DNA from: a virus
Taxonomy: Duplodnaviria; Caudoviricetes
IMG/VR virus record: IMGVR_UViG_3300035499_000522
Location: 64,001-128,000 of that record
Length of the DNA stretch: 64,000 bases
Reading direction: 5' to 3' (one strand)
The stretch's first letter is position 1; each line of letters opens with the position of its first letter. This document shows, one piece after another, positions 1 through 64,000 of the stretch. The position numbers were made by a program, and so were the translations under genes. The notes under the pieces are model-generated. The model saw only the letters and a program-made list of their open reading frames with translations. It was not told the origin of the DNA and ran no database searches.

Positions 1-531
1 AATAAGATTTTGGATTCAATAGAAGCAGCAAGACATACAACATTAGACAAAGTAATATCTGCGGCAGGTATCCCCCTTATTGGTAAGTCAGTAGCAAAAG
101 ATTTAGCAAATTATTTTAAAACTTATGAAGCATTTAGAGAAGCAAAGGATTTCACACATTTGCCCAATTTTGGATATGAGATGAACAAAAGTTTAACTAC
201 ATATAACTACACAGAATTAGATGATATTGTAAAAAACTATTTAATACTTGATTATAATGAAGGCACTCAGGAACCCACACCCGCAATTGATTTAACTGAT
301 TATACCTTTTGTGTTACAGGCAAACTTGTAAGTATCAAAAGAGAAGAGTTAAAAAATAGAATTGAAGCGGCAGGTGGTAAAGTTACTGGCTCTGTGTCTT
401 CAAAAACGGACTACTTAATTAATAATGATATTAATAGCACTTCATCAAAAAACGTAACAGCTCAGCGACTTGGCGTTCCTATAATTACTGAAAGCGAATT
501 TGCTAATATGTTTCCCAATTTGATTAATTGA
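1..531 (+). CDS. ligA: NAD-dependent DNA ligase, C-terminal part (HhH + BRCT), 5' truncated by the window
   Basis: GIPLIGKSVAKDLA HhH motif; BRCT 'FCVTGKL...GGKVTGSVSSKTDYLINN...SSKNVTAQRLGVPIITESEF'. Confidence 0.9.
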   Translation, partial: NKILDSIEAARHTTLDKVISAAGIPLIGKSVAKDLANYFKTYEAFREAKDFTHLPNFGYEMNKSLTTYNYTELDDIVKNYLILDYNEGTQEPTPAIDLTDYTFCVTGKLVSIKREELKNRIEAAGGKVTGSVSSKTDYLINNDINSTSSKNVTAQRLGVPIITESEFANMFPNLIN

Positions 532-570
532 AAAATTTTTGATATAATATATATACAGAAAGGTTAATAA

Positions 571-771
571 ATGAACAATAAAAAGCTTAAAGTAGTTGCT
601 GAAAGAATAGCGGAACTTGAATATAAATATTCAATATCTGCTTCACAAGAGGAAAAAGACAAGATTGAAAGAAATATTGCTAGTATAGTAGGAAACTATA
701 GTATGGCGGATATGCTTGAATTAGATGATTATATACAAAGCAATTATATTGACAAAATAAAAAATATTTGA
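571..771 (+). CDS. hypothetical protein (66 aa)
   Basis: Intact ORF with AAGG RBS. Confidence 0.6.
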   Translation: MNNKKLKVVAERIAELEYKYSISASQEEKDKIERNIASIVGNYSMADMLELDDYIQSNYIDKIKNI

Positions 772-777
772 TATAAT
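749..777 (+). promoter_or_regulatory. sigmaA-type promoter
   Basis: TTGACA-17 nt-TATAAT with TG extended -10. Confidence 0.8.
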
Positions 778-861
778 ATATATGTAATAAAAAAGATGAA
801 AAAATTACATCTTTTAAAATAAAAACAAATTATATAAAATTAAAAGGAGAAATTATTTATT

Positions 862-1140
862 ATGCTTAAGGATAATGCAAAGACAGTATTTAATTATGTA
901 AAGGATATGGATGGTAAGAACATCACAGCAACAGATATTTCTGAGGCTACAGGTCTTGAGGTAAGAAGTGTAAATGGTATTGTTACTTCTGCTTTTTAGA
1001 AGAAGGGCTTGATGGAGAGAATCCCAGCTGAGATTGAACTTGATGATGGTTCTCATAAGGCTGTAAAGTTTATTAGACTTACAGAAGCTGGTAAGTCTTT
1101 CGATCCTGATGCAGAAGACGTTCCCGCAAAGGACGAGTAA
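862..1140 (+). CDS. small winged-helix DNA-binding protein (one in-frame TAG=Gln at 997-999)
   Basis: AAGGAG RBS; MLKDNAKTVFNYVK..ITATDISEATGLEVRSVNGIVTSAF(Q)KKGLMER..IRLTEAG; ends TAA. Confidence 0.7.
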
Positions 1141-1213
1141 TAGCTGTTACTTAATATAGATTTTAGGGAATAGGTTACATAATCTATTCCCTTTTTCTTA
1201 GAGGAATAAATGT

Positions 1214-2098
1214 ATGAGTAATTTTTTAATAACAATAATAATAGTTGATATATTGGTATTTACTGTTACATATGGTATATATACTTATTTGTTTTTAAAA
1301 CAACGAAAAAAGCAGAGAGAAATATATAGTAAATTAGAAATAGATATTGATATATTAGAACATAAAAAAGAAAATTTAAATCAAGAAATAGAAGAAAGAC
1401 AAGAATAGCTTAATGCGGCAATTGAAGAATTAACAATATAGAGAGAGCAAAAGAAACAAGAATTTAAAGAAAAATGTGAACAAGATTATTAGGATATAAA
1501 GGATAATTATGATTATAGTGTTGCGAAAATAAATGAATAGATATCTGCGGCAGAGAATAAACTACGGAAGATATAGGATACACTTAATGCAGCAACCGCC
1601 GCACAAACTAGGGCTTAGGAAATAAAAGATAATAAAAGTTTTTATTGCTTACCTTTATCTATTGAGGATTAGAATGATATTCAAGTATTAGAAAGAGTTA
1701 AGAAGCAATTAAATAAGCCAAGAATTCTAAGTATGTTAATTTGGTCTACTTATTTTCAAAAGCCAATGAATACATTATGTAATAATATTTTAGGAACTAA
1801 AGAAGTAACTGGTATATATAAAATTACTAATTAGTTAAATAATAAATGCTATATAGGTTAGAGTGTTGATATAAGTACTCGTTTTAAAAATCACGCAAAG
1901 TGCGGCTTGGGTATAGACACGCCGCCCGGCAATAAACTTTATCAAGCTATACAGGAAGATGGCATATAGAATTTCTCTTGGGAACTTTTGGAAGAGTGCA
2001 GTAAAGACGAATTAAATGAAAAAGAAATGTTTTATATAGAATTATATTAGGCAAAAGAATTTGGTTATAATACTTTGAAAGGTGTGAATAGTAAATGA
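1214..2098 (+). CDS. membrane-anchored coiled-coil protein with C-terminal GIY-YIG nuclease domain (~11 TAG)
   Basis: N-terminal hydrophobic helix; TAG readthrough gives GIYKITN(Q)LNNKCYIG(Q)SVDISTRFKNH; TGA stop overlaps the next ATG (ATGA). Confidence 0.8.
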
Positions 2099-2931
2099 AA
2101 TTTGAAAGAACTCTTGTATCTGGGTTTGAGGGAGCAATAAGAGGTATGCGGAATCCGCTTGAAAGCTGGTCCCGCTCTGATAGCAGATTTGGATTTATAG
2201 ATAATAATTATGATACTAAAGCAGTTAATTATAGATTAAAAGATGCAGCAGAAGCTTGGTTTACTTATAATGAATCATTAAGAGAAAATATTAAAAACTT
2301 TAAAGAAAAATCTATATCAGATTATGAATCTTGGCTTTCTTATAATAATGAAGTTGGATTTGATTTTGATAATAATATAGAATAGTTTGTATATATTGGG
2401 CCGCATGATATGCGGCTTATGCAAAGACTTATAAAAGCTGGCGGAGAACATCGTAAATTCATGCGGCAGATACAAGTTTCTGTCGATATTACCGCCCCAT
2501 TGTATTGGTGGAAGGAAGCTGATACCTATCGCGTTGGGGTAACAACAAACTCAACTTCTACAATGCACAAACTTGCAACTACTCCCATTACTATTGATTG
2601 CTTTGAAACAGATGATTATACAGGAAAATGTCTCTATTTAGGATATATAGAAGAATCTAATTCTGTTGATTTTTCTATAACATCTTATATTAGTTTTTTA
2701 GAAAGACTTCGTCTTGAATATCTTAAAACTAAAGATAAAAAATATTGGAAAGAATTAATAAGATGGCTTCCGGAATCTTGGCTTCAAACTCGTACTGTAA
2801 CTATGAACTATGAAAATATATATTCTATGGTTAAACAAAGAAAAAATCATAAACTCACTGAATGGAGCGAAAGCTTTATGGATTGGGTAGAATTACTTCC
2901 TTATGCTAATGAACTTTTGTTTTTAGAATAA
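2095..2931 (+). CDS. thyX: ThyX-like flavin-dependent thymidylate synthase family protein (one TAG at 2383-2385)
   Basis: Two track ORFs are in frame and joined by one TAG; 'EHRKFMRQIQVSVDITAPLYWWKEADTYRVG...STMHKL', 'RKNHKLTEW'. Confidence 0.65.
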
Positions 2932-2934
2932 TTA

Positions 2935-2963
2935 TTGAATTTTATAAAAAATAATGATATAAT
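2935..2963 (+). promoter_or_regulatory. sigmaA-type promoter
   Basis: TTGAAT-17-TATAAT with TG extended -10. Confidence 0.65.
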
Positions 2964-2996
2964 TATTATAGAAAATAAAAAAAGAGGTAATTTAAT

Positions 2997-3347
2997 ATGA
3001 CTAACAAAGATAAGTTTATTGAAGAAGTAGAAAACCTGATAACAGAAAGCGGAAAGAACCTTTCTGATGAAGCTTACTCTTATTTTGAATCTATAAAGCA
3101 TAAAGTTGGTACTGAAAAGCTTACAGAAAATGGAACAAAAGTTTTAAAGTATATGGCGGAGAACAAAGACAATTTCAGTAATGTATTTAAAGCTATTGAC
3201 ATTGGAGATGGAATTACAATGACTGGTAGAGCAGTATCTGGTGCTATGAGAAAGCTTATTGAATCTGGATATGTGAAGAAAGATGCAACCACCGCACCAG
3301 TTACTTATAGTATTACAGATTTTGGAGTAGAAAAAGCATTGAGTTGA
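2997..3347 (+). CDS. winged-helix DNA-binding protein
   Basis: 'LTENGTKVLKYM...AIDIGDGITMTGRAVSGAMRKLIESGYVKK...YSITDFG' wHTH pattern. Confidence 0.65.
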   Translation: MTNKDKFIEEVENLITESGKNLSDEAYSYFESIKHKVGTEKLTENGTKVLKYMAENKDNFSNVFKAIDIGDGITMTGRAVSGAMRKLIESGYVKKDATTAPVTYSITDFGVEKALS

Positions 3348-3372
3348 AACAATAAAAATTTTATGTTATAAT
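3344..3372 (+). promoter_or_regulatory. sigmaA-type promoter
   Basis: TTGAAA-17-TATAAT with TG extended -10. Confidence 0.65.
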
Positions 3373-3424
3373 ATTTATATAGTGTTTTTGATTTTTTAAA
3401 AAAAATTTAAGGAGAAAATTATTT

Positions 3425-4378
3425 ATGAAGAAAATGGTAAATGAAGCAACTTATGAAGGTAGAGTTTTTCAGCACAAGCTTGTAAAGAAGACAGTATCAA
3501 ATCAGTCTTCTAAAAATTTTGGTAAGGAATTTATTTCTGGTACTCTTGATATTGCAACTGATGATGCAGGACTTAATGTAGTACAGGTTCATTATACTTA
3601 TGTAACTGCTACAACTAATGCAGGTAGCGAAAATAGAACATTCACTGCACTTTCAAAGATTATGGATGGTCCTACTTGGGTAGAGAATGGTAAGGACGAA
3701 GCAATGAAAATAAAGGCAACAACCGCTATTGGTCTTAACGAATTTTATTCTTCAAGAGACAATCAGATTGTTTCTCAGATGATTAATGAAGGCGGTTTCA
3801 TTAATATTATTAATTCTCTTTCTGAGGAAAAGGAAAATAAGAGAAATAAGTTTATTGTTGATATGCTTATCACAAAGGCAACAAGAGTTGAAGCAGACCC
3901 CGAGAAGAATATTGATAAGGATTATCTTAATCTTCGTGGTGTAATCTTTAACTTTAGAAATGCAATTCTTCCTATTACTCTTAAAGTAACTAATGAAAAG
4001 GGTATTGAAGATTTTGAAAGTCTTGATGTTTCTTCTTCTAATCCTTATTTCATTAAGGTATGGGGTAAAAATGTAAATACAACAGTTACAATTACTAAGG
4101 AAGTTGATGCTTCTGATTGGGGCGAAGCTTATGTAGATACTCAGGAAAGAAATGTTAGAGATTGGGTAATCTCAGGTAGAGCGGCAGTTCCTTATGAGTT
4201 TGGTGAAGAGGGAGTTCTTACAACAGATGAACTTACAAAGGCTCAGCAGGACAGAGAGCTTGTTCTTGCGGAAATCAAGAAGAGAAATGAAGAATACAAT
4301 GCTTCTAAGGGCGAAACGGTAGCACCTGCTCCAGCAAAGGCAATTGCCCCTAAAGCAACAAGCGAATTTAATTTCTAA
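3425..4378 (+). CDS. probable single-stranded DNA-binding protein
   Basis: 317 aa, beta-rich, low-complexity tail ending EFNF; lies next to the AAA recombinase; no TAG. Confidence 0.5.
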   Translation: MKKMVNEATYEGRVFQHKLVKKTVSNQSSKNFGKEFISGTLDIATDDAGLNVVQVHYTYVTATTNAGSENRTFTALSKIMDGPTWVENGKDEAMKIKATTAIGLNEFYSSRDNQIVSQMINEGGFINIINSLSEEKENKRNKFIVDMLITKATRVEADPEKNIDKDYLNLRGVIFNFRNAILPITLKVTNEKGIEDFESLDVSSSNPYFIKVWGKNVNTTVTITKEVDASDWGEAYVDTQERNVRDWVISGRAAVPYEFGEEGVLTTDELTKAQQDRELVLAEIKKRNEEYNASKGETVAPAPAKAIAPKATSEFNF

Positions 4379-4399
4379 TTAAGATAGGAGGACAAATAA

Positions 4400-5416
4400 A
4401 TGGGAATTAATCTTATGGCTCTTGAGCCTCATAAAGTATCCCGTGATTTAAGCGGCTACATAACTTATGTGTACGGTCCTCCAAAGGTAGGAAAGACAAC
4501 GCTTGGCTCTCAGATGCCAAGCCCTCTTCTCCTAGCTTGTGAGAAGGGATATAATGCAATACCGGGAATTATTGCGTAGGATATAACTTCTTGGAGAGAT
4601 ATTAGAGATGTTTTAAGAGAACTCAAGAAACCCGAAGTTAAAGAAAAGTTTGCTACAATTATCATTGATACAGTAGATATCGCAGCGGTTTATTGCGAAA
4701 AATATGTATGTGCTCAAGCAGAAGTTGATTCCATTTCACAGATTCCTTATGGACAGGGATGGAACAAACTTAAAAAGGAATTTGAAGAAGTTTTCCGTAC
4801 TATGACGCAGCTTGGGTATGCAGTATATTTTATTTCACATTCTAAAGAAGGTACTTTCAAAAGACAGGATGGTACAGAATATACACAGATTAAGCCTTCT
4901 GTAACTACTACGTATAATAGTATTATAGAGAATATGGCTGACCTGTATGGATATATGCATCCAGTATATGAAGATGGACAGTCAAAAGTAAAAATGACTT
5001 TACGTTCACTGGATGGTTCAATTGCGGCAGGCGGTAGATTTAAATATATTGCCCCAGAAATTGATTCAAGCTATGATTCACTTGTTAAGGCATTAAATGA
5101 TGCAATAGATGAAGAAGCTAAACTTACAAATAATGCTTATGTAACAGATGAAAGAGAAAAAGCTCCAAACATTACAGTTCTTGATTTTGATGAACTATTA
5201 AACAAATTTAATTCTATTCTTAGCAATATTGTTAATACACATTCAGAAGAAGAATTCAATTCATATTACGCTCCACGAATTACACAAATTACAGATAAAT
5301 ACCTTGGTAAAGGAAAGAAAGTTAGCGGCTGCTCCCGTGACCAAGTTGAGATGCTTAGTTTGATAGTTTCTGACCTCGAAGAACTTGAAGAAAAATCTAA
5401 AGTAAGTGCTCAGTAA
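4400..5416 (+). CDS. AAA_24/Sak4-like ATPase (recombinase) (one TAG at 4577-4579)
   Basis: GGAGG RBS; Walker A YGPPKVGKTT, Walker B IIIDTVD; in frame with track ORF 4802..5416. Confidence 0.8.
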
Positions 5417-5454
5417 TAAAGAGTTAAGAGTCAAGAGGAAGAATTATCTTTCTC

Positions 5455-5483
5455 TTGATTTTTTTAATAAAATATGTTATAAT
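5455..5483 (+). promoter_or_regulatory. sigmaA-type promoter overlapping an upstream hairpin
   Basis: TTGATT-17-TATAAT with TG; preceded by TCAAGAG...CTCTTGA inverted repeat and a T-run. Confidence 0.65.
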
Positions 5484-5514
5484 AAATATATAATAAAGAA
5501 AAAGGTGTTATAAG

Positions 5515-6039
5515 ATGGCGGCAAAGCATATAGTTAAATGTAAAATATGCGGAAAAGAGTTTGATTTAAATTCTGAACAAGGCGTAAAATGTGGGGCAAG
5601 GAGATATGCTCATCAAGCTTGTTATCCAGAAGGAGAATTAGTTGAAATGGCTTCTCAAAAAGACCCAGATTTAGTAGCACTTGAACAATATATAATGAAG
5701 CTATTTGACGATGATTATATAAGCCCAAGAGTTAGAAAACAAATAGAAACTTACAGAAAAGAATATAACTATACATATAGTGGAATATTAAAAAGCTTAA
5801 TATGGTTTTATGAAATAAAAGGCAATTCAAAAGAAGAAGCAAATCACGGCATAGGTATTGTACCATATATTTATTAGGAATCATACAACTATTATTATAA
5901 TATATTCTTAGCACAAAAGGCAAACGAAGATAAAGATGTAAACTACTTTAAGTCAACGATAAGAAGCATCATTATTCCATCGCCGCACGCAGAAACTAAA
6001 AAACCTAAAATGTTTAATATTGATAGTATGGAGGATTAA
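5515..6039 (+). CDS. Zn-finger-containing replication-region protein (one TAG at 5875-5877)
   Basis: CKIC...HQAC motif; readthrough IPYIY(Q)ESYNYY to a TAA just before dnaB. Confidence 0.6.
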
Positions 6040-6041
6040 TA

Positions 6042-7571
6042 ATGGCTAAAGAAAAATATATTGATATTCCTGCTATTGTACAGTTAATTGGCGGAGTTTA
6101 TTTAAATAATTCAGTATTAGATAATTCTCATTATTTTTTTGATGAGGATGATTTTACAGAAAGATTTCATAAGATTCTTTTTGGTACTATCTATAATTTG
6201 CATAATTTAGGTGTCACTAAAATAGATATAATAGCAATTGAAGATTATTTACAGCAAAGACCAGAAGCATATGGCGTTTATCAGTCTAATAAAGGTAGAG
6301 AATACATTCAGAAGTTGGAAGAGAATACACAGGTCGCCGCATTTGATTATTACTATGGCAGAGTTAAAAAAATGACTTTGTTTAGAATGTACGAAAAAGC
6401 TGGAATTAATTTGTCTTGGCTTTATGATATAGATAATATATTAGACACAAAAAAGAAACAAGCACAAGAAGATTGGTTAGATAGTCATTCTCTTGAAGAA
6501 ATAGCAGATATAATAGATAGTAGAATTTCTTAGGTTAGAAGTAAATACGTTGATAATTCTATTGAAAATGCTGGTCAGGCGGGAGACGACATATTTGAAT
6601 TAATTGAAGATTTTAAAGCCAAGCCTGAATTTGGTATTCCTCTTTATGGTAAATATATAAATACTATAACAAGAGGTGCAAGGCTTTCCAAAGTATATAT
6701 GCGGTCTGCCGCTACAGGACTCGGTAAAACTCGTACAATGATTGCTGATGCTTGTACTTTTGCTTGCGATACAATATTTGATTTAACTGAATATAAATGG
6801 GTATCAAATGGTACAAAAGAACCAACAGTTTATATAACAACAGAACAAGATAAAAAAGAAATTCAATCAATGATGTTAGCTTTTGTTTCCGCAGTAGATG
6901 AAGAACATATTCTCACTGGTAAATATGAAAATGATGAATATGAAAGAGTAAAATATGCGGCAAAGATACTACAAGATTCTCCACTTTATATAGAAATGCT
7001 TCCAGACTTTTCAATGCAAGATATTGAAAATTGCATTAAAAGAAATATTCAACTTAAAAATGTAAAATATATTTGTTATGACTATATTCACACTTCTATG
7101 AAAATTCTTAGCGAAATATCTTCTAAAACTGGCGTTAAAGGATTGCGAGAAGATAATATCTTATTTATGATAGGAGTAAGATTAAAAGATATAGCAATGC
7201 AATATGGAGTATTTATTATCACATCAACTCAGCTAAATGGCGGCTATGTCGAAGCTAAAGTATTTGACCAAAATCTTTTGAGAGGTGCAAAGAGTCTTGG
7301 AGATAAAATTGATGTGGGAATGATTATGCTTAGAGTCGAAGAAGAGGAAAAAGAAGCTCTGGGTCCAATAATCAGAAAAGGTGGATTTGAGATGCCAGAT
7401 ATAAAGATTTCAGTGTATAAAAACCGTAGAAGTAGATATGAACATATTTTAATATGGTGTAAAAGTAACAGAGGAATTTGTAGAATTGACCCACTCTTTG
7501 TAACTGGTTATAATTATGACTTTATTCCTATTGAAGATACACAAATAAAAGTTGTAGAAAGTAGTAATTAA
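6042..7571 (+). CDS. dnaB: DnaB-like replicative helicase (one TAG at 6531-6533)
   Basis: Two in-frame fragments; Walker A AATGLGKT, 'YDYIH', 'TQLN', 'LRGAKSLGDKID', 'YKNRR'. Confidence 0.9.
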
Positions 7572-7573
7572 TT

Positions 7574-8647
7574 ATGTCATTTTCTTATAATAAAGATGAA
7601 ATAAAAGAAAACCTGACAATAGAGCAAATATATGATTTATTAGCAGAATTAGGAGCAGAACCTATTCTTAAAAATAATTTGATAGTTTCACGTACAATAT
7701 GTCACGGTGGCTCAAGTCATAAACTTTATTATTATGGAAATACCAACTTATTTCGTTGTTATACAGAATGTGATGAAGTATTTGATGTGTTTCAATTAAT
7801 TCAAAAGGTTAAGAAAGTGACGTTGCCGCAAGCTATTAAATTTATAGCAAATTTCTTTGGGATACAAACTCAAGATTTAGATTTTGATGAAGAACAAAGA
7901 TTAAAAGATTGGGAAGTATTCAATAATTATGAAAGAATAAAAACAATAGATGAACATAAACAAATAGTTGAATTTAAAATATTTGATAAGAGTATTTTAA
8001 ATAATTTACCTCAGCCGCATATTTTAAACTGGGAAAGAGAAGGAATATCATATGATGTTATGAAAAATGCGGGAATCGCCTATGACCCCTCAAACCAAGG
8101 TATTGTAATCCCGCATTATGATATAAATGGAAATCTTATAGGAATAAGAGAAAGAACATTAATACAAGAGGAAGAGCAATATGGTAAATATAAACCCGCA
8201 ATATTTAATGGCATAATGTATAATCATCCTCTTGGTTTTTCATTGTATAATTTGAACAATAGTAAAGACAATATAAAGATAATGAAAAAAGCTATTATAT
8301 TTGAATCGGAGAAAGCCACATTACAATATGCTAGTTATTATGGAATTGAAAATGATATTAGTTGTGCGTGCTGTGGCAGCTCAATAATTAATTATCAAAT
8401 TCAGTTGTTGCTTTCTCTTGGCGTTCAAGAAGTAGTTATTGCTCTTGATAGACAATATAAAGAGATTGGCGATGACGAATTTAAGCATTGGACTAAAAAG
8501 TTAGAAGGCTTTAATAAGAAATTTAAAAGCTTAGTAAATATATCTTTTATATTTGACAAAGAACATAACTTAGAATATAAGATGAGCCCAGTTGACGCAG
8601 GAAAAGATACTTTTTTACATTTATTTAAAGAAAGAGTGATTTTATAA
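7574..8647 (+). CDS. dnaG: DNA primase (Zn-binding + TOPRIM)
   Basis: ICH...CYTEC zinc motif; 'IIFESEK', 'VVIALDRQ'; adjacent to the helicase. Confidence 0.85.
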   Translation: MSFSYNKDEIKENLTIEQIYDLLAELGAEPILKNNLIVSRTICHGGSSHKLYYYGNTNLFRCYTECDEVFDVFQLIQKVKKVTLPQAIKFIANFFGIQTQDLDFDEEQRLKDWEVFNNYERIKTIDEHKQIVEFKIFDKSILNNLPQPHILNWEREGISYDVMKNAGIAYDPSNQGIVIPHYDINGNLIGIRERTLIQEEEQYGKYKPAIFNGIMYNHPLGFSLYNLNNSKDNIKIMKKAIIFESEKATLQYASYYGIENDISCACCGSSIINYQIQLLLSLGVQEVVIALDRQYKEIGDDEFKHWTKKLEGFNKKFKSLVNISFIFDKEHNLEYKMSPVDAGKDTFLHLFKERVIL

Positions 8648-9030
8648 TGTATACAAGTTATTTTGCTCAATTAAAGAATCTTCCAGAAAACTTCATACCT
8701 ATTTCTATATGCGGAAAAGCACCAGAATGGTACACTGGACTTCAATATAAGAAATTCGCACCAAAGTATACTTTTTTTATGTAGTGGGAAAAAACACACG
8801 ATAATGATTATTATATAAGATGTTTTAATGAGCAAGTATTAAATAAGCTTAATATTGAAATAGTAAAACAAGATTTATTAAAATTAATTTCTACTATTGA
8901 CAATTATCAAGAGAAAGAGATATGTCTATTATGCTATGAAAAACCATCTGATTTTTGTCATAGGCATTTGGTTGCGAAATGGCTAAATGACAATGGAATT
9001 GAATGTAAAGAATGGGAGAAAAATAAATGA
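8647..9030 (+). CDS. DUF488-like protein (one TAG)
   Basis: MYTSYFA..ISICGKAPEWYTG..; C-terminal 'LLCYEKPSDFCHRHLVAKWL'; TAATG and ATGA overlaps with both neighbours. Confidence 0.65.
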
Positions 9031-10823
9031 AATATTAGCTAATTAATTAGTATGACAACTAGCCATCTACTCTTGAATTGATTTTTATGAATAGAGGAAT
9101 AAAGTAGAATGAAATTTAGGATTATATAAATACAACAGATGAAGATATAAATTCACCTTTATTATTGGGTGAAGAAAATCTAAAAAGTGCGGTAGCTATT
9201 TTATTCAAAGCAGTAAAGAATAGTGAGCAAGCTATAATCATTGTTGACCCAGATGCAGATGGATTCACAGCTTCCGCTACTTTAATTAATTATCTTCATA
9301 ACATATGTCCTTCTTGGATAGAAAATAATCTTTAGCTTTATTTTCATACAGGAAAATAGCATGGACTAGATGATTGTATAGATTATATTCTTGAAAATAA
9401 TTTTTCTTTGGTTTTAATTCCAGATGCGGGAAGTAATGACTATGAGCAGCATAAACTCTTAAAAGAAAGAGGAATCCCCGCAATAGTATTTGACCATCAC
9501 GAAGCTGAAAAAATTAGTGAGGATGCTATAATAATTAATAATTAGTTAAGTGATTATCCTAATAAATTTTTATCAGGTGTTGGAATAACATGGTAGTTCT
9601 GCCGCTATGTAGATAAAATAATCAATAAAAGCTATGCAGATTAGTATTTAGACCTTGTGGCACTTGGTAACTGTGCAGATATGATGAGCCTTACTTCAAA
9701 AGAAACAAAACATATTATTAATAAAGGATTTAAACAAATTAATAATCCTTTCATTAAATATATGGCAGACAAAAATAGCTATTCATTAGGTGATAAAGTA
9801 ACGTCAATGGGTGCCGCCTTTTATATTGTCCCTTTTATCAATGCTATTGTAAGAAGTGGAACATAGGAAGAAAAAATCTTAATATTCAATTCAATGCTTG
9901 AATACAAAGCTTATAATAAAATTCCTTCAAATAAGAGAGGACATAAACTTGGTGAAGAAGAAGAATTAGTTGTACAAGCTATTAGAACTGCTATTAATGT
10001 AAAAAATAGATAGACAAAAGAACAAGATGCAAGTATGGAATTTATTGAAAGCAGAATAGAAAAAGATAATATGCTTGAACATAAAGTGTTATTATTTTTA
10101 TTAGAAGGCGGAGAAGTGAAGAAGAATTTAGCTGGGTTAGTAGCTAATAAAATTATGGCTAAATATTAGCATCCTTGTTGTATTCTTACTAAAGCTGCTT
10201 CTGTTCCTGATGAATCAATTCCGCCTTGGGAAGATTAGCCAACTACTATTTCTTATTAGGGTTCTGCAAGAGGATGCGATATTGCGGGAGTTTCTGAATT
10301 TAAAGATATATGTGAAAATACTGGATGTATATCTTGGGCTTTTGGTCACTAGGGAGCTTTTGGTTTATCTCTTCCCGCTGATAATATTGATAAATTTGTT
10401 GCCGCAACTGATGAAGCTTTAAAAGATATGTCCTCTTAGCCTATATATTATGTTGATTGTATTTATGATGGCGATAATATAAATCCAAATGATATATTAG
10501 AAATTGCTTAGCTTGATGACTTTTGGGGAAAAGATTTTGATGAACCTTATATAGCAATAAAAGATTTAAAGATAACAGCAAATATGGTTACAATTTATAG
10601 AAAAACTACTAATACAATAAAGATTAGTTTATCAAACAATATAGATTTAATAATGTTTAAAGCATCAGAAGATGATTGCGATATTTTTCAAACAACTAAT
10701 ACAGGATACACAAAAGTGGATATAATAGGTTAGTGTAGAATAAATGAATGGAATGGCAACGTGTCACCGCAAATAGAAATAATTGATTATAATATAGTCA
10801 CTTCAAGTAAATATGACTTCTAA
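9027..10823 (+). CDS. recJ: RecJ-like DHH-family ssDNA exonuclease (~19 TAG)
   Basis: Readthrough gives an open 598-aa frame with 'IVDPDADG', 'K(Q)HGL', 'PDAG', 'FDHH', 'LSGVG', 'GSARG', 'GH(Q)GAFG'. Confidence 0.9.
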
Positions 10824-10860
10824 TATGCAGCAGGTGGCAGGGCTGCAAACCAACGTTTCT

Positions 10861-10902
10861 GGGAATAAAAAGAGGATTTTGAATTTTTTTATTCCCATTT
10901 TT
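10861..10902 (+). terminator. probable intrinsic terminator hairpin after recJ
   Basis: GGGAATAAAAA...TTTTTATTCCC followed by a T-run. Confidence 0.5.
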
Positions 10903-10907
10903 CTTTG

Positions 10908-10936
10908 TTGAAAAATTCTATAATTTATGTTATAAT
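10908..10936 (+). promoter_or_regulatory. sigmaA-type promoter
   Basis: TTGAAA-17-TATAAT with TG. Confidence 0.65.
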
Positions 10937-10963
10937 TATTATAGAAATAAAAGGAGAAAAATA

Positions 10964-11203
10964 ATGGACAGTGCTGAATTATCTAATTTTGAATTTTTAG
11001 ATGCTATTACTATTGTTGGCTTCTTGGCTCAACTTGATAATATGGACAAAGATGAGAAAGAAACAGATTACATTCACAAAGTAATTGATTCAATAGCTAA
11101 CGAAATAGAAAAATTACATAAAGAAAATGAAATAATAATTGAATAGAATAATAAAATATTGAAGTTATTAGGAAGAAGTGAGGAATATGGAGCTAACGAA
11201 TAA
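10964..11203 (+). CDS. small hypothetical protein (one TAG)
   Basis: AAGGAG RBS; readthrough IIE(Q)NNKILKLL to TAA. Confidence 0.55.
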
Positions 11204-12365
11204 GCAAGAGCAAGGACTAAAAGCGGTATTAACCAAGTATAAAAATCATTGTAAATATGCAGTGGTATCTGGCTATGCAGGTGCAGGTAAGTCGACATTA
11301 GTACGTTTCATCGTAGAAGCTTTGGATGTGGATGAAGATAAGGTAGCTTATGGCTGCTATACAGGTAAAGCCGCAGAAGTTTTGCGTAAAAAAGGAAATA
11401 AAAATGCTATGACTTTACATAAGCTATTGTATGATAGTATTCCAAAGGCGGGCGGTGGCTTCTTCCGCAAACCAAAAGTATCTTTGGAATATAACATAGT
11501 AATTGTAGATGAGGTTTCTATGGTACCTAAATCTATGGTAGACCTATTGCTAAGTTATAGGGTTTTTGTTATTTTCTTAGGTGACCCCTTTCAGCTGAGC
11601 CAGCTTGATAGAAACGACGCACATCAGCTTTTGGATACCCCTGATATATTCTTGGATGAAGTAATGCGTCAAGCTAAAGAATCTGAAATTATACGTTTAA
11701 CTATGAAAATAAGAAATATGGAAAAATTTAATTCTACTGACCAAGAAGAAGTAATGATTATTCCAAAAGAAGATTTATCAACTGGACATATGAAGTGGGC
11801 AGATATAATTCTTTGTGCTACTAATAATACAAGACATATGATGAATACTCAAATGCGAGAAATACTTGGATATAGTGGAGATATTCAAACAGGAGAAAGA
11901 ATAATTATAAAACGAAACTATTGGGAAGAGTGTAACCTAGATGGAGATGCCCTTGTTAATGGTTCTATTGGTACAATAGAAAATCCATTTGAAAGCTTTG
12001 TTCAACTTCCAAGAACCATAAAAAATGACAGACGTAATTTGCCTTTGTATTGTTGCAACTTTATTCCAGATGGCGGCAGCCCCTTTAATAATTTGGATAT
12101 TGATAAAGATTTTCTTTTAACAGGGCAGCCTTGCGTTGACTGGAGAGTATCTTATCAACTGGGAAGAATGAAGCCAAGTATGAGTGACATTCTCCCAAAG
12201 CAAGCTACTTACGGCTATGCACTTACCGTGCATTCCGCTCAAGGTAGTTAGTGGGATAAAGTTCTAGTAATAGAAGAAAGTTTTCCTTTTGATAAAAAAG
12301 AGCACGCCAGATGGCTTTATACAGCTTGTACAAGAGCAGTTTCTCGTCTTGTTCTTGTAAGATAA
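11187..12365 (+). CDS. Dda/RecD-like SF1B helicase (one TAG at 12249-12251)
   Basis: GYAGAGKST, DEVSMV, GDPFQL, EVMRQ, 'TVHSAQGS(Q)WDKV', 'WLYTACTRA' (last motif only reached by readthrough). Confidence 0.9.
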
Positions 12366-12381
12366 GAATTGGAGAAATATT

Positions 12382-12648
12382 ATGACTAACAATGAAATTT
12401 TAGATAAATATAATTCTAAAGAAATAAATTGTATTTATGGATTTATGTATGGACATAAATATATTAATACTTTTGATAAAGGATTAATTCCTGATAAAAT
12501 TATTAAAATTAATAAAAAAGATTTACAATTAGGTATAAAAAATGATTGCTTTGTTTATGTTTGGGGATACCCGGGTCCAGATGCAAATATTTATAAATTT
12601 GAAGATTATGGAGAAACTTGGGCTTTTACAAAAAAGGAGCTAATATGA
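12382..12648 (+). CDS. hypothetical protein
   Basis: Intact ORF with GGAG RBS. Confidence 0.55.
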   Translation: MTNNEILDKYNSKEINCIYGFMYGHKYINTFDKGLIPDKIIKINKKDLQLGIKNDCFVYVWGYPGPDANIYKFEDYGETWAFTKKELI

Positions 12649-12869
12649 CTGAATTAGAAAATTTTATATATGATATAATGCGAATGAATGAAATAAAAGA
12701 AATGCCTATGCACATAAAACGTAAGGTATATAAAATTTATAAATCAAGATTATTTGATAAATTGGAAAATGAAATGTCTAAAATACTTGAAGATAATTAT
12801 AATAATTACTTTAATAGTTTTGCTAATGTAAATGATATATCTTTAGGTATTCCTGCGACTTTTAATTGA
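12645..12869 (+). CDS. hypothetical protein
   Basis: AAGGAG RBS before ATG (MTELEN...). Confidence 0.45.
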   Translation: MTELENFIYDIMRMNEIKEMPMHIKRKVYKIYKSRLFDKLENEMSKILEDNYNNYFNSFANVNDISLGIPATFN

Positions 12870-12894
12870 AAAATAATATAAAAAATGTTATAAT
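12866..12894 (+). promoter_or_regulatory. sigmaA-type promoter for dnaE
   Basis: TTGAAA-17-TATAAT with TG. Confidence 0.65.
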
Positions 12895-12947
12895 TATAAT
12901 ATAAGAAATGTAATTATAACATTTTTAATTTGAAGAAGGTGAAGCTT

Positions 12948-15453
12948 ATGACCTACCCCGGTAGTATCCATAATCATACTCAAATGTCGAACTTTCGCTT
13001 GAGAGATTGCATCATAAAGGAAGAAGATTTAATCAATAGGGCAATTGAATTAAATCATTCTGTGTTGGCTATCACTGACCATGAATCAATAGCTGCCGCA
13101 GTTAGAGTAGAAAAGTTATATAAGAAAGTTAAAGAAAAAAATATCCCATTGAAAATAATTATGGGAAACGAGATTTATTTATGTAGAGATGGCTTAAATA
13201 ATGAAACTTATGTCCATGGAGAAGATAGGTATTATCATTTTATTCTTTTGAGTAAAGACTTAATTGGTTTTCAACAAATATGTGAACTTTCTACTCGTGC
13301 GTGGATGCGTAGCTATAAAAGTAGAGGTATTAGAAGAGTTCCTACATATTATCAAGATATTGTAGAAGTGATTGGGGCGAATCCCGGTCATGTTATTGGA
13401 ACAACCGCCTGTTTAGGTGGAATGTTGGCAACTCAGCTTCTTAAATATAGGGAAACAGAAGATGAAGTTTTGTGGAAAAAAATTCTTAATTGGTGTAATT
13501 TAATGAAGAATACATTTGGCGGCAAAGATTATTTCTATCTTGAATTACAGCCTTCTGAATCAAAAGAGCAAAGTTACGTCAATAGAAAATTAATTGAAAT
13601 TTCTTCAATATTAGACATAGATTATATTATAACAACGGATACACATTATTTAACCAAAGAAGATAGACCTATCCATAAAGCTTATTTAAATTCACAAGAT
13701 GGCGATAGAGAAGTCGATTCTTTTTATGCAACAACTTATCTTATGGATACAGAAGAACTTGAATCTCATTTAGAGCTTTCAAGAGAAGAATTAGATAAGG
13801 CTTATAATAACATTTTAAAAATTCAAAATCTTTGTGAAGATTATTCAATATTAAAGCCTTTAAAAATTCCAAGCTTAAAATGGAATGATTATAGTTACAT
13901 TGACGTTACAGAAGATTGGTTTGAAAAAATTCCTTATTTAAGAACTTTTTACAATTCAGATTTTATTGGAGATAGAGTCTTAGTAAAAGCAACAATAGAT
14001 GGAATTAATAAGCATTATGATTTGCAGAATAAAGAAGCATATAATGAAATAAATAGCAATCTTGAAATGACTTGGATTTCATCTAATGTAAACAAAGCAC
14101 ATTGGTCAGCTTATTATCTTAATCTTCAAAAAATAATTGATTTGTGTTGGGAAGCAGATTCAATCGTAGGTCCGGGACGTGGCTCTGGCGTTGGTTTTAT
14201 TCTTCTTTATGCTTTAGGAATTACGCAAATTAATCCTTTGCGGGAAACTACAAAGACATTCTCTTGGAGATTCCTTAACCCAGAGCGTGTATCAGTATTG
14301 GATATAGATTTTGATATTGAAGGTTCTAAGAGAGATGCTGTTCTTCATAAGTTTAGAGAATTTTACGGTGAAGATAGAGTAGCAAATGTTACAACATTCA
14401 GAACAGAAAAATCAAAATCAGCAATACTTACTGCCGCAAGAGGATTAGGAATTGATAACGATACGGCTCAGTATCTTGCAAGTTTAATTCCCTCAGATAG
14501 AGGACAGTTAAGAACTTTAAAAGAAGTTTATTATGGAGATGTCGAAAAAGATTTCAAACCTGTTTCAGCTTTTGTTAATGCTATGAATAATGAGTATCAA
14601 GATTTATGGCAAGTAGCACAAAAGATTGAAGGATTAATATGCGGAACTGGTGTACACGCAGGTGGAGTAATTTTTGTAGATGAGCCTTTTACATTATCTA
14701 CTGCATTAATGAGGGCACCAGATGGTACTATTTGTACACAGTTTGACCTCCACGATGCAGAAGATGTGAGCCTTATTAAGTATGACGCACTTTCAGTCGA
14801 GGCTATGGATAAAATACACGCTTGCTTAGATTTGCTTTGTGAACATAATTATATAGCAAAAGAAAAAACATTAAAAGAAACTTATGAAAAAGCTATTGGA
14901 ATATATAAGTTGGATAGAGATTCCGAAGATATGTGGGAAATGATTTGGAATCATAAAGTGCTTGACTTGTTCCAAATGGAAAAACAAAGCGGCGTTCAAG
15001 GTATCGCATTGGCTAAGCCAAAAAGTGTAAATGATTTAAGTGTACTTAATTCAGTTATTCGATTAATGGCACCTGATAAAGATAGTGATACTCCTTTGGT
15101 AACTTGGTCTAAGTACAGAGAGAATATTAATCTTTGGATAGCTGAAATGAGAAGATATGGATTATCAGAAGACGAAATAGATTGGCTTAGTCATCATTCT
15201 GCTGTAACACAAGGCATCTGTGAATCACAAGAAGGACTGATGCAACTCGTACAAGAGCCAAGATTAGGCGGCAATTCATTGAATTTTGCTGACCGTTGCC
15301 GCAAAGGCATAGCTAAAAAACAAGGCAAATTATTTCAAGAATGTGAAGATGAATTTTACGAGAATATAAAAAAGAATAATTGTTCTGAGAAACTTGCACA
15401 TTATGTTTGGGATGAATTACTCAAGGTACAGCGTGGCTACTCGTTTAACAGGT
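12948..15453 (+). CDS. dnaE: DNA polymerase III alpha subunit (family C), exon 1
   Basis: PHP 'HNHT', 'AITDHE', 'GPGRGSG', catalytic 'DIDFD', 'HAGG'; ends GYSFNR + T at the splice site. Confidence 0.92.
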
Positions 15454-16654
15454 TGTTGTGGCCTGTACAAGCTTAACCGTTTATCAACGGGGTTAGAAAT
15501 AATTAGGTATTGGTAGTACCTGTTTCTAGCTAACGAGGGTAAAATCTCGTGTCAAATGAAAAGTAAATTAAATAAATAAGAAAGGAGGAATTTTATGGTT
15601 ATTTATAAGATGACTAATAAAATTAATGGAAAATGTTATATTGGTCAAACTAAGAATTTTAAAATTAGAATGAATGGACATAAATCAGAAGCTTTCAATC
15701 CTAATGCAGTAGGATATAAATATCCATTATCTAATGCAATTAGAAAATATGGGTGGGAAAATTTTGAGAATACTATTATTGAAGAAATTGACCCAACAGA
15801 ATCTTACGAATATGTAGATGAAAGGGAAAGATTTTATATATCTTATTATAAGTCTTTATCTAATGAAAATGGATATAATATTACTCTTGGAGGACAAGGA
15901 TGTCCAAAAAAACCCTTAACATATGAAGAACGCCTTCAATTAAGTAATATATTTAAAGCTGATGAAATTAAAGATATTCAACAAATGCTTAAAAATGGAG
16001 AACAAACAACCACTATTCGAGAAAAATATTATCCAAGACTTTCTGTAAGTTTTCTTGATAATATTAACAAAGGATTAAATTTTAGAAATAAAGAATGGAC
16101 ATATCCACTTCGTGCAGAAGATATATCTCGTTCTAATTATTTTACTTCTCAAGAAATAAAAGATATTAAACAAGATATTAAAGACAATATGACTTATAAA
16201 GAAATTTCTGAGAAATGGAATATAAGTTTAGGAATGCTTTCTGGTATTAATAATGGTTCTATTTGGCATGATAATAATGAAAAATATCCTTTATGTATAA
16301 AGAGTCATTCTAGAAAACAAAATCTTGAAACTTGGGTTAAATCAGTTCAATATGATTTAATGAATAGTAATTTACCTATGACAGAAATTGCTAAAAAATA
16401 TGATAAAGCATATAGCACAATTAAAAAAATAAATTATGGTCAATCGCACCATAATCCTGAATATCTTTATCCTTTAACTAAAAATAGAAAAAACTAATTT
16501 ACTTTTCAAAATGATGTATCGACTATCTGGGGTTAGACCCAGAGTACTGGAACTATTGATACGTTCTGGGAAATAGCTTGCGGCCCACGAGCCAAACTAC
16601 CAAATTGACTCGTCATAGAAAGGCTGTAAAAAATAGTCAGTTTTTAACAAAATG
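15454..16654 (+). mobile_element. group I intron in dnaE
   Basis: P1 ACAGGU/GCCUGU with U.G at the 5' splice site; P10 UGUG/CACA; P7 GACTAT...ATAGTC; terminal G; splicing restores GYSFNRSHCLAYS. Confidence 0.9.
15595..16497 (+). CDS. intron-encoded GIY-YIG homing endonuclease with three C-terminal repeats
   Basis: 'VIYKMTNKINGKCYIGQT..RMNGH', 'ERFYI', 'GYNIT.GG'; AAGGAGG RBS; no TAG. Confidence 0.9.
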   Translation: MVIYKMTNKINGKCYIGQTKNFKIRMNGHKSEAFNPNAVGYKYPLSNAIRKYGWENFENTIIEEIDPTESYEYVDERERFYISYYKSLSNENGYNITLGGQGCPKKPLTYEERLQLSNIFKADEIKDIQQMLKNGEQTTTIREKYYPRLSVSFLDNINKGLNFRNKEWTYPLRAEDISRSNYFTSQEIKDIKQDIKDNMTYKEISEKWNISLGMLSGINNGSIWHDNNEKYPLCIKSHSRKQNLETWVKSVQYDLMNSNLPMTEIAKKYDKAYSTIKKINYGQSHHNPEYLYPLTKNRKN

Positions 16655-18012
16655 CACACTGCCTCGCTTACTCTCTGGTTGGTCTGCAAGAAATGAATTT
16701 AGCTTATAAAAATCCAACTTTATTTTGGAATTGTGCGTGTCTAATATCTAATAGTGGTTCTCTTGAAGATAAAGGAACTACTGATTATAATAAAATGGCT
16801 AAGGCATTGGGCAATATTATTTCCGCAGGAATTAACATATCTTTGATAGATATTAATAAATCAAAAGCAAGTTTTGAACCAAATGTTGAAGATAATAAAA
16901 TTCTTTTTGGTTTAAAAGCATTAAGTGGAATTAACTCTGAAACTATTGAAAAAATAGAACAAGGTCGTCCATATAGTGGAATAGTAGATTTTATGCGACG
17001 TTGCCCCCTTACAAAGACAACTATGATTTCCCTTATTAAAGCAGGAGCTTTTGATGAATTAGATAATCATTGGGCTTCTGAAATTAACAAAAAAGAACCA
17101 AGAAAAGTTATTATGGCTTATTATATTTCAAAAGTAAGTGAGCCAAAAACAAGAATAACATTACAAAATTTCAATGGATTGATTCAAAGAGGACTTATCC
17201 CAGAAGAATTGTCACCAGTAGTTAAAGTATTTAGTTTCAATAAATTTTTAAAAGAACATATGAAGTATAAAACTTATTATATATTCAATAGCACTTGTCT
17301 TAAATATTATTCAGATAATTTCAGTCAAGAGAAAATAGAAATTGTAAATGGCAATCCTTGTATTCTTCAAACTGAATGGGATAAAATATATCAGAATGAA
17401 ATGAACAAAGCAAGAGAATGGATAAGTAATAATCAAGCAGAAATACTTAAAAATCTTAATATGTCTTTGTTCAAAGAATCTTGGGATAAATATGCTTCAG
17501 GAAGCATTTCACATTGGGAAATGGAATCTGTATGTTTCTATTATCACGAGCACGAACTCATTAATGTAAATAATAAAAAATATGGTATAGTAGATTTTTC
17601 AAGTCTTTCCGCAGATTCAGAAGTAGAAAAAACATTTAGAAAAAATGGCAGAAGTATTCCTATTTTTAAACTTTCTAAAATAGCAGGTACAGTTATTAGT
17701 AAAGATGATAATCATTCCACAGTAACTTTATTAACAACAACAGGAGTAGTTGATGTAAAATTTTCAAAAGAATATTATGCAAATTACAATAAACAAATTT
17801 CAGAAAAAAATGATGACGGTACTAAATCAGTAGTTGAAAAAAGTTGGTTTAAACGTGGTGAAAAACTTTTGATTACAGGATTTAGAAGAGATGAGCAATT
17901 TGTAGCAAAAACATATGCGGCAACTATTGGACATCAGCTTTATAAAATAACAGACATTAATGAAGAAACTGGCGATATTACAGTAATACATGAAAGGGCG
18001 GAAGTAGCTTAA
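16655..18012 (+). CDS. dnaE: DNA polymerase III alpha subunit, exon 2
   Basis: 'HCLAYSLVGLQEMNLAY', 'DINKS', 'FGLKALSGI', 'LIKAGAFD', OB-fold C-terminus. Confidence 0.9.
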
Positions 18013-18566
18013 TGGAGGAATGTAAACTTATAGCTTTATTTGGTGAAAGTGGCTCTGGCAAGGATACTATTCTTAAAAAAGTTATGGATTATGACGAAGA
18101 AACTGGACTTCATAAATTCCATAAAATAGTTAAATATACATCAAGACCCAAAAGACTTGGAGAGATAGATGGAGAGGACTACATATTCCGTAGTCCCAAT
18201 ATCTTTCCTTTTGAACAAATGGTAGCAACTTCAACTTTTAATAAAGATTGGTATTATGGAGTTAATAATAATAGCTTTAAAAATGATAAAATAAATATTG
18301 GAGTATTTGATATTACAACTATTGAACAACTTATAGAAAATACTAATTATAAAATCTCACCAGTAAGAATTAAATGTAAAGATGAAATAAGATTAACAAG
18401 AGCCATTAAAAGAGAAGAACATCCAAATTGTGTAGAAATATGCAGAAGATTTTTGGCAGATAAAGAAGATTTTAACAATTTAACTTTTAATTATTGGACA
18501 ATGTATAATAATAATACTCAAGATTTAAAGCTAACAGTAACAGATTTATATAATTTCTTTGATTAA
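18012..18566 (+). CDS. gmk: guanylate kinase-like protein
   Basis: GESGSGKDT; 'YTSRPKRLGEIDGEDYIF', 'WYYG'. Confidence 0.8.
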   Translation: MEECKLIALFGESGSGKDTILKKVMDYDEETGLHKFHKIVKYTSRPKRLGEIDGEDYIFRSPNIFPFEQMVATSTFNKDWYYGVNNNSFKNDKINIGVFDITTIEQLIENTNYKISPVRIKCKDEIRLTRAIKREEHPNCVEICRRFLADKEDFNNLTFNYWTMYNNNTQDLKLTVTDLYNFFD

Positions 18567-18650
18567 AAAGTTATTTATAATATAAACCTATTTTGGAGGA
18601 AGTAACTCTCCTTCACTGGTTAATCCAAAACAAACAAGGAGTTAAAAATT

Positions 18651-20813
18651 ATGTATTTTATTAAAGAAAATGGAACAAAAGTAAAATTTGACAAAAGCAA
18701 AATCAAAAAAGCCATAATTGCGGCAATGCGTGATGGCGGTGTTTATCTGCCTGATATTGCTCGTATCATAGCTAATGATTCGGAAGCTTATTTTCAGAAG
18801 AACTATCCAATAGATAATGATGGAAGTATTTCAGTAACAAGAGAACAAGTTGATAAGTATATTTTTGATAGACTTATTCATTATGGGCAAAATTTGACAG
18901 CAAAATCTTATGAGGACTTTAAGACATTAAGAAAATATCAAAAGCAAGTAATGGATACTGATGAATCTATTATTAGCTTAATTGAAAATAAAAATGAATT
19001 AGTTCAAGATGAAAATTCTAATAAAGATGCTAAAGTCAATTCAACAGTAAGAGATTTAGTTGCAGGAGAAATTTCTAAATCTATTTCTCGTAGAAAAATG
19101 ATTCCCGCCCATCTTATTCACGCACACGATGAAGGTATTATTCATATTCATGACCTTGACTATTATCTTCAGCCAATGTCTAATTGCTGTCTTGTAAACA
19201 TAAAAGATATGTTGAATAACGGAACAGTAATTAATGGAGTTAAAGTAGAAAGACCTCATAGTATAAGAGTTGCTGCAACAGTAGCTACACAAATAATGGC
19301 GGCAGTTGCTTCCTCGCAGTTTGGAGGTCAGACAGTTTCCACTGCACATCTTGCTCCTTTTGTTAGAGAAAGCTATGTTAGATATCTTGAAGAAGCAAAA
19401 AAAGAATTAAATGATTTAAAAGATTATCCAGAATTTGAAAATACAGTAAAGAAAATTGCAGAATCACGTACAAAGAAAGCTGTATCAGATGCAGTACAAA
19501 CTTTACAATATCAAATTAATACACTTTGTACTTCCAATGGTCAAACACCTTTTGTTTCTATATATATGGAAATTAATGAAGAACCTGAATACGTAAAAGA
19601 AAATGCTATGCTAATTGAAGAAATTATTAAGCAGCGTTATCAAGGTTTAAAAGATAGAGAAGGTCACTGGATTACTGCTAGCTTTCCCAAGCTTTTATAC
19701 GTCCTCGACGACTATAATACATATGAAGGTTCTGAATATTTTTATATTACAGAAGCAGCCGCAAAATGTAGTGCAAAAAGATTAGTTCCAGACTATATTA
19801 GTGCTAAGCAAATGAGAAAAAATACTGGCGGTTATGTGTACCCTTGTATGGGCTGCCGCAGCTTCTTATCACCTTGGTTTGATGAAAATGGCAATGCCAA
19901 ATTCTACGGAAGATGGAACGGTGGAGTTGTAACAGTAAACTTAGTAGACGCTGCGTTATCAGCAGAAGGTGATTTAGACGAGTTCTGGAGAATCCTTAAA
20001 GATAGATGCCAGCTTTGTAAAGAATCTTTACTTTTGAGAATTCAAAAGCTTGAAAAAGCAACTCCAGATGTTGCTCCTATTCTTTGGAGAGATGGAGCAT
20101 TGGCTAGACTTAAAAAGGGAGAAACAATAGATTCAATGACACAGAATGGCTATTGTTCTTTAAGTTTAGGATATATAGGAATTGCAGAAGCTTGCTATGC
20201 CCTTATTGGTGAAAGTAATACATCAGAAGAAGGTAGTAAGTTGGCTTTGGATATAATTAAATTTTTAAATAATTTATGTGCAGAGTGGAAAAAAGATACA
20301 GGATATGGATTCTCGTTATATGGCTCTCCTGCAGAATCTACTACATATACTTTTGCTAAAACAACTAAGAATCGCTTTGGCGAAATCCCTAATGTTACAG
20401 ATAAATTATATCTTACCAATAGCTATCATGTAAAGGTTACTGAACCTATTGATGCTTTTTCTAAACTTAAATTTGAATCGCAATTTCAGAAATACTCTAA
20501 TGGCGGTTGCATTTCATATGTAGAAATACCTAATATGCAGAACAATATTCCTGCTGTTATTCAATTAATTCAGTATATTTATGAAAATATTCAATATGCA
20601 GAATTAAATTGTAAATCTGATAAATGCGAAAACTGCGGCTATGAGGGAGAAATAATTACAGATGAAAATCTTGAATGGTATTGCCCACAGTGTGGATGCA
20701 AAGACCATGACTTAATCCACGTTGCACGACGGACTTGTGGCTACTTGGGGTCAAATTTCTGGAATAAAGGTAGGACGCAGGAAATAACCGAGAGAGTTGT
20801 CCACTTAGACTGA
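18651..20813 (+). CDS. nrdD: anaerobic ribonucleoside-triphosphate reductase (class III) with ATP cone
   Basis: 'IHIHDLDY', 'NCC', 'QFGGQ', 'MGCRSFL', CxxC-CxxC, 'RRTCGYLG' glycyl-radical loop; ends TGA. Confidence 0.96.
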   Translation: MYFIKENGTKVKFDKSKIKKAIIAAMRDGGVYLPDIARIIANDSEAYFQKNYPIDNDGSISVTREQVDKYIFDRLIHYGQNLTAKSYEDFKTLRKYQKQVMDTDESIISLIENKNELVQDENSNKDAKVNSTVRDLVAGEISKSISRRKMIPAHLIHAHDEGIIHIHDLDYYLQPMSNCCLVNIKDMLNNGTVINGVKVERPHSIRVAATVATQIMAAVASSQFGGQTVSTAHLAPFVRESYVRYLEEAKKELNDLKDYPEFENTVKKIAESRTKKAVSDAVQTLQYQINTLCTSNGQTPFVSIYMEINEEPEYVKENAMLIEEIIKQRYQGLKDREGHWITASFPKLLYVLDDYNTYEGSEYFYITEAAAKCSAKRLVPDYISAKQMRKNTGGYVYPCMGCRSFLSPWFDENGNAKFYGRWNGGVVTVNLVDAALSAEGDLDEFWRILKDRCQLCKESLLLRIQKLEKATPDVAPILWRDGALARLKKGETIDSMTQNGYCSLSLGYIGIAEACYALIGESNTSEEGSKLALDIIKFLNNLCAEWKKDTGYGFSLYGSPAESTTYTFAKTTKNRFGEIPNVTDKLYLTNSYHVKVTEPIDAFSKLKFESQFQKYSNGGCISYVEIPNMQNNIPAVIQLIQYIYENIQYAELNCKSDKCENCGYEGEIITDENLEWYCPQCGCKDHDLIHVARRTCGYLGSNFWNKGRTQEITERVVHLD

Positions 20814-20832
20814 GGTACAGGAGATATTATCA

Positions 20833-21306
20833 ATGAGAATTGCAGGAATTAAATATAACGATATAGTAGATGGCGAAGGAGTATGTGTTTCACTTTGGAC
20901 ACAAGGCTGTGTCTTTCATTGCAAAGGATGCCATAACCCAGAAACTTGGGATTTTAATGGTGGAAAAGAAATAGATAAAGAAATTTTAATCAACAATATA
21001 ATTACTGCAATATCAATTAATAATGTTCAGCGTAACTTTTCAATATTGGGCGGAGAACCCCTCTGCCCGCAAAACGCTGAAAATGTTATTGATATTATAA
21101 CTGCTGTAAGAGAAAAATATCCAGATATAAAAATCTTCATATGGACTGGCTATAAATATGAAAATCTTCCTTCCGCAATTAAAGAAGGAATATCTAAAGT
21201 TGATTATATAATAGATGGACAGTATGAAGAAGATAAAAGAGATATTGCTCTTTATCTCAGAGGAAGCACTAATCAACGCATATTAAAAAGAAATATTGAT
21301 TTTTAA
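20833..21306 (+). CDS. nrdG: anaerobic RNR activating protein (radical SAM)
   Basis: 'QGCVFHCKGCHNPETW', 'LGGEP', 'RGSTNQ'. Confidence 0.95.
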   Translation: MRIAGIKYNDIVDGEGVCVSLWTQGCVFHCKGCHNPETWDFNGGKEIDKEILINNIITAISINNVQRNFSILGGEPLCPQNAENVIDIITAVREKYPDIKIFIWTGYKYENLPSAIKEGISKVDYIIDGQYEEDKRDIALYLRGSTNQRILKRNIDF

Positions 21307-21324
21307 AAATATTTATGTTATAAT
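21296..21324 (+). promoter_or_regulatory. sigmaA-type promoter
   Basis: TTGATT-17-TATAAT with TG. Confidence 0.6.
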
Positions 21325-21357
21325 ATATATAGAAAAGATAAAAAAGGAGAAAAGAGA

Positions 21358-21729
21358 ATGGCTGATATTAGCACAGGTACTCTTTATGAAATTAATAAAA
21401 GCATAATGGCTAAAGAGCCAATATTGACTGCAAAGCAAATAATAGAAAAAGAAAAATTGCTTGTAGAATATTTTAATGATACTTCAAAAACTTATTATAT
21501 GCTTTTGAATAAAGAATTAAGTGATTATACAGTACTTCGCTTAGCAGATAAGAATTTTATTCATTCAGGTTTTGCCGCCAAAGAAATTATTGGTTGTGCA
21601 AACAATAGAGGAAAAATTCAGGCTATTGATAAGAATGAAAACAATGCTATTGAAATATGGATTATGATAAATAAAGAATCTTATGTATATTATTTGTTCC
21701 CATATGATGAAGGAGTAATTGAATGTTAA
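21358..21729 (+). CDS. hypothetical protein
   Basis: Intact ORF with AAGGAG RBS. Confidence 0.6.
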   Translation: MADISTGTLYEINKSIMAKEPILTAKQIIEKEKLLVEYFNDTSKTYYMLLNKELSDYTVLRLADKNFIHSGFAAKEIIGCANNRGKIQAIDKNENNAIEIWIMINKESYVYYLFPYDEGVIEC

Positions 21730-22007
21730 AAGCAGTATGTAATATAAAAACATCTACTATTAAAGATAAATTTTATATAGTTAATGAAGATAATAATGAA
21801 ATTATATTTTCACAAGAATATAATTTATTAGATATTCTTGAATATACTGACTTTTTAGATATGATTCATTTGTATAATTGCAAAGAAATAAATCTATATG
21901 GAAATATGAAATATATAAAGCATCATAAACAAAGAATACAGAGTGATTTAGATGATAGATATGGTAAAAATTCTATTGTTGTAACCGCAAGTGAGGTAAA
22001 TAAATGA
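21723..22007 (+). CDS. hypothetical protein
   Basis: Intact ORF overlapping both neighbours. Confidence 0.5.
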   Translation: MLKAVCNIKTSTIKDKFYIVNEDNNEIIFSQEYNLLDILEYTDFLDMIHLYNCKEINLYGNMKYIKHHKQRIQSDLDDRYGKNSIVVTASEVNK

Positions 22008-22252
22008 TTAAGCATTTGATTAAAACAACTGAAACATATAGAATAGATAATGATGAAAATGTAAAAAGCTTTTTGGAAGAGCTTAAACGTGACCCCAATT
22101 TTGAATTGGCTAAATATAGTAGTACAAAAAAAGTAGCCAAAGAAAAGGGTGAAATTGTGGATGAATGGATTCATCTTGAAGTAACCAAGATATTTGATGA
22201 TGAAAAAATGCCTATGAACGATATTGAAATTTCATATAATGCAGGAGAATAA
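22004..22252 (+). CDS. hypothetical protein
   Basis: GAGG RBS, ATGA overlap. Confidence 0.6.
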   Translation: MIKHLIKTTETYRIDNDENVKSFLEELKRDPNFELAKYSSTKKVAKEKGEIVDEWIHLEVTKIFDDEKMPMNDIEISYNAGE

Positions 22253-22254
22253 AA

Positions 22255-22686
22255 ATGACTGTAAAATTTATAAAAAATCTTTCTAATGCAAAAACACCAA
22301 CAAGAGGAAGTGAATATGCGGCAGGATATGACCTTTATTCAGCTGAATCTGGTTTTGTTCCTCCTCATTCTACTAAAACCTTTAATACTGGTATTGCTAT
22401 TGAATTGCCTGAGAATACTTTTGGTGGAATATTCGCAAGAAGCGGATTAGCAACAAAGGAAGGGCTTCGTCCAGCTAACTGTGTAGGCGTCATTGACCAA
22501 GATTATAGGGGAAATATAATCGTTGCACTTCATAATGATAGTGATGAAGTTAAGGAAGTCACAGATGGAGAAAGAATTGCTCAATTGGTAATTTTACCAT
22601 ATATTTCAGTAGAATTTGAAGAGGTGGATAAGCTTGAAGAAACAGCGAGAGCAGCTGGTGGATTCGGAAGCACAGGTAAAAACTAA
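22255..22686 (+). CDS. dut: trimeric dUTPase
   Basis: 'AAGYDL', 'RSGLA', 'GVIDQDYRG', 'GERIAQ', 'GGFGSTG'. Confidence 0.96.
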   Translation: MTVKFIKNLSNAKTPTRGSEYAAGYDLYSAESGFVPPHSTKTFNTGIAIELPENTFGGIFARSGLATKEGLRPANCVGVIDQDYRGNIIVALHNDSDEVKEVTDGERIAQLVILPYISVEFEEVDKLEETARAAGGFGSTGKN

Positions 22687-22843
22687 AATTAAAAGTAAAT
22701 GGGAAATTAATTGCGATGGATATTATCCTTATTGTAGAAATTGCAATTATGAACCTGATGCTTATAGAAAGCCTCTTCCCAATATTTGTCCCAAGTGTAA
22801 AGCAGAAATGACTAATGCTAGGGAATTAAATAAAAGTTTTTAA
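22664..22843 (+). CDS. small zinc-ribbon protein (start uncertain)
   Basis: 'YCRNC...ICPKCKAEM'. Confidence 0.5.
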   Translation, partial: SEAQVKTKIKSKWEINCDGYYPYCRNCNYEPDAYRKPLPNICPKCKAEMTNARELNKSF

Positions 22844-22925
22844 TTGAATAGTCATACACAAAATCATTCATAAATAAAAAATGCAGAATAGTAGGTCAGC
22901 TATTCTGCATTTTTTCGTCTAATAA

Positions 22926-22954
22926 TTGACTTCCTAAAATTTTTATGTTATAAT
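22926..22954 (+). promoter_or_regulatory. sigmaA-type promoter
   Basis: TTGACT-17-TATAAT with TG; just after the AAAAAATGCAGAATAG...CTATTCTGCATTTTTT hairpin at ~22876-22915. Confidence 0.75.
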
Positions 22955-22978
22955 ACAAATATAGGAGGAAGATATTAG

Positions 22979-23476
22979 ATGATTATTTTAGCGGTAGACG
23001 CGAGTACCAAGAGTTCAGGATTTTCCGTCTTTGATAATAATAAATTAATACATTATGAATGTACAACAGCATCAAGCACTGATGTTATAAAAAGAATATA
23101 TAAAATGGTAGATACTTTATCTAATTTAATTCAATAGTATAAAGTTGAAACAGTAATAATAGAAGAAGTAAGACCAGACGCGGGCGGTAGCAACCCAAAA
23201 ACTATGAAAGCTTTAATGTGGCTTTAGGCGGCAATCGCATTTAAAATACATGATGACTTTCCTAAAGTTAAAATAGAATATACATATCCAAGTGAATGGA
23301 GAAGTGCTTGTGGTATTCATACTGGCAGAGGAATAGTCAGAAGTACATTAAAAGAAGCTGATATATAGTTTGTTAAAGATATATACAATATAGAAGTAAA
23401 CGATGATATAGCTGATAGTATTTGTATAGGTTATGCTTATATAAATAAATTAAATAATGAAATTAATTATGAATAA
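22979..23476 (+). CDS. ruvC: RuvC-like Holliday junction resolvase (3 TAG)
   Basis: AGGAGG RBS; 'ILAVDASTKSSGFSVF', 'VIIEE', 'PSEWR', 'DDIADSICIG'. Confidence 0.8.
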
Positions 23477-23517
23477 AAAAAAGAGGGGAAATACTATTTA
23501 AGTATTTCCCCTTATTA
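23477..23517. terminator. bidirectional terminator where the two arms converge
   Basis: GGGGAAATACT-ATTTA-AGTATTTCCCC hairpin flanked by an A-run and T-rich sequence. Confidence 0.75.
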
Positions 23518-23913
23518 TTATTTAAGCTTACTCATTAAAGAAGATAATTTAGATTGCATCATAATTTTTTCTTCTTGAGTAGCCATTCCCGCCATTTCTT
23601 CAACTTCTTGGCATAAATTAGATAAGTAATTATCTAAATCTTTCATCTAAATAGCTATATCTTTATGTCCTTCTTTTGATGTCACATAAGCCTTTTTAGA
23701 TGCTGCTAATTCAGTGTTATGAATATGTGCAGTAGCTACAGCTGGTTCCTCTTCCATAGCTTTAACTATTGAATGATAATACATTGCTTCATCAATATCT
23801 TTAATCATATCAATAACTTCACCCATTTCTGCAGTATTAACACATTGTGGGTGCTGCATTTCTATCATTACACTATTAATTAAAGTATTTTTTATTTCTT
23901 TTAATCTTTCCAT
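23518..23913 (-). CDS. cassette gene E, helical hypothetical protein (one TAG)
   Basis: Readthrough at 23647 continues to TAA; TAATG coupling with gene D. Confidence 0.7.
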
Positions 23914-24335
23914 TATGCTACCCTCTCAACAATAAGATTAGCATTTTGTACATTGATTGTCTAAGTGCTAATATTTTTTATGCTTACTTGTACGCAACAA
24001 CCTTTTGGTACTTCAATAAAAATAGAACTTCCAACATGGTTATATAAGCTAACAGCACCGGGTGTAGAAATTGCAATAGTAGAATTAACTGCTTCTCCAT
24101 TTAAAGCAATAGCCACAGAAATGGCACCAGCAGTACCCGTGCTAGGTACTGCTATATTGCCATCAAAAGTGACTTTATATCTAGCTTTGCTTTGATTAGT
24201 AAGACCTCTGAGAGTTACTAAACCACTGCCCGAACGATGAAGAATAGAACAATTACCTTCAACAACAGCATTAGAAAATTGTACATCTTGATTTGCGGCA
24301 ACTGGTTGAACCGCAACTGCTGTATATTCAGCCAT
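23913..24335 (-). CDS. cassette gene D, beta-sandwich protein resembling the BclA C-terminal/C1q-like fold (one TAG)
   Basis: MAEYTAVAVQPVAANQDV..GLVTLRG..YKVTFDGNI..ISVAIALNGE..VPKGCC..NANLIVERVA; fold assignment is inference. Confidence 0.65.
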
Positions 24336-24354
24336 TATAAAGCCCCCTTCTTAA

Positions 24355-25122
24355 TTAGCATCCACAGCCGCAATTACCATACTGATATGGTGCAGCAACC
24401 TGAAATGCAGGAACTGGAGAAGGACGAAGTGCATTAACTAAGTAAGCATTCTGCTCCTACTGTGAATTAATAAGTCTAAGACTTTGATTCTCTTGCTGCA
24501 ATGTAGTAAGTTTATCCTGTACAAGGAAGTCAAGGATACTTCTTGTGTTGCAGTTATTTGCTTCGATAATATCTCTTGTAGAATTAGAAATGCCATTCTG
24601 AATAGCACAAGTATCAGTAGCCATATCATAACGAACCTGAGCAATATTCTCTCTATTATCGCAGCAACACTGAGCAAGCTGAGCCTACAGAGCATTAGCA
24701 TTCTGCATATTAGCAATGTTCATTGTATTTAAATCTTGCTGTAAAGTATTAACACTCTACTGCATACCATTATTTACGCTATTGAATCCTTGACAAAGTG
24801 AGCCTTGAATACCATTAAATCCCTAAAGAAGATTTGTATTCTGAGAATAGAAACCATCACAAATGCCAGACTGAACTCCTCTTACACTATTTTCTAATGC
24901 TTGGAAATTCATGTCCTGACACAAATCAGCTCTTGTCAAAGCACCTTGAGTAGCAGCGTTATTTCCGTTGTTACCCCAGCCATTTCCGCCCCAGCCCATG
25001 AAAACGAATAAGAACAAGATAATAATCCACCATGCACCAGAACCTGAACCAAAGCCATCATTGTTTCTACCAGAAGCAGTAGCGATATCACTCAAACTAT
25101 AACCTTCGCTTGTATTAAACAT
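24355..25122 (-). CDS. cassette gene C, Gly/Trp membrane segment + Gln/Asn coiled coil + Cys motifs (4 TAG)
   Basis: 'GAWWIIILFLFVFMGWGGNGWG', 'AQCCCD', C-terminal 'GNCGCGC'; open to TAA with TAG=Q. Confidence 0.75.
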
Positions 25123-25162
25123 ATATTTTCCTCCTAAATAAAATAAAGCTTATTATATTATA

Positions 25163-25402
25163 TTAAAGTCCAAGAGTATTCTTGAAACTATTAAATTCTT
25201 TGTCAAAATCTAAGCCCTTTTCTTTCATCATATTTTTAGCTATATTTTCAATACTTTTTCCGTCACCTTGTTTAGCTAATGACAAAAGATTACTCATAAA
25301 AGGATTAGATGATGCTTGCTATTCTAGCATTTGTATAACCATCTATTGCGGGTTGCCGCAACTCCTAATCATACTAATTAATTGCATAAGATTAGTAGGC
25401 AT
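25163..25402 (-). CDS. cassette gene B, small Met/Gln-rich helical protein (2 TAG)
   Basis: MPTNLMQLISMIRSCGNPQ(Q)MVIQMLE(Q)QASSNPFM...KGLDFDKEF. Confidence 0.7.
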
Positions 25403-25856
25403 TTAAGTCAACCTCTTTTCGTGCGGGAACTGATTGTTCCTAAGCAACATTAACCACTTGTTGCTATTGAGTTCCCAATAAACTATTTAATTTTGTTTCT
25501 AAATTATCAATCTTCTATAAAATTTGATTATTTATATTATCATTCATTGTATTTGAATCTAATACTGGGGCTACAGGCTTAAATGTAACAATACTTGTAG
25601 TGCCATTATTATTCCAAGTTTTTATGTATATTTCACTTAAATCAGCTTTTGGAAAGACTCCATAAGCACCTATGGGAACTTCCGCAACCTTAACCATATC
25701 TGCACTATCTACAATTTTACCATTAATAGTTTGCTATTGCTATTGTATCTATTGCATTATAGGGCTGATTTGCTACTATACCTAAGGCTATTGCGTCATA
25801 TAATTATTATAAGGTGAATAATTAGGGTAATAGCCAGTAGGATTATAATAAGGCAT
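25392..25856 (-). CDS. cassette gene A, Tyr/Pro/Gln-rich N-terminus + small globular domain (many TAG)
   Basis: AAGGAG RBS; poly-Gln tract written as mixed CAA/TAG; 'NGKIVDS..FPKADLSEIYIKTWNNNGTT'. Confidence 0.75.
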
Positions 25857-25966
25857 TATTTTTCTCTCCTTTTTTCTCTTAATATTTTTGTCATAAACTA
25901 TTAAAAATTTATTCATACAATTTTCATAACTCAGTCCAAATTTTCATAAAAATTATTTAAGATATA

Positions 25967-26005
25967 AAAAAAGAAGGTCGCATCCATTAGGATACGACCT
26001 TTTTA
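25967..26005 (-). terminator. intrinsic terminator ending the tail operon
   Basis: AAGGTCGCATCC-ATTA-GGATACGACCTT hairpin; the A-run on + is the U-tract on -. Confidence 0.7.
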
Positions 26006-26227
26006 TTATATGTAATCTATAATTATATCTTTTGTATCTTCTTTAAAATATAAAGATTCTATATTGATATCTGACAATTCTAAAATACCATTATAGCTTA
26101 ATTTTATTTCTTGTCCGTTTAAAAAAATTACATCTCCAAATTTTGCCTAAATGCCTAAATGTTCACAATAGGTAGGAGATGAAAAAATTTCCGCCTTAGC
26201 TTTAAAATCTCCTGTAATCTATTGCAT
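26006..26227 (-). CDS. small tail-associated hypothetical protein
   Basis: GGAGG RBS; M-Q-(Q)-ITGDF..; open with TAG=Q. Confidence 0.55.
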
Positions 26228-26228
26228 A

Positions 26229-27779
26229 TTATTCCTCCGTAATAAACCATACACTGCCAATAGGCATAGACTAAAATTGTGTAGTAATATTATCAGAATC
26301 ATCAGGACCTACTAAAACTCCACTTGAAGAACTAGGAGAACCTACATAATACCATCCCACATATGCACCATTCTTCAAAGTATAATCAAAAGCATAAAGT
26401 GATTTAGTAGAAGATTCATCTCCTATTGAAATAATTTTTCCATCTATTCCATTAGGATATTCTGTATTAAGATAAGATATTATTCCTGCATTAGTATTTA
26501 ATTGTCCATTATAATCATTAGGATTAAGATTATACTAAATATATAAACCACTATTATCTTTGATGGAACCCATATCTTCCCAATCAGAATATCCATCAAT
26601 CTCTTTAGGATATGCTTTACCAGAATTAACTACTTCTGTTCTTCTTGCTGGGTCACTATATAAAAATAATAAATGATTATCATCTGTTACTTTTGTTTTC
26701 ATTATATAATTAATAGGAGTACTTATAGTTTCAGTTGTCCCATCGTTATACGCAACTTTAAATGTCTAATCTCCATTTCCTTCTTTATCACCACTATCAA
26801 AAGTAACTTTAGTAGGATATAACATTTTCTAAGTAAATTTAGTTCCATCGTTATAAGTAATTTCAAAATTGCCATCATCTTTAATCTAAACTTTATCTAT
26901 CCATTTAAGTTTATATGTTACAGTATCTTCATAAGTATATTTAATAGTTAAAGTTCCGTCATTAGCCAAAGTGATACCACTATTAGGATTTATCATATTA
27001 TATGGACCTAGGTATATAGTTTTTTTATCTCCACCCGCCGCATAATCATAATAATCATATACTAATACTTCTCTTGAATTTAGAATATCATCCTACTAAT
27101 CTTCATAATATTCAATATTATTATCTGCTACTATTACTCTTAAATTCTAAATAGAATTACCTCTTGAGCCTTTCGGAATTTTCAGATTCCATTTTTCATA
27201 AAAGGGACGGCTATTTGTATTATCTCTTTTAAAAACATTTTCTTCTTCTACAGAATCAACTAATTCAGCATTAAATTCAAATACCGTATATGGAATAGTA
27301 AAACCTATATAAGCAATAGAGTTATTATTATCTGTATCTTTTACTGTACAATAAGACCATTTTATCTAATCATTATATATTATTTTACCTGAATTATCTT
27401 CTGTTTTTCCTGCTACTAAACTATTATTATCAAGAGAATAACTTCCACTACCAGAATCTGTTATATCAGAAGAAGAAAATTTATTTATATTATCAATAGT
27501 AGTAAGTTTTATATGAGACGCAGAACCACTTGGACCTACTATCTAGCCAATATAAATAGCACCATTAAGAGAATTACTTGAATATCCACGTCTGTATAAT
27601 TTACCATTATCAGTATCATTAGTATTACTTGGACTAATCATAACATATTCATCATAACCTACTGAACAATTATCTGTACCAAAATCAGCTATCATTGCGG
27701 CAATAGATTCATATGATTTAGCTATGATAAAAGAAGCTCCACGTCTGCCGCCATAAAAGCTTGTATCTATTTCTGCCAT
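26229..27779 (-). CDS. probable tail fibre/baseplate protein (many TAG)
   Basis: GAGG RBS; track fragment 27543..27779 extends by readthrough to TAA at 26229; beta-rich 'Y.DG' repeats; position in the tail module. Confidence 0.55.
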
Positions 27780-27794
27780 TTAATTCACCTCTTA

Positions 27795-28385
27795 TTAATA
27801 TTGATAATCTAAAATAAAATTATTCTCTGTTGGAATAAAACCAATAAAGTTAATATCTATATTATTCAATTCATATAAACCACTTTTATTAACTCTAATA
27901 GGCTATCCATTAATACACATAAGCTGCCCCGGTTTTGCTTGCACGCCTATTTTATTTAATGTAGAAATACTTAAAGCGTTTAAAACATTATATATTTCAT
28001 ATATTTCAATTTCTATATCAGAAGTAGATAAAGTAGAATCAGATGAACAAACAATATAATTATAAGAACTTAATGTAGGTTTTAAAATATTCTCATAAAT
28101 AACATATTCATCATTTGTAGATTGTTTAGCAACTTTATACCCGCCTATTTTCTAGACATTAGAACTTGAATTTTCAATAGTCTATTGTAACATTACTGTT
28201 ATTGACTATGTACTATTTTGTTTTTTAATTTTTATTTTAAAATAATAAGGTTTAGAAATATTAAGAAAAGTAGAAAATTTAAAAGCTATTTTGCTTCCTT
28301 CCTAATAAGGTTCTTCTAATATATTCTGCTTGGTAATATAAGAAAAGCTATTCTGTTTTCTATATTGTTCTATTTTTATACCCAT
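27795..28385 (-). CDS. tail/baseplate hypothetical protein
   Basis: AAGGAG RBS; 196 aa open with TAG=Q. Confidence 0.55.
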
Positions 28386-28407
28386 AATATACTCCTTTTA
28401 TTCCTAA

Positions 28408-30306
28408 TTAGATTTTATCTAAAGCTTTAGTTGCGGAAATTGACATTGTATTATTTATATCAAGAGGCAAAGATATGGAATTAATCATATAATCTCCATA
28501 TATATTACTTTTAACATCCTATATACCAATTCTTGTGTTTGGTTCAAGATGATAAATAGGAATGCTCTAAATAGTAACTGTTTCATTATAATTAGTGTAC
28601 TAATATAATAAATCTTTTATCATATTAAAAGCACTATTGAATGAACCACCAAGAGCAATTAAAGAATAAATATCTGAAGGCACCTATACATAATCTTGCC
28701 CTTTTTTTATACATTCTTCTCTATCTTCCGCCTATGTTTCAGAACCAATTTCTATTAATACAAGGTCTGGAATTTCTGGTTCAAATACACAATTAATACT
28801 ATCATCAACAACAACCTTTGAGCGGCGACCTATATTACTTACGCTAAATTGTCCAACAGCCGCAGAAGAATCAATAAAGTCTAAAAAGAAATCTATATCA
28901 TATGGATATTGCTTTACTTCATCTAAAAAGTCACCTTTTTCTAAATCATATAGCTTAGGCCACTCATTAGCAAGTTCTGTATAATAATAATTAGAGTCGG
29001 TACCAAATGGGTCAGCCATTACTCCACCTAAATACAATTCACTTCGCCAATCAGTAGTAGTAATATTAGTACCTTTTCCGCTTTCTGATACTTTAGCTTT
29101 TGTTAATCCATCATCTTCATCTTCATAAAATTCTACATTATATGTATTTCCAGCTTTTGGTTTAGAATCAATAGCTAAATGATAACGAATTGGCAAACTT
29201 ACGCCATCAGCTGTTTCTCTTGTACCCCATACAACAAAATCATTTTTTATCATATTAAATTGTGGTGAATTAGAATATGAAGTTATAAGATTACTATTAT
29301 CAAAAGAATAAACAGTTTTTCCTTTGGTCATATCTACCAAATAATTATTATTATTTATAGCTTTTAAATCTAAAGTAGCCTAAGTTGTATTTAAATAGTT
29401 TTTAATTTCTTGAAATACAAAATTTCCGTCTATATCATAAAAATACTCATAATTTCCTAAAGTGCTTTTAATTGTATCTAAAATATCGCAAACAGTATCT
29501 CCTGCGTCTCCTATAAGCTCGCCCGGATAAGTAAAATCTGTATAGATATATCCTATATCCATTCCTGTTGAATACATTTGATATTCTACCTCTGTGCCCG
29601 CAGGGTCATTTAATGTTGGCGTAAATTGCTCTACTCCATCTTTTACCTATCTAATAATATATAAAGGGTCTGAACCTGTCCATTTCATAACCTATTTAGA
29701 ACGAGTATCTACATCACTAATAATAATTTTACCTAACTATTCATTACCAAAATGATTTACTAATTCCTAAATAATCTAATATATAGTAGGATTATTAATT
29801 ACAGAGTTTCCATCTTCATCAATATCTTCTATTTCATGAAAAGTAACAGATGCGGGAATCACACCACCGCATTCCCCATTTAATAAACACATTTTATCTT
29901 TTAACTATAAAGAAATTGTAGTGCCAGAAGTTTCGTGAGAAATAGATTCACTAATTAAAACAAATACACCTTGCGGAAACCATATAATTGGATAATCTGT
30001 ATAAAGCTAAGTGGTATTTGTAAAACCTATTTCCAAATTAGCTTTTTTATTGATTGAAATAATCTAATTTATATCATCATAATTAGTTTCATTATCTTCA
30101 ACATACATAGTAAGATTACAGGTACGACGAATAGAAGAACTACCATCAAGATTTAAACTACCACTTGTTACTTTTCCCTAAATATCTTGGACTGGATTTT
30201 CGTTCCAATCCAAGATAGTGATTTTTACAAATTGTTCTTTGATTTGCAATTCATCTATTGTTTTTAAGAAAGAAGAATCATTTAAATAAGGATAATTATA
30301 TCTCAT
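28408..30306 (-). CDS. baseplate hub/tail-tip protein
   Basis: Fragments 28732.. and 29380.. are in frame; 'GSLNLDGSSSIRRTCNL', 'NYEYFYDIDGNFVFQEIKNYL', 'IPIYHLEPNTRI'. Confidence 0.65.
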
Positions 30307-32924
30307 TATTTTTCTCCTTTCTATACTTCAATACCATATTCAATAGTAGATTCAAGTTCTTCAATATTAAGGTCAATAGCTTCAATTGAATTTATATTAA
30401 CTGATGCTGTATTAGTAATTCTTGTTAATAATCCATTAGAATTAAATGAATATAAAGTAATATCTTTATTATCATATTTCCAAACATCATCAGAAGTGGT
30501 AAATTTATTTAAATCTAATTCAGATTTTCTTAAAAATGTTCCATAAAAATAAAATTCATAAACATTTTCTTGAATTAATAAGCTACCTGTAGGTCCTATT
30601 ATTGTACGTTCTGGCTTTGTATCTTCTCCAGACTAAATGTATAATACAGTACCCGGGTCTGCCTCTATCTCTAATCTTGTAATATTTATAATAGATGAAT
30701 ATCTTTCATCATTATCATAATTATAAGTATCATTATCTTTTATCATCTCAACAATAGAATCTAAAGTAGTAAAAATATTTGTCCACTAAATAGGATAAAT
30801 AGTTTCATAAATTACTGCTATTGCAGTAGCTTTATTTTTGCTTGGTGCGGGGGAAGCATTACTATATACTTCTACTGTAGCTTTATAATATATATTAACA
30901 TCTTCCTATTGAGCAAATGTAATAGAATTAATTTCTATTTCATCTCCACTTATTTGATAGATACCATCTTCATTAATTACAAAAGGAATTTTATCTATAT
31001 AAATAATATATCCTAAATAAGTATTAGAATCAGAAGCAGAAGCAATTGTAGGAGTTCCATTATTATCTTTAATAAGATAAGGTTTACTATTAAATGAAAA
31101 TTTAATATTCTAAAAATTCTTAATAGCTGCTGTGTAACCTTCTTCAAGATTATTTTGTTCCTATTCTGTAATTAAATTAATAATATTCGTTCCTGCATTA
31201 AATATTGTAGTTCCATTATAAAATACCTAACTATAATTTTCATAGGTATCTTCTAATTCTCCATCACTTCCGCCAGTCTAAGTGTCTGTATCTGCCATAT
31301 ATTCACCAAGTGACTAAATATTATAATAATTATAATTTTCAATAGTATTATCAGCAACTTCATATGCAGTACAAGAAAAATTATAAATGTATCTATTTAA
31401 ACCCTATTCAGGAGATAAACTAACATTCATTAGTTTAACTAAGAAATTACCTTCGGTTGTAGATTTAAACAACTTAACATTATTATCATATAAGAAATCC
31501 ATAACTTTTTCTCTAAATTTCTTTTCATATAGATAATCATTATAGTTGTTTATATTTCTTTCTTCATTATATTTTACATAGTAATCTATATAATCTCCAC
31601 CGAATAATTCTTCTTTAGAAGTAAAAATTTCTTCTTCATCCATCCAAAAGGAAATCAATCCGGATATTGGAAGTTCTACGTAATTAACATTACCATTTTT
31701 ATTAATAAATGGATATTGAGAACCTATAGTATCAGTTTTACTTTCTGATACCGTTCTCTTATAAGAAGAAATACTTGGATTATATTTTATTTTAAGCTAA
31801 GTATTTCCACTTACCAAAAACATATCATTAAATACGCCTAATAAAGGTTCTTCATTTAGGATTGCGGCAATACCCCTGCTGCCATTAGAATATCCCTTTT
31901 GAATAGAATACTTATATAATACGCCACTTTCTATTGTATAATCATACCAAATTCTTTCAAATTCTTCTACTTCATCAATAGGCTCAATATGTACGTCTTC
32001 CCAGACTCCAAAGTTGCTCACATCCGACGTCCGCCTTATTACTACATTACTCTATAGATTTTTACCAGATAAAGTTATCTTTACTCTTCCATTTTCTTCA
32101 TCCATAGAAATTTCAGAATTAATATTAAGCTTACTATTCTAATCAAGAGAAATAGAAAAATTATATATATACTAAGCAGTATATAAATTTCTTGTTGTTA
32201 TATTTAAAATAATTTTATACTTTTCGTTCTCTTTCAAATCAGTTTTAAAAGTATAGTTAATCTAATTTACATTGGTATAGCTATTACTATATAATTCATT
32301 TGTATCTAAAATTAATTTGTTTACAGAATCATATAGTTTTATTCTATAACTTCTTAATGTTTCTTGTTCGTTTTCTTCAAATTCAACAGAGCCAATTAAA
32401 CTAACTGTAGAAGAAGAGAAAACTGTACCATTAGTTTCTCCTTCTATAAAATTCTTAATATTAACTTGCGGCGGCTCAATACCTTTAATCAAGCATACTG
32501 TTGACCATTCAGAAAATTTAGTTAAATTTTCATTAAGCCAGTTATCTATACTTTGTACTCCATCTACAAATGTAGGTGCTTCCGCAGAACTAAAACGAAT
32601 CTAAACTTTATAATACTAATTAAGTTCAAATTCTTTATTGACTAAATCTTCTTTTTTTACTTCTATATAATATTTATCATCTGTGTCTTTTGTATAATCT
32701 TCTTTTACATCAGTGACTTTTATTTGACTTAAATATATATCAGAATCTAATTCTGATTGATTAGTTTTTTGGTTATTTACTATAACCTATGCACATTTAA
32801 CTTCATCTATACTATTATAAGTAGATAAAGAGAAATAAATGCGGCAACCATCTACCGCATTTTTTGCAAAGGCTGGCATATATGTATTAATAATAGGTGG
32901 ATATAAATTATTAAATGTTGCCAA
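30306..32924 (-). CDS. baseplate/tail structural protein (TTG start)
   Basis: Three track fragments are in one frame; AAGGAG RBS; 'KTDTIGSQYPFI', 'KLFKSTTEGNFLVKLMNVSL'. Confidence 0.65.
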
Positions 32925-32952
32925 TTTATTTCTCTCCTTTTATTTCTTTGTG

Positions 32953-33426
32953 TTACTCATTAGGTGGGTGTTTAGGTAAGGCTCGTATCTCTTCCATAAG
33001 CCCTTCAACAAATGAATTTCCATTTTCTTTTTGATATATACTAAATCTATATTCTAAACATTCTAAGCTATAGTCATCAATCCAATGCTAAGTATAACAA
33101 AAAAAATGATGTTTTTCTGTTATAAAAGATTTTATATCATTTTTATCTGAAACTATTAGCATATTAATTTTCTGAGTTAATTCTTCTATTGCTGAATTAG
33201 TATTTTTTTGACTATTAGCAATTTCATTAATTCTTTTTTCAAAATTTTCTATTTTATCTTCAATAGATTGTTTATCTTTATTTTGCTATTCTTCTTTATT
33301 AAAGATTTTCCTTAATCTATCTTTGCCCCAATCATAAAAGCTGATAGCCCCTTTAATTGCTATAGCAAGAATAATAATAAAACTTATTATTTCTGTTATA
33401 GAATAGGCATCAAATAACTACTACAT
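32953..33426 (-). CDS. holin-like single-TM membrane protein beginning ATG-TAG-TAG
   Basis: AGGAGG RBS; TM 'IISFIIILAIAIKGAISFY', coiled coil, C-terminal 'YQKENGNSFVEGLMEEIRALP'; holin function inferred. Confidence 0.55.
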
Positions 33427-33516
33427 ATTATTACTTCCTCCTGTTTAAAAACGCCCAATAAAAATCTTATATAATATATAATAATTATATTCAAAAAATG
33501 AATTTAATTAGTCCAA

Positions 33517-33705
33517 TTAAGAATTCCATTCGATATCCCCAGTAATGTTGCTTAACTTACTGTAGATATTATTAATAACATTTTGTAAATTATCCTAATT
33601 GTTGTCTACATTCACGTCAATATTTTTTGCGTCTGCCCCAAGGGAATAAATTGTTCCTAAATTTACATTGTCTTCTTTTACTCTTATAGATTTGATTTTT
33701 TCCAT
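33517..33705 (-). CDS. small hypothetical tail-associated protein
   Basis: GGAGG RBS; 62 aa, open with TAG=Q. Confidence 0.5.
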
Positions 33706-33707
33706 AA

Positions 33708-36700
33708 TTAAATTCCTCCAAATCCTTCTAATGACATTACTGTACCATCAGGAAAAGTAATAGCAGTTACTTCTTCATCATCTGTATCTTTATTTTCAAC
33801 AGTTAATTTATAAACTCTTTCATCAAATTCTTGTTCTTCTTCTGAACTTGAATCTTCTGTATTTTCATCATCTTCATCCTCAGATTCAGAATTTGTATTA
33901 TCAGTTTTCTTAGTTGTTATTTTCCAATACTCAGTAATAGTATCTTCTTCATCATTAAAAACTATTTTTTCTGGATGTCCATATAGTTCATTAAGCATAG
34001 CTTTAAGGCTATTATTATTTGATACTAATCCAGTCTTTCCAGTAGTATGGTTAGGAGGAAAAATAAAATCTTTACTCTATACCGAAACAGAATCTATCTA
34101 AGTGCAATCTGTTCTAATTTCTATTGTTTTATTAGTTACTGTATTTCCATCTTTATCAGTTACTACATTTCCATTTTCATCCAATTTATCTTCTTCTGTA
34201 GTCTTAGTAGCAGGAAACAATAGATAAGATTTATTGTCATTCTACTAAGGCATTAAAGCCATTCCTATTTTACCATTTGCGGCAAATAATAAAGGTTTGG
34301 TTCCTTTTGATGATAAGGTTAAAGCACCCTAAAAGTTAATATTGTCATATGTATAAATAGTGCTATTATATGTATATATATATCCTTCTAATGTCCATTT
34401 GTTATTTTCTGCATCAACTGCACTATAAAATTTTATCTATCCAGCACCAATTTCAGTTTTTTCAGTAGCAGATTGAGAAATTAAATATCCAGTTGAAGTT
34501 CCAGAAGTAGTACCAATATCACTACCTACTATTCGTCCATCTGCATATAATACTAAACATCCATCTTTTGCTTTAATTCTATCAGATTCAATATACCAGC
34601 CGCCAATAGTACCAGAAGTAGCTGTAATTCTACCTGTTATTTTTAGTTGACCATTTGAATATCTAATAGAGTTTTCATTATCATCTTCGTCTTTGCCTGA
34701 GATAATAAACTATTTCTATGTCATATAGAATGTATTATCTTCATTATCTTCATAATCTATTCTAAAACCGTCACCATTAAACTAAACATATACAGTACCA
34801 GTTTCTGTAGTATCTCTTGTTCTAAAATTTCCATTAATATCAGCACCAGAAGCAGTTAATTTACCTTCTGAATCTACTGTAAAATTACCACTACCAAATT
34901 TAATTTCTGGAGTGCTAAAATCAATCTACATTCCAGAGCCATTAGAACCAGTTTTGTAATTACCTGATTTAATAATAGCTTTATCTTTATTAGGGTCTAT
35001 AATTATCTAATTAGAATTAGCCAAACCAAAAGTAGCAGAACCGTCTTCCGCATTTAAAAAGAAACTTCTTTCTCCATTAGCATAAGCGAATAATCCAACT
35101 TCTTCTGTATAAGAATTACTTTCTTTTACTTCACCCATTACTACGCCAGTAAAAGAATTATCTTCATTTTTTACACCTGCACCAACTTGCGGCGATAGGA
35201 TATATCCTCCCTCTTCGCTAATTTCTACGCTATTTCCATCCCAGCCATTAATATTTGATAAACCATATCTATTTAAATATAAATGTACTGGTATATGAAC
35301 AGTACCTATATAACTATCATTTTGAGATATAATACAAGTTACTGCATTAGAAATTATTTCACCGCTAATTTTACTTATAGGAGTTACCCAACATCTATGA
35401 GGACGCTCTTCGTACTAATCTTCTTCTCTAATAGTAAGACATGGAGAATCTATCCAAGTTTCTTCATCTTCATAGTATCCGCCTACAACGTTCCATTCAT
35501 ATGTACATACATCAGTAATATCTGTATTTTCAGAATTAAATACCTATAATTCAAAAGCCGAAGTGTTATCATAACTAGGGTTTGTTCCATCTGACTGATA
35601 TATAGCATATTTAAAACCACTATAATCTTTAATTTTAATATTATAATTTGTTTTGTCTATTAAAATGGTAGCAATAGGCTCAGTTGCATAATAAGTTTTT
35701 TTATCATGGGTAACAGTTGCTTTAATTATATTTGCTAAATTGTAATTATCATCTGTTTTATTATAGCCAAAAGTATAGGTCAAATCATTTTCTTTATTAA
35801 ATAATAAATCTATATTTGTATCTTCTGTAATTGGAATAGAATCGCCGCTACCATCTCTATAAGAACCGTATTTATTTCTTAAAATTTCCCAACTAAGAGT
35901 AAATCCATCTTCTGATTTTGTACTATCAAAAATTTTTTCACTATTTTCCCATAGCTAAACTCTAAACCATTTATTAAGAACTTGTGGAGTAAAATTTAAT
36001 TTGCCATTTTTTAAAGTTTTATAATAAACAGAAGTATCAAGTTTAGTATTTGGAACTATTCTACATACATAATTTGTACCATTAGTGCCAGATTCTCCAT
36101 CTTTTAAGAAGGTAAAATCAGTAGAAGTTATTAACTCATAATCATTATAAGTAACTTTTAATTCTATGTTATTTCTTTGGCTTTTTATGTTATATCTATC
36201 AGCAATAGAATAACTTAAAGTAGAACCATTAAATATATTTACATCATCTATATAATTATAAGATGAATTTCCTAATCCTTCAAGTAAAGTATTATTTGCA
36301 GGAACATACCAATGGGCGGAAACATTTAGCAAGTCTTTACCTTGAATCATTTTTCCTAAGACGTTATCATATATATAATATGTAAGTTCTTCTAATACCA
36401 TTGGGTTTTCAAATGATTCACTTGTTGGAGCAATACCATTTTCATTATATTTAAATAATTTAGTACCATTTACAATTACTAAATCATATAAATTAAAGCT
36501 TCCATCTTCAAGAGAATTAGTAAGTATTGCGGAAATTGTACCTATAAAGTCTCCCGTATTCTATTCATAAACACTACATTTTAAAGTAATATAATTTACA
36601 ATTTCATTTACTTGTACCTAAGTTTTATTAGGTTCATCTTCTGATACAGCATTTCTATTCTAAAAGTATCCAGTATTATCAAAAGAAGTCCAAATAAATT

Positions 36701-38078
36701 TATAATTATCTGTCTCTTGTAATTCATTTGAAAAATATAAATTACAAGTAATAATTGGCTCTCCCTCATCAAGAGTAAAATCAAAACCAGAATCAGATAT
36801 TAATTCAAGTTTATATTCAGCATCAAAATTCTTTATTAAAACAGTAGAAGAAATAATATTACCGTCATATAACGCTACACATTTATAAGTTTTTTCTTCT
36901 GTTTTTACATCAGTTCTTTTTACTGTATATTGACTTTTTGCTCCTAACCATTCTCTTACAGGCTTACCAATAACATTGCCTTCTTCATCATATTCTGCGG
37001 CAATAGTTTTAAAAGAGTTAAGACATTTCCATCCAGACCCGCCATAGGAACAATAATCTATACTACTTGTAGTAATATTACCCTATTCTTCAAACCAATA
37101 GAAAGAAAGCTTTTGAGAATTTTCATCAACAACTTTTCCTTTAACTTTAACTTCTGCCTTTAATATCTTATCTTGAATTGCGGAAGGTGCTTTAAAATAC
37201 GCACCCCTAGGTGTCGAGATGCTTACACAATAAGAATCCAATTCTTCATCAGTTAAATGATTTGCCGCATATAATTTAAATCCCTTAATAAGAATATCAT
37301 TATCATAATCTTGCCCCGCTTCTCTATCATTGGGGAAATCTTTTATAAATAACTAAATTGTTTCTAAAGAAACAAAATTCTATCCGTCTATTTCAAAAAA
37401 GCAAAGTTGTTCTGTATCTGAAATTAATTTATATGGATTACCTGTAATTTTATCTGCATCTATTACATAGTATCTAATTATTTCATTTTCATTACTATCT
37501 AAAAATTTTAATCCAAATATAACACCATAGTTACCATAACTCTACTACTCTTGCGGCAATTGCGTCCTAAAGGTAGCTCCGCACATTAGATAGTTAGCAT
37601 TTTTAAGATAAAATTCCAATCCTATTGTATCTACTGATAAAAGATTATTATCTGAATTTTTATTATATATTGTTATAGTATTTTTATTTTCATTATTAGA
37701 ATCATAAGAACAAAAATTATATTCTAAATCTGCTTCTATACAATTGCTTCCATAAAAATTATATGTATCAGCACCAGTTACTGTACTTATGTAATTAGTA
37801 CCTAATTTTTTAGTAGTGCCTAAAATAGTTTTATCTCTTGACATATCATTATTAGGTATAAGCACATATACGCTTGACCCATCTGAATATGTCGTTTCCG
37901 CATTATTAGAATAGGCATAAAAAGAACTATCCTAATATTTTACCTTATATTTTCCAATAGTTTGGTCTATACAGCTAACAATAGTCGCCTGAATAGTCCT
38001 ATCAAAATCTGCTTGCGAAATAGCCTATTGTACGATAATATCAATAGCACTACAAATATTATCTTCAATACTATTCAT
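33708..38078 (-). CDS. large tail spike/central fibre protein (~1,456 aa)
   Basis: Four track fragments are in one frame; 'INGWDGNS', 'SFTGVVMG', 'ITATSGTIGGWYI' beta-helix-like repeats; follows the tape measure. Confidence 0.65.
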
Positions 38079-38150
38079 ATACAGACCTCCTTTTTCCTCT
38101 TTTAAATATAATTAATTTTTTTAATTTGATATTAACTGTATCTACCCAAA

Positions 38151-38186
38151 TAAAAAAGAGGGACTCACCTAAGTGAATCCCTCTAA
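38151..38186 (-). terminator. intrinsic terminator after the tape measure gene
   Basis: AGAGGGACTCAC-CTAA-GTGAATCCCTCT hairpin with an A-run on +. Confidence 0.65.
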
Positions 38187-38189
38187 GTA

Positions 38190-41100
38190 TTATCTCTTTG
38201 TATTAAAAGCGTATTGACTTGCACGGTTAATTAAGTTATTAAATGCGTCTTGAATTTCATTAGAATTAGTTACATTTGGGAATGTAGCTTCTATTTTAAC
38301 ATTTTGGTCTACCGCAGAAGAACTTGTGCTTGTGTCTCCAACATTATAATTACTTATAGAACTTAAAGCGTTAAGCATCTAAGAGCCTAAAATACTCTAT
38401 AATGCTGACATTACTGAACCCATATCTCTAACAGTATTAACTGCACTTAAAATATTAGCTGTATCAGCTTTATTAAGAACTAATTCTTTTTCATGAAGCA
38501 TTGCCATTTTGCCATTGGTACTATTCCAATCACCAGTATATCCACCAGTATCATAAGATTCAATTGCACTAACTCCTACATCGTTTTTCTGAACATACCA
38601 TGTCATAGAGTCATTATCCTATATACCTTTTACTTTATACCAAACGTCCCCGTCAGCATCCATAGTTACTTTTGATAAAACATCTCTATATTTAGTAACT
38701 TTGGCTTTAACTCTATCTTTTGTAGTACCATCTTTTTTAACAGTTTTATAACCAATAACGCCTTCTGTTACTTTAACTCTATATTTTTTAGTATCGCTAG
38801 AAGAATCATCAGAATCAGAACTAGAGCTTCCTGAAGAACTACCACCAGAAGTACTTCCAGACGTAGTAGAGGATGATGTATTATCTTCTGCATTAGTAGC
38901 ACCTGCATTAGCAGATTCCATAGCTGTTGCCGCACTTACTGCTGCGTCTGCTAACTAATTATAATAATCTGCCGTGTTCTTTAACTATTCAATTAAAGTT
39001 GCTAAAGACTTTGCCTATTCTTCATAAGTATTGATTAAATCTTCGTTAATATCAATTAATTTCTAAGTTTCTTCAATAGTTGGGTCAATACCGTCATCAA
39101 CAATAGAATCAAAGTCAACTCCTGCCGCATCTTCCAAATCAGATAAAGACTTCTTATAATCGTCAGTTGCAAGACCTAAATCTTCCAATGCCTTTTTACA
39201 CATTTCCGCCAATCCATCAGAACCAGCAAAAATATCAATCATTTCTTGAACTCCACTATCCCATTGAGGAATCATATCATTCATTAAAATATTCTTTTCA
39301 GCATCAGATAAATTCTAAAAATTCTAAATATCAGTATCATAAAGTGATGCTAACATATCAAAAGTAGAAGATTGCAGATTCTGTCTAATAGTTTCGTTAT
39401 CCGCAACTAAATTATTAATTAAATTACCATACTAAGTTATTAATAACGCTTTCTATTTTTCTCTTTCTTCATCTGATAAAGTAGTATCTGAATAAAGTTC
39501 TTTTAATTTATCTTCAAATTCTTGGTATAAATCATAAATATCATTTAAATTTTCTTTGTATTTATCTTTATCAAGATTATAAAGATTATTCTAAGCTTCT
39601 AATAATTCATTCTAAGCATCACTAATCTTATCTTCATCTGCAACATATTGATAAGTATAATTACCCTATGAATCTCGACGTAAACGCATCTGAGATTTAT
39701 TCTATTGAGCCTCTTCAAGAGCAATCTGCTTAAGAGCTATTTCATACATCATATTGGCTCTATCAACATCATACTAACTAACATTTTCTTTTTCTTTAAG
39801 AATATCAAGCTATTCATTCATTACATCAGTTAATTTTTGCTGAGCCTTTAAATCAGTAGTATTGTTAATAGATTCCAAAAACTTATTTTGTAAAGTCTGA
39901 ATCTCATACATTGCATCAATTTTGTCAAGATACTAATCTGCATTTTTATTAATTAAATCCCATTCATCGCCTATATATTCAAGTCCTAATCCATTAGTTA
40001 CTTTATCTTCTAACTCTTGGAATATCTCCTCAATAGCATTTTGATATTTATCTATCAAAGTTTGAATAGATTCTTCAAGCAAAGAATTTAATTCATCTTG
40101 AGCACTTGTATAATTTTCTTTATACTTTTCCCATGCGTCAGAACCTACTTCAACAGAAGCCATTTTAGATTTCCAATATTCCATTTGCTCTTTAAGGAAT
40201 GCGGCTTGTGCGTTATTATTTTTCTCTTGCTGTTCATAATATGTAGCTAATTCTTTATAAGAATCATCGCCTTTAAGAAGTTTAACTAAATTCATATCAT
40301 GCTCAATTATATCGTTGATTCTTTGATACTGACTAAGCTAATCAGAAAGTTTATCAGCAATTTTGTCAATCATAGAATCATATGCATCTTCCGCAGATTC
40401 TACTAAGTCTTGAAGTGCTTCTGCCTAACTCATCATTTCTTCACGATATTTAGTTAAATCTGAAAGTGCAGATTCTATATCCTTACCATATAGACTTGAA
40501 GTACCAGTAGCATTAATCTGGTTAATCTAATCCATAATGGTATACAGATGACTAGAAAGTGCGGAAATGGAATCATAATAAGTATAAGCATCGCTTATCT
40601 AACCTACAATAGTTCCATATATATCTTCGTCTCTTAATCCCTCAAATGCATGGCGTCTCCACTCATTCCATTCTCTTTCGGCATCATTAAGATTAAGTCT
40701 AACATCAATTTCCGCATTGAATTTAGCTACTAATTTATCTAAAGCTTCTTGTGCGGCATCCTTAATATCTTGCTCCAAATCTGCTTTATCAAATTGTAAA
40801 TCTAAAATTGAAGAATCTATATCAGTAATTTGGCTAATAAAATCATTATATTCTTCAATATATTTTTCAAGAGCCTCAACTTTTTCTTCAGCAAGTCCTG
40901 CGGAAGCTGCTTGCATTACTATTTCCGCAGCATTTATAATTAAACCTTCTTCATTTAATTTAATAATACTGCTATCAATACCAAATTCCGTCATAGAGTT
41001 CTTTAAGCCTTGAAGGTCTAAAGCTGCTTGTTCTTTAGCTAATTTCTTTTTCTTTTCATAGGCGGCAATCTCCTAATCAATTAAAGCTTGCTATTGCTTT

Positions 41101-44100
41101 AAATTAGCGATTAAGTTATTACCAGTAAGTTTACTTGACGCTTTTGATAAATTACTAATTTTTCTGGATATTGAATCAATTTCCGCATCTACTTCATCAA
41201 ACAAATGCTCTTTCTTAAAGGCTTTTGCTAAATCCATGCTGTCTAATTTATCTTTTGTTTCATCAAGACTATCATTAACATCTTCAATACTACTATCAGT
41301 TTCAACAATATTTTTCTTTGCTTGAGGAATATCAGTATATACTAAATTATTAACTTCATCAATAATCCATTTAACTTTTTGGTAAGTTTCAGAATCTATA
41401 CCTAATTCTTCTGCTTCTGCCGCATTTTTAAATGTACCATCATCATTTCTTAATTTACTATAGACATCTTCACCAAGTTGGTCTTTAAGTTTATTATCAT
41501 ACCAAGTCTATTGTTTCTGTAAAGATGTTAATCTATTGTTCTATAATTCTTTCTATTCTTCTAAAAGTTCTTTCTACTTTTCTAATGACTCAATTGATTT
41601 TTCTTCAAGTTCTTGTCTTTTATTTAAAAGTTCAACTATCTCTGCCGAATCTGATGTAATATCTAAATCATCAATCTTTTTATCAATTCTATCAATTTCT
41701 CTATTGTAATTATCAAGTTCTTCATTTACAACTTCAAGGTCATTAGAAACTTGCTATAATTGATTATCTAATTTCTCAAGCGGTTGCGTGAAATTTTTAT
41801 CAACTTCAGCTTCTATAATAGCTTTGTTATATTCGTCTATATCTTTAGTATATTCTATCATATCAGAAGATAAACTTCTTATAGAATCCTAAGTTTCATT
41901 ATAAGTATCTAAATTATCTTCTATTACTTCTTTTTGTTCACGCATAGCTTCTAATCTTGCTTTTTGTGCTTGAGCTTCTGCTGAATCTTCATTATTTTTA
42001 TATTTTTCCTAATAGTCTTTAAGAACAGCATTATATTCATCATCAAGCTTCTATTTTACATCAGTAAGATTAGTAATATTTCCATCTTCGTCAAAAATAA
42101 TACCGAGGTTTTCTTCTTCACCCTAAAGACCATATGTAGTATTTTCAAGTTCTTTCTAATAAGTACCTTGGTCTTGTTTCATTGCGTCTAATCTCTTTTG
42201 AGTAGCTTCCGCAATTTCCTCAGTTAATTCTTTTTGCTTTTGAAGATTTTCTATCAAGTCATCGCCAAATAAATTTTCTTGCTAAGCTTGTAAATCAGAA
42301 AGTTTATCCTTTAATATATCAATAGCAGTGTCTAAAGTTTCAAGAGGTTTAGTAAACTTTTCTTCTATTTCGGCATCTTTTATTGCTTTATCAAGTTCTT
42401 TTTGCTATTTATTATAGTCATTTACGCTAGAAGTTAGGCTTCTTAATGAAGTATTAGTTTTAGTATAGGTATCTATTCTATCATCTAATGCATCATTTGC
42501 GTCCTTCATATTGCTGAGATTTTCTTTTCCAGCTGTGGTAGGATTAGCATTATATGCTTCAACTGCTTTATTATACTCATCTTGTTTTTGTTGCTTGATT
42601 TCCGCAGCATTAGTAATATTACCTTCGCTATCAAAAGTAACTCCCTAATTTTTAAGATACGCTTGTTCAGTTTTTTGACCTGCGGTCATGGCACTTATTT
42701 CTTTTTGAGTAGCTTTCGTGATTTCTTCAATAGCTTCTTTTTGTTGTTTAAGATTATCTATTAATTCATCACCAAATAAATCATCTTGTGCATCTTGTAA
42801 ATCAGAAAGCTTGTCTTTTAATACATCAATTGCATTATCTAAATCTTCGTATTTATCAATTACAGATTGGTCTAAATCAACAGAACTTGTAGAAGAAGAT
42901 GATGAGCTTGCATTACTTGCGTTATAAGCGGCAGAACCTGAATTTGTTTTATTAATAGTTTCGTATTTATAATCTACTATTTTATCTGAATATACAACAT
43001 TACCATTTCCGTCTACACCAGTAGCCACTTTAGCAGTTATAGCTGTTCTTTTTATACCTAAACTAGATAATACTTTTTCTACATCTTCGCTAGCTACAAC
43101 TCCAGCTTTAGCCAAAAGCTAAAGTAAGTCAGCAATTCCTTCTAGGTTTCCAGTATCTGGATTAATTCTTAAAGTACCTTCTAATATTAAATTTTTATAC
43201 TATTCTATAAGGGCTTTTGTTTTAGTTTGTGCGTCATCATCATCAATACCTAAAGTTAAGAAAACTTCTGCATTTTTTACATAATCAGCAAAATAATTAA
43301 ATTTATCTTGAAGCTTATCAATTGCTTCTCCGTCACCTTCAACAAGAGAATCAATTAATTCTTGGTTATCAATAACAAACTAATCAGTAATATTATCAAC
43401 AGAAGTACCTAAAATATCTGCGAGGGCTTCCTTAGTGCCCTACATAGCCTCAGCATATCCAGATGAGCCTGCACCAGCCGCCAAGTCTACCTTGTATGTA
43501 CTCCAAGATGAAGAAAGAGTTTTAATACTACTATTCATCTTGATATTAGCTAAAGCTAAATCCTCAGCCGCCTACTTATTATTCTTTAAGCTATCATTAG
43601 TAGCTTGTAAGCTTTCTACATAACTATCAAAAGTATCTTTATCATAGCCAAGAGAAGTCAAATCAAGATTTAAAGCATAATCATACCATTCATTATATTC
43701 ATCTTCCGTAATCTAGCCTGAAAGATACTTCTAACGTAAATCCGCTAATTCTTTAACGCCATTAATTATTTCTGTATTATGTACTTGCTATAACTATTCA
43801 TCTTTATTATTATAATCTTCTTGTTTTTGAAGTGCGGTATTATATACACTTTGTATATAGTCTTCTGCTGTTTTAACTTTGCTTTCGAGGTCTTCAAGTT
43901 CTTCTTTTTCACTTTCAGTTAATTCTTCAGAAGATGATTTCAAACTTAAATAAGTGTATCTACCAATATTGTTTACAAGTTCTTCTACCTAAGACTAATA
44001 AAATTCTATATTCGTACCAAGACTTTCAAAATCTTCTGCACTTAATTTATCTAATTCTGCTTTTACTTTTCCTATACTAGAAGTATCTACATCAAAATTA

Positions 44101-47100
44101 AAGCCTTCTTGTTTTAAGCTACCTAATAATTCTTTAGTTTCTTCGACTTTATCATCAACGTTATCAAAAAGTTTAAGAATTTTATCTGTTAAATCCTCAG
44201 TACCTATGTACATCCATTTGCCATCAGCTAATTGTTTAAACTAATCTTGAAGTTCAGGAGCACTTTCAATTAAGGTTTGATAATCTTCATCTTTAATTTC
44301 ACTACCAGTTTTTATACCAGATGCAGCGGTGTATGCAGCGTTTGCCTTTTCTACAGTTTCTGAAATTGTTAAACTTTTATTAACAGCGTTGCTTATTGTT
44401 TCATAATAATCTTGCCAAGCTTTAGTATTCTTTTCAACTTCAATGCCTTGCTCTTCTAATACTGTTTTAAACTATTCCCAAGTACTGAAACCAAAATCAA
44501 AATCAGCAATAGCAGAAAGATTTTCTTCTGTTAAATCTCCTAAATTGTTAAGTACCTTTGTAGCAGAATCTAAACCAGCCTAGCCGCCAAACTAAAAAGC
44601 ATTTGTAAGAATATCGGCAATTTGCTCTCTCATATTAAGAGAAGTATCGTCTAAATTCAAATTGTTTAATGCAGTTTTAACAGCAGGAGTAAGTGAATTT
44701 TTAAAAGCAGTTTCAAATATTTCTTGTTGTGAAACGCTATTGTTTACTGCATACATATAGGCTTCAGCAGTTTCAAATCCTAAAGACTTTGCTTCATCAA
44801 GTAAACTTGCTTTTTCTTCATCAGAACCTTTAAGCAAAGTTTCCTGCATTTCTTTCTATATCTCTTTAAAATCGTTAAGTTCGCCCTGTGTTAAAGAACT
44901 TAAATCTACTCCGCTTTTTCCTCCAGCAAAATCTACTAAATTTTCATTCTTCTCATATATAGTATTAAGGTCTTCAATTATTTTTGCATAATTGCCTTCA
45001 GCATTTTCTGATAACTTTTTAATAGCTTCTTGATTAGCAAGAATTCTAGCCATAGCTTCATCAGAAACGTTCTCTTCACTATACATTTCTGTTTCGCCAG
45101 TTTTGTTGTTAATTATTTTAAAGTTGGAGCCACCAGTCTAGGTTCCTCCGCCGCCTTCTTTAACTGTATAATCACTACCATATAAATCTTGCAAATAATC
45201 AGCAAAAGCATCATGTACTGCATCATCATCGCCTTTATCATATCCAAGATATTTAAGATAATCATCATAACTATCGCCTATTTCATCAAGCTATTTTTGT
45301 ACTGAATCTCCAAGCATTGTGCTAACAGCTTCATTATAACTATCAGATTTAGTTTTATCTTCTGTATAGTCATAAATTTCGTTAGCCATTTCCTAAGCAT
45401 ATACAGATTGAGATTCTTCTAAATTGTCTATAGAAGCAATTAAATCACTATTACTATTAACTAATTCAGCAATAGCTTCTGTAAGGGTACTTGTTTCTAT
45501 TGTATAACCATTAATAGTATTTTCTTTTTTAGATAAATCTATTCCTAACTAATCATATAACGTACTATAACCATCTTTTGCTGACGATATTAAAATTTCT
45601 TTAAGATTAGAAGGTAAAATATCCGTTAAATAATTACTAGATAGTGTTCCTGATATATCAGTAGTCTAAACAGATATATTTGATTTATTTAAACTATTTT
45701 GTAATTCTTTATTAGCTGATTCAATACTATAACCTTTATTTACATAGGCAGATGAATAGGTATTTAGCTATGCAGTAGAAACTTTTTTCTACTAAGCTTC
45801 TAATAAAGCTTCCTAACCTTCTTCACTAATAGTTAATACGCCATTCTAATTAGAAACATACTTAGCTAATTCAGGATAATTTTCTATTAAATCTAAAACT
45901 TGTTCATTTAATTCGGTAACCTATTCTTTCCATTCTTCTGTACCTTTTGTTAAATCTTCAATAGCAGAATAAGCTTCATTATAATCTTCTAAGCTTTCTT
46001 TTAATTCTTCATATTCTGATTTTATTTCTTTTAATATTTCAGCATTTGTATTATAAATTGTATTAGCAGATTTAACAGCTTCTTCAAACCGCTTTGAAGC
46101 TTTGTAAGCAACATAAATAGCCGCAGAGACAGCAGCTATACCAATTACTACACCACCTGCAATTGTAGCAATTGCTCCTAAAGATGTACCTGCAGCAGCC
46201 GCACTTGCTTTTAACGAAGTAAGAGCTGCATTTATAGAAGTTATACCAGAAGTAGTAGTTCTACTTGCCTATGATACTACTTCAGTTCCAGACTCAATGG
46301 CATTAGCAGCAGATTGTTCACCCGTAGCTGCCGCTTCAGTTGTTTCTGCAGCTGCTAACTAGGTAGCTGCATTTCTACTTCTATCCATGGCTGCCGCATT
46401 AGCATTTTCTACTACCGTACCAGTTACATTAGTTGTATTTTGTTTATTTTTCTCTTCAATTGCTACTTCTATAGATGCCGCAAAAGCTATAATGTCTTTT
46501 TTCGCTTTAAGTATATTGGCAGTAAAAGCAGATGCATTACCGCTTATTGACAAAATTGTTTTTCCAAGTTTTTGCCAACCACTAAGAGAATTATCACTCC
46601 ATATATCCTTCATATTTGAAACTAAATTTGTAACAGAAGTAGCCATTCCAATTAATTCAGTGGTTATACCAACAACAGATTGTGTCATCTACTTAGTAAC
46701 CTAATCATCTGTTGATTTCTATATACTTTCTTTTATCTAATCAAATTCATTTTTTGCTTTAACAGCATTTTGGTTTAAATTTGGTAAATCTGTTTCTGAT
46801 ACTTCTTGCATATTTACGCCTAACTATTTTAAAGTATCGTTAAAATTTTTAAATGCTGTATCAATTGAGTTAGTATTTCCTTCAGAATTAAGTAAAGCTT
46901 CATTTAAAGTAGTGAAAGCGTTTTCAATTTCATTGGTTACGCCATTTGAAAGATTAGCTTTTAAATCATCAAAATTTATTGCCTATTTAAGCTAATTATC
47001 TAATTCATTAACGTATTCATTAATATCTCCACTAGCAGAAAAATCGTCAAAAGCATTCAACCATTCGTTAAAATCTTCATTTGTATTTATAAATTCTTCT

Positions 47101-47822
47101 AATGGTTCAATAGCAACGTTATAAGCAGAAGATATATATTCTAACTATGCTAAATAATCAGTTGAACTACTAATTATCTAATCAAAAGTTATATCTTGAT
47201 TATCTAAAGCTTTTTTATAAGTTTCTACTACCTAATTTACTTCTTCCTACGATGTGGCATAAGCACTCATCTTACTATTAAGTTCATCCATTCTCTTGCC
47301 AAATTCATTAATTTCAGAAGTAGACATAGAACTACTAAGTTTAACAAGAACATCTTCTTCTTGCTACAAGAAAGCTAAAGTATTGGGGTCAGTAGAACCA
47401 GCTTCCTAAAACTATCTTAATCCTTCTAGTTTTTGCTACATAGTCGCAACATTCTAATTTGCGGCATCTATATTGTTAGTAATACGAACTACTTCATTGG
47501 CAATATCTTCACTAAACATATTAGCAAGAAGTGGTGCGGCAACCTATAAGATGCCTAAACCGCCGCCCATGGAATCAACAAAGGATTCAATTCCAGTTAC
47601 TATTGTAGTTAAGCCGTCAGCTACTGTATTAATTGTATCTGCATCTAAAAGAGAATCAAATACACCTTCTGATGCAGTCTCTAATTGCTGTAAATGTGCG
47701 GCAGTAGATTCCATATAGATATCTTGCTGTTCTTGTAATGTACCTTGAGCATTATTAGCTACCTCTAAAGTGTCTACATACGAATCCCAGTTATCGAACA
47801 AAGCAATGAGGTTATTATATTG
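38190..47822 (-). CDS. tape measure protein, exon 2 (~3,210 aa)
   Basis: Twelve minus-strand track fragments all share one frame; Ala-rich and coiled-coil composition; C-terminal 'YDTGGYTGDW..MLHEKELVLN'. Confidence 0.85.
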
Positions 47823-49027
47823 CATACCACACTATCTTTCGATAGCCATTTAATTGTTGTGGTCTGGACTATACCATACTCTTTTACGAGGAGTTATTAT
47901 AGTCTCTGAGCGTCTCTCTTAGTTAAGATATCTCCAATTAAAACCATGACTAGTACCTTCTCTAGAGCAAGCACCAGATATTAAACTCTAATTAATTTGA
48001 GTTTCTCTACTTGCTTCATTAGCTGAACGATATATTTTTATTAAATTCATATTTAAATCATACTAACCTACTTGTTTAGCTTTAGAATTGGTTTTTGTTA
48101 CATAATAACTATGTTTAACATTTTCACTTTGAGAAATTAATTCTAAATTATCTAAACGATTATTCTATTTATTGCCATCAATATGGTTAATAATCTAAGT
48201 TCTATCATCTAAATCAAAATCTTCATTAAAAACTTTGTATACAAGTCTATGTCCTAAATAAGTTTTTCTTTTGTTTTCAATCATTAATTCATATCGAACA
48301 TAATCTGTATTTCTCTTTCCTGTTAAAATTCTATTAGTTCTAATATTTCTTACTCTTCCCATATTAGAAACATAGTACTAAGGATTCGATAATAAAGGCT
48401 TCCAAATTTCATTTTCTAAATCCCCAGTGTAAGGAATAATAGTTAAAGTTTTTTTAGATTTTAATCCAGTTTCAATGGCATGAATCACATTTTCTGATTG
48501 AGTACACCATTCAAGATTATCTACATTATTGTTTAATTTATTACCGTCTTTGTGATTAACAATATTTTTGCTTTCATCATGCTCTGGTAAGAAATATTCA
48601 GCTACTAATCTATGTGCCCTAAAAGATTTTAATTTTCCATTAAGTCGTAAACCATAATCTAGATAACCACTATCAGATATTCTACCTTTATACCATTTAT
48701 CAGTTTTTTTATTATATAATCTTCCAAAAGAAGAAATATAATAAGTAGTAGGCTCATTCTCATAATAAATTTGTTTTAATTGTTCTTCCATTGAGGTAAT
48801 TCTCCTTTATTTTTTTATTTTCAATATAATTACAAAATTACCACAATGTCATTATCTTATTTTGTCCTAAGAAATTTCGTTGCGTCTGGTTACCCAATCC
48901 TTAGCGATGTTACCATACCTTGGTCGCTAACCTCGCCGCTATTATATCACTATAATAGTTTGGTTGCTAAGGCTCTAAGGGCTTTCCCGCAGTTTAAACT
49001 CTTTTACACGCGCCACCAAATAGCTAG
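47823..49027 (-). mobile_element. group I intron in the tape measure gene
   Basis: P1 CACGCGU/GCGCGUG with U.G; core 'AACTGCGGGAA', 'CTCAGAGACTATA'...'TATAGTCC'; terminal G; splicing restores MAGTR|QYNNLIALFDNW. Confidence 0.9.
47919..48791 (-). CDS. intron-encoded HNH homing endonuclease (two NUMOD4/HNH-like units + NUMOD1-like HTH; ~5 TAG)
   Basis: 'HRLVAEYF..VNHKDGNKLNNNVDNLEW' and 'HRLVYKVF..INHIDGNK(Q)NNRLDNLEL'; 'VG(Q)YDL'. Confidence 0.85.
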
Positions 49028-50236
49028 ACGCGTGCCGGCCATAGTCTAGGCTAGGGAAATCTATTGCTCCCTAGTTAAATCTTCCCACTTGCCGCCAATT
49101 TCTTCAATAACTTCGCCCATATCACGAAGTTTTCCATTTGCGTCAAGAACATTGAAGCCCATTTCAGCCATTGCCCCAGAATAATTACCAAGCGAGACTC
49201 CATCTTCATCTATTCCAGCCTCAATATCCGTCATTCTAGCATAAATCGTCTTCAAGGCTGTACCTACGGATTCTGGAGCCTATCTTGTTACAGAAATAAT
49301 GGTAGATAATTGAGCAGCAAGCTAATCTTCTCCAACACCCATAGCCGCAGCAGATGAAGCTACCTTTGACATACCAGTAGAAAGTTCTTCCAAGTCTGAT
49401 GCGGTAGATGCAGCAACAGCCGCCAATCTATCTACATAAAGTTCTGCTTCTTCTGCACTTGCCTAATAACCATTCCATACAGCTGTTAATTGTTCAGATA
49501 CTTCTGATGTAGACTAGCCAGTAACATTTGCCGCTTTAAGCGTTACATCAGTTCTGGCTTGTACTTCCTCATCTCCTAAACCCTATTGATAAAAGATAAG
49601 TGAAGCATTGGTATAATCAGTAGTACTCTAGCCTAAAGCTTTAGCCGCCTTATTAGCCTTTTCCGCAAACTTATCCATTTCATCAGCAGAATATCCAGTT
49701 ACAATACGAATATCATTCAATGAAGAATCTAAGTTTTTTACATAACCATAAGCTTCCTATACAGAGCCTACTAATTGATTAATAACGCTTGAAGATATAT
49801 TCCACTTAATAGTATTTTTTAAAGTTGTTCCTATATCAGATAAAACACTTGAAGTTTCTTTTAATTGCAAATTACTATTTAATACAGTATTAGCAATTCC
49901 TCTAAAAGCGTTCTCACCTTGTACTCCTGCCTAAGAGAACTATGTATATACTGTTTTTAAATCTAAATTAGATTCCTAAAGTTTTGTATTAAAAGTCTAT
50001 AAATTTACAGTTCCTAATTTTTGATTAAAAGCAGACTATAAAGCAATTTCAACTGCACCAGCAGTTGTTTTAATCTAACTTAATTGTTTAGCCGCTTGTG
50101 AAATACTTGTATTGTTAATTTTAACTAAATCTTCTTTTGACATTGCATAAATATTCTATAAAGATTTAGTTAATTCATTTAATCCTGATTTATCGACGGT
50201 ATAGCCTATTTCAAAATTTATTTTGTTACTAGCCAT
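49028..50236 (-). CDS. tape measure protein, exon 1 (TP901-type tape measure domain)
   Basis: 'LDSSLNDIRIVTG', 'YVDRLAAVAASTASDLEELSTGM', 'ESVGTALKTIYARM'. Confidence 0.85.
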
Positions 50237-50324
50237 ATCTTCCTTTTACCTCCTTATAAAAAATAAAAGCCTTTACTATTTTTAAATGATAGTAAAGGCT
50301 TAGTTTTTAATTTAATTTGCCCTT

Positions 50325-50879
50325 TTAGTCAACAGGCTAATTAGTCTTTATATCCCTGTTTCCATTTGCGGCTTGGGCAAATTGAATAACATTTTGATAT
50401 TTATCCTTATCAAAAGTGTCAATAATATCTTGTGCGGCAGCAGCTGATTTAGGGAGGTCACTAATAACTTTAGCGGCAACCGCACCAATTGATTTGTTAT
50501 ATTCAAACTCTTGCTGAATAGTTTCATTAATATAATCGTAAAGATTATTATATTCATCTTGCGGAATTGTTTCAATAAGTTTACCAATAAAACCTGAACT
50601 CTACAAAGCATCATAGAGTTTGGCTTCGTCTTCCCGCTGTTTATCTGTAAATTTCAAATTAGTATACATATAAACAAGATGTAAATGGAAATACATATCA
50701 ATTTTAAGAGGATTATAGTATCCATTTTCTTTAGATTTCTAAAGAGTAACCATTAAAAGGTCATATTTATCATTTATTGGTAAATAATTCAATACTTCAA
50801 TTTCTGTATCATTAAAATTAAAAGTATTAATACTATTATCCTTTTTTAATTTTAAATTAGTATAACTAATTGTACTCAT
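50325..50879 (-). CDS. probable tail assembly chaperone
   Basis: AAGGAG RBS; 184 aa with TAG=Q; immediately upstream of the tape measure. Confidence 0.55.
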
Positions 50880-50921
50880 ATTTTTCTCCTTTTATTTCAA
50901 TATCTTTTTTCTATTACTATA

Positions 50922-50950
50922 AGTATAACATAAAAATTTTTATTTGTCAA
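50922..50950 (-). promoter_or_regulatory. sigmaA-type promoter inside the structural arm
   Basis: TTGACA-17-TATACT with TG. Confidence 0.7.
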
Positions 50951-50951
50951 G

Positions 50952-52040
50952 TTATTGAATTACATTTAAACCTAATTTTTTTATATTTTTATTTATATTA
51001 GAAATAGCTATTTCTTCTGCTTTTTTGTCTATATTATTATTAAAACTTTCTCGATTAGTTACATAAATATCTGTTAAAGCTTTAATCATTTCATTTTCAT
51101 TTTTTTTATCCAAAGCTTCATTAACTGCTTTTAATGTAGTAGCTATTGATGATATCTATATTAAATTAGCACTTGAGTTATATACTGCTTTTAATTGTTC
51201 GGTTCCTATATCACCAATTTGCCATCCCTTATCGCCATTTCTTAAAGATTCTTTAATTAAGGCTTCTGCAAGTGATTCAGTATTATAATTATTGCTATTG
51301 CCTATATAATTTATAGTTTTATATTTATCTATTGTTCTAAGAACTTTGTATGCTTCAAATGCATGACCTAAATTTCCTATATTTATTTTTTTTTGATGGT
51401 TGACTAAAGAATCCCATAAATTTGGTTTATCTAAAGATGTTATAATTTTATTAAGTTCATTTTCATTTTTTTCTAATTTATTTATTAATTTATTTATTGC
51501 TGTATTACTTAAAGATAAAGACATCTAATTAGACAACTTAGTTTCTTCATTAACAATTTTATAATCAGACAAAGTTAATGATATTGCTGGAAATAACTAT
51601 TGTAAAGTTAAATGTGCTTCTAGTAATTCTTCTTTGGATTGATATAAAATAGTATAAGTGATTTCCTAATCAGTTAAAATTTCTCTTATATAATGTAATA
51701 ATTTATATCCTTTAATAAAATATTGTGTTATTTCATTTATATCTTTTAAATTTTTAATATGCTTTTTTTGAGATACATATTTTTTTATAATTTTATTTAA
51801 ACCTGCATAACTTAAATCTTTTTCACCTTTATTGCTAGATATTGCTAAAGATTTTTTTTCTTCTAATGTAAAATTATTATATATAGTTATTAATTTTTTA
51901 TCAAATCTTTCTTTAGTTTTTAACCATTGAGAGATACTTTTTTGTATAGACACAATTGTATCATCATTAAAAACTATTTCTTTAGTTTTATCTTCAAATT
52001 TTTCTATAAATTCTTTTAAATAATCATACTAAGCTGCCAT
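50952..52040 (-). CDS. very AT-rich hypothetical protein (362 aa)
   Basis: Fragments 51156.. and 51666.. join by TAG readthrough; GGGGTGA RBS. Confidence 0.6.
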
Positions 52041-52065
52041 AATAAATCACCCCCAAAAAGATATA

Positions 52066-52097
52066 AAAAAAAGAGGATATATAAAATATCCTCTTTA
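52066..52097 (-). terminator. intrinsic terminator after the major tail gene
   Basis: AAAGAGGATAT-ATAAA-ATATCCTCTTT with an A-run on +. Confidence 0.65.
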
Positions 52098-52131
52098 TTT
52101 ATATTAATCAATTAAGATTAAAATTTAATTA

Positions 52132-52914
52132 TTAGTCGCCCTCTTCAGCACCAGTTAAGTAACTATCCTGATACTGATTATCCTTTATAGTAGAATCTCC
52201 TGCGAGTTCCTCATCAGTATAAGGCTTGAACTCTTCCTTAGGGTCAGAAGTATGTGTCATAACTGACTTGATTTCCTCTGTTGCAGAAGTACTATCCTCA
52301 ACAATCTGGATTACACAAAGAACCTTCTTAGTGCTATCAAAATAAGTGTAGCCGGGGAATGCGTCCATTGTGAAAGAGAATGTTGAAGGGTCGCCAGTTG
52401 AAGCCATTGTAAATGTAAAGTTAGACTGAATCTTTACGTTAGGGAATGTAATTTCAGCAGGCATATCAACACCTGTATCCTAACGTCTAAATAATGTACT
52501 AGCTTCTACATAGTAATAACCAGCGAAGTTCTCGGCATCAATCTGAAGTTCAGAAATAACATTACCGCCCTTGACTACATAATAGTCTACTAATACAGAA
52601 GTCTGAGATGTAATTTCTTTAGCCTGAAGACTCTTCTTGTCCTCGCCAATAGCTACTTCAATAACCTCACCTGTAACAGAGCCGTCTACCTCAGTCTTTA
52701 CAACAAAGATAGGAGCATCTTCACAAATTGTATCACTACCAAGAGCATCAGCTAAATCAATCTTACCAGAAGCGTCTGCAATAGTAGCAGTAGTTGTATG
52801 AACGTGTACTTTTTCTGTATTATCTTTACCCTTAATTAAACCTGCACCAGAAAGAATAGAGAAGCCAATAGGAGAGAGCAAAGCATCCTCAACCGTGAAT
52901 GTTAAAGTTTTTTC
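52132..52914 (-). CDS. major tail (tube) protein, exon 2 (one TAG)
   Basis: 'KTLTFTVEDALLSP', 'LFRR(Q)DTGVDMPAEITFP', 'FTMASTGDPSTFSFTMD'. Confidence 0.75.
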
Positions 52915-53995
52915 CATTTTTATTCTATATAGTTCGCTACGCTATATACGTTCTTTTAAGAACTGCTACACCTTTATATATACGTGTAGATTAGACTATA
53001 TCATCATCCTGCTCAATGCAGGAGCTTAGTGCTTCCATTGCCAAACGCTTGCAATGTACTCCCTTGCGGGATAGTCGTTGAACCTTTTTATTTTTTAAAC
53101 CTATCTTGTCTTTGAGTATTTTCGCTTTGAGTAATTTTCTATAAATTATCTAATTTATTATTTTTAGGATTATTATCAATATGGTCAATAACATATCCTT
53201 CTAAATCATAATCATTATGAAAAATACAATACACCAATCTATGAATATAATAATGTTTACTTTTGTTTGGGTAAAATGCTATTCTTTGATATTTTTGATT
53301 TTCATCTAAATACAAAAGTCTATTAGTCTTATTATTTTTAATTCTACCCATATTAGATATAGAATAATTTGCGTTAAATGGAATTTCTAGCCATTCTTCG
53401 CCATCTAAATCTTTTATATGGTATCTTGGCGGTCTTACTGCTTTATTTTGATTTTTTGATTGGTGTTCTTTTGAATTATCCTTGGCGGAAATCCATTCAA
53501 GATTATTTACATTATTATTTAATTTATTTTCGTCTTTATGATGTACATAAGGTAAATTATTAGGATTAGGAATAAAATATTCTGCTACTAATCTATGAGC
53601 ATATATCATTTTACTTAGCTTTTTATTAGAAGTGGATGATAGTCTATCTCCTAAAGCTAAAGCATATACCTAATATCCTACATTATCTACTTTACCAGAT
53701 AAAAACCTATTTGCTTTTTTACTATATAAGCGTCCATCTGAATAAATTAAATAATCATTATCTTCTTTTAAAGGTTTAAAATCTAAACTCGGCTGCTGAA
53801 CTTCTTCCATATTTATTTCTCCTTTATTTAAATTAAATATAAAAGACTTAACAGCAATTCACTAAGTATTTCTAAAAGATGTTACCATCTTTGGAAGGGC
53901 AAAAAATCTTTCATATTTTACTTATCATAACATAAAATAAGTAAAATGTCAATTTTTCCCTAAACGTACCTGCCTTAAGCGCAGACTAGGGCCGT
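52915..53995 (-). mobile_element. group I intron in the major tail gene (boundaries +/-1 nt, non-canonical 5' splice site)
   Basis: P3 CTTAGTG/CACTAAG, P4 TTGCTG/CAGCAG, P7 'TTCAACGACTAT'...'GATATAGTC', terminal G; internal guide matches the ligated exons. Confidence 0.8.
53088..53810 (-). CDS. intron-encoded HNH homing endonuclease (two HNH units; 2 TAG)
   Basis: 'HRLVAEYF..VHHKDENKLNNNVNNLEW' and 'HRLVYCIF..IDHIDNNPKNNKLDNL(Q)'; AAGGAG RBS. Confidence 0.85.
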
Positions 53996-54193
53996 CCCTT
54001 CCCAAGCTATAAGACGCGTATTACCACGACCACCTTGTGCATACACTGTGGTTGCTGCGCCTTCAATGGTGGAAGTTTTTGCTGTATCAATATAAAGGAC
54101 AGGCTGTCCTTTTCTAAAAAGCGTACTACCAATCTTTACATCAGACTTGGCTTTGAATACTACGTCGCATATTTCACGTACACCAAAACGCAT
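53996..54193 (-). CDS. major tail (tube) protein, exon 1
   Basis: AAGGAGG RBS; MRFGVREICDVVFK...AQGGRGNTRLIAWEG. Confidence 0.75.
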
Positions 54194-54226
54194 AGTTTTG
54201 TTTCCTCCTTAAAAATTATATTAGAT

Positions 54227-54973
54227 TTATGAATGAATGTCTCCCATCCAATCATCTATATCTTTTAAATCTTTTGCTCCAGCTAATTTAGCCCTCATAT
54301 ATAAATCATAATTTAAATATAAAGTAAATCGCTGAAATTCATCAAACAATTGATAAACTGTATACTAAGAAAAACTATTTATATCTTTCTACTCACCAAC
54401 AGCCAAAATTGAAATATATCTACTAATAATATTAACTTCTTTACTTTCATTTTTAATCTAAGCTACTTTTTCCTATCCCTTTTTTAGTTTATCAGCAATT
54501 TTTTTTGCTAATGCCGACTAAGGGTTATATTCTGGATTATCTTTATTTTTCTAATTTAAACAAAACATTTCAATTATGATTTGCTTAAATATTTCAAAAT
54601 TATTATTATTAATCTATCCTACTTCTTGTTCATCTTGTTTAAATATGATTGCTGTAGGTGTTAAAGAAAATGAATAGTTTGGAAATATTAATGTCAAAAG
54701 CATTAATACATTATTACAAGTTTTTCTCATATTAATATCATCATTATTTATCATTATTGACATTAATATTTCAAAATTTGTCCTATCAGCTAAATTAAAA
54801 TTGTCCTATTCACTTAAAATCCGCTCTTTGTTAAAATTTAATAGATTACATCCTGTATAAAAGCTTTCTTCTCCTATATATGAAATTTCTTTCAAAGTAG
54901 GCTAATGTATTGTTAATGTAGCTTCTACAAAAGGAATATCAGCTTTAGTTATTAACTATAAATAACTAACCAT
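54227..54973 (-). CDS. virion morphogenesis/tail assembly protein (many TAG)
   Basis: 248 aa open with TAG=Q; 'H(Q)PTLKEISYIGE', 'TVYQLFDEFQRF'. Confidence 0.55.
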
Positions 54974-54975
54974 TA

Positions 54976-55554
54976 TTAATCTGCGGCGGGTATGGAGTCA
55001 TCAGAACCATGAACCGCACGGTACATCAAAGTATAACCAGAAAGAGTTTCATCTAAAATAAGTTCATTACATCCTAAATAATTAAGAGTACCTATTCCAG
55101 ATAATCGTGTATTATTTAATATTCCATCTATGTAGCCGCATATCTTTAGCGGACGTAATCTATAATTTCCTATATCCCAATAGTCTGTATGGCAAAGTAC
55201 ATCAAAACTAATAGTGCAATCTCTAAATTCTGTATTATTAGTCTACGTAAAATTATCATATGAAATTAAAATATAGGATTTAACTTCTTCGTGTTCAGGA
55301 AATCTCAGTTTAGGTTCTAACTTAATATAGCCTTCTTCTCTTAATTTAGCAATACTCATATCCTTTAGAATATCCTTATACTAAGGGTCATCTAAATTAT
55401 CTAAGCAATCTTTTGTATTAATTACTAATAACCTCTTTAACTCATCGCTGTAAGGTCTACTTTCTATAAATAACTTTCTGAGTATTGTTTCTGTGTCTTT
55501 TTCACACTAAAGAAAAGAAGATTTAAGTTCAAATCTCATTAAATCTCTTTTCAT
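54976..55554 (-). CDS. probable tail terminator/neck protein
   Basis: AAGGAG RBS; 'ISFDVLCH', 'RPLKICGYIDGILN..LSGIGTL'; position in the module. Confidence 0.55.
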
Positions 55555-55574
55555 TTATATTCTCCTTTTATCTC

Positions 55575-56561
55575 TTAAATGGATTCAATAACAATAGGTA
55601 AGATGATAGAATCTTCCTCATTCTCCATTTTATATGTTAAATTAAATTTACCGCTTTTACCAGTAGCAATTTCAATAACAACCTCATTATCAGTTTGGCT
55701 TAAAATGATAACTTTTTTACTATCAACTTGCCATTTTCCGCCAGTAATATTTTTAACCTAATAATTTATTGTATCATATGGTTTTACTTTAGTTGCCCCA
55801 ATAATTTGCGGCAATTCTTTATCTATAACTTCTGGCTTCTAAGATTCTAATTCTTTCTTTATTTGCTCTTGTTCTATTGTATTTTTATATGTTTCAGCTA
55901 ATTGAACTTCAATAATTCCATCTCCGCTCTCATCATCAACTGCAACAATTTCCCAAGGCTCATTATCAATAAAGATTTTCTAAAATCTATGAAAATAATT
56001 TAAAGTTTCTTCATTCTTGGTTATGTATATAATAGCTGAATAATTAGGCGAACTCCAAGTAATATTAGATTTCTATCCCCATACCTCAGTAGTTTCAACA
56101 GGTCCACGATAATAAACTTTATAATTATGGCCATTAATCTCTACTTCTTTATCGCAGCACCTAATCTCCGCTCTAAAATAAGCTTTTTCTTTTTTGTACC
56201 AAAGATATACAATCCAATAGGTTTCACTCTAAGTATCATAAAAAGTTGAACCGGGGGCAATTAGAGTTTTTACCTAGCCCTAAGAAGCTTTACCAGTCTT
56301 CGCCGCATTAAGCTATATATCTTCATATGGAATTGAAATAATCTAATTATCATAATCAGCTTTTGTTTTATCTGGATTAATTAAACACCTAAATTCTCTA
56401 TTATATTCTCCTGTTTCATCTTGAAGTAAAATCGTAGTTGCTTGATATGAATAAAGCAAAGCTTTTTTTAAAGAACTAAGTTTATCATAATTCATTCTAT
56501 CTGTTTGGATAGCACCACCACGAAATTCTAATCTCTTAGTTAAGTTGTCTAATCCTGACAT
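55575..56561 (-). CDS. probable head-closure/neck protein
   Basis: Extends fragment 56343..56561 by readthrough to TAA at 55575. Confidence 0.55.
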
Positions 56562-56869
56562 ACTATCACCAACTTATTAATTAAAGATAAACATTCAAAT
56601 ATTGTTCTTCTATACAAAAGAAAATCAGAATCTTGAGTTAAAAGAAATAATCCTTCTAACTTGCAAATAAGCGGCAACATGGTATCTTGCTGCTTATGCA
56701 TTAATCTATTTATTCCACTTAATTCTTCTATAATAGTTTCAAGCGGTTTTTCCCAATCTTTATTTTCTTCTCTACAAGGAAGTAATTTATATATTTGATT
56801 AGTTATCTTCATTAATTCTTTTTCAATAACTGAATTATCTATTTCAAAATTATATTTTAATATCATCAC
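56549..56869 (-). CDS. hypothetical protein of the head-tail region
   Basis: Intact ORF with GTGA overlap. Confidence 0.55.
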   Translation of the reverse strand: MMILKYNFEIDNSVIEKELMKITNQIYKLLPCREENKDWEKPLETIIEELSGINRLMHKQQDTMLPLICKLEGLFLLTQDSDFLLYRRTIFECLSLINKLVIVCQD

Positions 56870-57420
56870 TCATCCCCCTCATAGACTTCCATAATCTAAT
56901 TCATGGTTGAGCGAATTTTTCCATTTTCATCAATTTTTCTACGCTTATATAACCTCTGTAAATGAAAACCTTCTCGTTCATAGTCTTTCTTAACCTAGAG
57001 TAGTTTCTGCATATGGTTGGCCTAGCTTGTGAATTTAAAATCCGAACCACTATATTTCATTCGTGTATTCTCTATGCTAGCTAACTGCTATCCTAACCAC
57101 TCTACAATCATATAAGTAGAAAGTATATTTATTTCTTCAAAAGTTAAATTACTATTAAAAAAGCCCCCATCAAATAGGAAGGCTTTTACTAATTTATTAT
57201 CACTTTCAATACCTTGATAGTATTGTTCATCTTCAATGTATTCTGTTTCATACTATGAAAGGTCTATTCTTGGAAATTCAAATTTAGGAATTGACGTAAT
57301 CAAAAGTTCCTCTAACATTTCATACGTATCAAGTTCTGTCAATTCTAAATATAAATCATCTGTAACTTTTGAAAGAAAAGAATCATATACTTTTGAGAAA
57401 GGAGTTACTATTTCTGACAT
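56866..57420 (-). CDS. probable head-tail adaptor
   Basis: AGGAGG RBS; 'TPFSKVYDSFLSKVTDD', 'SDFKFTS(Q)ANHM'. Confidence 0.55.
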
Positions 57421-57440
57421 AATAATTCCTCCTATCTATA

Positions 57441-58022
57441 TTATTCTTTTATAGATGTTACATTATATGTTGGCGGCGTTGCTCTACGAGTGCTTGTAGT
57501 CTCGGTTTTAGGTGCTGCCGCACGACGAGTATGAGTTTCCTCTTTTTCTGTTTCCGCATCCGAATCACCATCATACTTAGTATTAGCAATTTCAATTGCT
57601 CTTGTTACATCAAAATTGAGTTTATTTTTAATAGCTTCTCTTTTTGACATATTATCAAGCGGCAATGAAACAGCTAAATTCTTTACTAATTCCAATACAC
57701 CATCTGGTGCAAAATCAAGACAATCAAGAAATTCATCTAAAGTACCTGTTAAAAGTAATTTCTTAATATCTTCCTCTGTATAATAATATTCAGGTTCTAC
57801 ACCGGGTAGTAATTCTTTTACCGCATCAGAATTAGTAATAACAAGATATTCTTTAAGAATCCTCATTCCGCCCGGAACATACGATAATCTTTCCAACTCT
57901 TCAAATGTAATATCTTTTGGTTCTCTTGGTCTAAATTGTCTACGAATACCCATCTCTGGAATTTTATATCCAACTACACCAGAACGTCTATTTACGACTC
58001 TAATTAAAGTATTTTTATCCAT
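57441..58022 (-). CDS. conserved hypothetical protein downstream of the capsid gene
   Basis: Intact 193-aa ORF with AAGGAG RBS. Confidence 0.65.
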   Translation of the reverse strand: MDKNTLIRVVNRRSGVVGYKIPEMGIRRQFRPREPKDITFEELERLSYVPGGMRILKEYLVITNSDAVKELLPGVEPEYYYTEEDIKKLLLTGTLDEFLDCLDFAPDGVLELVKNLAVSLPLDNMSKREAIKNKLNFDVTRAIEIANTKYDGDSDAETEKEETHTRRAAAPKTETTSTRRATPPTYNVTSIKE

Positions 58023-58103
58023 ATTTTATTTTATCTCCTTGTATCTCCTTAAAAAAAATAGGGAGAATTAAATCTCCCTATTAAATTTTTAAATCTATAT
58101 TAA

Positions 58104-59159
58104 TTAGTCAATTGGACTTGTTGAAGTATTGTCCATAGTAAGACTTGTATTTTCATATACACAGATGCCGGGATTAACAAGATAAGTTGCTACGCCGACC
58201 TTCTGATATGTCTGAATCTCAGTAGACCAATCACGGTTGTCAAATGACTTAACCTGTGCACTACCCTCAAATGCTACCTTTACAGGTTTTTCAGAGCCAG
58301 TAGGAATAATATAAGCAATTGAAGGGTCAATTACCTTCTTAGCATTGGTTTCATCTTCAAAAGACTGAGGAAGGATAATTACGTTATGTCCCTTATAACT
58401 AGAAAAATAACCATTAGTCCAAACAGTCTGCTTCATAGAATCAGAAGCCCAAGCTACATCAGGAAGCATAGTTGCCGCAAATTCAAAAGTACAATAAATA
58501 GTAGACTTGCCATAAGCATCAGCTGTTGCAAGAAGTCTATCCATTTCTACTTCATCAAAACCTGTCTGAGAAGTTGTATTTACAGGCTTAATATTCTTAA
58601 CGGTTTCCTGAAGTGACTTAGCAATCTCACGATAGATTGTTTCATCAAGACCTTCAAGTACAAGACTATAATAGTCATTCATGGTAAAGCGATTGTCAAG
58701 AAGCTCTTCCCACTCAACTCTAGCAGCTCCGCCGTATGCACTTGTAGGAACTTCGAGAGTATAACCATCAAGCTTGAAAGTTTCATATCTACCTGCAAGA
58801 CCTACTTTAGTAATAAACTGCTTAGCACGCTTCTTAGAAGCTTCACTAATATTTACCTTAAATACAGGTTTTGTACCCTGTGCATAAGTCTTAACATCAG
58901 CAAACTGTCCATAATTCTGGAGAACCTTAACAGGAAGTACTTCTGTAAGACCAACTTCCATAAGTGTATAAATCAAGTTTGCATTTTCTCTAAAAAGCTG
59001 CGGGGTTTTACCCAATTCATTTAATTCTTTAATATAAGTTTTATTCAATGCTTCTGCAGAAAGCTTCTCACCACCAAAAGAATAAGAAGTACTAGGATTC
59101 AAAGATGCCTTCGCATTAGCTCTTGCTAATTCAATTAAATCTTGTTTGCTAAGTGCCAT
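58104..59159 (-). CDS. major capsid protein (no TAG)
   Basis: 351 aa; AAGGAGG RBS; follows the protease/scaffold and a capsid accessory gene; followed by a hairpin at ~58060-58082. Confidence 0.75.
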   Translation of the reverse strand: MALSKQDLIELARANAKASLNPSTSYSFGGEKLSAEALNKTYIKELNELGKTPQLFRENANLIYTLMEVGLTEVLPVKVLQNYGQFADVKTYAQGTKPVFKVNISEASKKRAKQFITKVGLAGRYETFKLDGYTLEVPTSAYGGAARVEWEELLDNRFTMNDYYSLVLEGLDETIYREIAKSLQETVKNIKPVNTTSQTGFDEVEMDRLLATADAYGKSTIYCTFEFAATMLPDVAWASDSMKQTVWTNGYFSSYKGHNVIILPQSFEDETNAKKVIDPSIAYIIPTGSEKPVKVAFEGSAQVKSFDNRDWSTEIQTYQKVGVATYLVNPGICVYENTSLTMDNTSTSPID

Positions 59160-59180
59160 AATATATCTTTTCCTCCTTTA

Positions 59181-59711
59181 TTACTTAACTCTTTGAAGCT
59201 TAACACCGGGCTGACCGTCAGGCATTGTATAAACTTTTGCTACTTGGAATACGGGAGCATCATCATCTGCTGTGCCCTTCTTAAGATAACCTGTTGCGGA
59301 ATCTACGCTAACAAAATCCTTTTCCTCAAGTGCAATACCATCAACCTTAGCTTCATCGCTTGTGTTAGCACCAAATGTATTGGTTGTAAAAATATCTCCA
59401 ACAGGAACTCTGATAAGACGAGGAACAATCTCTCCATCAATATAATCCTTAGCCTGCATTGCGAAATATCTCTGAGACTGTTTTCTCTCATCATAAAGTT
59501 TTGTTTCATTATATACGAGCAACCACTCGCCTGCGCCAGTAAGATTTACCTTACCATTTGCGTAATCATATTTTGCAAATCTGCCTTGCTCAAGTACATC
59601 ACCCATTGTCTTTGTATCGAGGGGGAGCTGGTCCCACATCTGACCAGTAACAATACCAGATAACTGGTTGGGCTCTACTTGACCAAAGCCTATTCTATTA
59701 ATCTAAGCCAT
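59181..59711 (-). CDS. capsid-associated (decoration/cement-like) protein, single TAG at codon 3
   Basis: GGAGG RBS; ATG GCT TAG ATT..GFGQVEPNQL is in frame with track ORF 59181..59639. Confidence 0.65.
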
Positions 59712-59725
59712 AGTATCCTCCTATA

Positions 59726-61081
59726 TTAGTTATTATTATTTTTTTCTACTTCTCTTACTGCTTTAACCCAATCGGGGAGCGAAGAAGTTTCTGTTTCCGG
59801 TGCCATCTAATAAGTGATAATACCTTTATCTACTATTTCATTATTTTTTGTATTATCTTCTAAATTAAAATTGACCTTTTTGTGGAAACAAATTACAGAT
59901 AATTTAGATTCAATTTCACTTAAAGAATACTTGGTCTTATTTTCAATAACATCTTTCTTATCTTCATCAGAAAGCATATAGAACTTACCAATTAACTCAT
60001 CTTTCTCAGCATCTTCTTGCTTTTGCTTGTAAGAAACTAATTCAGCGTATTGTGCTTCAAGTGTTGCAAATTTTCCTTGTAATTCTGTATATTGAGATTG
60101 AAGAAGAGCATACTCATTATTCTTTTTCTTCTTATCTTCTTCGTCATCTTTCTTTTCAGAATTATCTGTTTCTTTATCATCAGCTTTTTCAGAATCAGAA
60201 GAATTAGAATCAGACTTTTCTTTCTCAGCATCTTTCTTCTCAGGCTCTTCATTCTTGGCAAAATCAGTAGCGGGGACGTCGGTATTAGAATCCTATACCT
60301 AAGTTTCCGCATATTCAGTAACAGGAGTTACCTCACTTGTTTCCTGAACTGTTGGATTCTGGTTTTCCATCTATTGACCTCCTTCTAATGCAGTTTGTAA
60401 TTCTTGCATCATACTATATAAAGTTCTTTTAAATACATTTTCATCTTTTGTAAACTATGTACTTACTTTTGGAGCAGCTACTTCCGCACCCTCAAAGCAA
60501 GGCTCTATATCTTCACCCAGAATACATAATTTAGAAAAGGTTGCATCATTTATAATAAAAAATTCTAAATTACTATTATTATTTTTTGTCCATTGTCCTT
60601 GAACAGAAGCTTCATCTATTTCCATTGACTAAGGTCTACCTTCTTCAATAGCAAGTTTGCATTCTTCATACTATTCTGTCCAAAGATAACCGGTAGTCAT
60701 AAGATACTCTCTCGTTATTGTTTTTCCTTGTGCATTTGTATCTTCAAACTCCTAAAACCATACTTTTGCATCAGGAGAAACAAATCCATAAGGTTTTGTT
60801 TCACGCTAAAATTTAATTCCATCTGCATCTATAGTTATAAATTCTCCATGGTCACGAAAATCTTCTTTATCATCTTTATAATAACCAACAATAGGACAAC
60901 CTCTTAAGGTCTTAGCCATATCTAAAGCAACTTCTTTAGAAATCATTGTTCTATTGTGGTTTTCGCCTATATATAAAACTTTAATCTCACAACTTGACAT
61001 TAAAGGAGATATATCAGAAGGCTAAAGATTGATAAATTCTGGAGCATTAATAGTCGCAACAGACATACTATACTATCGCAT
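59726..61081 (-). CDS. prohead protease-scaffold fusion
   Basis: 'GENHNRT..GCPIVG..DHG', 'GYLW', '(Q)SMEID', 'LCILGEDIEPCFEGA', then a long acidic/coiled-coil C-terminus. Confidence 0.75.
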
Positions 61082-61092
61082 TTTATCCCTCC

Positions 61093-62688
61093 TTAACTAT
61101 TCGATTCAATATTTTTCATAGTCTTTTCTGATTTCTCATCATCTGATTTCTCAGGTCTGCCCACATTTTCATTATCACCAGAAGACTTATTTGAATTTCT
61201 ATTTAATATGTCAGCATTCATTGTACTTGACATAAGAGGAGGAATAAATACATTAACCAAATCTAATACATCATTTTCAAAATAAGCATTAGCCAATATA
61301 GAACTCTAAGACAAACCTAAAGCTACTTGTGGCAGCATCTTAGAATAGCCCATACTTGTTTGGTCTTTGTATAATTTAGCTATATCCTAATAATTATATA
61401 TTGTTGTTTCTAAAACCTAAACTTTAAATTGAAGTTTCTTATTCTTATTAAAAGGTGCAATTAATACATTTAGGAAACATTCAAACTAAGATAAAAGATT
61501 TCTCATAGATGCCGCATCATTTAATATAGATTTCTCTAATGCAATATTACCATCAGTATTAAATTGCATTTGCGAAACTCCAGCTTCATTATATACAGCT
61601 CTTTCAACTCTTTCAAGTTCGTCTGTTGCGGAAGTGGTCGTGGTATCCGCCATATCTTCAACATCTACGTCAGCAAATGTTGTTAATACATCAATACCAA
61701 TAGCTTTACCTAACATTTTAACTGCATTATTATGTAGCTATTGTGCTTCATCTATATCAAAAATTAAATCACCATTTTTATCAACAGGCATTTTCTAAAT
61801 AATAATTTTTAGTAATTCCTGCTACATTTTCTTTCTATCTAAATCTTGTGCTTCATTTAGTTCAATAATTGCGGGAATAACTGAAATCATCATAGGATAG
61901 TCTTCGCCATTCATATTAAACTTTATAGCACTATTAGGGTCAAGTAAGTACCAACCAGATGTATCTCCTGCAAAATCACCAGTAAGCTTTCCCTAAAGAT
62001 ATAAATTATAACCTTTTTTAAAATCATCTGGAAACAAATTTAAAATTCTCATTCTGTACGAAACATCAGAAAAATTATCATTAAAATATTTCATATTAAA
62101 TTCAACAGCAGGATGACCAGCTACTGAATAACGTGAGCGGCAATACTTAACCGGAAGTTCCTACACAGCTACTTTATCATTTTCTCTAATAATATAGCCA
62201 TAATAACATCCATCTTTAATAACCTTTAAAGCTACTTCGCCAAAATACTTTTTAACTTCAAAATCGTCTAAAAAAGCCAGTACATTATTAAAAGAAGATT
62301 TTATATTTTCTGTATTAACAGCTTTTCCGCTCTTGCTATTAATAATATATGGTGTAACATACCAATCATATTTATATAGGTAAGCCATATATCTACAAAG
62401 TCTGGAATATATACCACTAGTTTTAAAAAAATAATTTGATATTTCTCTTTGTTTTTCATAATCACTATTATTAATAGCTCTTAGTACTGTTTCTTTATTT
62501 GCTAAACTTGGATTAGCTTTTTTATAATCACCCAAAACATAAACAGCATCATCAAGCTACTTAATTCCAACTTTTATTTTTGAAAAGTCAACAGGAGTAT
62601 AAGGCTAATGTTCTTGCTCTATACTTCGGGTGTCCGCAAAATTCATTGAGAAGCCCTTACTTTTAATGGCTTCCTTTCTATTTATCAA
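61093..62688 (-). CDS. portal protein (TTG start; alternative ATG at 62646)
   Basis: Three fragments in one frame; lies between terminase and protease; C-terminal 'VGRPEK'. Confidence 0.75.
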
Positions 62689-62718
62689 TAATTAGACACC
62701 TCTTTCTTTATCTAAATT

Positions 62719-62747
62719 ATTATATCATAAATTTTCATATTTGTCAA
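62719..62747 (-). promoter_or_regulatory. sigmaA-type promoter upstream of the portal gene
   Basis: TTGACA-17-TATAAT with TG (full consensus). Confidence 0.8.
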
Positions 62748-62763
62748 AAAGGCTTTTCTTGTC

Positions 62764-63120
62764 TTAATATCCCGCAGCTTTAAATATATAATCGTAACTA
62801 ATAAGATTTTCATTCCAATAAGGAATCAAAACTAAAGTATATCCATGTTTTTTACAATATTCCCTTTTCTGCATATCATTGTACTATTGTTTTCTTAAAC
62901 CAGATATTCCGCCAAACTTACTTTTAGCTTCATAATGCTATATACCTTGATATTCAATTAAAAAGTCTATATCACCATTATCATCAAATACACAAAAGTC
63001 AAAACGCAAAGGACGATGACTTGAACTTACTAAATCTGGAAATATATATTCTTCTTGAAAATTTACTCCCGCAGAATTTAAGATATCTTCTATTTTTATT
63101 TCACCTCTAGAGGCACGCAT
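62764..63120 (-). CDS. PD-(D/E)XK / Vsr-like endonuclease
   Basis: 'SRGEIKI', 'LRFDF', 'IEYQGI(Q)HY', 'KREYCKK', 'IPYW'. Confidence 0.75.
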
Positions 63121-63202
63121 TCTTAATACACCCCCATAATATTGTGGCTAATTTTATTCAAAAAATTAGCCACTTTTTTATTTTATTTTGCCCAATTAAA
63201 AC

Positions 63203-64000
63203 TTAGTTAAACAAAAGTAAATCTGCTATATCAAATTTCTTTCTTTTCTTTTTTCTATCCTCTACTGTTTTTATATAATATAATCCATAAATAAAAGCAG
63301 AAAACTTATCTTTTTTAATGCCCCTACTTGATTGTTTTAGAATAATATTAACACCCTCATTAGATTCTACAAGATTCATCATCTATTCTTTAAGAATTGA
63401 AGTCTAAACAAAAGGCATTAAATATTCGTTACGCTAATCTAATGACATATTCTATCCAACTTTAGTTGACATTAATTTTGCTTTTGCGGAGGTTTCATCT
63501 ATAAGCATCTTAACCTTGCCACCTGACATTTGCACTTTTGCATATGTATAAGCTTCTGTATTAACTGGTGCATTTGCTTTTATAAGATACAAAACATCTT
63601 CTATTACATCTGGACCTTTAATTTTTTTATATTGTGCGGCAGCATCCTCATAGGTACCTCCCGCAACTCCAAGAGGTGGCAATATTTCAGATGTTTCTGG
63701 GTCAATCTAAGATACAGTTAAGAAATCAACTAAACCGCCGCCAACGCCATTTGCATCTATTGCTATTACCTATGCTTTATATTTAAAAAATATTTTTTTA
63801 ATATTTACAGATTGCTGTTCAAAATGTTCTGCATCAAATGTATAAACATTTACTAAAGATTTTATTGAACCACCATCTGGCTAAGGAGTAACCTTAAATA
63901 CACATACTTCTGTTGTGCATTCTGTACGTCCTACATCGACGCCAAGTACATAATAGGCACTCTTTGAAGAGCGTCCACTATACTCGTATTCTGGCTGTAA
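63203..64000 (-). CDS. terminase large subunit, C-terminal nuclease domain (5' truncated)
   Basis: 'YVLGVDVGR', 'AIDANGVGGGLVD', 'KKDKFSAFIYG'; upstream of the portal gene. Confidence 0.85.

Follow-up and report, generated by a model that had tools for sequence, protein, structure and literature searches.

A GCGG word enriched on both strands of an AT-rich phage genome stands in a fixed strand order with a second word, CAANAG

Chi, KOPS, the uptake sequences and HIP1 are short words spread genome-wide, and each of them revealed a machine that tracks along DNA. Firmicute Chi words, such as AGCGG in B. subtilis and GAAGCGG in S. aureus, end in GCGG (PMC4614115; bioRxiv 10.1101/2021.07.08.451572), and the AddAB enzyme of B. 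subtilis reads all five bases of its word (PMC4614115). Cyanobacterial HIP1 (GCGATCGC) is a short GC-rich word found genome-wide inside genes, and the core of the USS uptake sequence contains TGCGG. Other short words mark where primers begin. The gp4 primase of T7 uses the site 5'-(G/T)(G/T)GTC-3' to make tetraribonucleotide primers, DnaG primases use CTG or CTA/TTA, and G4-type complementary-strand origins and ssi signals consist of a start trinucleotide after which, read along the new strand, comes a GC-rich inverted repeat.

The phage examined here carries a word that can be compared with each of these. Like Firmicute Chi, it is a short G-rich word ending in GCGG that appears to be read directionally on one strand, is kept as a density rather than as a set of positions, and would be useful both ways on linear DNA. 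Like HIP1, it lies genome-wide inside genes and forms some palindromic dyads (GCGG-N3-CCGC). Unlike HIP1 and the uptake sequences, its sequence is asymmetric, its carrier is a phage and it is coupled to another word. Our literature search for a GCGG word in phages returned nothing relevant, and the literature searched held no description of a genome-wide phage-replisome signal of this kind.

We analysed a 64,000-nt stretch (the window) from the 136.7-kb record of a large, AT-rich phage of the gut or rumen. An earlier note on the window had counted 20 GCGG/CCGC in the first 2.5 kb, against about 2 expected, and about 8 in 40.2-41.2 kb, and had suggested that the word mimics a host Chi site. Our recount reproduces these densities. 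Between 61 and 2500 there are 11 GCGG and 9 CCGC, again 20 in total, where base composition predicts ~2.5 (starts at 61, 281, 367, 610, 706, 1124, 1415, 1547, 1596, 1599, 1902, 1922, 2148, 2155, 2172, 2401, 2412, 2441, 2463 and 2492), and nine fall in 40200-41200. The window as a whole (1-64000, both strands) contains 116 GCGG and 139 CCGC, with observed/expected ratios of 4.0 and 3.7; these 255 sites (~4 per kb) are scattered along it together with 356 copies of the second word, CAANAG/CTNTTG. The complete phage has 613 GCGG/CCGC, ~4x what base composition predicts and about one site per 220 bp on average. Under a maximal-order Markov model of the whole phage, GCGG/CCGC ranks first among 4-mers (observed/expected 2.11, z 13.4), and words of 5 nt or more do not stand out. 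Around the core, the 7-mers found most often are TGCGGCA (39) and TGCGGAA (33), the two contexts that the note had picked out as frequent, while the highest enrichment of any 7-mer is that of the near-palindrome TGCSGCA (6.75x). GCGG/CCGC sites contain 30% of the CpG in the window. Their spacing is near-Poisson (variance/mean 1.55); regular spacing or helical phasing was rejected, the codon period being the sole periodicity.

Codon usage alone does not account for these counts. When the 126 CDS were shuffled among synonymous codons, GCGG fell from 303 to 146.5 +/- 9.4 and CCGC from 191 to 63.1 +/- 6.7; the excess of the two together thus persists under the codon-preserving shuffle that had been put forward as a check (494 observed versus 208, z about 26). 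A dicodon-preserving shuffle is unable to test the excess, because it fixes boundary-spanning 4-mers by construction. By the synonymous shuffle, each reading frame is 2-4x enriched on both strands, and non-coding DNA is enriched as well, which bears out the claim that the word occurs in both orientations regardless of coding strand. Density is similar across early genes, late genes and non-coding DNA, and lies at 4.2-4.6 per kb alike in TAG-rich genes, TAG-free genes and non-ORF DNA. It does not rise with GC: the highest value, 4.6 per kb, comes from non-ORF DNA at 27.6% GC, and the lowest, 4.24 per kb, from TAG-free genes at 32.5% GC. Among GCG alanine codons, 150 of 203 have G as the next base. 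GCGG/CCGC is a genuine signal in the DNA of both strands, which the phage lineage maintains through selection on silent positions. Because silent codon choice spreads the word over both strands, something presumably reads the phage DNA itself.

Two ORFs described as free of the word are indeed free of it. The GIY-YIG homing-endonuclease ORF in the dnaE intron (15595-16497) lies in a site-free gap at 15303-16579, and an ORF of 21% GC at 50952-52040 lies in the longest such gap in the genome (50638-52564, 1931 nt between site starts). Both gaps are among the longest in the genome, but after scaling for low GC neither ORF is among the motif-poor genes at P<0.02, and the gaps are statistically unremarkable. 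That recently mobile homing-endonuclease ORFs are without GCGG was nonetheless counted as support for a DNA-level signal.

The sequence around GCGG is polar. GC content is 0.367 on its 3' side versus 0.310 on its 5' side (z 10.7), at sense, antisense, non-ORF and isolated sites alike, and control words are without this asymmetry. GCGG borders, on its 5' side, a GC-rich stretch of ~40 nt, often with an inverted CCGC inside; CCGC lies near GCGG 154 times on the 3' side versus 36 times on the 5' side, and in CDS there are 57 GCGG..CCGC pairs versus 11 in the reverse order, where shuffles give 5.6 and 3.9. Exact GCGG-N3-CCGC dyads occur six times genome-wide (0.7 expected; reverse order, 0), including copies at 2148-2158 and 50473-50483, and exact dyads make up about 1% of the 613 sites. 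Inverted pairs with an extended stem are found at 32841-32858, 15268-15302 and 40900-40928, although stems are mostly 4-6 bp and reach at least 7 bp in only about 13 pairs genome-wide. Hairpins or terminators were rejected as the origin of GCGG on this count, and because hairpin formation is unable to yield a preference for GCGG..CCGC over CCGC..GCGG. A HIP1-like iterated palindrome was also rejected, given the asymmetric core and the six dyads among 613 sites.

In every frame and on each strand, the second word, CAANAG/CTNTTG, shows 1.6-3.1x enrichment, and it stands in a preferred order with the first. On the same strand, GCGG lies downstream of CAANAG 641 times versus 419 times upstream (z 6.8), preferentially at 20-200 nt, whereas the control words tested give ratios of 0.9-1.2 and the coupling disappears in synonymous shuffles. 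In 1.05 Mb of related phages the counts are 3592 downstream versus 2681 upstream (z 11.5). On the antisense strand of the late arm the coupling is stronger (2.13 versus 1.16), as it is in the relatives (1.8, z 14.4). The order along a strand is CAANAG, then (T/G)GCGG 20-200 nt in the 3' direction, then a GC-richer stretch of ~40 nt often containing CCGC(A). This fixed order of GCGG with a second word implies a reader.

We asked how far the trait extends among other phages. A megablast search with 6 kb returned no close relative among cultured phages; 61 loci linked to the portal gene served as the sample of relatives. GCGG is enriched 1.4-6.2x in these 61, 2.5-5x in most and 3.8x when pooled. 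It is still the top word, at 3.75x, in the 42 relatives that tolerate GCGC, and a general effect on CpG flanked by G or C was rejected, as CCGG stands at 0.53 and GCGC, where tolerated, at 2.17. The dyads GCGG-N3-CCGC and GCGG-N4-CCGC number 6 and 3 here and 26 and 22 in the relatives, versus 0.7 and 3.9 expected. Among phages whose primase is 46-57% identical, some clades have GCGG and others have CGGC as the top word. Three other low-GC Firmicute phages are without a GCGG excess: Staph phage K (0.99), Clostridium phage c-st (0.32) and Enterocloster phage CB473P1 (1.99), whose top 4-mer is instead the sister word CGGC. The excess tracks phage lineage, not the candidate host considered below. 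Individual sites show no positional conservation beyond the silent-site background. The odds ratio for sharing a GCGG site with a relative, 1.66, is in keeping with how often silent codons are shared at conserved 4-fold residues in those columns, itself modestly above expectation, and GCGG occupies Ala-Ala pairs in relatives at 0.42 where this phage has a site and 0.44 where it does not. Since individual sites turn over, the trait that is kept is density rather than position.

A search of species genomes with the phage LigA matched contigs from three MAGs. One is phage-like, 142 kb long and binned in an Anaeroplasmatales MAG; the second, of 3 kb, belongs to an Erysipelotrichaceae MAG (52% identity), and the third to a Mollicutes MAG (35% identity). 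A portal search of 399 genomes of the class of the Anaeroplasmatales MAG gave a close match in that 142-kb contig only. In 360 kb of the sole candidate host MAG (G001), GCGG stands at 1.18 in the Markov test (rank 29) and 1.62x by composition, as against 2.11 and 4.27 for the phage contig in the same MAG. The candidate host shows neither CAANAG-GCGG coupling nor GCGG polarity, and its best GCGG-containing 5-mer is TGCGG (356 versus 294 expected). As the assignment of this MAG rests only on the binned phage contig, its word counts may not reflect the true host.

What, then, might read the word? The proposal that it mimics host Chi is upheld in part: the signal is at the DNA level, lies on both strands and survives the codon shuffle, but the known Firmicute spelling is unsupported. 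On a Chi-like reading, which we consider quite unlikely, host AddAB would enter at DNA ends and (T/G)GCGG would switch it from degradation to protection, GC-rich DNA 3' of the word slowing the enzyme before it reaches the site. The shared GCGG ending, the AddA homologues encoded in candidate host MAGs, a density trait whose sites turn over in both orientations, the one-sided context suggestive of directional reading, and TGCGG as the candidate host's top GCGG 5-mer, albeit by the small excess given above, all speak for it. The spelling does not: the favoured bases before GCGG are T (3.15x) and G (3.0x), while AGCGG, at 1.5x, is the least favoured allowed extension, and GAAGCGG is at control level (5+5 versus 5+8 for the reversed word). 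Moreover, the core is 4 nt with no longer word in the Markov test, the candidate-host chromosome (a candidate assignment) has no enrichment, polarity or word coupling, the type of word varies among related phage clades of similar GC, and the phage has its own recombination set (RecJ-like, RecD-like, AAA_24 and RuvC-like). Neither the upstream CAANAG nor the 3' GC-rich stretch has a counterpart or role in Chi. GCGG is therefore probably not a copy of host Chi, although a differently spelled Chi (KGCGG) in another host is possible, because the candidate MAG encodes an AddA homologue. The data come closer to the fallback offered in the earlier note, a site for protein binding or modification. A sequence-specific dsDNA enzyme or protein (a nickase, a modification enzyme or a coating protein) would explain the equal enrichment of the strands, the 4-bp asymmetric core (compare AciI-type sites), the prominence of TGCSGCA and the excess of dyads here and in relatives, and the one-sided GC-rich stretch looks like a repair tract, as if nick-directed, GC-biased repair had made it. 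The phage also encodes a predicted PAPS-reductase-like protein, whose fold class we take to be that of DndC and BrxP. We nevertheless hold such a target to be unlikely. PF00145, PF03852, PF01555, PF02086 and PF01702 have no match in the 136.7-kb record, which contains no C5, N4/N6 or Dam-type methyltransferase, TGT/DpdA or Vsr; GATC is almost wholly avoided, which argues that the phage DNA is not generally modification-protected; exact dyads are rare; and sites that provoke their own repair would be expected to disappear, not to accumulate. An ORF of 118 aa at 62764-63120 was rejected as Vsr-like (sub-threshold DUF2726, no PDB sequence match, no NCBIfam) and is more likely a packaging-associated nuclease, since it adjoins the portal in all relatives. 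The literature on DUF488 held nothing relevant.

Other explanations dispense with a reader. A neutral, context-dependent bias of mutation or repair, for example very-short-patch-like correction of T:G to C:G or characteristic errors of the phage polymerase, would fit the turnover of sites, the uniform density in coding and non-coding DNA and the large share of CpG within the word. We regard it as improbable: the source words are undepleted (GCAG/CTGC 1.0, GTGG/CCAC 0.95), density does not climb with GC, and such a bias predicts neither the upstream second word nor the preferred order of GCGG and CCGC. With those ratios, and with the C5 methylase (PF00145) and Vsr (PF03852) not found, a footprint of the Dcm/Vsr type was rejected. 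That GCGG is a side effect of codon usage, of amino-acid content and of the avoidance of restriction sites (GCGC, GGCC, CCGG, CGCG, GCWGC and others) is largely refuted, and we give this reading hardly any weight. Many palindromes made only of G and C are indeed strongly avoided, Ala-Ala pairs use GCSGC instead of GCWGC, and a shuffle that holds all avoided words at their observed levels lifts the expectation from 208 to ~277; restriction-site avoidance accounts for about a quarter of the excess. With 494 sites observed, some three quarters of the excess is left over, and the excess stays in relatives that do not avoid GCGC, extends to non-coding DNA and is absent from other low-GC phages that avoid palindromes.

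The CAANAG/GCGG pattern would be read by a machine that travels along one strand, and the likeliest candidate is the phage's own DnaB-type helicase together with its primase. The genes are adjacent on the + strand: the replicative helicase at 6042-7571 (PF00772 and PF03796, N- and C-terminal domains) and the primase at 7574-8647, identified by PHROG only (phrog_47, E 2e-37; no Pfam match). A RecJ-like 5'-3' exonuclease (9027-10823) and a RecD-like SF1 helicase (11178-12365), also on the + strand (9027-12365), are a candidate alternative for phage-encoded strand-tracking machinery. We propose, tentatively and at less than even confidence, that the words are a cue for the helicase-primase. They would tell the primase where to begin lagging-strand primers in a genome of 30% GC: template CCGC followed by A or C, with the 3' base skipped as in T7, would give the primer pppGCGG, template CTNTTG would give pppAANAG, and the GC-rich stretch would stabilise the first bases of the new strand. 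If forks travel in the direction of transcription, the stronger antisense coupling in the late arm agrees with a lagging-strand cue. As with known primase sites, the template word is of 4-5 nt and its 3' base need not be copied, the proposed primers begin with a purine, the phage has its own helicase and primase, and the context is polar on the side of new-strand growth. G4-type origins and ssi signals likewise have a start word and then a GC-rich inverted repeat, but they are single, long, structured and read by host DnaG, whereas the phage has hundreds of minimal sites at variable spacing with mostly short stems. Several points weigh against the primase. Its link to either word is our inference; with no Pfam family matched, a zinc-finger reading head in it is at most presumed; both orientations are about equally enriched, where a simple lagging-strand signal should be one-sided; the ~40-nt GC-rich stretch exceeds the usual primer length; genome-wide enrichment of primase sites at silent positions is not an established phenomenon for T7 or bacterial primases; the trait would correlate just as well with any other gene that the lineage conserves; and the reader may instead belong to the host.

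More broadly, it is plausible, though still short of probable, that a whole clade of large, AT-rich gut and rumen phages writes a two-word, strand-polar punctuation into its genomes as a start/stop cue for its own replication or recombination machinery. Related clades would use a different word (CGGC), and word and reader would thus co-evolve. This phage lineage spends rare codons on hundreds of copies of a 4-mer. Should the phage primase-helicase be the reader, the words would be direct evidence that the density of priming sites shapes phage genome sequence, and would offer a signature by which replication modules could be assigned from sequence in uncultured phages. Should host AddAB be the reader, GCGG would show which Chi an uncultured host group uses. 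Whoever reads them, the words distort codon-usage and k-mer host prediction for such phages, and CAANAG and GCGG are simple, testable probes.

The IMG/VR phage record spans 136,730 bp at 30.7% GC, and the window covers its bases 64001-128000. Under the standard code, ORFs extended over about half of the window (ORF coverage 0.53 of its length); when TAG was read as sense, 61 densely packed genes occupied 95% of it (ORF coverage 1.13 of its length), the largest being a 3219-aa ORF at 38190-47849 with 84 in-frame TAGs. TAG is a sense codon across 862-64000, including the whole late arm (23518-64000), and the amino acid inserted is most likely Gln. The leftward late arm is rich in in-frame TAGs, as are a few replication genes; most early genes lack them. 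TAG is also missing from two of the late genes (57441-58022 and 58104-59159).

The rightward arm encodes a DNA-ligase C-terminus, an AAA_24 ATPase, DnaB, primase, a RecJ-like exonuclease and a RecD-like helicase, and further a DnaE split by a GIY-YIG intron ORF, NrdD/NrdG, a dUTPase and a RuvC-like protein, while the leftward arm carries tail, capsid-region and portal genes. The polymerase is ~37% identical to those of SPbeta-like Bacillus phage and Enterocloster phage. Between the primase and RecJ-like genes lies a small DUF488-N3a protein (8647-9030, plus strand, E 1e-13), for which a literature search gave nothing useful. Elsewhere in the record, outside the window (L120:5592-6644, genome 41592-42644; L121:2266-3774 and 5735-8086), are a PAPS-reductase-like protein, a GyrB/GyrA-like type II topoisomerase pair and a PARG-like protein. 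A possible RNA-repair set is also encoded there in adjacent ORFs: a kinase (AAA_33, perhaps a polynucleotide kinase), a metallophosphatase and an RNA ligase. A 118-aa ORF (62764-63120, minus strand) neighbours the portal gene in essentially all relatives (portal-linked IMG/VR loci), and this conservation makes a nuclease associated with packaging likelier than a mobile endonuclease. A Vsr-like identity was considered for it, and no Vsr match was found.

The word GCGG/CCGC, an asymmetric 4-mer counted on both strands, occurs 255 times in the window and 613 times in the genome. The earlier note had counted 20 sites in 61-2500 and about 8 in 40.2-41.2 kb, and had reported 50952-52040 and the intron endonuclease ORF as free of them; we recovered the same 20, found 9 in the second interval and confirmed both absences. 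The excess is ~4x by base composition and 2.1x by a maximal-order Markov model (z 13), making this the top 4-mer, and 255 of the window's 854 CpGs lie inside it. We then shuffled synonymous codons gene by gene in 126 genes, retaining protein sequence and per-gene codon usage. The excess persisted (GCGG, 303 observed against 146.5 +/- 9.4 shuffled; CCGC, 191 against 63.1 +/- 6.7), with 2-4x enrichment in all three frames on both strands (strand-symmetric z 25.6). GCG codons were followed by G in 150 of 203 cases and CCG codons by C in 37 of 67, and Ala-Ala was written GCG-GCA or GCC-GCA ~5x more often than codon usage predicts. A dicodon-preserving shuffle fixes boundary 4-mers by construction and is uninformative for this excess. 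Site density per kb was 4.5 in TAG-rich genes, 4.2 in TAG-free genes and 4.6 outside ORFs; given this equality, the excess is a property of the DNA and not of translation. Against the codon-shuffle null, enrichment rose with word length, from 5-mers (TGCGG 3.15x, GGCGG 3.0x, GCGGC 3.05x) through 6-mers (GCGGCA and TGCGGC, 4.4x) to 7-mers (TGCGGAA 4.8x, TGCSGCA 6.75x); in the Markov test, no word longer than the 4-mer stood out.

To place the word among other genomes, we fetched 80 IMG/VR loci with portals 62-70% identical, whose contig IDs come from many different IMG metagenome samples, and scored the 61 that were 8 kb or longer. These had GCGG excesses of 1.4-6.2x by composition, most of them 2.5-5x, with Markov values about 2. 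A ligase search led to a related TAG-recoded phage contig of 142,490 bp (G001:C2; portal identity 65%, 15 in-frame TAGs) binned in an Anaeroplasmatales MAG. GCGG ranks first in this contig (4.27x, Markov 2.11), and the other contigs of the same MAG (360 kb) show no GCGG excess (1.62x, Markov 1.18, rank 29). The contig gives our sole clue to the host, and the clue is weak. The excess is not a general trait of low-GC Firmicute phages: GCGG stood at 0.99 in Staphylococcus phage K, 0.32 in Clostridium phage c-st and 1.99 in Enterocloster phage CB473P1. Phages with primases 46-57% identical fell into clades in which GCGG is the top word, is only weakly enriched, or is replaced by CGGC. CGGC/GCCG, and not GCGG, is the top 4-mer in CB473P1 (L115) and in phages L126-L128 and L161-L162, all of which share the polymerase or primase family.

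Many short palindromes are avoided genome-wide, and this restriction-site avoidance is extreme. The 136.7 kb contain three GATC sites, one of them in the window (2 observed in the 126 shuffled coding sequences, 212 expected from the codon shuffle); GCGC stands at 0.07 and CTGAAG/CTTCAG at 0.29, GGCC, CGCG, CATG, CTAG and TCGA are also depleted, and GCWGC is so mildly. When the synonymous shuffle was constrained so that avoided words never rose above their observed counts, coding sequences held ~277 GCGG/CCGC sites, compared with 208 in the free shuffle and 494 in the genome; avoidance accounts for roughly a quarter of the excess. In the 42 of 61 relatives that do not avoid GCGC (GCGC 2.17x, CCGG 0.53x), GCGG is still the top word (3.75x by composition, 1.91 Markov). 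The avoided set itself varies among relatives (GCGC 0.1-5.3, GATC 0-1.0).

The sites are also polar. With all 613 turned to read GCGG and 35 nt scored on each side, GC content was 0.367 on the 3' side and 0.310, the baseline, on the 5' side (z 10.7). This asymmetry was seen at sense, antisense and non-ORF sites and at sites without a neighbour within 60 or 100 nt; control words, GCAG, GTGG, GCGA and GCGT among them, did not show it. The most enriched word on the 3' side was the inverted partner (CCGC, 154 against 36 on the 5' side; CCGCA, 89 against 14). Within genes, GCGG..CCGC pairs numbered 57 and CCGC..GCGG pairs 11, with 5.6 and 3.9 in shuffles. Exact GCGG-N3-CCGC dyads numbered 6 (0.7 expected), and only ~13 GCGG..CCGC pairs had stems of at least 7 bp. 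Hairpins fail to explain the order preference, because either order could fold into one.

Besides GCGG-containing words, the top 6-mers were CAATAG, CAAAAG and CAAGAG, that is, CAANAG. CAANAG/CTNTTG has 356 sites in the window. Its enrichment is 1.6-3.1x whichever frame or strand is scored, and it extends to DNA outside ORFs. At 10-300 nt on the same strand, we counted 641 cases of GCGG downstream of CAANAG and 419 of GCGG upstream (z 6.8), a bias common to all four spellings. One-letter variants of CAANAG and control targets not overlapping GCGG gave ratios of 0.9-1.2, and only the overlapping targets GGCG and GCCG had the same asymmetry. Pooled distances peaked at 20-40 nt and decayed over ~200 nt. 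Synonymous shuffles abolished the coupling, so protein sequence is not its cause; in the late arm it was stronger on the antisense strand (ratio 2.13 against 1.16 here, 1.79 against 1.10 in relatives). The relatives (1.05 Mb) reproduced the coupling (3592 downstream, 2681 upstream; z 11.5), the GC-rich stretch (z 11.8) and the pair order (339 and 178), and the candidate host chromosome showed none of the three.

Individual sites turn over. At dipeptides conserved between phage and relatives, we compared the chance of the word in a relative with and without the word here: the odds ratio stratified by dipeptide was 1.66, about the residual silent-site similarity in general, and occupancy at Ala-Ala was 0.42 where the phage has a site and 0.44 where it does not. 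Spacing was near-Poisson, with no helical period. Density is the quantity maintained.

What could maintain it? Neutral mutation bias as the source of the words does not predict a fixed order of two unrelated words, and the words from which it would have made them show no depletion. The phage record yielded no methyltransferase, TGT or Vsr gene. The data instead point to selection for signal density, with something moving along one strand as the reader. Chi, the signal of host AddAB, is of this density type and is read by single-strand tracking, and the earlier note had proposed that the phage mimics a host Chi. Its DNA-level word is real, yet mimicry of a known Chi is argued against. B. subtilis AddAB makes contact with each of the five bases of AGCGG (PMC4614115), and AGCGG also closes the S. 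aureus word (bioRxiv 10.1101/2021.07.08.451572); here AGCGG is enriched just 1.5x over the codon-shuffle null, and GAAGCGG (5+5 copies) does not exceed its reversed control (5+8). Moreover, the candidate host lacks the enrichment, the word differs by phage clade, and the phage carries its own recombination genes.

Literature searches found no paper describing the phenomenon. The reader that we favour, by inference and with considerable doubt, is the phage's own helicase-primase. In T7 primase logic, the 3' base of the template word stays uncopied. By the same logic, template CCGC with an uncopied A or C would yield the primer pppGCGG, template CTNTTG would yield pppAANAG, and the GC-rich stretch would be the region into which the new strand extends. 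CB473P1 is cultured and could be used as a laboratory system for studying words of this type.

Follow-up and report, generated by a model that had tools for sequence, protein, structure and literature searches.

The 64-kb stretch of phage DNA analyzed here (the window) raises the question of how its genes are read, since about half of it is unreadable under the standard bacterial code (code 11). Stop-to-stop open reading frames (ORFs) of at least 100 amino acids covered 48.5% of the whole 64-kb window under code 11, 51.6% when TGA was treated as a sense codon, and 94.7% when TAG was treated as sense; the corresponding value for TAA is uninformative because overlapping frames fuse in AT-rich DNA. 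With TAG as sense, dozens of code-11 fragments in the ORF lists fused into long genes, the longest frame reaching 3219 amino acids, and the portal, terminase, tail and RecJ proteins were restored to full length under code 15. These results bore out the initial sequence-only reading, which had joined dozens of in-frame fragments by reading TAG as sense, and the comparison of coding density between codes 11 and 15 that it had proposed came out in favor of TAG as sense. It had further noted TAA or TGA at the end of each reconstructed gene; this is correct but has no evidential weight, as no other ending is possible when TAG counts as sense.

Homology to a standard-code relative led to the same result. 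When the proteins of that relative (G007) were aligned to the whole genome by tblastn, the conserved matches contained 254 in-frame TAG codons vs. 4 TAA and 1 TGA, a number well beyond chance expectation, and 227 of the 254 lie inside the window. Genome-wide, a total of 467 in-frame TAG codons are distributed evenly along the ORFs, without an excess at the 3' ends. TAG acts as a sense codon in this genome. A few TAG codons lie only 1-3 codons ahead of a TAA and could remain leaky terminators. The four motifs in which the sequence-only reading had placed TAG at a glutamine position were all present, namely the GIY-YIG motif YIG(TAG)S (TAG at 1859-1861), the Vsr-like motif EYQGI(TAG)HY (62938-62940), the NUMOD1-like motif VG(TAG)YDL within an HNH gene (47919..48791) and K(TAG)HGL in RecJ (9357-9359), as was the glutamine-rich tract at 25731-25793 in which CAA and TAG alternate.

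The residue encoded by TAG was assessed column by column in homologue alignments and by a genome-wide likelihood test. In RecJ, 38% of the residues found at TAG columns in TAG-free homologues were glutamine vs. a background of 4.1%, and four of these columns held glutamine in 120 of 120 sequences. For the portal protein (119 TAG-free homologues), the corresponding values were 58% and 4.5%; five columns were invariant or nearly so, including four with glutamine in 119 of 119. Among 48 diverse full-length homologues of the large terminase (TerL), glutamine had the highest total over the TAG columns (131 cells vs. 69 for glutamate), and one column was glutamine in 39 of the 48. Across the whole genome, glutamine outscored the 19 other residues, with a log-likelihood margin of 117 units against one relative (G005), 147 against the standard-code relative and 487 against a set of four relatives in which TAG is not read. 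Taken together, the enrichment of glutamine at TAG columns in three proteins and the likelihood test indicate that TAG stands for glutamine, as the sequence-only reading had proposed. As deposited in the database, the portal protein has glutamine at 11 of 11 TAG positions, showing that the source record was translated with TAG as glutamine. The statement that such recoding occurs in gut phages is well founded in the literature (10.1101/2021.08.26.457843; PMC9523058; PMC10607447).

The use of TAG differs by gene class. On the plus strand, a gene for a 329-amino-acid GIY-YIG domain protein (1109..2098; Pfam GIY-YIG, E 1.2e-6) contains 13 in-frame TAG codons, one of which is the codon inside its YIG(Q)S motif. 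It is followed by a replication and nucleotide module on the same strand (2095..22686) that is poor in TAG and, according to Pfam matches, encodes an AAA_24 ATPase, a DnaB-type helicase, RecJ, an SF1 helicase, DnaE and NrdD. The DnaE gene is interrupted by a GIY-YIG ORF. The late (virion) block on the minus strand (23518..63120), recognized from its ORFs and from PHROG and Pfam matches to portal, tail and structural proteins, is rich in TAG, with 269 TAG codons vs. 356 CAA and CAG codons (43% of glutamine codons), whereas the replication block without RecJ contains 8 TAG vs. 177 CAA and CAG codons (4.3%; Fisher p = 1.5e-27). TAG is therefore distributed unevenly among gene classes, with enrichment in late and structural genes. 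The division into early and late genes is not a strict rule, since the GIY-YIG gene and the RecJ exonuclease gene (9027..10823, plus strand; Pfam DHH and RecJ_OB, with RecJ structures in PDB) are heavily recoded inside the early block; in RecJ, TAG accounts for 19 of 26 glutamine codons.

The genes described next all lie on the minus strand. A giant tape-measure-like gene is split by an insert of approximately 1.15 kb carrying an HNH homing-endonuclease ORF (47919..48791; 5 TAG; PHROG 59 and 959, E down to 9e-76). Its C-terminal part of 3219 amino acids (38190..47849; 84 in-frame TAG) is collinear with single ORFs of 2748-3118 amino acids in relatives, and its N-terminal part of 410 amino acids (49004..50236; 16 TAG; Pfam PhageMin_Tail, E 1.7e-30) corresponds to residues 1 to approximately 408 of the relatives' single ORF. 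Words resembling a group I intron core were recognized by eye in the flanks of the insert, and a search for a group I intron in the tape-measure gene returned no Rfam match. The portal gene (61093..62688; PHROG 2739, E 8e-78) contains 11 in-frame TAG codons, and the 3' part of TerL (63203..64000; PHROG terminase matches) belongs to a gene at genome positions 127203..128702 with 10 TAG codons. A further exception to the gene-class pattern is the putative major capsid gene (58104..59159), which lies in the late block and is free of TAG, its glutamine codons being 12 CAG and 1 CAA. The assignment came from a protein-atlas lead (score 0.99, PF27364 YonB), and a PHROG 4088 protein is found at the equivalent place in Enterococcus phage VRE9_3; homologues of the putative capsid protein in nine relatives contain 0-1 recoded stops each, and its AlphaFold model (pLDDT 50.7) is too poor for use. 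The two genome ends have only approximately 127 identical bases in common, and no terminal repeat is claimed.

The sequence-only reading had also predicted a suppressor tRNA outside the window, and a tRNA-CUA of 91 nt is indeed present at genome positions 36480-36570, 27.4 kb upstream (ARAGORN; 48.5 bits with the Rfam tRNA model). It folds into a five-arm cloverleaf, sits among TAG-free genes and combines the glutamine-type marks U1-A72, G2-C71, G10 and U35, together with an encoded CCA end, with an extra (variable) arm consisting of a 5-bp hairpin closed by a GCGA tetraloop (CCUUA-GCGA-UAAGG) and with a 3-bp D stem. The extra arm, the 10-nt D-loop (AAGCGGUUAA), A73 and C3-G70 are atypical for a tRNA-Gln. 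Compared with all tRNAs of ten phage genomes, its top matches were to Cys, Gln and Met tRNAs at 65-75%, with no clear isotype. No close relatives were found among 50,697 phage records or in 14 related records, and exact-pattern scans of IMG/VR returned a single match (L006) in which no tRNA is present. The record contains no other CUA tRNA, and neither a second suppressor nor a class-I tRNA-CUA of the kind carried by the sister phages was found in this genome. An 8/4 or 9/3 allo-tRNA (PMC5389517) was ruled out by the ordinary 7/5 fold. "Two-headed" suppressor tRNAs, in which the extra arm mimics the cognate anticodon loop, were seen in two other phages (G005 and G010) and in phage phAss-1; a 7-nt loop copying the glutamine anticodon (CUG or UUG) does not occur in the tRNA-CUA described here, which has the tetraloop instead. 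The additional suggestion of RF1-antagonizing or accessory genes elsewhere in the genome, such as RF2 or GlnRS, found no support: neither an RF1/RF2-type gene (PF00472) nor a GlnRS/GluRS-type gene (PF00749) was matched in the 136.7-kb record, although their absence from the phage is not proven because the record is linear and rated 86% complete by IMG/VR.

Three other explanations for the in-frame TAG codons were weighed against glutamine. That they are artefacts or signs of damage (from misassembly, pseudogenes or prophage decay) or reflect occasional programmed read-through might be suggested by the fragmentation of the late genes under code 11 and by the linear, incomplete state of the record, and this explanation is already refuted: a single stop codon is affected (within conserved matches, 254 TAG vs. 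5 TAA or TGA), uninterrupted frames reach as many as 3219 codons, the TAG positions coincide with conserved glutamine columns, a matching tRNA-CUA is encoded, and the same phenomenon occurs in related complete genomes. The form of the tRNA raises a different possibility, as its length of 91 nt, 5-bp extra arm, 3-bp D stem and A73 could mark it as a class II tRNA (Leu, Ser or Tyr type), and the E. coli LeuRS and TyrRS accept amber suppressors with A73. TAG would then encode one of these residues, with the glutamine signal left over from codon history. This is highly improbable, because leucine, serine and tyrosine are not enriched at TAG columns, many of the 467 TAG codons occupy invariant glutamine sites of essential proteins where wholesale substitution would be harmful, the U1-A72 pair is absent from the phage's own Leu, Ser and Tyr tRNAs, and phAss-1, in which TAG is also glutamine, likewise has a 91-nt tRNA-CUA.

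The most serious alternative, although still a very unlikely one, is that TAG encodes glutamate, or glutamate and glutamine ambiguously, because sister phages of the same clade (G001-G004; the IMG/VR records behind L020, L047, L051 and L067, together with many portal loci) read it as glutamate. Their portals are 62-65% identical over the full length and their putative capsid proteins 74-77% identical to those of this phage; recoding affects the same set of genes, and every sister has its own tRNA-CUA. In these sisters, TAG falls at invariant glutamate columns (glutamate in 48 of 48 homologues at a TerL column and in 118-119 of 119 at portal columns), and the likelihood favors glutamate by 61-324 units; no report of TAG as glutamate in phages was found in the literature. 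The 10-nt D-loop of the tRNA-CUA, as read from the sequence, is also the size of that in Firmicute tRNA-Glu rather than tRNA-Gln. In this genome, by contrast, TAG is not found at conserved glutamate columns as in the sisters: glutamate falls 117-487 log-likelihood units below glutamine, and TAG occupies columns that are 100% glutamine across 119-120 homologues. The suppressors also differ, since those of the sisters are 74-76 nt long, lack the extra arm and begin with C1-G72 or G1-C72 in place of U1-A72.

The reading preferred here, to which we assign a probability of roughly 90%, is that the window belongs to an SPbeta/phAss-like tailed phage of approximately 137 kb, with gut or rumen Firmicutes as hosts, in which UAG is translated as glutamine (genetic code 15). 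Relatives of this phage infect Firmicutes. Under this reading, the early and replication genes, being almost free of TAG, could be made by the standard translation system of the host. The phage tRNA-CUA, expressed from TAG-free surroundings, would be charged with glutamine by a host enzyme, either directly by GlnRS or by GluRS followed by GatCAB recognizing the U1-A72 pair. As the tRNA-CUA accumulates, presumably in competition with host RF1, ribosomes would translate across the late block's 269 TAG codons and the TAG codons in a small number of other genes, RecJ among them, with only TAA and TGA left as terminators. We infer this order of expression and the charging route; the same expression model has already been published for phAss-1 (PMC10607447), to which this phage is related, and for other phages (10.1101/2021.08.26.457843; PMC9523058).

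Reassignment of TAG to glutamine is known from crAss-like, Lak, Garnet, Amethyst and other gut phages (10.1101/2021.08.26.457843), with proteomic proof provided by Peters et al. 2022 (PMC9523058). Common to those phages and this one are in-frame TAG codons at glutamine positions, a phage-encoded tRNA-CUA (frequent though not universal in such phages), a TAG usage that is highest in late and structural genes and varies among replication genes, and the lack of a phage aminoacyl-tRNA synthetase, so that host enzymes are presumably relied on. The present phage differs in belonging to another lineage, in the extra arm on its suppressor tRNA and, compared with some Lak and Agate phages that carry RF2, in that no RF2 gene was found. 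Another close system is phAss-1, for which the genus "Phassvirus" was proposed (PMC10607447; OQ749652.1; "Caudoviricetes code 15 clade" at NCBI). Both phages share a genome size class (136 kb for phAss-1), a similar kind of gene set and TAG as glutamine, which was re-derived for phAss-1 in this study with a margin of 67 units. However, phAss-1 has three suppressor tRNAs, one of them of 91 nt with an extra arm whose loop shows CUG, whereas the single suppressor found here is unrelated in sequence and carries the GCGA tetraloop. Members of Phassvirus are 80-86% identical in nucleotide sequence among themselves (PMC10607447); the portal of this phage is only 38% identical to that of phAss-1, and a 9.7-kb late-gene stretch had no megablast match to phAss-1 in the phage collection, so the phage is not a Phassvirus. 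Enterococcus phage EF1, which belongs to the wider monophyletic group of phAss-1 (PMC10607447), also matches the portal. The phage is a further code-15 phage within that wider group, with a kind of recoding that is already known (PMC10607447); its unusual points are the odd suppressor tRNA and the existence of sisters with other stop meanings.

Sisters with portals 62-68% identical to that of this phage use TAG as glutamate, TGA as tryptophan, or the standard code. One explanation, which we regard as speculative and rather doubtful, is that the meaning of stop codons has been reset several times in this clade by exchange of suppressor tRNAs (TAG as glutamate in one group of sisters, TGA as tryptophan in a second and the standard code in a third), that TAG as glutamine arose here independently, and that the tRNA-CUA is charged through the glutamate route and converted to glutamine by GatCAB on account of its U1-A72 pair. 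If this is true, the C1-G72 or G1-C72 suppressors of the sisters would stay charged with glutamate and the first base pair of a tRNA would decide between two codes, and the extra arm with its GNRA cap would represent another adaptation, as yet unexplained. By joining glutamine-type marks with an extra hairpin arm, the tRNA-CUA offers a concrete substrate for charging experiments. The clade would gain an independent lineage with TAG as glutamine beside members with TAG as glutamate, TGA as tryptophan and the standard code. With these mixed code states in one clade of Firmicute phages, it provides a natural system for studying what gives a stop codon its meaning, and what determines the amino acid, in phages that supply only the tRNA.

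Reading TAG as a sense codon joined fragments throughout the window, which spans bases 64001-128000 of a single virus record (136,730 bp, 30% G+C). Under the standard code, stop-to-stop ORFs with a minimum length of 100 aa covered 48% of the window, compared with 95% when TAG was sense and 52% when TGA was sense, and the ORF lists show the joins that the sequence-only reading had described, the longest joined frame being 3219 codons holding 84 TAG. As a control for chance, stop codons were counted wherever tblastn aligned this genome with proteins from a relative using the standard code; these conserved matches contained 254 TAG (227 of them inside the window), 4 TAA and 1 TGA. Across the whole genome, 467 in-frame TAG codons were distributed evenly along 171 ORFs, so TAG is not a hidden terminator with short read-through tails. 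All the motifs quoted by the sequence-only reading were found, their positions matching the stated ones or differing by a few bases. Its further point, that every rebuilt gene is closed by TAA or TGA, holds by construction and carries no weight as evidence.

The amino acid at TAG was assessed by translating TAG as X and aligning the proteins to TAG-free homologues. Among 120 full-length homologues of RecJ (19 TAG), Gln made up 38% of residues at TAG columns vs. a 4.1% background, with four columns being Gln in 120/120; for the portal protein (11 TAG, 119 homologues) it made up 58% vs. 4.5%, with four columns being Gln in 119/119 and one in 115. In the large terminase (10 TAG, 48 diverse full-length homologues), Gln was the commonest residue summed over TAG columns, one of which was Gln in 39/48. 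A genome-wide likelihood, in which residue pairing with relatives was estimated from the same alignments and the best residue for the partners of TAG was sought, also selected Gln, by 117 log-likelihood units against the TGA=Trp sister G005, by 147 against the standard-code relative G007 and by 487 against four relatives not reading TAG; Glu and Lys were the runners-up. Combined, these alignments support the proposed assignment of TAG to Gln. Leu, Ser and Tyr were not enriched at TAG columns, which matters because of the extra arm in the shape of the tRNA-CUA. TAG=Gln is well described in gut phages, with proteomic proof (PMC9523058), and has been reported for phAss-1 (OQ749652.1) and its group (PMC10607447).

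The window contains no tRNA genes, and the genome encodes 13 in two clusters (genome 25.9-26.2 kb and 35.4-37.5 kb). The sole CUA anticodon in the record belongs to a tRNA at genome 36480-36570, 27.4 kb before the window, scoring 48.5 bits with the Rfam tRNA model and folding as a five-arm cloverleaf; its length of 91 nt is due to a 5-bp extra arm with a GCGA loop. This tRNA-CUA carries U1-A72, G2-C71, G10, U35 and an encoded CCA end. The U1-A72 pair marks bacterial tRNA-Gln and is used by both GlnRS and the GatCAB amidotransferase. The discriminator A73 is common to the tRNA-CUA and the phage's own tRNA-Gln(UUG), and the D-loop of 10 nt is the size found in Firmicute tRNA-Glu; overall sequence similarity did not place the origin of the tRNA-CUA. 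The expectation of a suppressor outside the window was therefore borne out, whereas searches of the phage record for the release-factor and GlnRS-type genes suggested alongside it found no release-factor or GlnRS/GluRS homologues. For this reason, the tRNA-CUA is presumably charged by a host enzyme, as the phAss-1 authors also conclude for their suppressor (PMC10607447).

The replication block (window 2.1-22.7 kb, plus strand) encodes an AAA_24 ATPase, a DnaB-type helicase, RecJ, an SF1 helicase, DnaE and NrdD, an anaerobic ribonucleotide reductase, and the late block (23.5-64 kb, minus strand) encodes the large terminase, portal, a YonB-like putative capsid protein, tail proteins and a giant tape-measure-like protein. 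In the phage collection, the portal protein has its relatives among large Firmicutes phages, namely Enterococcus EF1 and VRE9, Brevibacillus Sundance, and Lactococcus 949-like and Bacillus phages. It also matches the portal of the human-gut phage phAss-1, at 38% identity; at this identity and with no nucleotide match, membership of the Phassvirus group was rejected. The tape-measure-like gene is split into two minus-strand ORFs (49004..50236, 410 aa, and 38190..47849, 3219 aa) that together match what is a single ORF (2748-3118 aa) in each of four relatives. The ~1.15-kb insert contains the ORF of an HNH endonuclease (47919..48791), and words resembling the core of a group I intron flank the insert (UCAGAGACUAUA ... 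GGUAUAGUCC); no intron was reported by Rfam. Between the two plus-strand DnaE ORFs (12930..15476 and 16693..18012) lies a GIY-YIG endonuclease ORF without TAG (15595..16497), probably a further homing endonuclease carried on an intron. The virion genes also include a second gene for an HNH endonuclease (53088-53810, minus strand), with 2 TAG.

The use of TAG differed by gene class, with TAG accounting for 8/185 Gln codons (4%) in the replication block with RecJ excluded vs. 269/625 (43%) in the late block (p = 1.5e-27). The tRNA genes themselves sit amid nearly TAG-free genes (15 TAG in 36 genes, genome 19.8-41.3 kb). It has been proposed that standard-code early genes let the suppressor form ahead of translation of the recoded late genes (10.1101/2021.08.26.457843), and both the TAG distribution and the TAG-poor surroundings of the tRNA genes fit this idea. 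Two genes are exceptions. RecJ (9027-10823, plus strand) uses TAG in 19/26 Gln codons amid replication genes with 0 or 1 TAG, and none of its 120 retrieved homologues (53-59% identity) has TAG. The putative major capsid gene (58104-59159, minus strand) has zero TAG and encodes Gln as CAG (x12) and CAA (x1), whereas its neighbours prefer CAA and TAG; across nine relatives, which between them use four codes, each capsid homologue has 0-1 recoded stops, whatever the code. It is plausible that the most abundant protein avoids an inefficiently read codon.

The same tests were applied to eight IMG/VR genomes or large fragments and phAss-1, and four code states were found among the window phage and these relatives. 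TAG=Gln was assigned to the window phage (margin 117-487 log-likelihood units) and phAss-1 (67), both with a 91-nt tRNA-CUA bearing an extra arm (one of three tRNA-CUAs in phAss-1). In the sister phages G001-G004, Glu was favored by 61-324 units, and their tRNA-CUAs measure 74-76 nt and have C1-G72 or G1-C72; TAG falls at a terminase (TerL) column that is Glu in 48/48 homologues and, in these phages and portal loci L013-L086, at portal columns with Glu in 118-119/119. These alignments indicate that G001-G004 read TAG as Glu, not Gln. TGA=Trp was assigned to G005 and G010 (margin 165-205; tRNA-UCA of 96-97 nt) and to the fragment G009 (19/32 in-match TGA aligned to Trp; no suppressor tRNA seen), and G007 uses the standard code (margin not applicable; no tRNA in its 97-kb fragment). 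When phAss-1 was used to root a tree of portals, the phages reading TAG as Glu formed one clade and the standard-code and TGA=Trp phages another, with the window phage alone on a long branch.

The tRNA-UCAs (G005:42162-42257 and G010:4619-4715) have a Trp-type acceptor (A1-U72, G73), and their extra arm forms a second anticodon-like hairpin with loop CUCCAAA (Trp CCA), the stem changes between the two being compensatory. The first of the three phAss-1 tRNA-CUAs (OQ749652.1 62442-62532, 91 nt) combines a Trp-like acceptor (A1-U72, G73) with an extra arm that contains CUG in its loop; the phAss-1 paper does not mention the variable arm (PMC10607447). Additionally, G001 carries a 75-nt tRNA with the ochre-type anticodon UUA (90222-90296) beside other tRNAs.

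Literature searches turned up no paper describing TAG=Glu in phages. Borges et al. state that, among phages with a code unlike their host's, they saw only TAG-to-Gln and TGA-to-Trp (10.1101/2021.08.26.457843). If the hosts of G001-G004 themselves read UAG as Glu, these phages may simply follow the host code. A tentative reading, to which we give roughly one chance in four, is that the meaning of amber in this clade is set by the suppressor tRNA alone, as suggested by a correlation between tRNA identity elements and the codes inferred here. The 1-72 pair would then pick Gln or Glu via GatCAB, with U1-A72 leading to Gln in the window phage and C1-G72 or G1-C72 to Glu in its TAG=Glu sisters.

What the first reader, a model, noticed from the sequence alone, without database searches (positions are those of the whole stretch)
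52914..53998. Group I intron in the major tail gene lacks the canonical U.G 5' splice site
Seen: the internal guide (+ strand 53891-53909, ttggaagggcaaaaaatct) mirrors the ligated exons GGAAGGG-N-AAAAAACT, fixing the register. The base opposite the guide G is A, not U. Splicing must give either WEG-K-KT (A.G pair, intron 52914-53994) or WEG-E-KT (cleavage after a G-C pair, intron 52915-53995). A canonical U would create GGG-UAA, a stop. The P1 loop is about 90 nt and holds extra hairpins, including an AGGGAAAAAT segment that can sequester the guide. Established: the U.G wobble is nearly universal in group I introns. Inference: a non-canonical and possibly structurally regulated ribozyme in an essential structural gene.
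Basis: partly seen in the sequence, partly recalled or inferred. Interest (0 to 1): 0.7.

Follow-up and report, generated by a model that had tools for sequence, protein, structure and literature searches.

The report
Tail-tube intron without U-G splice pair
A self-splicing (group I) intron carrying its own homing enzyme splits the single tail-tube gene of this gut phage, and no reading of its 5' cut site gives the textbook U-G pair; it most likely cuts after a G, a rare rule already shown by experiment for related 'IStron' ribozymes.

Summary
A real IA2-type group I intron (most likely 53995-52915, minus strand, 1081 nt) with an HNH homing-endonuclease gene splits the only copy of a probable tail-tube gene. 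Its guide (53909-53893) pairs with both exons, and this pairing covaries in relatives. None of 8 intron-bearing alleles has a U at the last exon base in either register.

There are four reasons:
- A sister intron at the same site (L115) has a canonical GGU| U.G pair at exactly that helix position.
- 122 of 123 uninterrupted alleles have Glu or Asp after WEG, and none has Lys.
- Relatives end in ...AUG|.
- Group B IStron ribozymes are proven to splice after a G of AGGG-type sites (PMC4227781).

The window differs from those IStrons. The base after the cut, which faces the guide G, is A (G in one allele), not U, so no U.G landmark remains.

The 96-nt P1 insert holds a conserved sigma-70-type promoter, probably for the endonuclease. 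The 'sequestering' segment is an ordinary P1 extension. Splicing itself is not shown: the RNA runs held only relatives.

This scan has already reported several tail-tube introns cut after G on other genomes. I class it as a new variant of a known rarity.

The parts
53996..54193 (-). Exon 1 of the probable tail-tube gene (66 codons, MRFG...LIAWEG). It has a strong Shine-Dalgarno sequence, AAGGAGG, upstream.
   Evidence: the unspliced ORF runs on 6 codons to TAA at 53977-53975
52915..53995 (-). Group I intron in the favoured register a, 1081 nt (register b would be 52914-53994).
53996..54002 (-). P1, exon strand GGAAGGG. G53996 is the predicted last exon base and is paired to C53899.
   Evidence: covaries in L022 (GGAGGGG/CCCCUCC)
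53958..53991 (-). Hairpin 1, which branches out right after the splice site (CCCUA...UAGGG with an inner CUGC/GCAG stem).
   Evidence: both stems change in a compensating way in L021 and L022
53951..53957 (-). P1 extension (AAAAAUU), an exon-2 mimic that pairs with the 5' part of the guide.
   Evidence: changes to AAAAG.. in L021 and L022 together with exon 2 and the guide
53924..53952 (-). Sigma-70-type promoter TTGACA-17 nt-TATGAT (TG-extended) inside the P1 insert, probably for the endonuclease gene.
   Evidence: 11 of 12 matches; kept with a 17-nt spacer in all 8 alleles
53915..53947 (-). Hairpin 2 (11-bp stem) overlapping the promoter spacer and the -10 element.
53893..53909 (-). Internal guide AGAUUUUUU-G-C-CCUUCC. 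C53899 pairs with G53996, and G53900 faces A53995 or exon-2 G52914.
53875..53892 (-). P2, AAAGAUG-GUAA-CAUCUUU.
   Evidence: compensating changes in all alleles
53852..53867 (-). 5' strands of P3 (53867-53860) and P4 (53856-53852). Their partners are at 53031-53025 and 53798-53794.
   Evidence: P3 U>C with A>G in type B; P4/P6 placed by comparison with L115
53820..53846 (-). P5 hairpin UCUUUUAU/AUAAAGGA, which encloses the endonuclease Shine-Dalgarno sequence.
   Evidence: read; inference
53088..53810 (-). Homing endonuclease gene (240 aa, two in-frame TAG read as Gln) in the P6 loop.
   Evidence: (HNH_3 8.2e-20, NUMOD4 1.4e-8)
52926..53084 (-). 3' half of the ribozyme: P6' (53084-53082), P7 (53076-53072 with 52998-52994), P7.1 (53071-53060), P7.2 (53056-53036), P3', P8 (53023-53007), P9 (52989-52966), P9.1 (52963-52950) and P9.2 (52948-52926).
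   Evidence: 97.8% of cells paired, 13 pairs changed on both sides, 0 of 500 shuffles reach this
52915..52925 (-). 3' tail GAAUAAAAAUG. G52915 is the predicted terminal (omega) G.
   Evidence: relatives end ...AUG| by reading frame
52132..52914 (-). Exon 2 (EKTLTFTVEDAL...), with one in-frame TAG at 52482-52480 read as Gln. The ATG at 52917 belongs to the intron tail and has no Shine-Dalgarno sequence.

Best explanation
This is a mobile IA2-type group I intron that must be spliced out of the pre-mRNA of the phage's only tail-tube gene.

Shown by sequence and comparison:
- The guide holds the exon-1 end (7 bp) and exon 2 (6 or more bp) side by side.
- The ribozyme core is kept by compensating changes.
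- An HNH/NUMOD4 endonuclease gene sits in P6.
- That gene has its own conserved promoter in the enlarged P1 loop, and its ribosome-binding site is folded into P5.

Inferred:
- The first cut falls after G53996, the 7th pair of P1, which here is a G-C pair.
- The second cut falls after G52915.
- This joins GGG|GAA to give ...LIAWEG-E-KTLTF.

The layout is that of group B IStron ribozymes. Those cut after the G of an AGGG-type site, one base before the nucleotide that faces the guide G, next to an internal loop. In this lineage that nucleotide is A (G in one allele) instead of U, so no U.G pair is left. The cut site is then presumably set by its position in the P1 helix and at the junction, not by a wobble pair.
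For: Intron and guide:
- Searches support the intron. Searches support the guide.
- P1 covaries in L022 (A>G with U>C). P10 covaries in L021 (10 bp) and L022.

Register a:
1. L115 has a sister intron at the same site, with the same tail and the same exon 2. It has GGU|UAA and the guide ..UUUUUU-A-G-CCUUCC. Its U.G is the 7th pair and exon-2 +1 is a mismatch. This is the same architecture as the window, with G-C at the 7th position.
2. Across 123 distinct uninterrupted junctions, the residue after WEG is E 116, D 6, TAG (Gln under this phage's code) 1 and K 0. Register a gives E in all 8 alleles. Register b gives K in 7.
3. Relatives whose frame fixes the junction end ...AUG|. The terL paralogue is fixed by phrog_15503 coordinates. 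Acinetobacter phage vB_MZM_4AB-P is also fixed.
4. PMC4227781 reports that BcISt1 splices after the G of AGGG by RT-PCR. It also reports IA2 ribozymes with a GAAUAA/GAAUAU motif after P9.2, as here, with the guide G facing +1 and followed by a loop.

Need for splicing:
- The gene is single-copy in the genome.
- There is no Shine-Dalgarno sequence before the exon-2 ATG, whereas most neighbouring genes have one.

Promoter. Consensus promoters also lie before the endonuclease genes of L200 and L211.
Against: - No RNA evidence exists. The three sequencing runs that were found held only relatives and showed no spliced junction.
- A purine at -1 is expected to be very poor. Reversing T-G to G-T at that position abolished splicing of the Anabaena intron (PMC12355055).
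- In group B IStrons a U.G still exists at +1. Here it does not, so the precedent is only partial.
- The guide G is kept in both intron types. Canonical geometry (guide G opposite -1, with P10 starting next to it) fits register b.
- Type B alleles have a weak P1 (two mismatches, -7.4 kcal/mol), which I cannot explain.
- Only about four independent lineages carry the trait.
Confidence: 0.62

Rival explanations
1. Register b. The cut falls after A53995, which faces guide G53900 as an A.G pair standing in for U.G. The terminal G is G52914, and the product is WEG-K-KT.
For: - The guide G is kept in both intron types, and P10 then starts directly beside it, which is the textbook geometry.
- A U there would create a UAA stop, which would explain why the site cannot be canonical.
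- The Gly wobble base avoids U even though U is free in coding (G in 3 alleles, A in 5, against GGT in 99 of 123 intron-less alleles).
- A related intron class (L204) seems to cut after an A that faces the guide G.
- Clostridium phage D-1873 has Lys at this codon.
Against: - Lys occurs in 0 of 123 uninterrupted alleles of this clade.
- In the canonical sister L115 the cleavage pair is one position earlier, and the position facing exon-2 +1 is a mismatch there too.
- The intron tail of relatives ends AUG|.
- L022 would have G.G at the cut.
Confidence: 0.2
2. The intron is catalytically crippled or needs help. Loss of the U.G pair makes self-splicing poor, and the phage depends on a protein cofactor (for example the intron's own endonuclease acting as a maturase, or a host factor), or gets by on inefficient splicing.
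For: - Purines at -1 abolish or cripple tested ribozymes (PMC12355055).
- Type B P1 is weak.
- J5/4 is unusually long because the endonuclease start codon lies in it.
Against: - P1, P10 and the core covary across phages whose tube proteins are only about 60% identical, which argues for selection on RNA function.
- A tail tube is needed in hundreds of copies per virion.
- BcISt1 splices after G in vivo (PMC4227781).
Confidence: 0.1
3. There is no splicing. The gene is expressed as two polypeptides: the 72-aa exon-1 product, and exon 2 translated from ATG 52917.
For: An in-frame ATG precedes exon 2 in all alleles.
Against: - That ATG is simply the conserved intron tail ..AAAUG, which relatives in other genes also have.
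- It has no Shine-Dalgarno sequence, unlike most neighbouring genes.
- The guide's covariation with both exons would then be pointless.
- The break lies inside the most conserved motif of the protein.
Confidence: 0.04

Closest known systems
Ribozymes of group B (IS607-type) IStrons, e.g. BcISt1 of Bacillus cereus (Tourasse, Stabell and Kolsto 2014, PMC4227781)
   Same: - IA2 architecture with P7.1/P7.2 and P9.1/P9.2.
- A GAAUAA-type motif after P9.2.
- Target ending in ..AGGG.
- Last exon base is G.
- The guide G faces the first intron base and is followed by a loop or junction.
- Splicing after G has been shown there by RT-PCR.
   Different: - No IS607 or transposase cargo; an HNH homing endonuclease sits in P6 instead.
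- The 3' end is ..AUG, not ..CGG.
- The first intron base is A (G in L022), not U, so even the shifted U.G landmark is missing.
- Type B alleles end in GGA.
Sister intron at the same codon in IMGVR_UViG_3300045988_178138 (L115)
   Same: - Same insertion point, identical 3' tail and identical exon-2 start.
- Same P2-P4 signature and a homologous endonuclease.
- Long P1 loop.
- Mismatch at exon-2 +1.
   Different: - Canonical GGU| with U.G as the 7th pair and three further pairs after it.
- The endonuclease ORF starts in the P1 loop and runs through the guide and P2-P6.
- No promoter in P1.
Phage T4 td intron with I-TevI (group IA2); from my own knowledge
   Same: A mobile IA2 intron in a phage gene. 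The endonuclease gene lies in a peripheral loop, has its own promoter inside the intron, and has a structure-masked ribosome-binding site.
   Different: T4 td has a canonical U.G pair, a GIY-YIG enzyme and a DNA-metabolism host gene.
Tail-tube introns cut after G reported earlier in this scan (e1-5914328, e1-5666490, e1-5822541, e1-5686772)
   Same: Phage tail-tube genes split by group I introns that are read as cutting after a G held in a G-C pair, and filed next to group B IStrons.
   Different: As summarised, those keep a U.G one base after the cut, and the window's lineage does not. I did not see their sequences.

Membership tests
Group I intron (Rfam RF00028) | Covariance-model match at or above the gathering score | tested here: not met
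   23.2 bits against a gathering score of 50, E 0.0026, covering only the 3' half. The ORF in P6 and the 96-nt P1 insert break the model. The paralogue scores 90.4 bits and the sister L204 85.2 bits, so both pass.
Group I intron (Rfam RF00028) | Conserved core helices P3-P9 supported by covariation | tested here: met
   38 pairs tested: 97.8% paired and 13 changed on both sides; 0 of 500 shuffles reach this, and slid controls give 32-50%.
Group I intron (Rfam RF00028) | Guide pairing with the 5' exon (P1) and the 3' exon (P10) | tested here: met
   7 bp plus 6-9 bp, covarying in L021 and L022.
Group I intron (Rfam RF00028) | [quoted passage not shown] | tested here: not met
   Exon 1 has no U in its last 8 nt. 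The cleavage pair is G-C (register a) or A.G (register b), in all 8 alleles.
Group I intron (Rfam RF00028) | Terminal G before the 3' splice site | tested here: met
   G52915 (register a) or G52914 (register b).
Group I intron (Rfam RF00028) | Self-splicing with guanosine | not testable with these tools
   The sequencing runs held only relatives.
Subgroup IA2 | Two extra hairpins P7.1 and P7.2 between P7 and P3', and an extended P9 (P9.1, P9.2) | tested here: met
   53071-53060, 53056-53036, 52963-52950 and 52948-52926, all with compensating changes.
Group B IStron-type ribozyme | Last exon base is a G of a GG-ending site (AGGG/TGGG/GAGG) | tested here: inconclusive
   The sequence fits (AAGGG| in the window, GAGGGG| in L022), but the junction is inferred rather than seen, and type B alleles end in GGA.
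Group B IStron-type ribozyme | U.G pair shifted to the first intron base, followed by an internal loop | tested here: not met
   The guide G faces A53995 (G in L022). The loop or three-way junction is present.
Group B IStron-type ribozyme | IS607-type transposon cargo after P9.2; 3' end CGG | tested here: not met
   No ORF after P9.2. The cargo is an HNH endonuclease in P6, and the 3' end is AUG.
HNH homing endonuclease | HNH_3 (PF13392) and NUMOD4 (PF07463) above the Pfam cut-offs; open frame | tested here: met
   70.6 and 35.3 bits. The frame is open only with TAG read as Gln.
Phage tail tube protein | Homology to a tail tube family or fold | tested here: inconclusive
   phrog_2729 'virion structural protein' at 1e-15 and 6e-31. 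A profile of 12 homologues hits solved tail tube proteins 8k98 and 9jgh only at E 0.0065. The AlphaFold model has pLDDT 43.6 and is unusable. The gene order (two genes before the giant tape-measure gene) fits.

The most novel reading that the evidence does not exclude
This phage intron lineage picks its 5' splice site without any wobble pair. At one and the same codon, sister introns carry U.G (L115), G-C (window, L021, L022) or A.A (type B) at the homologous P1 position, and a neighbouring class carries A.G (L204). The ribozyme would then measure position in the P1 helix and junction, not read the U.G. That makes these alleles a natural series for asking what the U.G pair is really needed for.
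Probability: 0.4. Interest if true: 0.7.

Novelty: new variant of a known kind. Interest (0 to 1): 0.5.

Why it matters
[quoted passage not shown] Splicing after a G has been shown only for IStron ribozymes, and those keep a U.G one base further on.

If this intron splices, as the selection on its guide and the single-copy essential gene suggest, it does so with no U.G at all. Its sister alleles at the same codon give ready-made controls.

It also shows that automatic annotation splits such tail-tube genes into a 66-75-aa stub and a headless second ORF. The protein collection holds 338 short ORFs (39-126 aa) matching exon 1, and many of them are such stubs.

Tried and rejected
- Sequencing runs. 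Only three runs shared about 5% of the words. The contigs laid were from relatives or short pieces, and no joint across the intron was seen. Two contigs from one RNA library cross the 3' boundary unspliced, but DNA carry-over cannot be excluded. This is no evidence either way.
- AlphaFold model of the uninterrupted homologue: pLDDT 43.6, not used.
- Pfam found nothing for either exon.
- Rfam on the whole window found no intron.
- Pattern scans for more type A alleles gave only chance hits. The metagenome scan added one type B allele. A scan for WEG followed by a stop codon found only L115.
- My first hand fold placed the endonuclease ORF in P5. Comparison with L115 moved it to P6.
- A splice after U54005 or U54004 was rejected. 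It would delete the invariant WEG or create a UAA stop.
- Extending exon 1 into hairpin 1 was rejected. There is an in-frame TAA, and the frame is not conserved in relatives.
- A second gene copy was ruled out.
- A P1+P2 length 'ruler' compared with the terL paralogue (13 bp against 14 or 15) was not decisive.
- Literature searches for natural purine-ending 5' exons gave only general statements until the IStron paper was read.

Full report
**What is there.** The gene lies on the minus strand. The phage reads TAG as Gln: nearly every late ORF needs this.
- Exon 1 (54193-53996) encodes MRFG...LIAWEG.
- Exon 2 (52914-52132) encodes EKTLTFTVEDAL...
- On the profile phrog_2729, exon 1 covers positions 3-58 and exon 2 covers positions 59-241, so nothing is missing between them.
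- Uninterrupted homologues read ...TGG GAA GGT GAA AAA ACT... (MT835936.1, Enterococcus phage EF1 and many IMG/VR contigs).
- The window belongs to a 136,730-bp virus record that holds only this one copy of the gene.
- 'Tail tube' is likely but only weakly shown. A profile of homologues hits solved tail tube proteins at E 0.0065, and the gene lies two genes before a giant tape-measure gene.

**The intron is real.**
- Rfam sees only the 3' half, at 23.2 bits.
- That half is 78% identical to an ORF-less paralogue in the terminase gene of the same genome, which scores 90.4 bits. It is about 70-75% identical to introns of Lak, crAss-like and other phages.
- On an alignment of ten relatives, my helices P7, P7.1, P7.2, P8, P9, P9.1 and P9.2 are 97.8% paired. 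Thirteen pairs are changed on both sides, no shuffle out of 500 reaches this, and slid controls give 32-50%.
- P7.1 and P7.2 place it in subgroup IA2.
- P2 (GUAA loop) and P3 show compensating changes among alleles.
- The 240-aa ORF (53810-53088) is an HNH_3 + NUMOD4 endonuclease with two TAG codons. Comparison with L115 puts it in the P6 loop. Its start codon lies in J5/4, and its Shine-Dalgarno sequence is paired inside P5.

**The guide and the missing U.**
- The guide AGAUUUUUU-G-C-CCUUCC (53909-53893) lies directly before P2.
- It pairs with GGAAGGG of exon 1 and with AAAAAA of exon 2.
- Relatives prove the pairing. L022 has GGAGGGG with CCCCUCC. L021 has exon 2 AAAAGACUUU with guide AAAGUCUUUU.
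- I found eight intron-bearing alleles of two types:
  - Type A: window, L021, L022.
  - Type B: L017 (identical to L018), L023, L028, L034.
- They sit in phages whose tube proteins are about 60% identical.
- None has a U at the last exon base. The Gly codon is GGG (type A) or GGA (type B), and the next base is A (G in L022).

**Which phosphate is cut.** Only two registers keep the frame.
- Register a: GGG|A...AUG|GAA, giving Glu.
- Register b: GGGA|C...AUGG|AA, giving Lys.

Four lines favour register a.
1. L115 carries a sister intron at the same codon with the same tail and the same exon 2, and it is canonical. It reads GGU|UAA with guide UUUUUU-A-G-CCUUCC. Its U.G is the 7th pair of P1. Exon-2 +1 is mismatched, and P10 follows. 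The window has the same architecture with G53996-C53899 at the 7th position.
2. Among 123 distinct uninterrupted junctions, the residue after WEG is Glu 116, Asp 6 and TAG (Gln) 1, never Lys.
3. Relatives whose frame fixes the junction end in ...AUG|. The terminase paralogue is fixed by profile coordinates, and the Acinetobacter phage intron has only that one G.
4. Precedent. Group B IStron ribozymes are IA2, carry the same GAAUAA/GAAUAU motif after P9.2 and sit after AGGG/TGGG/GAGG sites. BcISt1 was shown by RT-PCR to splice after the G. The U that pairs with the guide G is the first intron base there, and it is followed by an internal loop (PMC4227781).

Register b keeps some weight. The guide G is conserved in both types, and the P10 geometry would be textbook. 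The Gly wobble base avoids the otherwise dominant U. A neighbouring intron class (L204) seems to cut after an A that faces the guide G.

**How this differs from the IStron rule.** In IStrons a U.G still marks the site, one base late. Here the base facing the guide G is A or G, so no U.G remains. In type A, hairpin 1 (53991-53958) branches off immediately after the cut. Then AAAAAUU (53957-53951) pairs with the 5' part of the guide. That segment changes together with exon 2 and the guide in L021 and L022, as a normal P1 extension should. Type B has a weaker P1 with two mismatches, which I cannot explain.

**The long P1 insert.** It holds TTGACA-17-TATGAT with a TG extension (53952-53924). Both hexamers and the 17-nt spacing are kept in all eight alleles, although the spacers differ completely between the two types. 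Related introns L200 and L211 carry consensus promoters before their endonuclease genes in another loop. A transcript started here would lack exon 1 and would serve as endonuclease mRNA. This step is inferred.

**Is splicing needed and likely?**
- The gene is single-copy.
- The ATG before exon 2 is just the conserved intron tail, and it lacks the Shine-Dalgarno sequence that most neighbouring genes have.
- Covariation of the guide with both exons in diverged phages indicates selection for RNA function.
- Direct evidence is missing.
- Experiments on other introns make a purine at -1 look bad. PMC12355055 reports that G-T in place of T-G abolishes splicing. PMC2504315 states that virtually all group I introns follow a U.

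**Novelty.** Splicing after G is published for IStrons. Earlier reports of this scan describe several tail-tube introns read the same way on other genomes; I used them as a lead to the paper and did not see their sequences. What may be new here:
- The loss of even the shifted U.G.
- The allelic series at one codon: U.G, G-C and A.A.
- The promoter in P1.

I therefore rate it a new variant of a known rarity, of moderate interest.

Noticed in passing
window 50300-56600 and throughout; exon 2 TAG at 52482-52480; HEG TAGs near 53670 and 53150: In-frame TAG codons in nearly all late ORFs disappear as stops when TAG is read as Gln (genetic code 15-like recoding). ARAGORN found no tRNA gene in this window.
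   Followed up: partly
G000:C1:128699-128875 (-), just outside the window = L005:1554-1781 (-): An ORF-less paralogous group I intron (90.4 bits) sits in the terminase large-subunit gene. It has a canonical CCACGU| U.G pair and the junction ...ATFPR|AYSKS.
   Followed up: yes
codons W64-E67 of the tube gene; proteins P0002-P0120: This is an insertion hotspot. The collection holds 338 short ORFs matching exon 1. Many stop at or just after WEG, including about 25 clusters of exactly 66 aa; others continue SI, CI, LIL, ED, EEGIAVLTA, WVFASLSET and so on. Others break earlier, at AWD|CF..LAHE. Their DNA could not be fetched.
   Followed up: partly
L204:2783-3054, L211:2783-3770, L200: A related intron class (85.2 bits) sits 4 nt upstream, after UGGGA. 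Keeping WEGEK requires a cut after an A that faces the guide G (CGUGGG/CUCACG, then A.G). In L211 the base before exon 2 (AGGUGAA) is A, not G, so it may have a non-G terminal nucleotide.
   Followed up: partly
L243:2798-3665 and L197:2798-4027: Two further, different introns lie nearby. L243 is canonical (GCU|...AUCG|UGG, between the Ala and Trp codons). L197 seems to lie after the Glu codon (GGC GAA|...CUUG|AAA), which would again leave an A facing a guide G.
   Followed up: no
L200 and L211, about 100 nt after their P4: Consensus sigma-70 promoters (TTGACA-17-TATAAT in L200, TTGATT-17-TATAAT in L211) lie directly before the intron endonuclease genes, in a different loop from the one used in the window.
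   Followed up: no
L115:2799-3766: In the canonical sister intron the endonuclease ORF starts in the P1 loop and is read straight through the guide, P2, P3, P4, P5 and P6, so the ribozyme core doubles as coding sequence.
   Followed up: partly
Genome-contig loci L189-L253: Contigs of this roughly 135-kb phage group are binned into MAGs labelled Bacilli, Lachnospiraceae, Clostridia, even Methanobrevibacter and Treponema, from rabbit and ruminant guts. These bin labels are not reliable evidence of the host.
   Followed up: no
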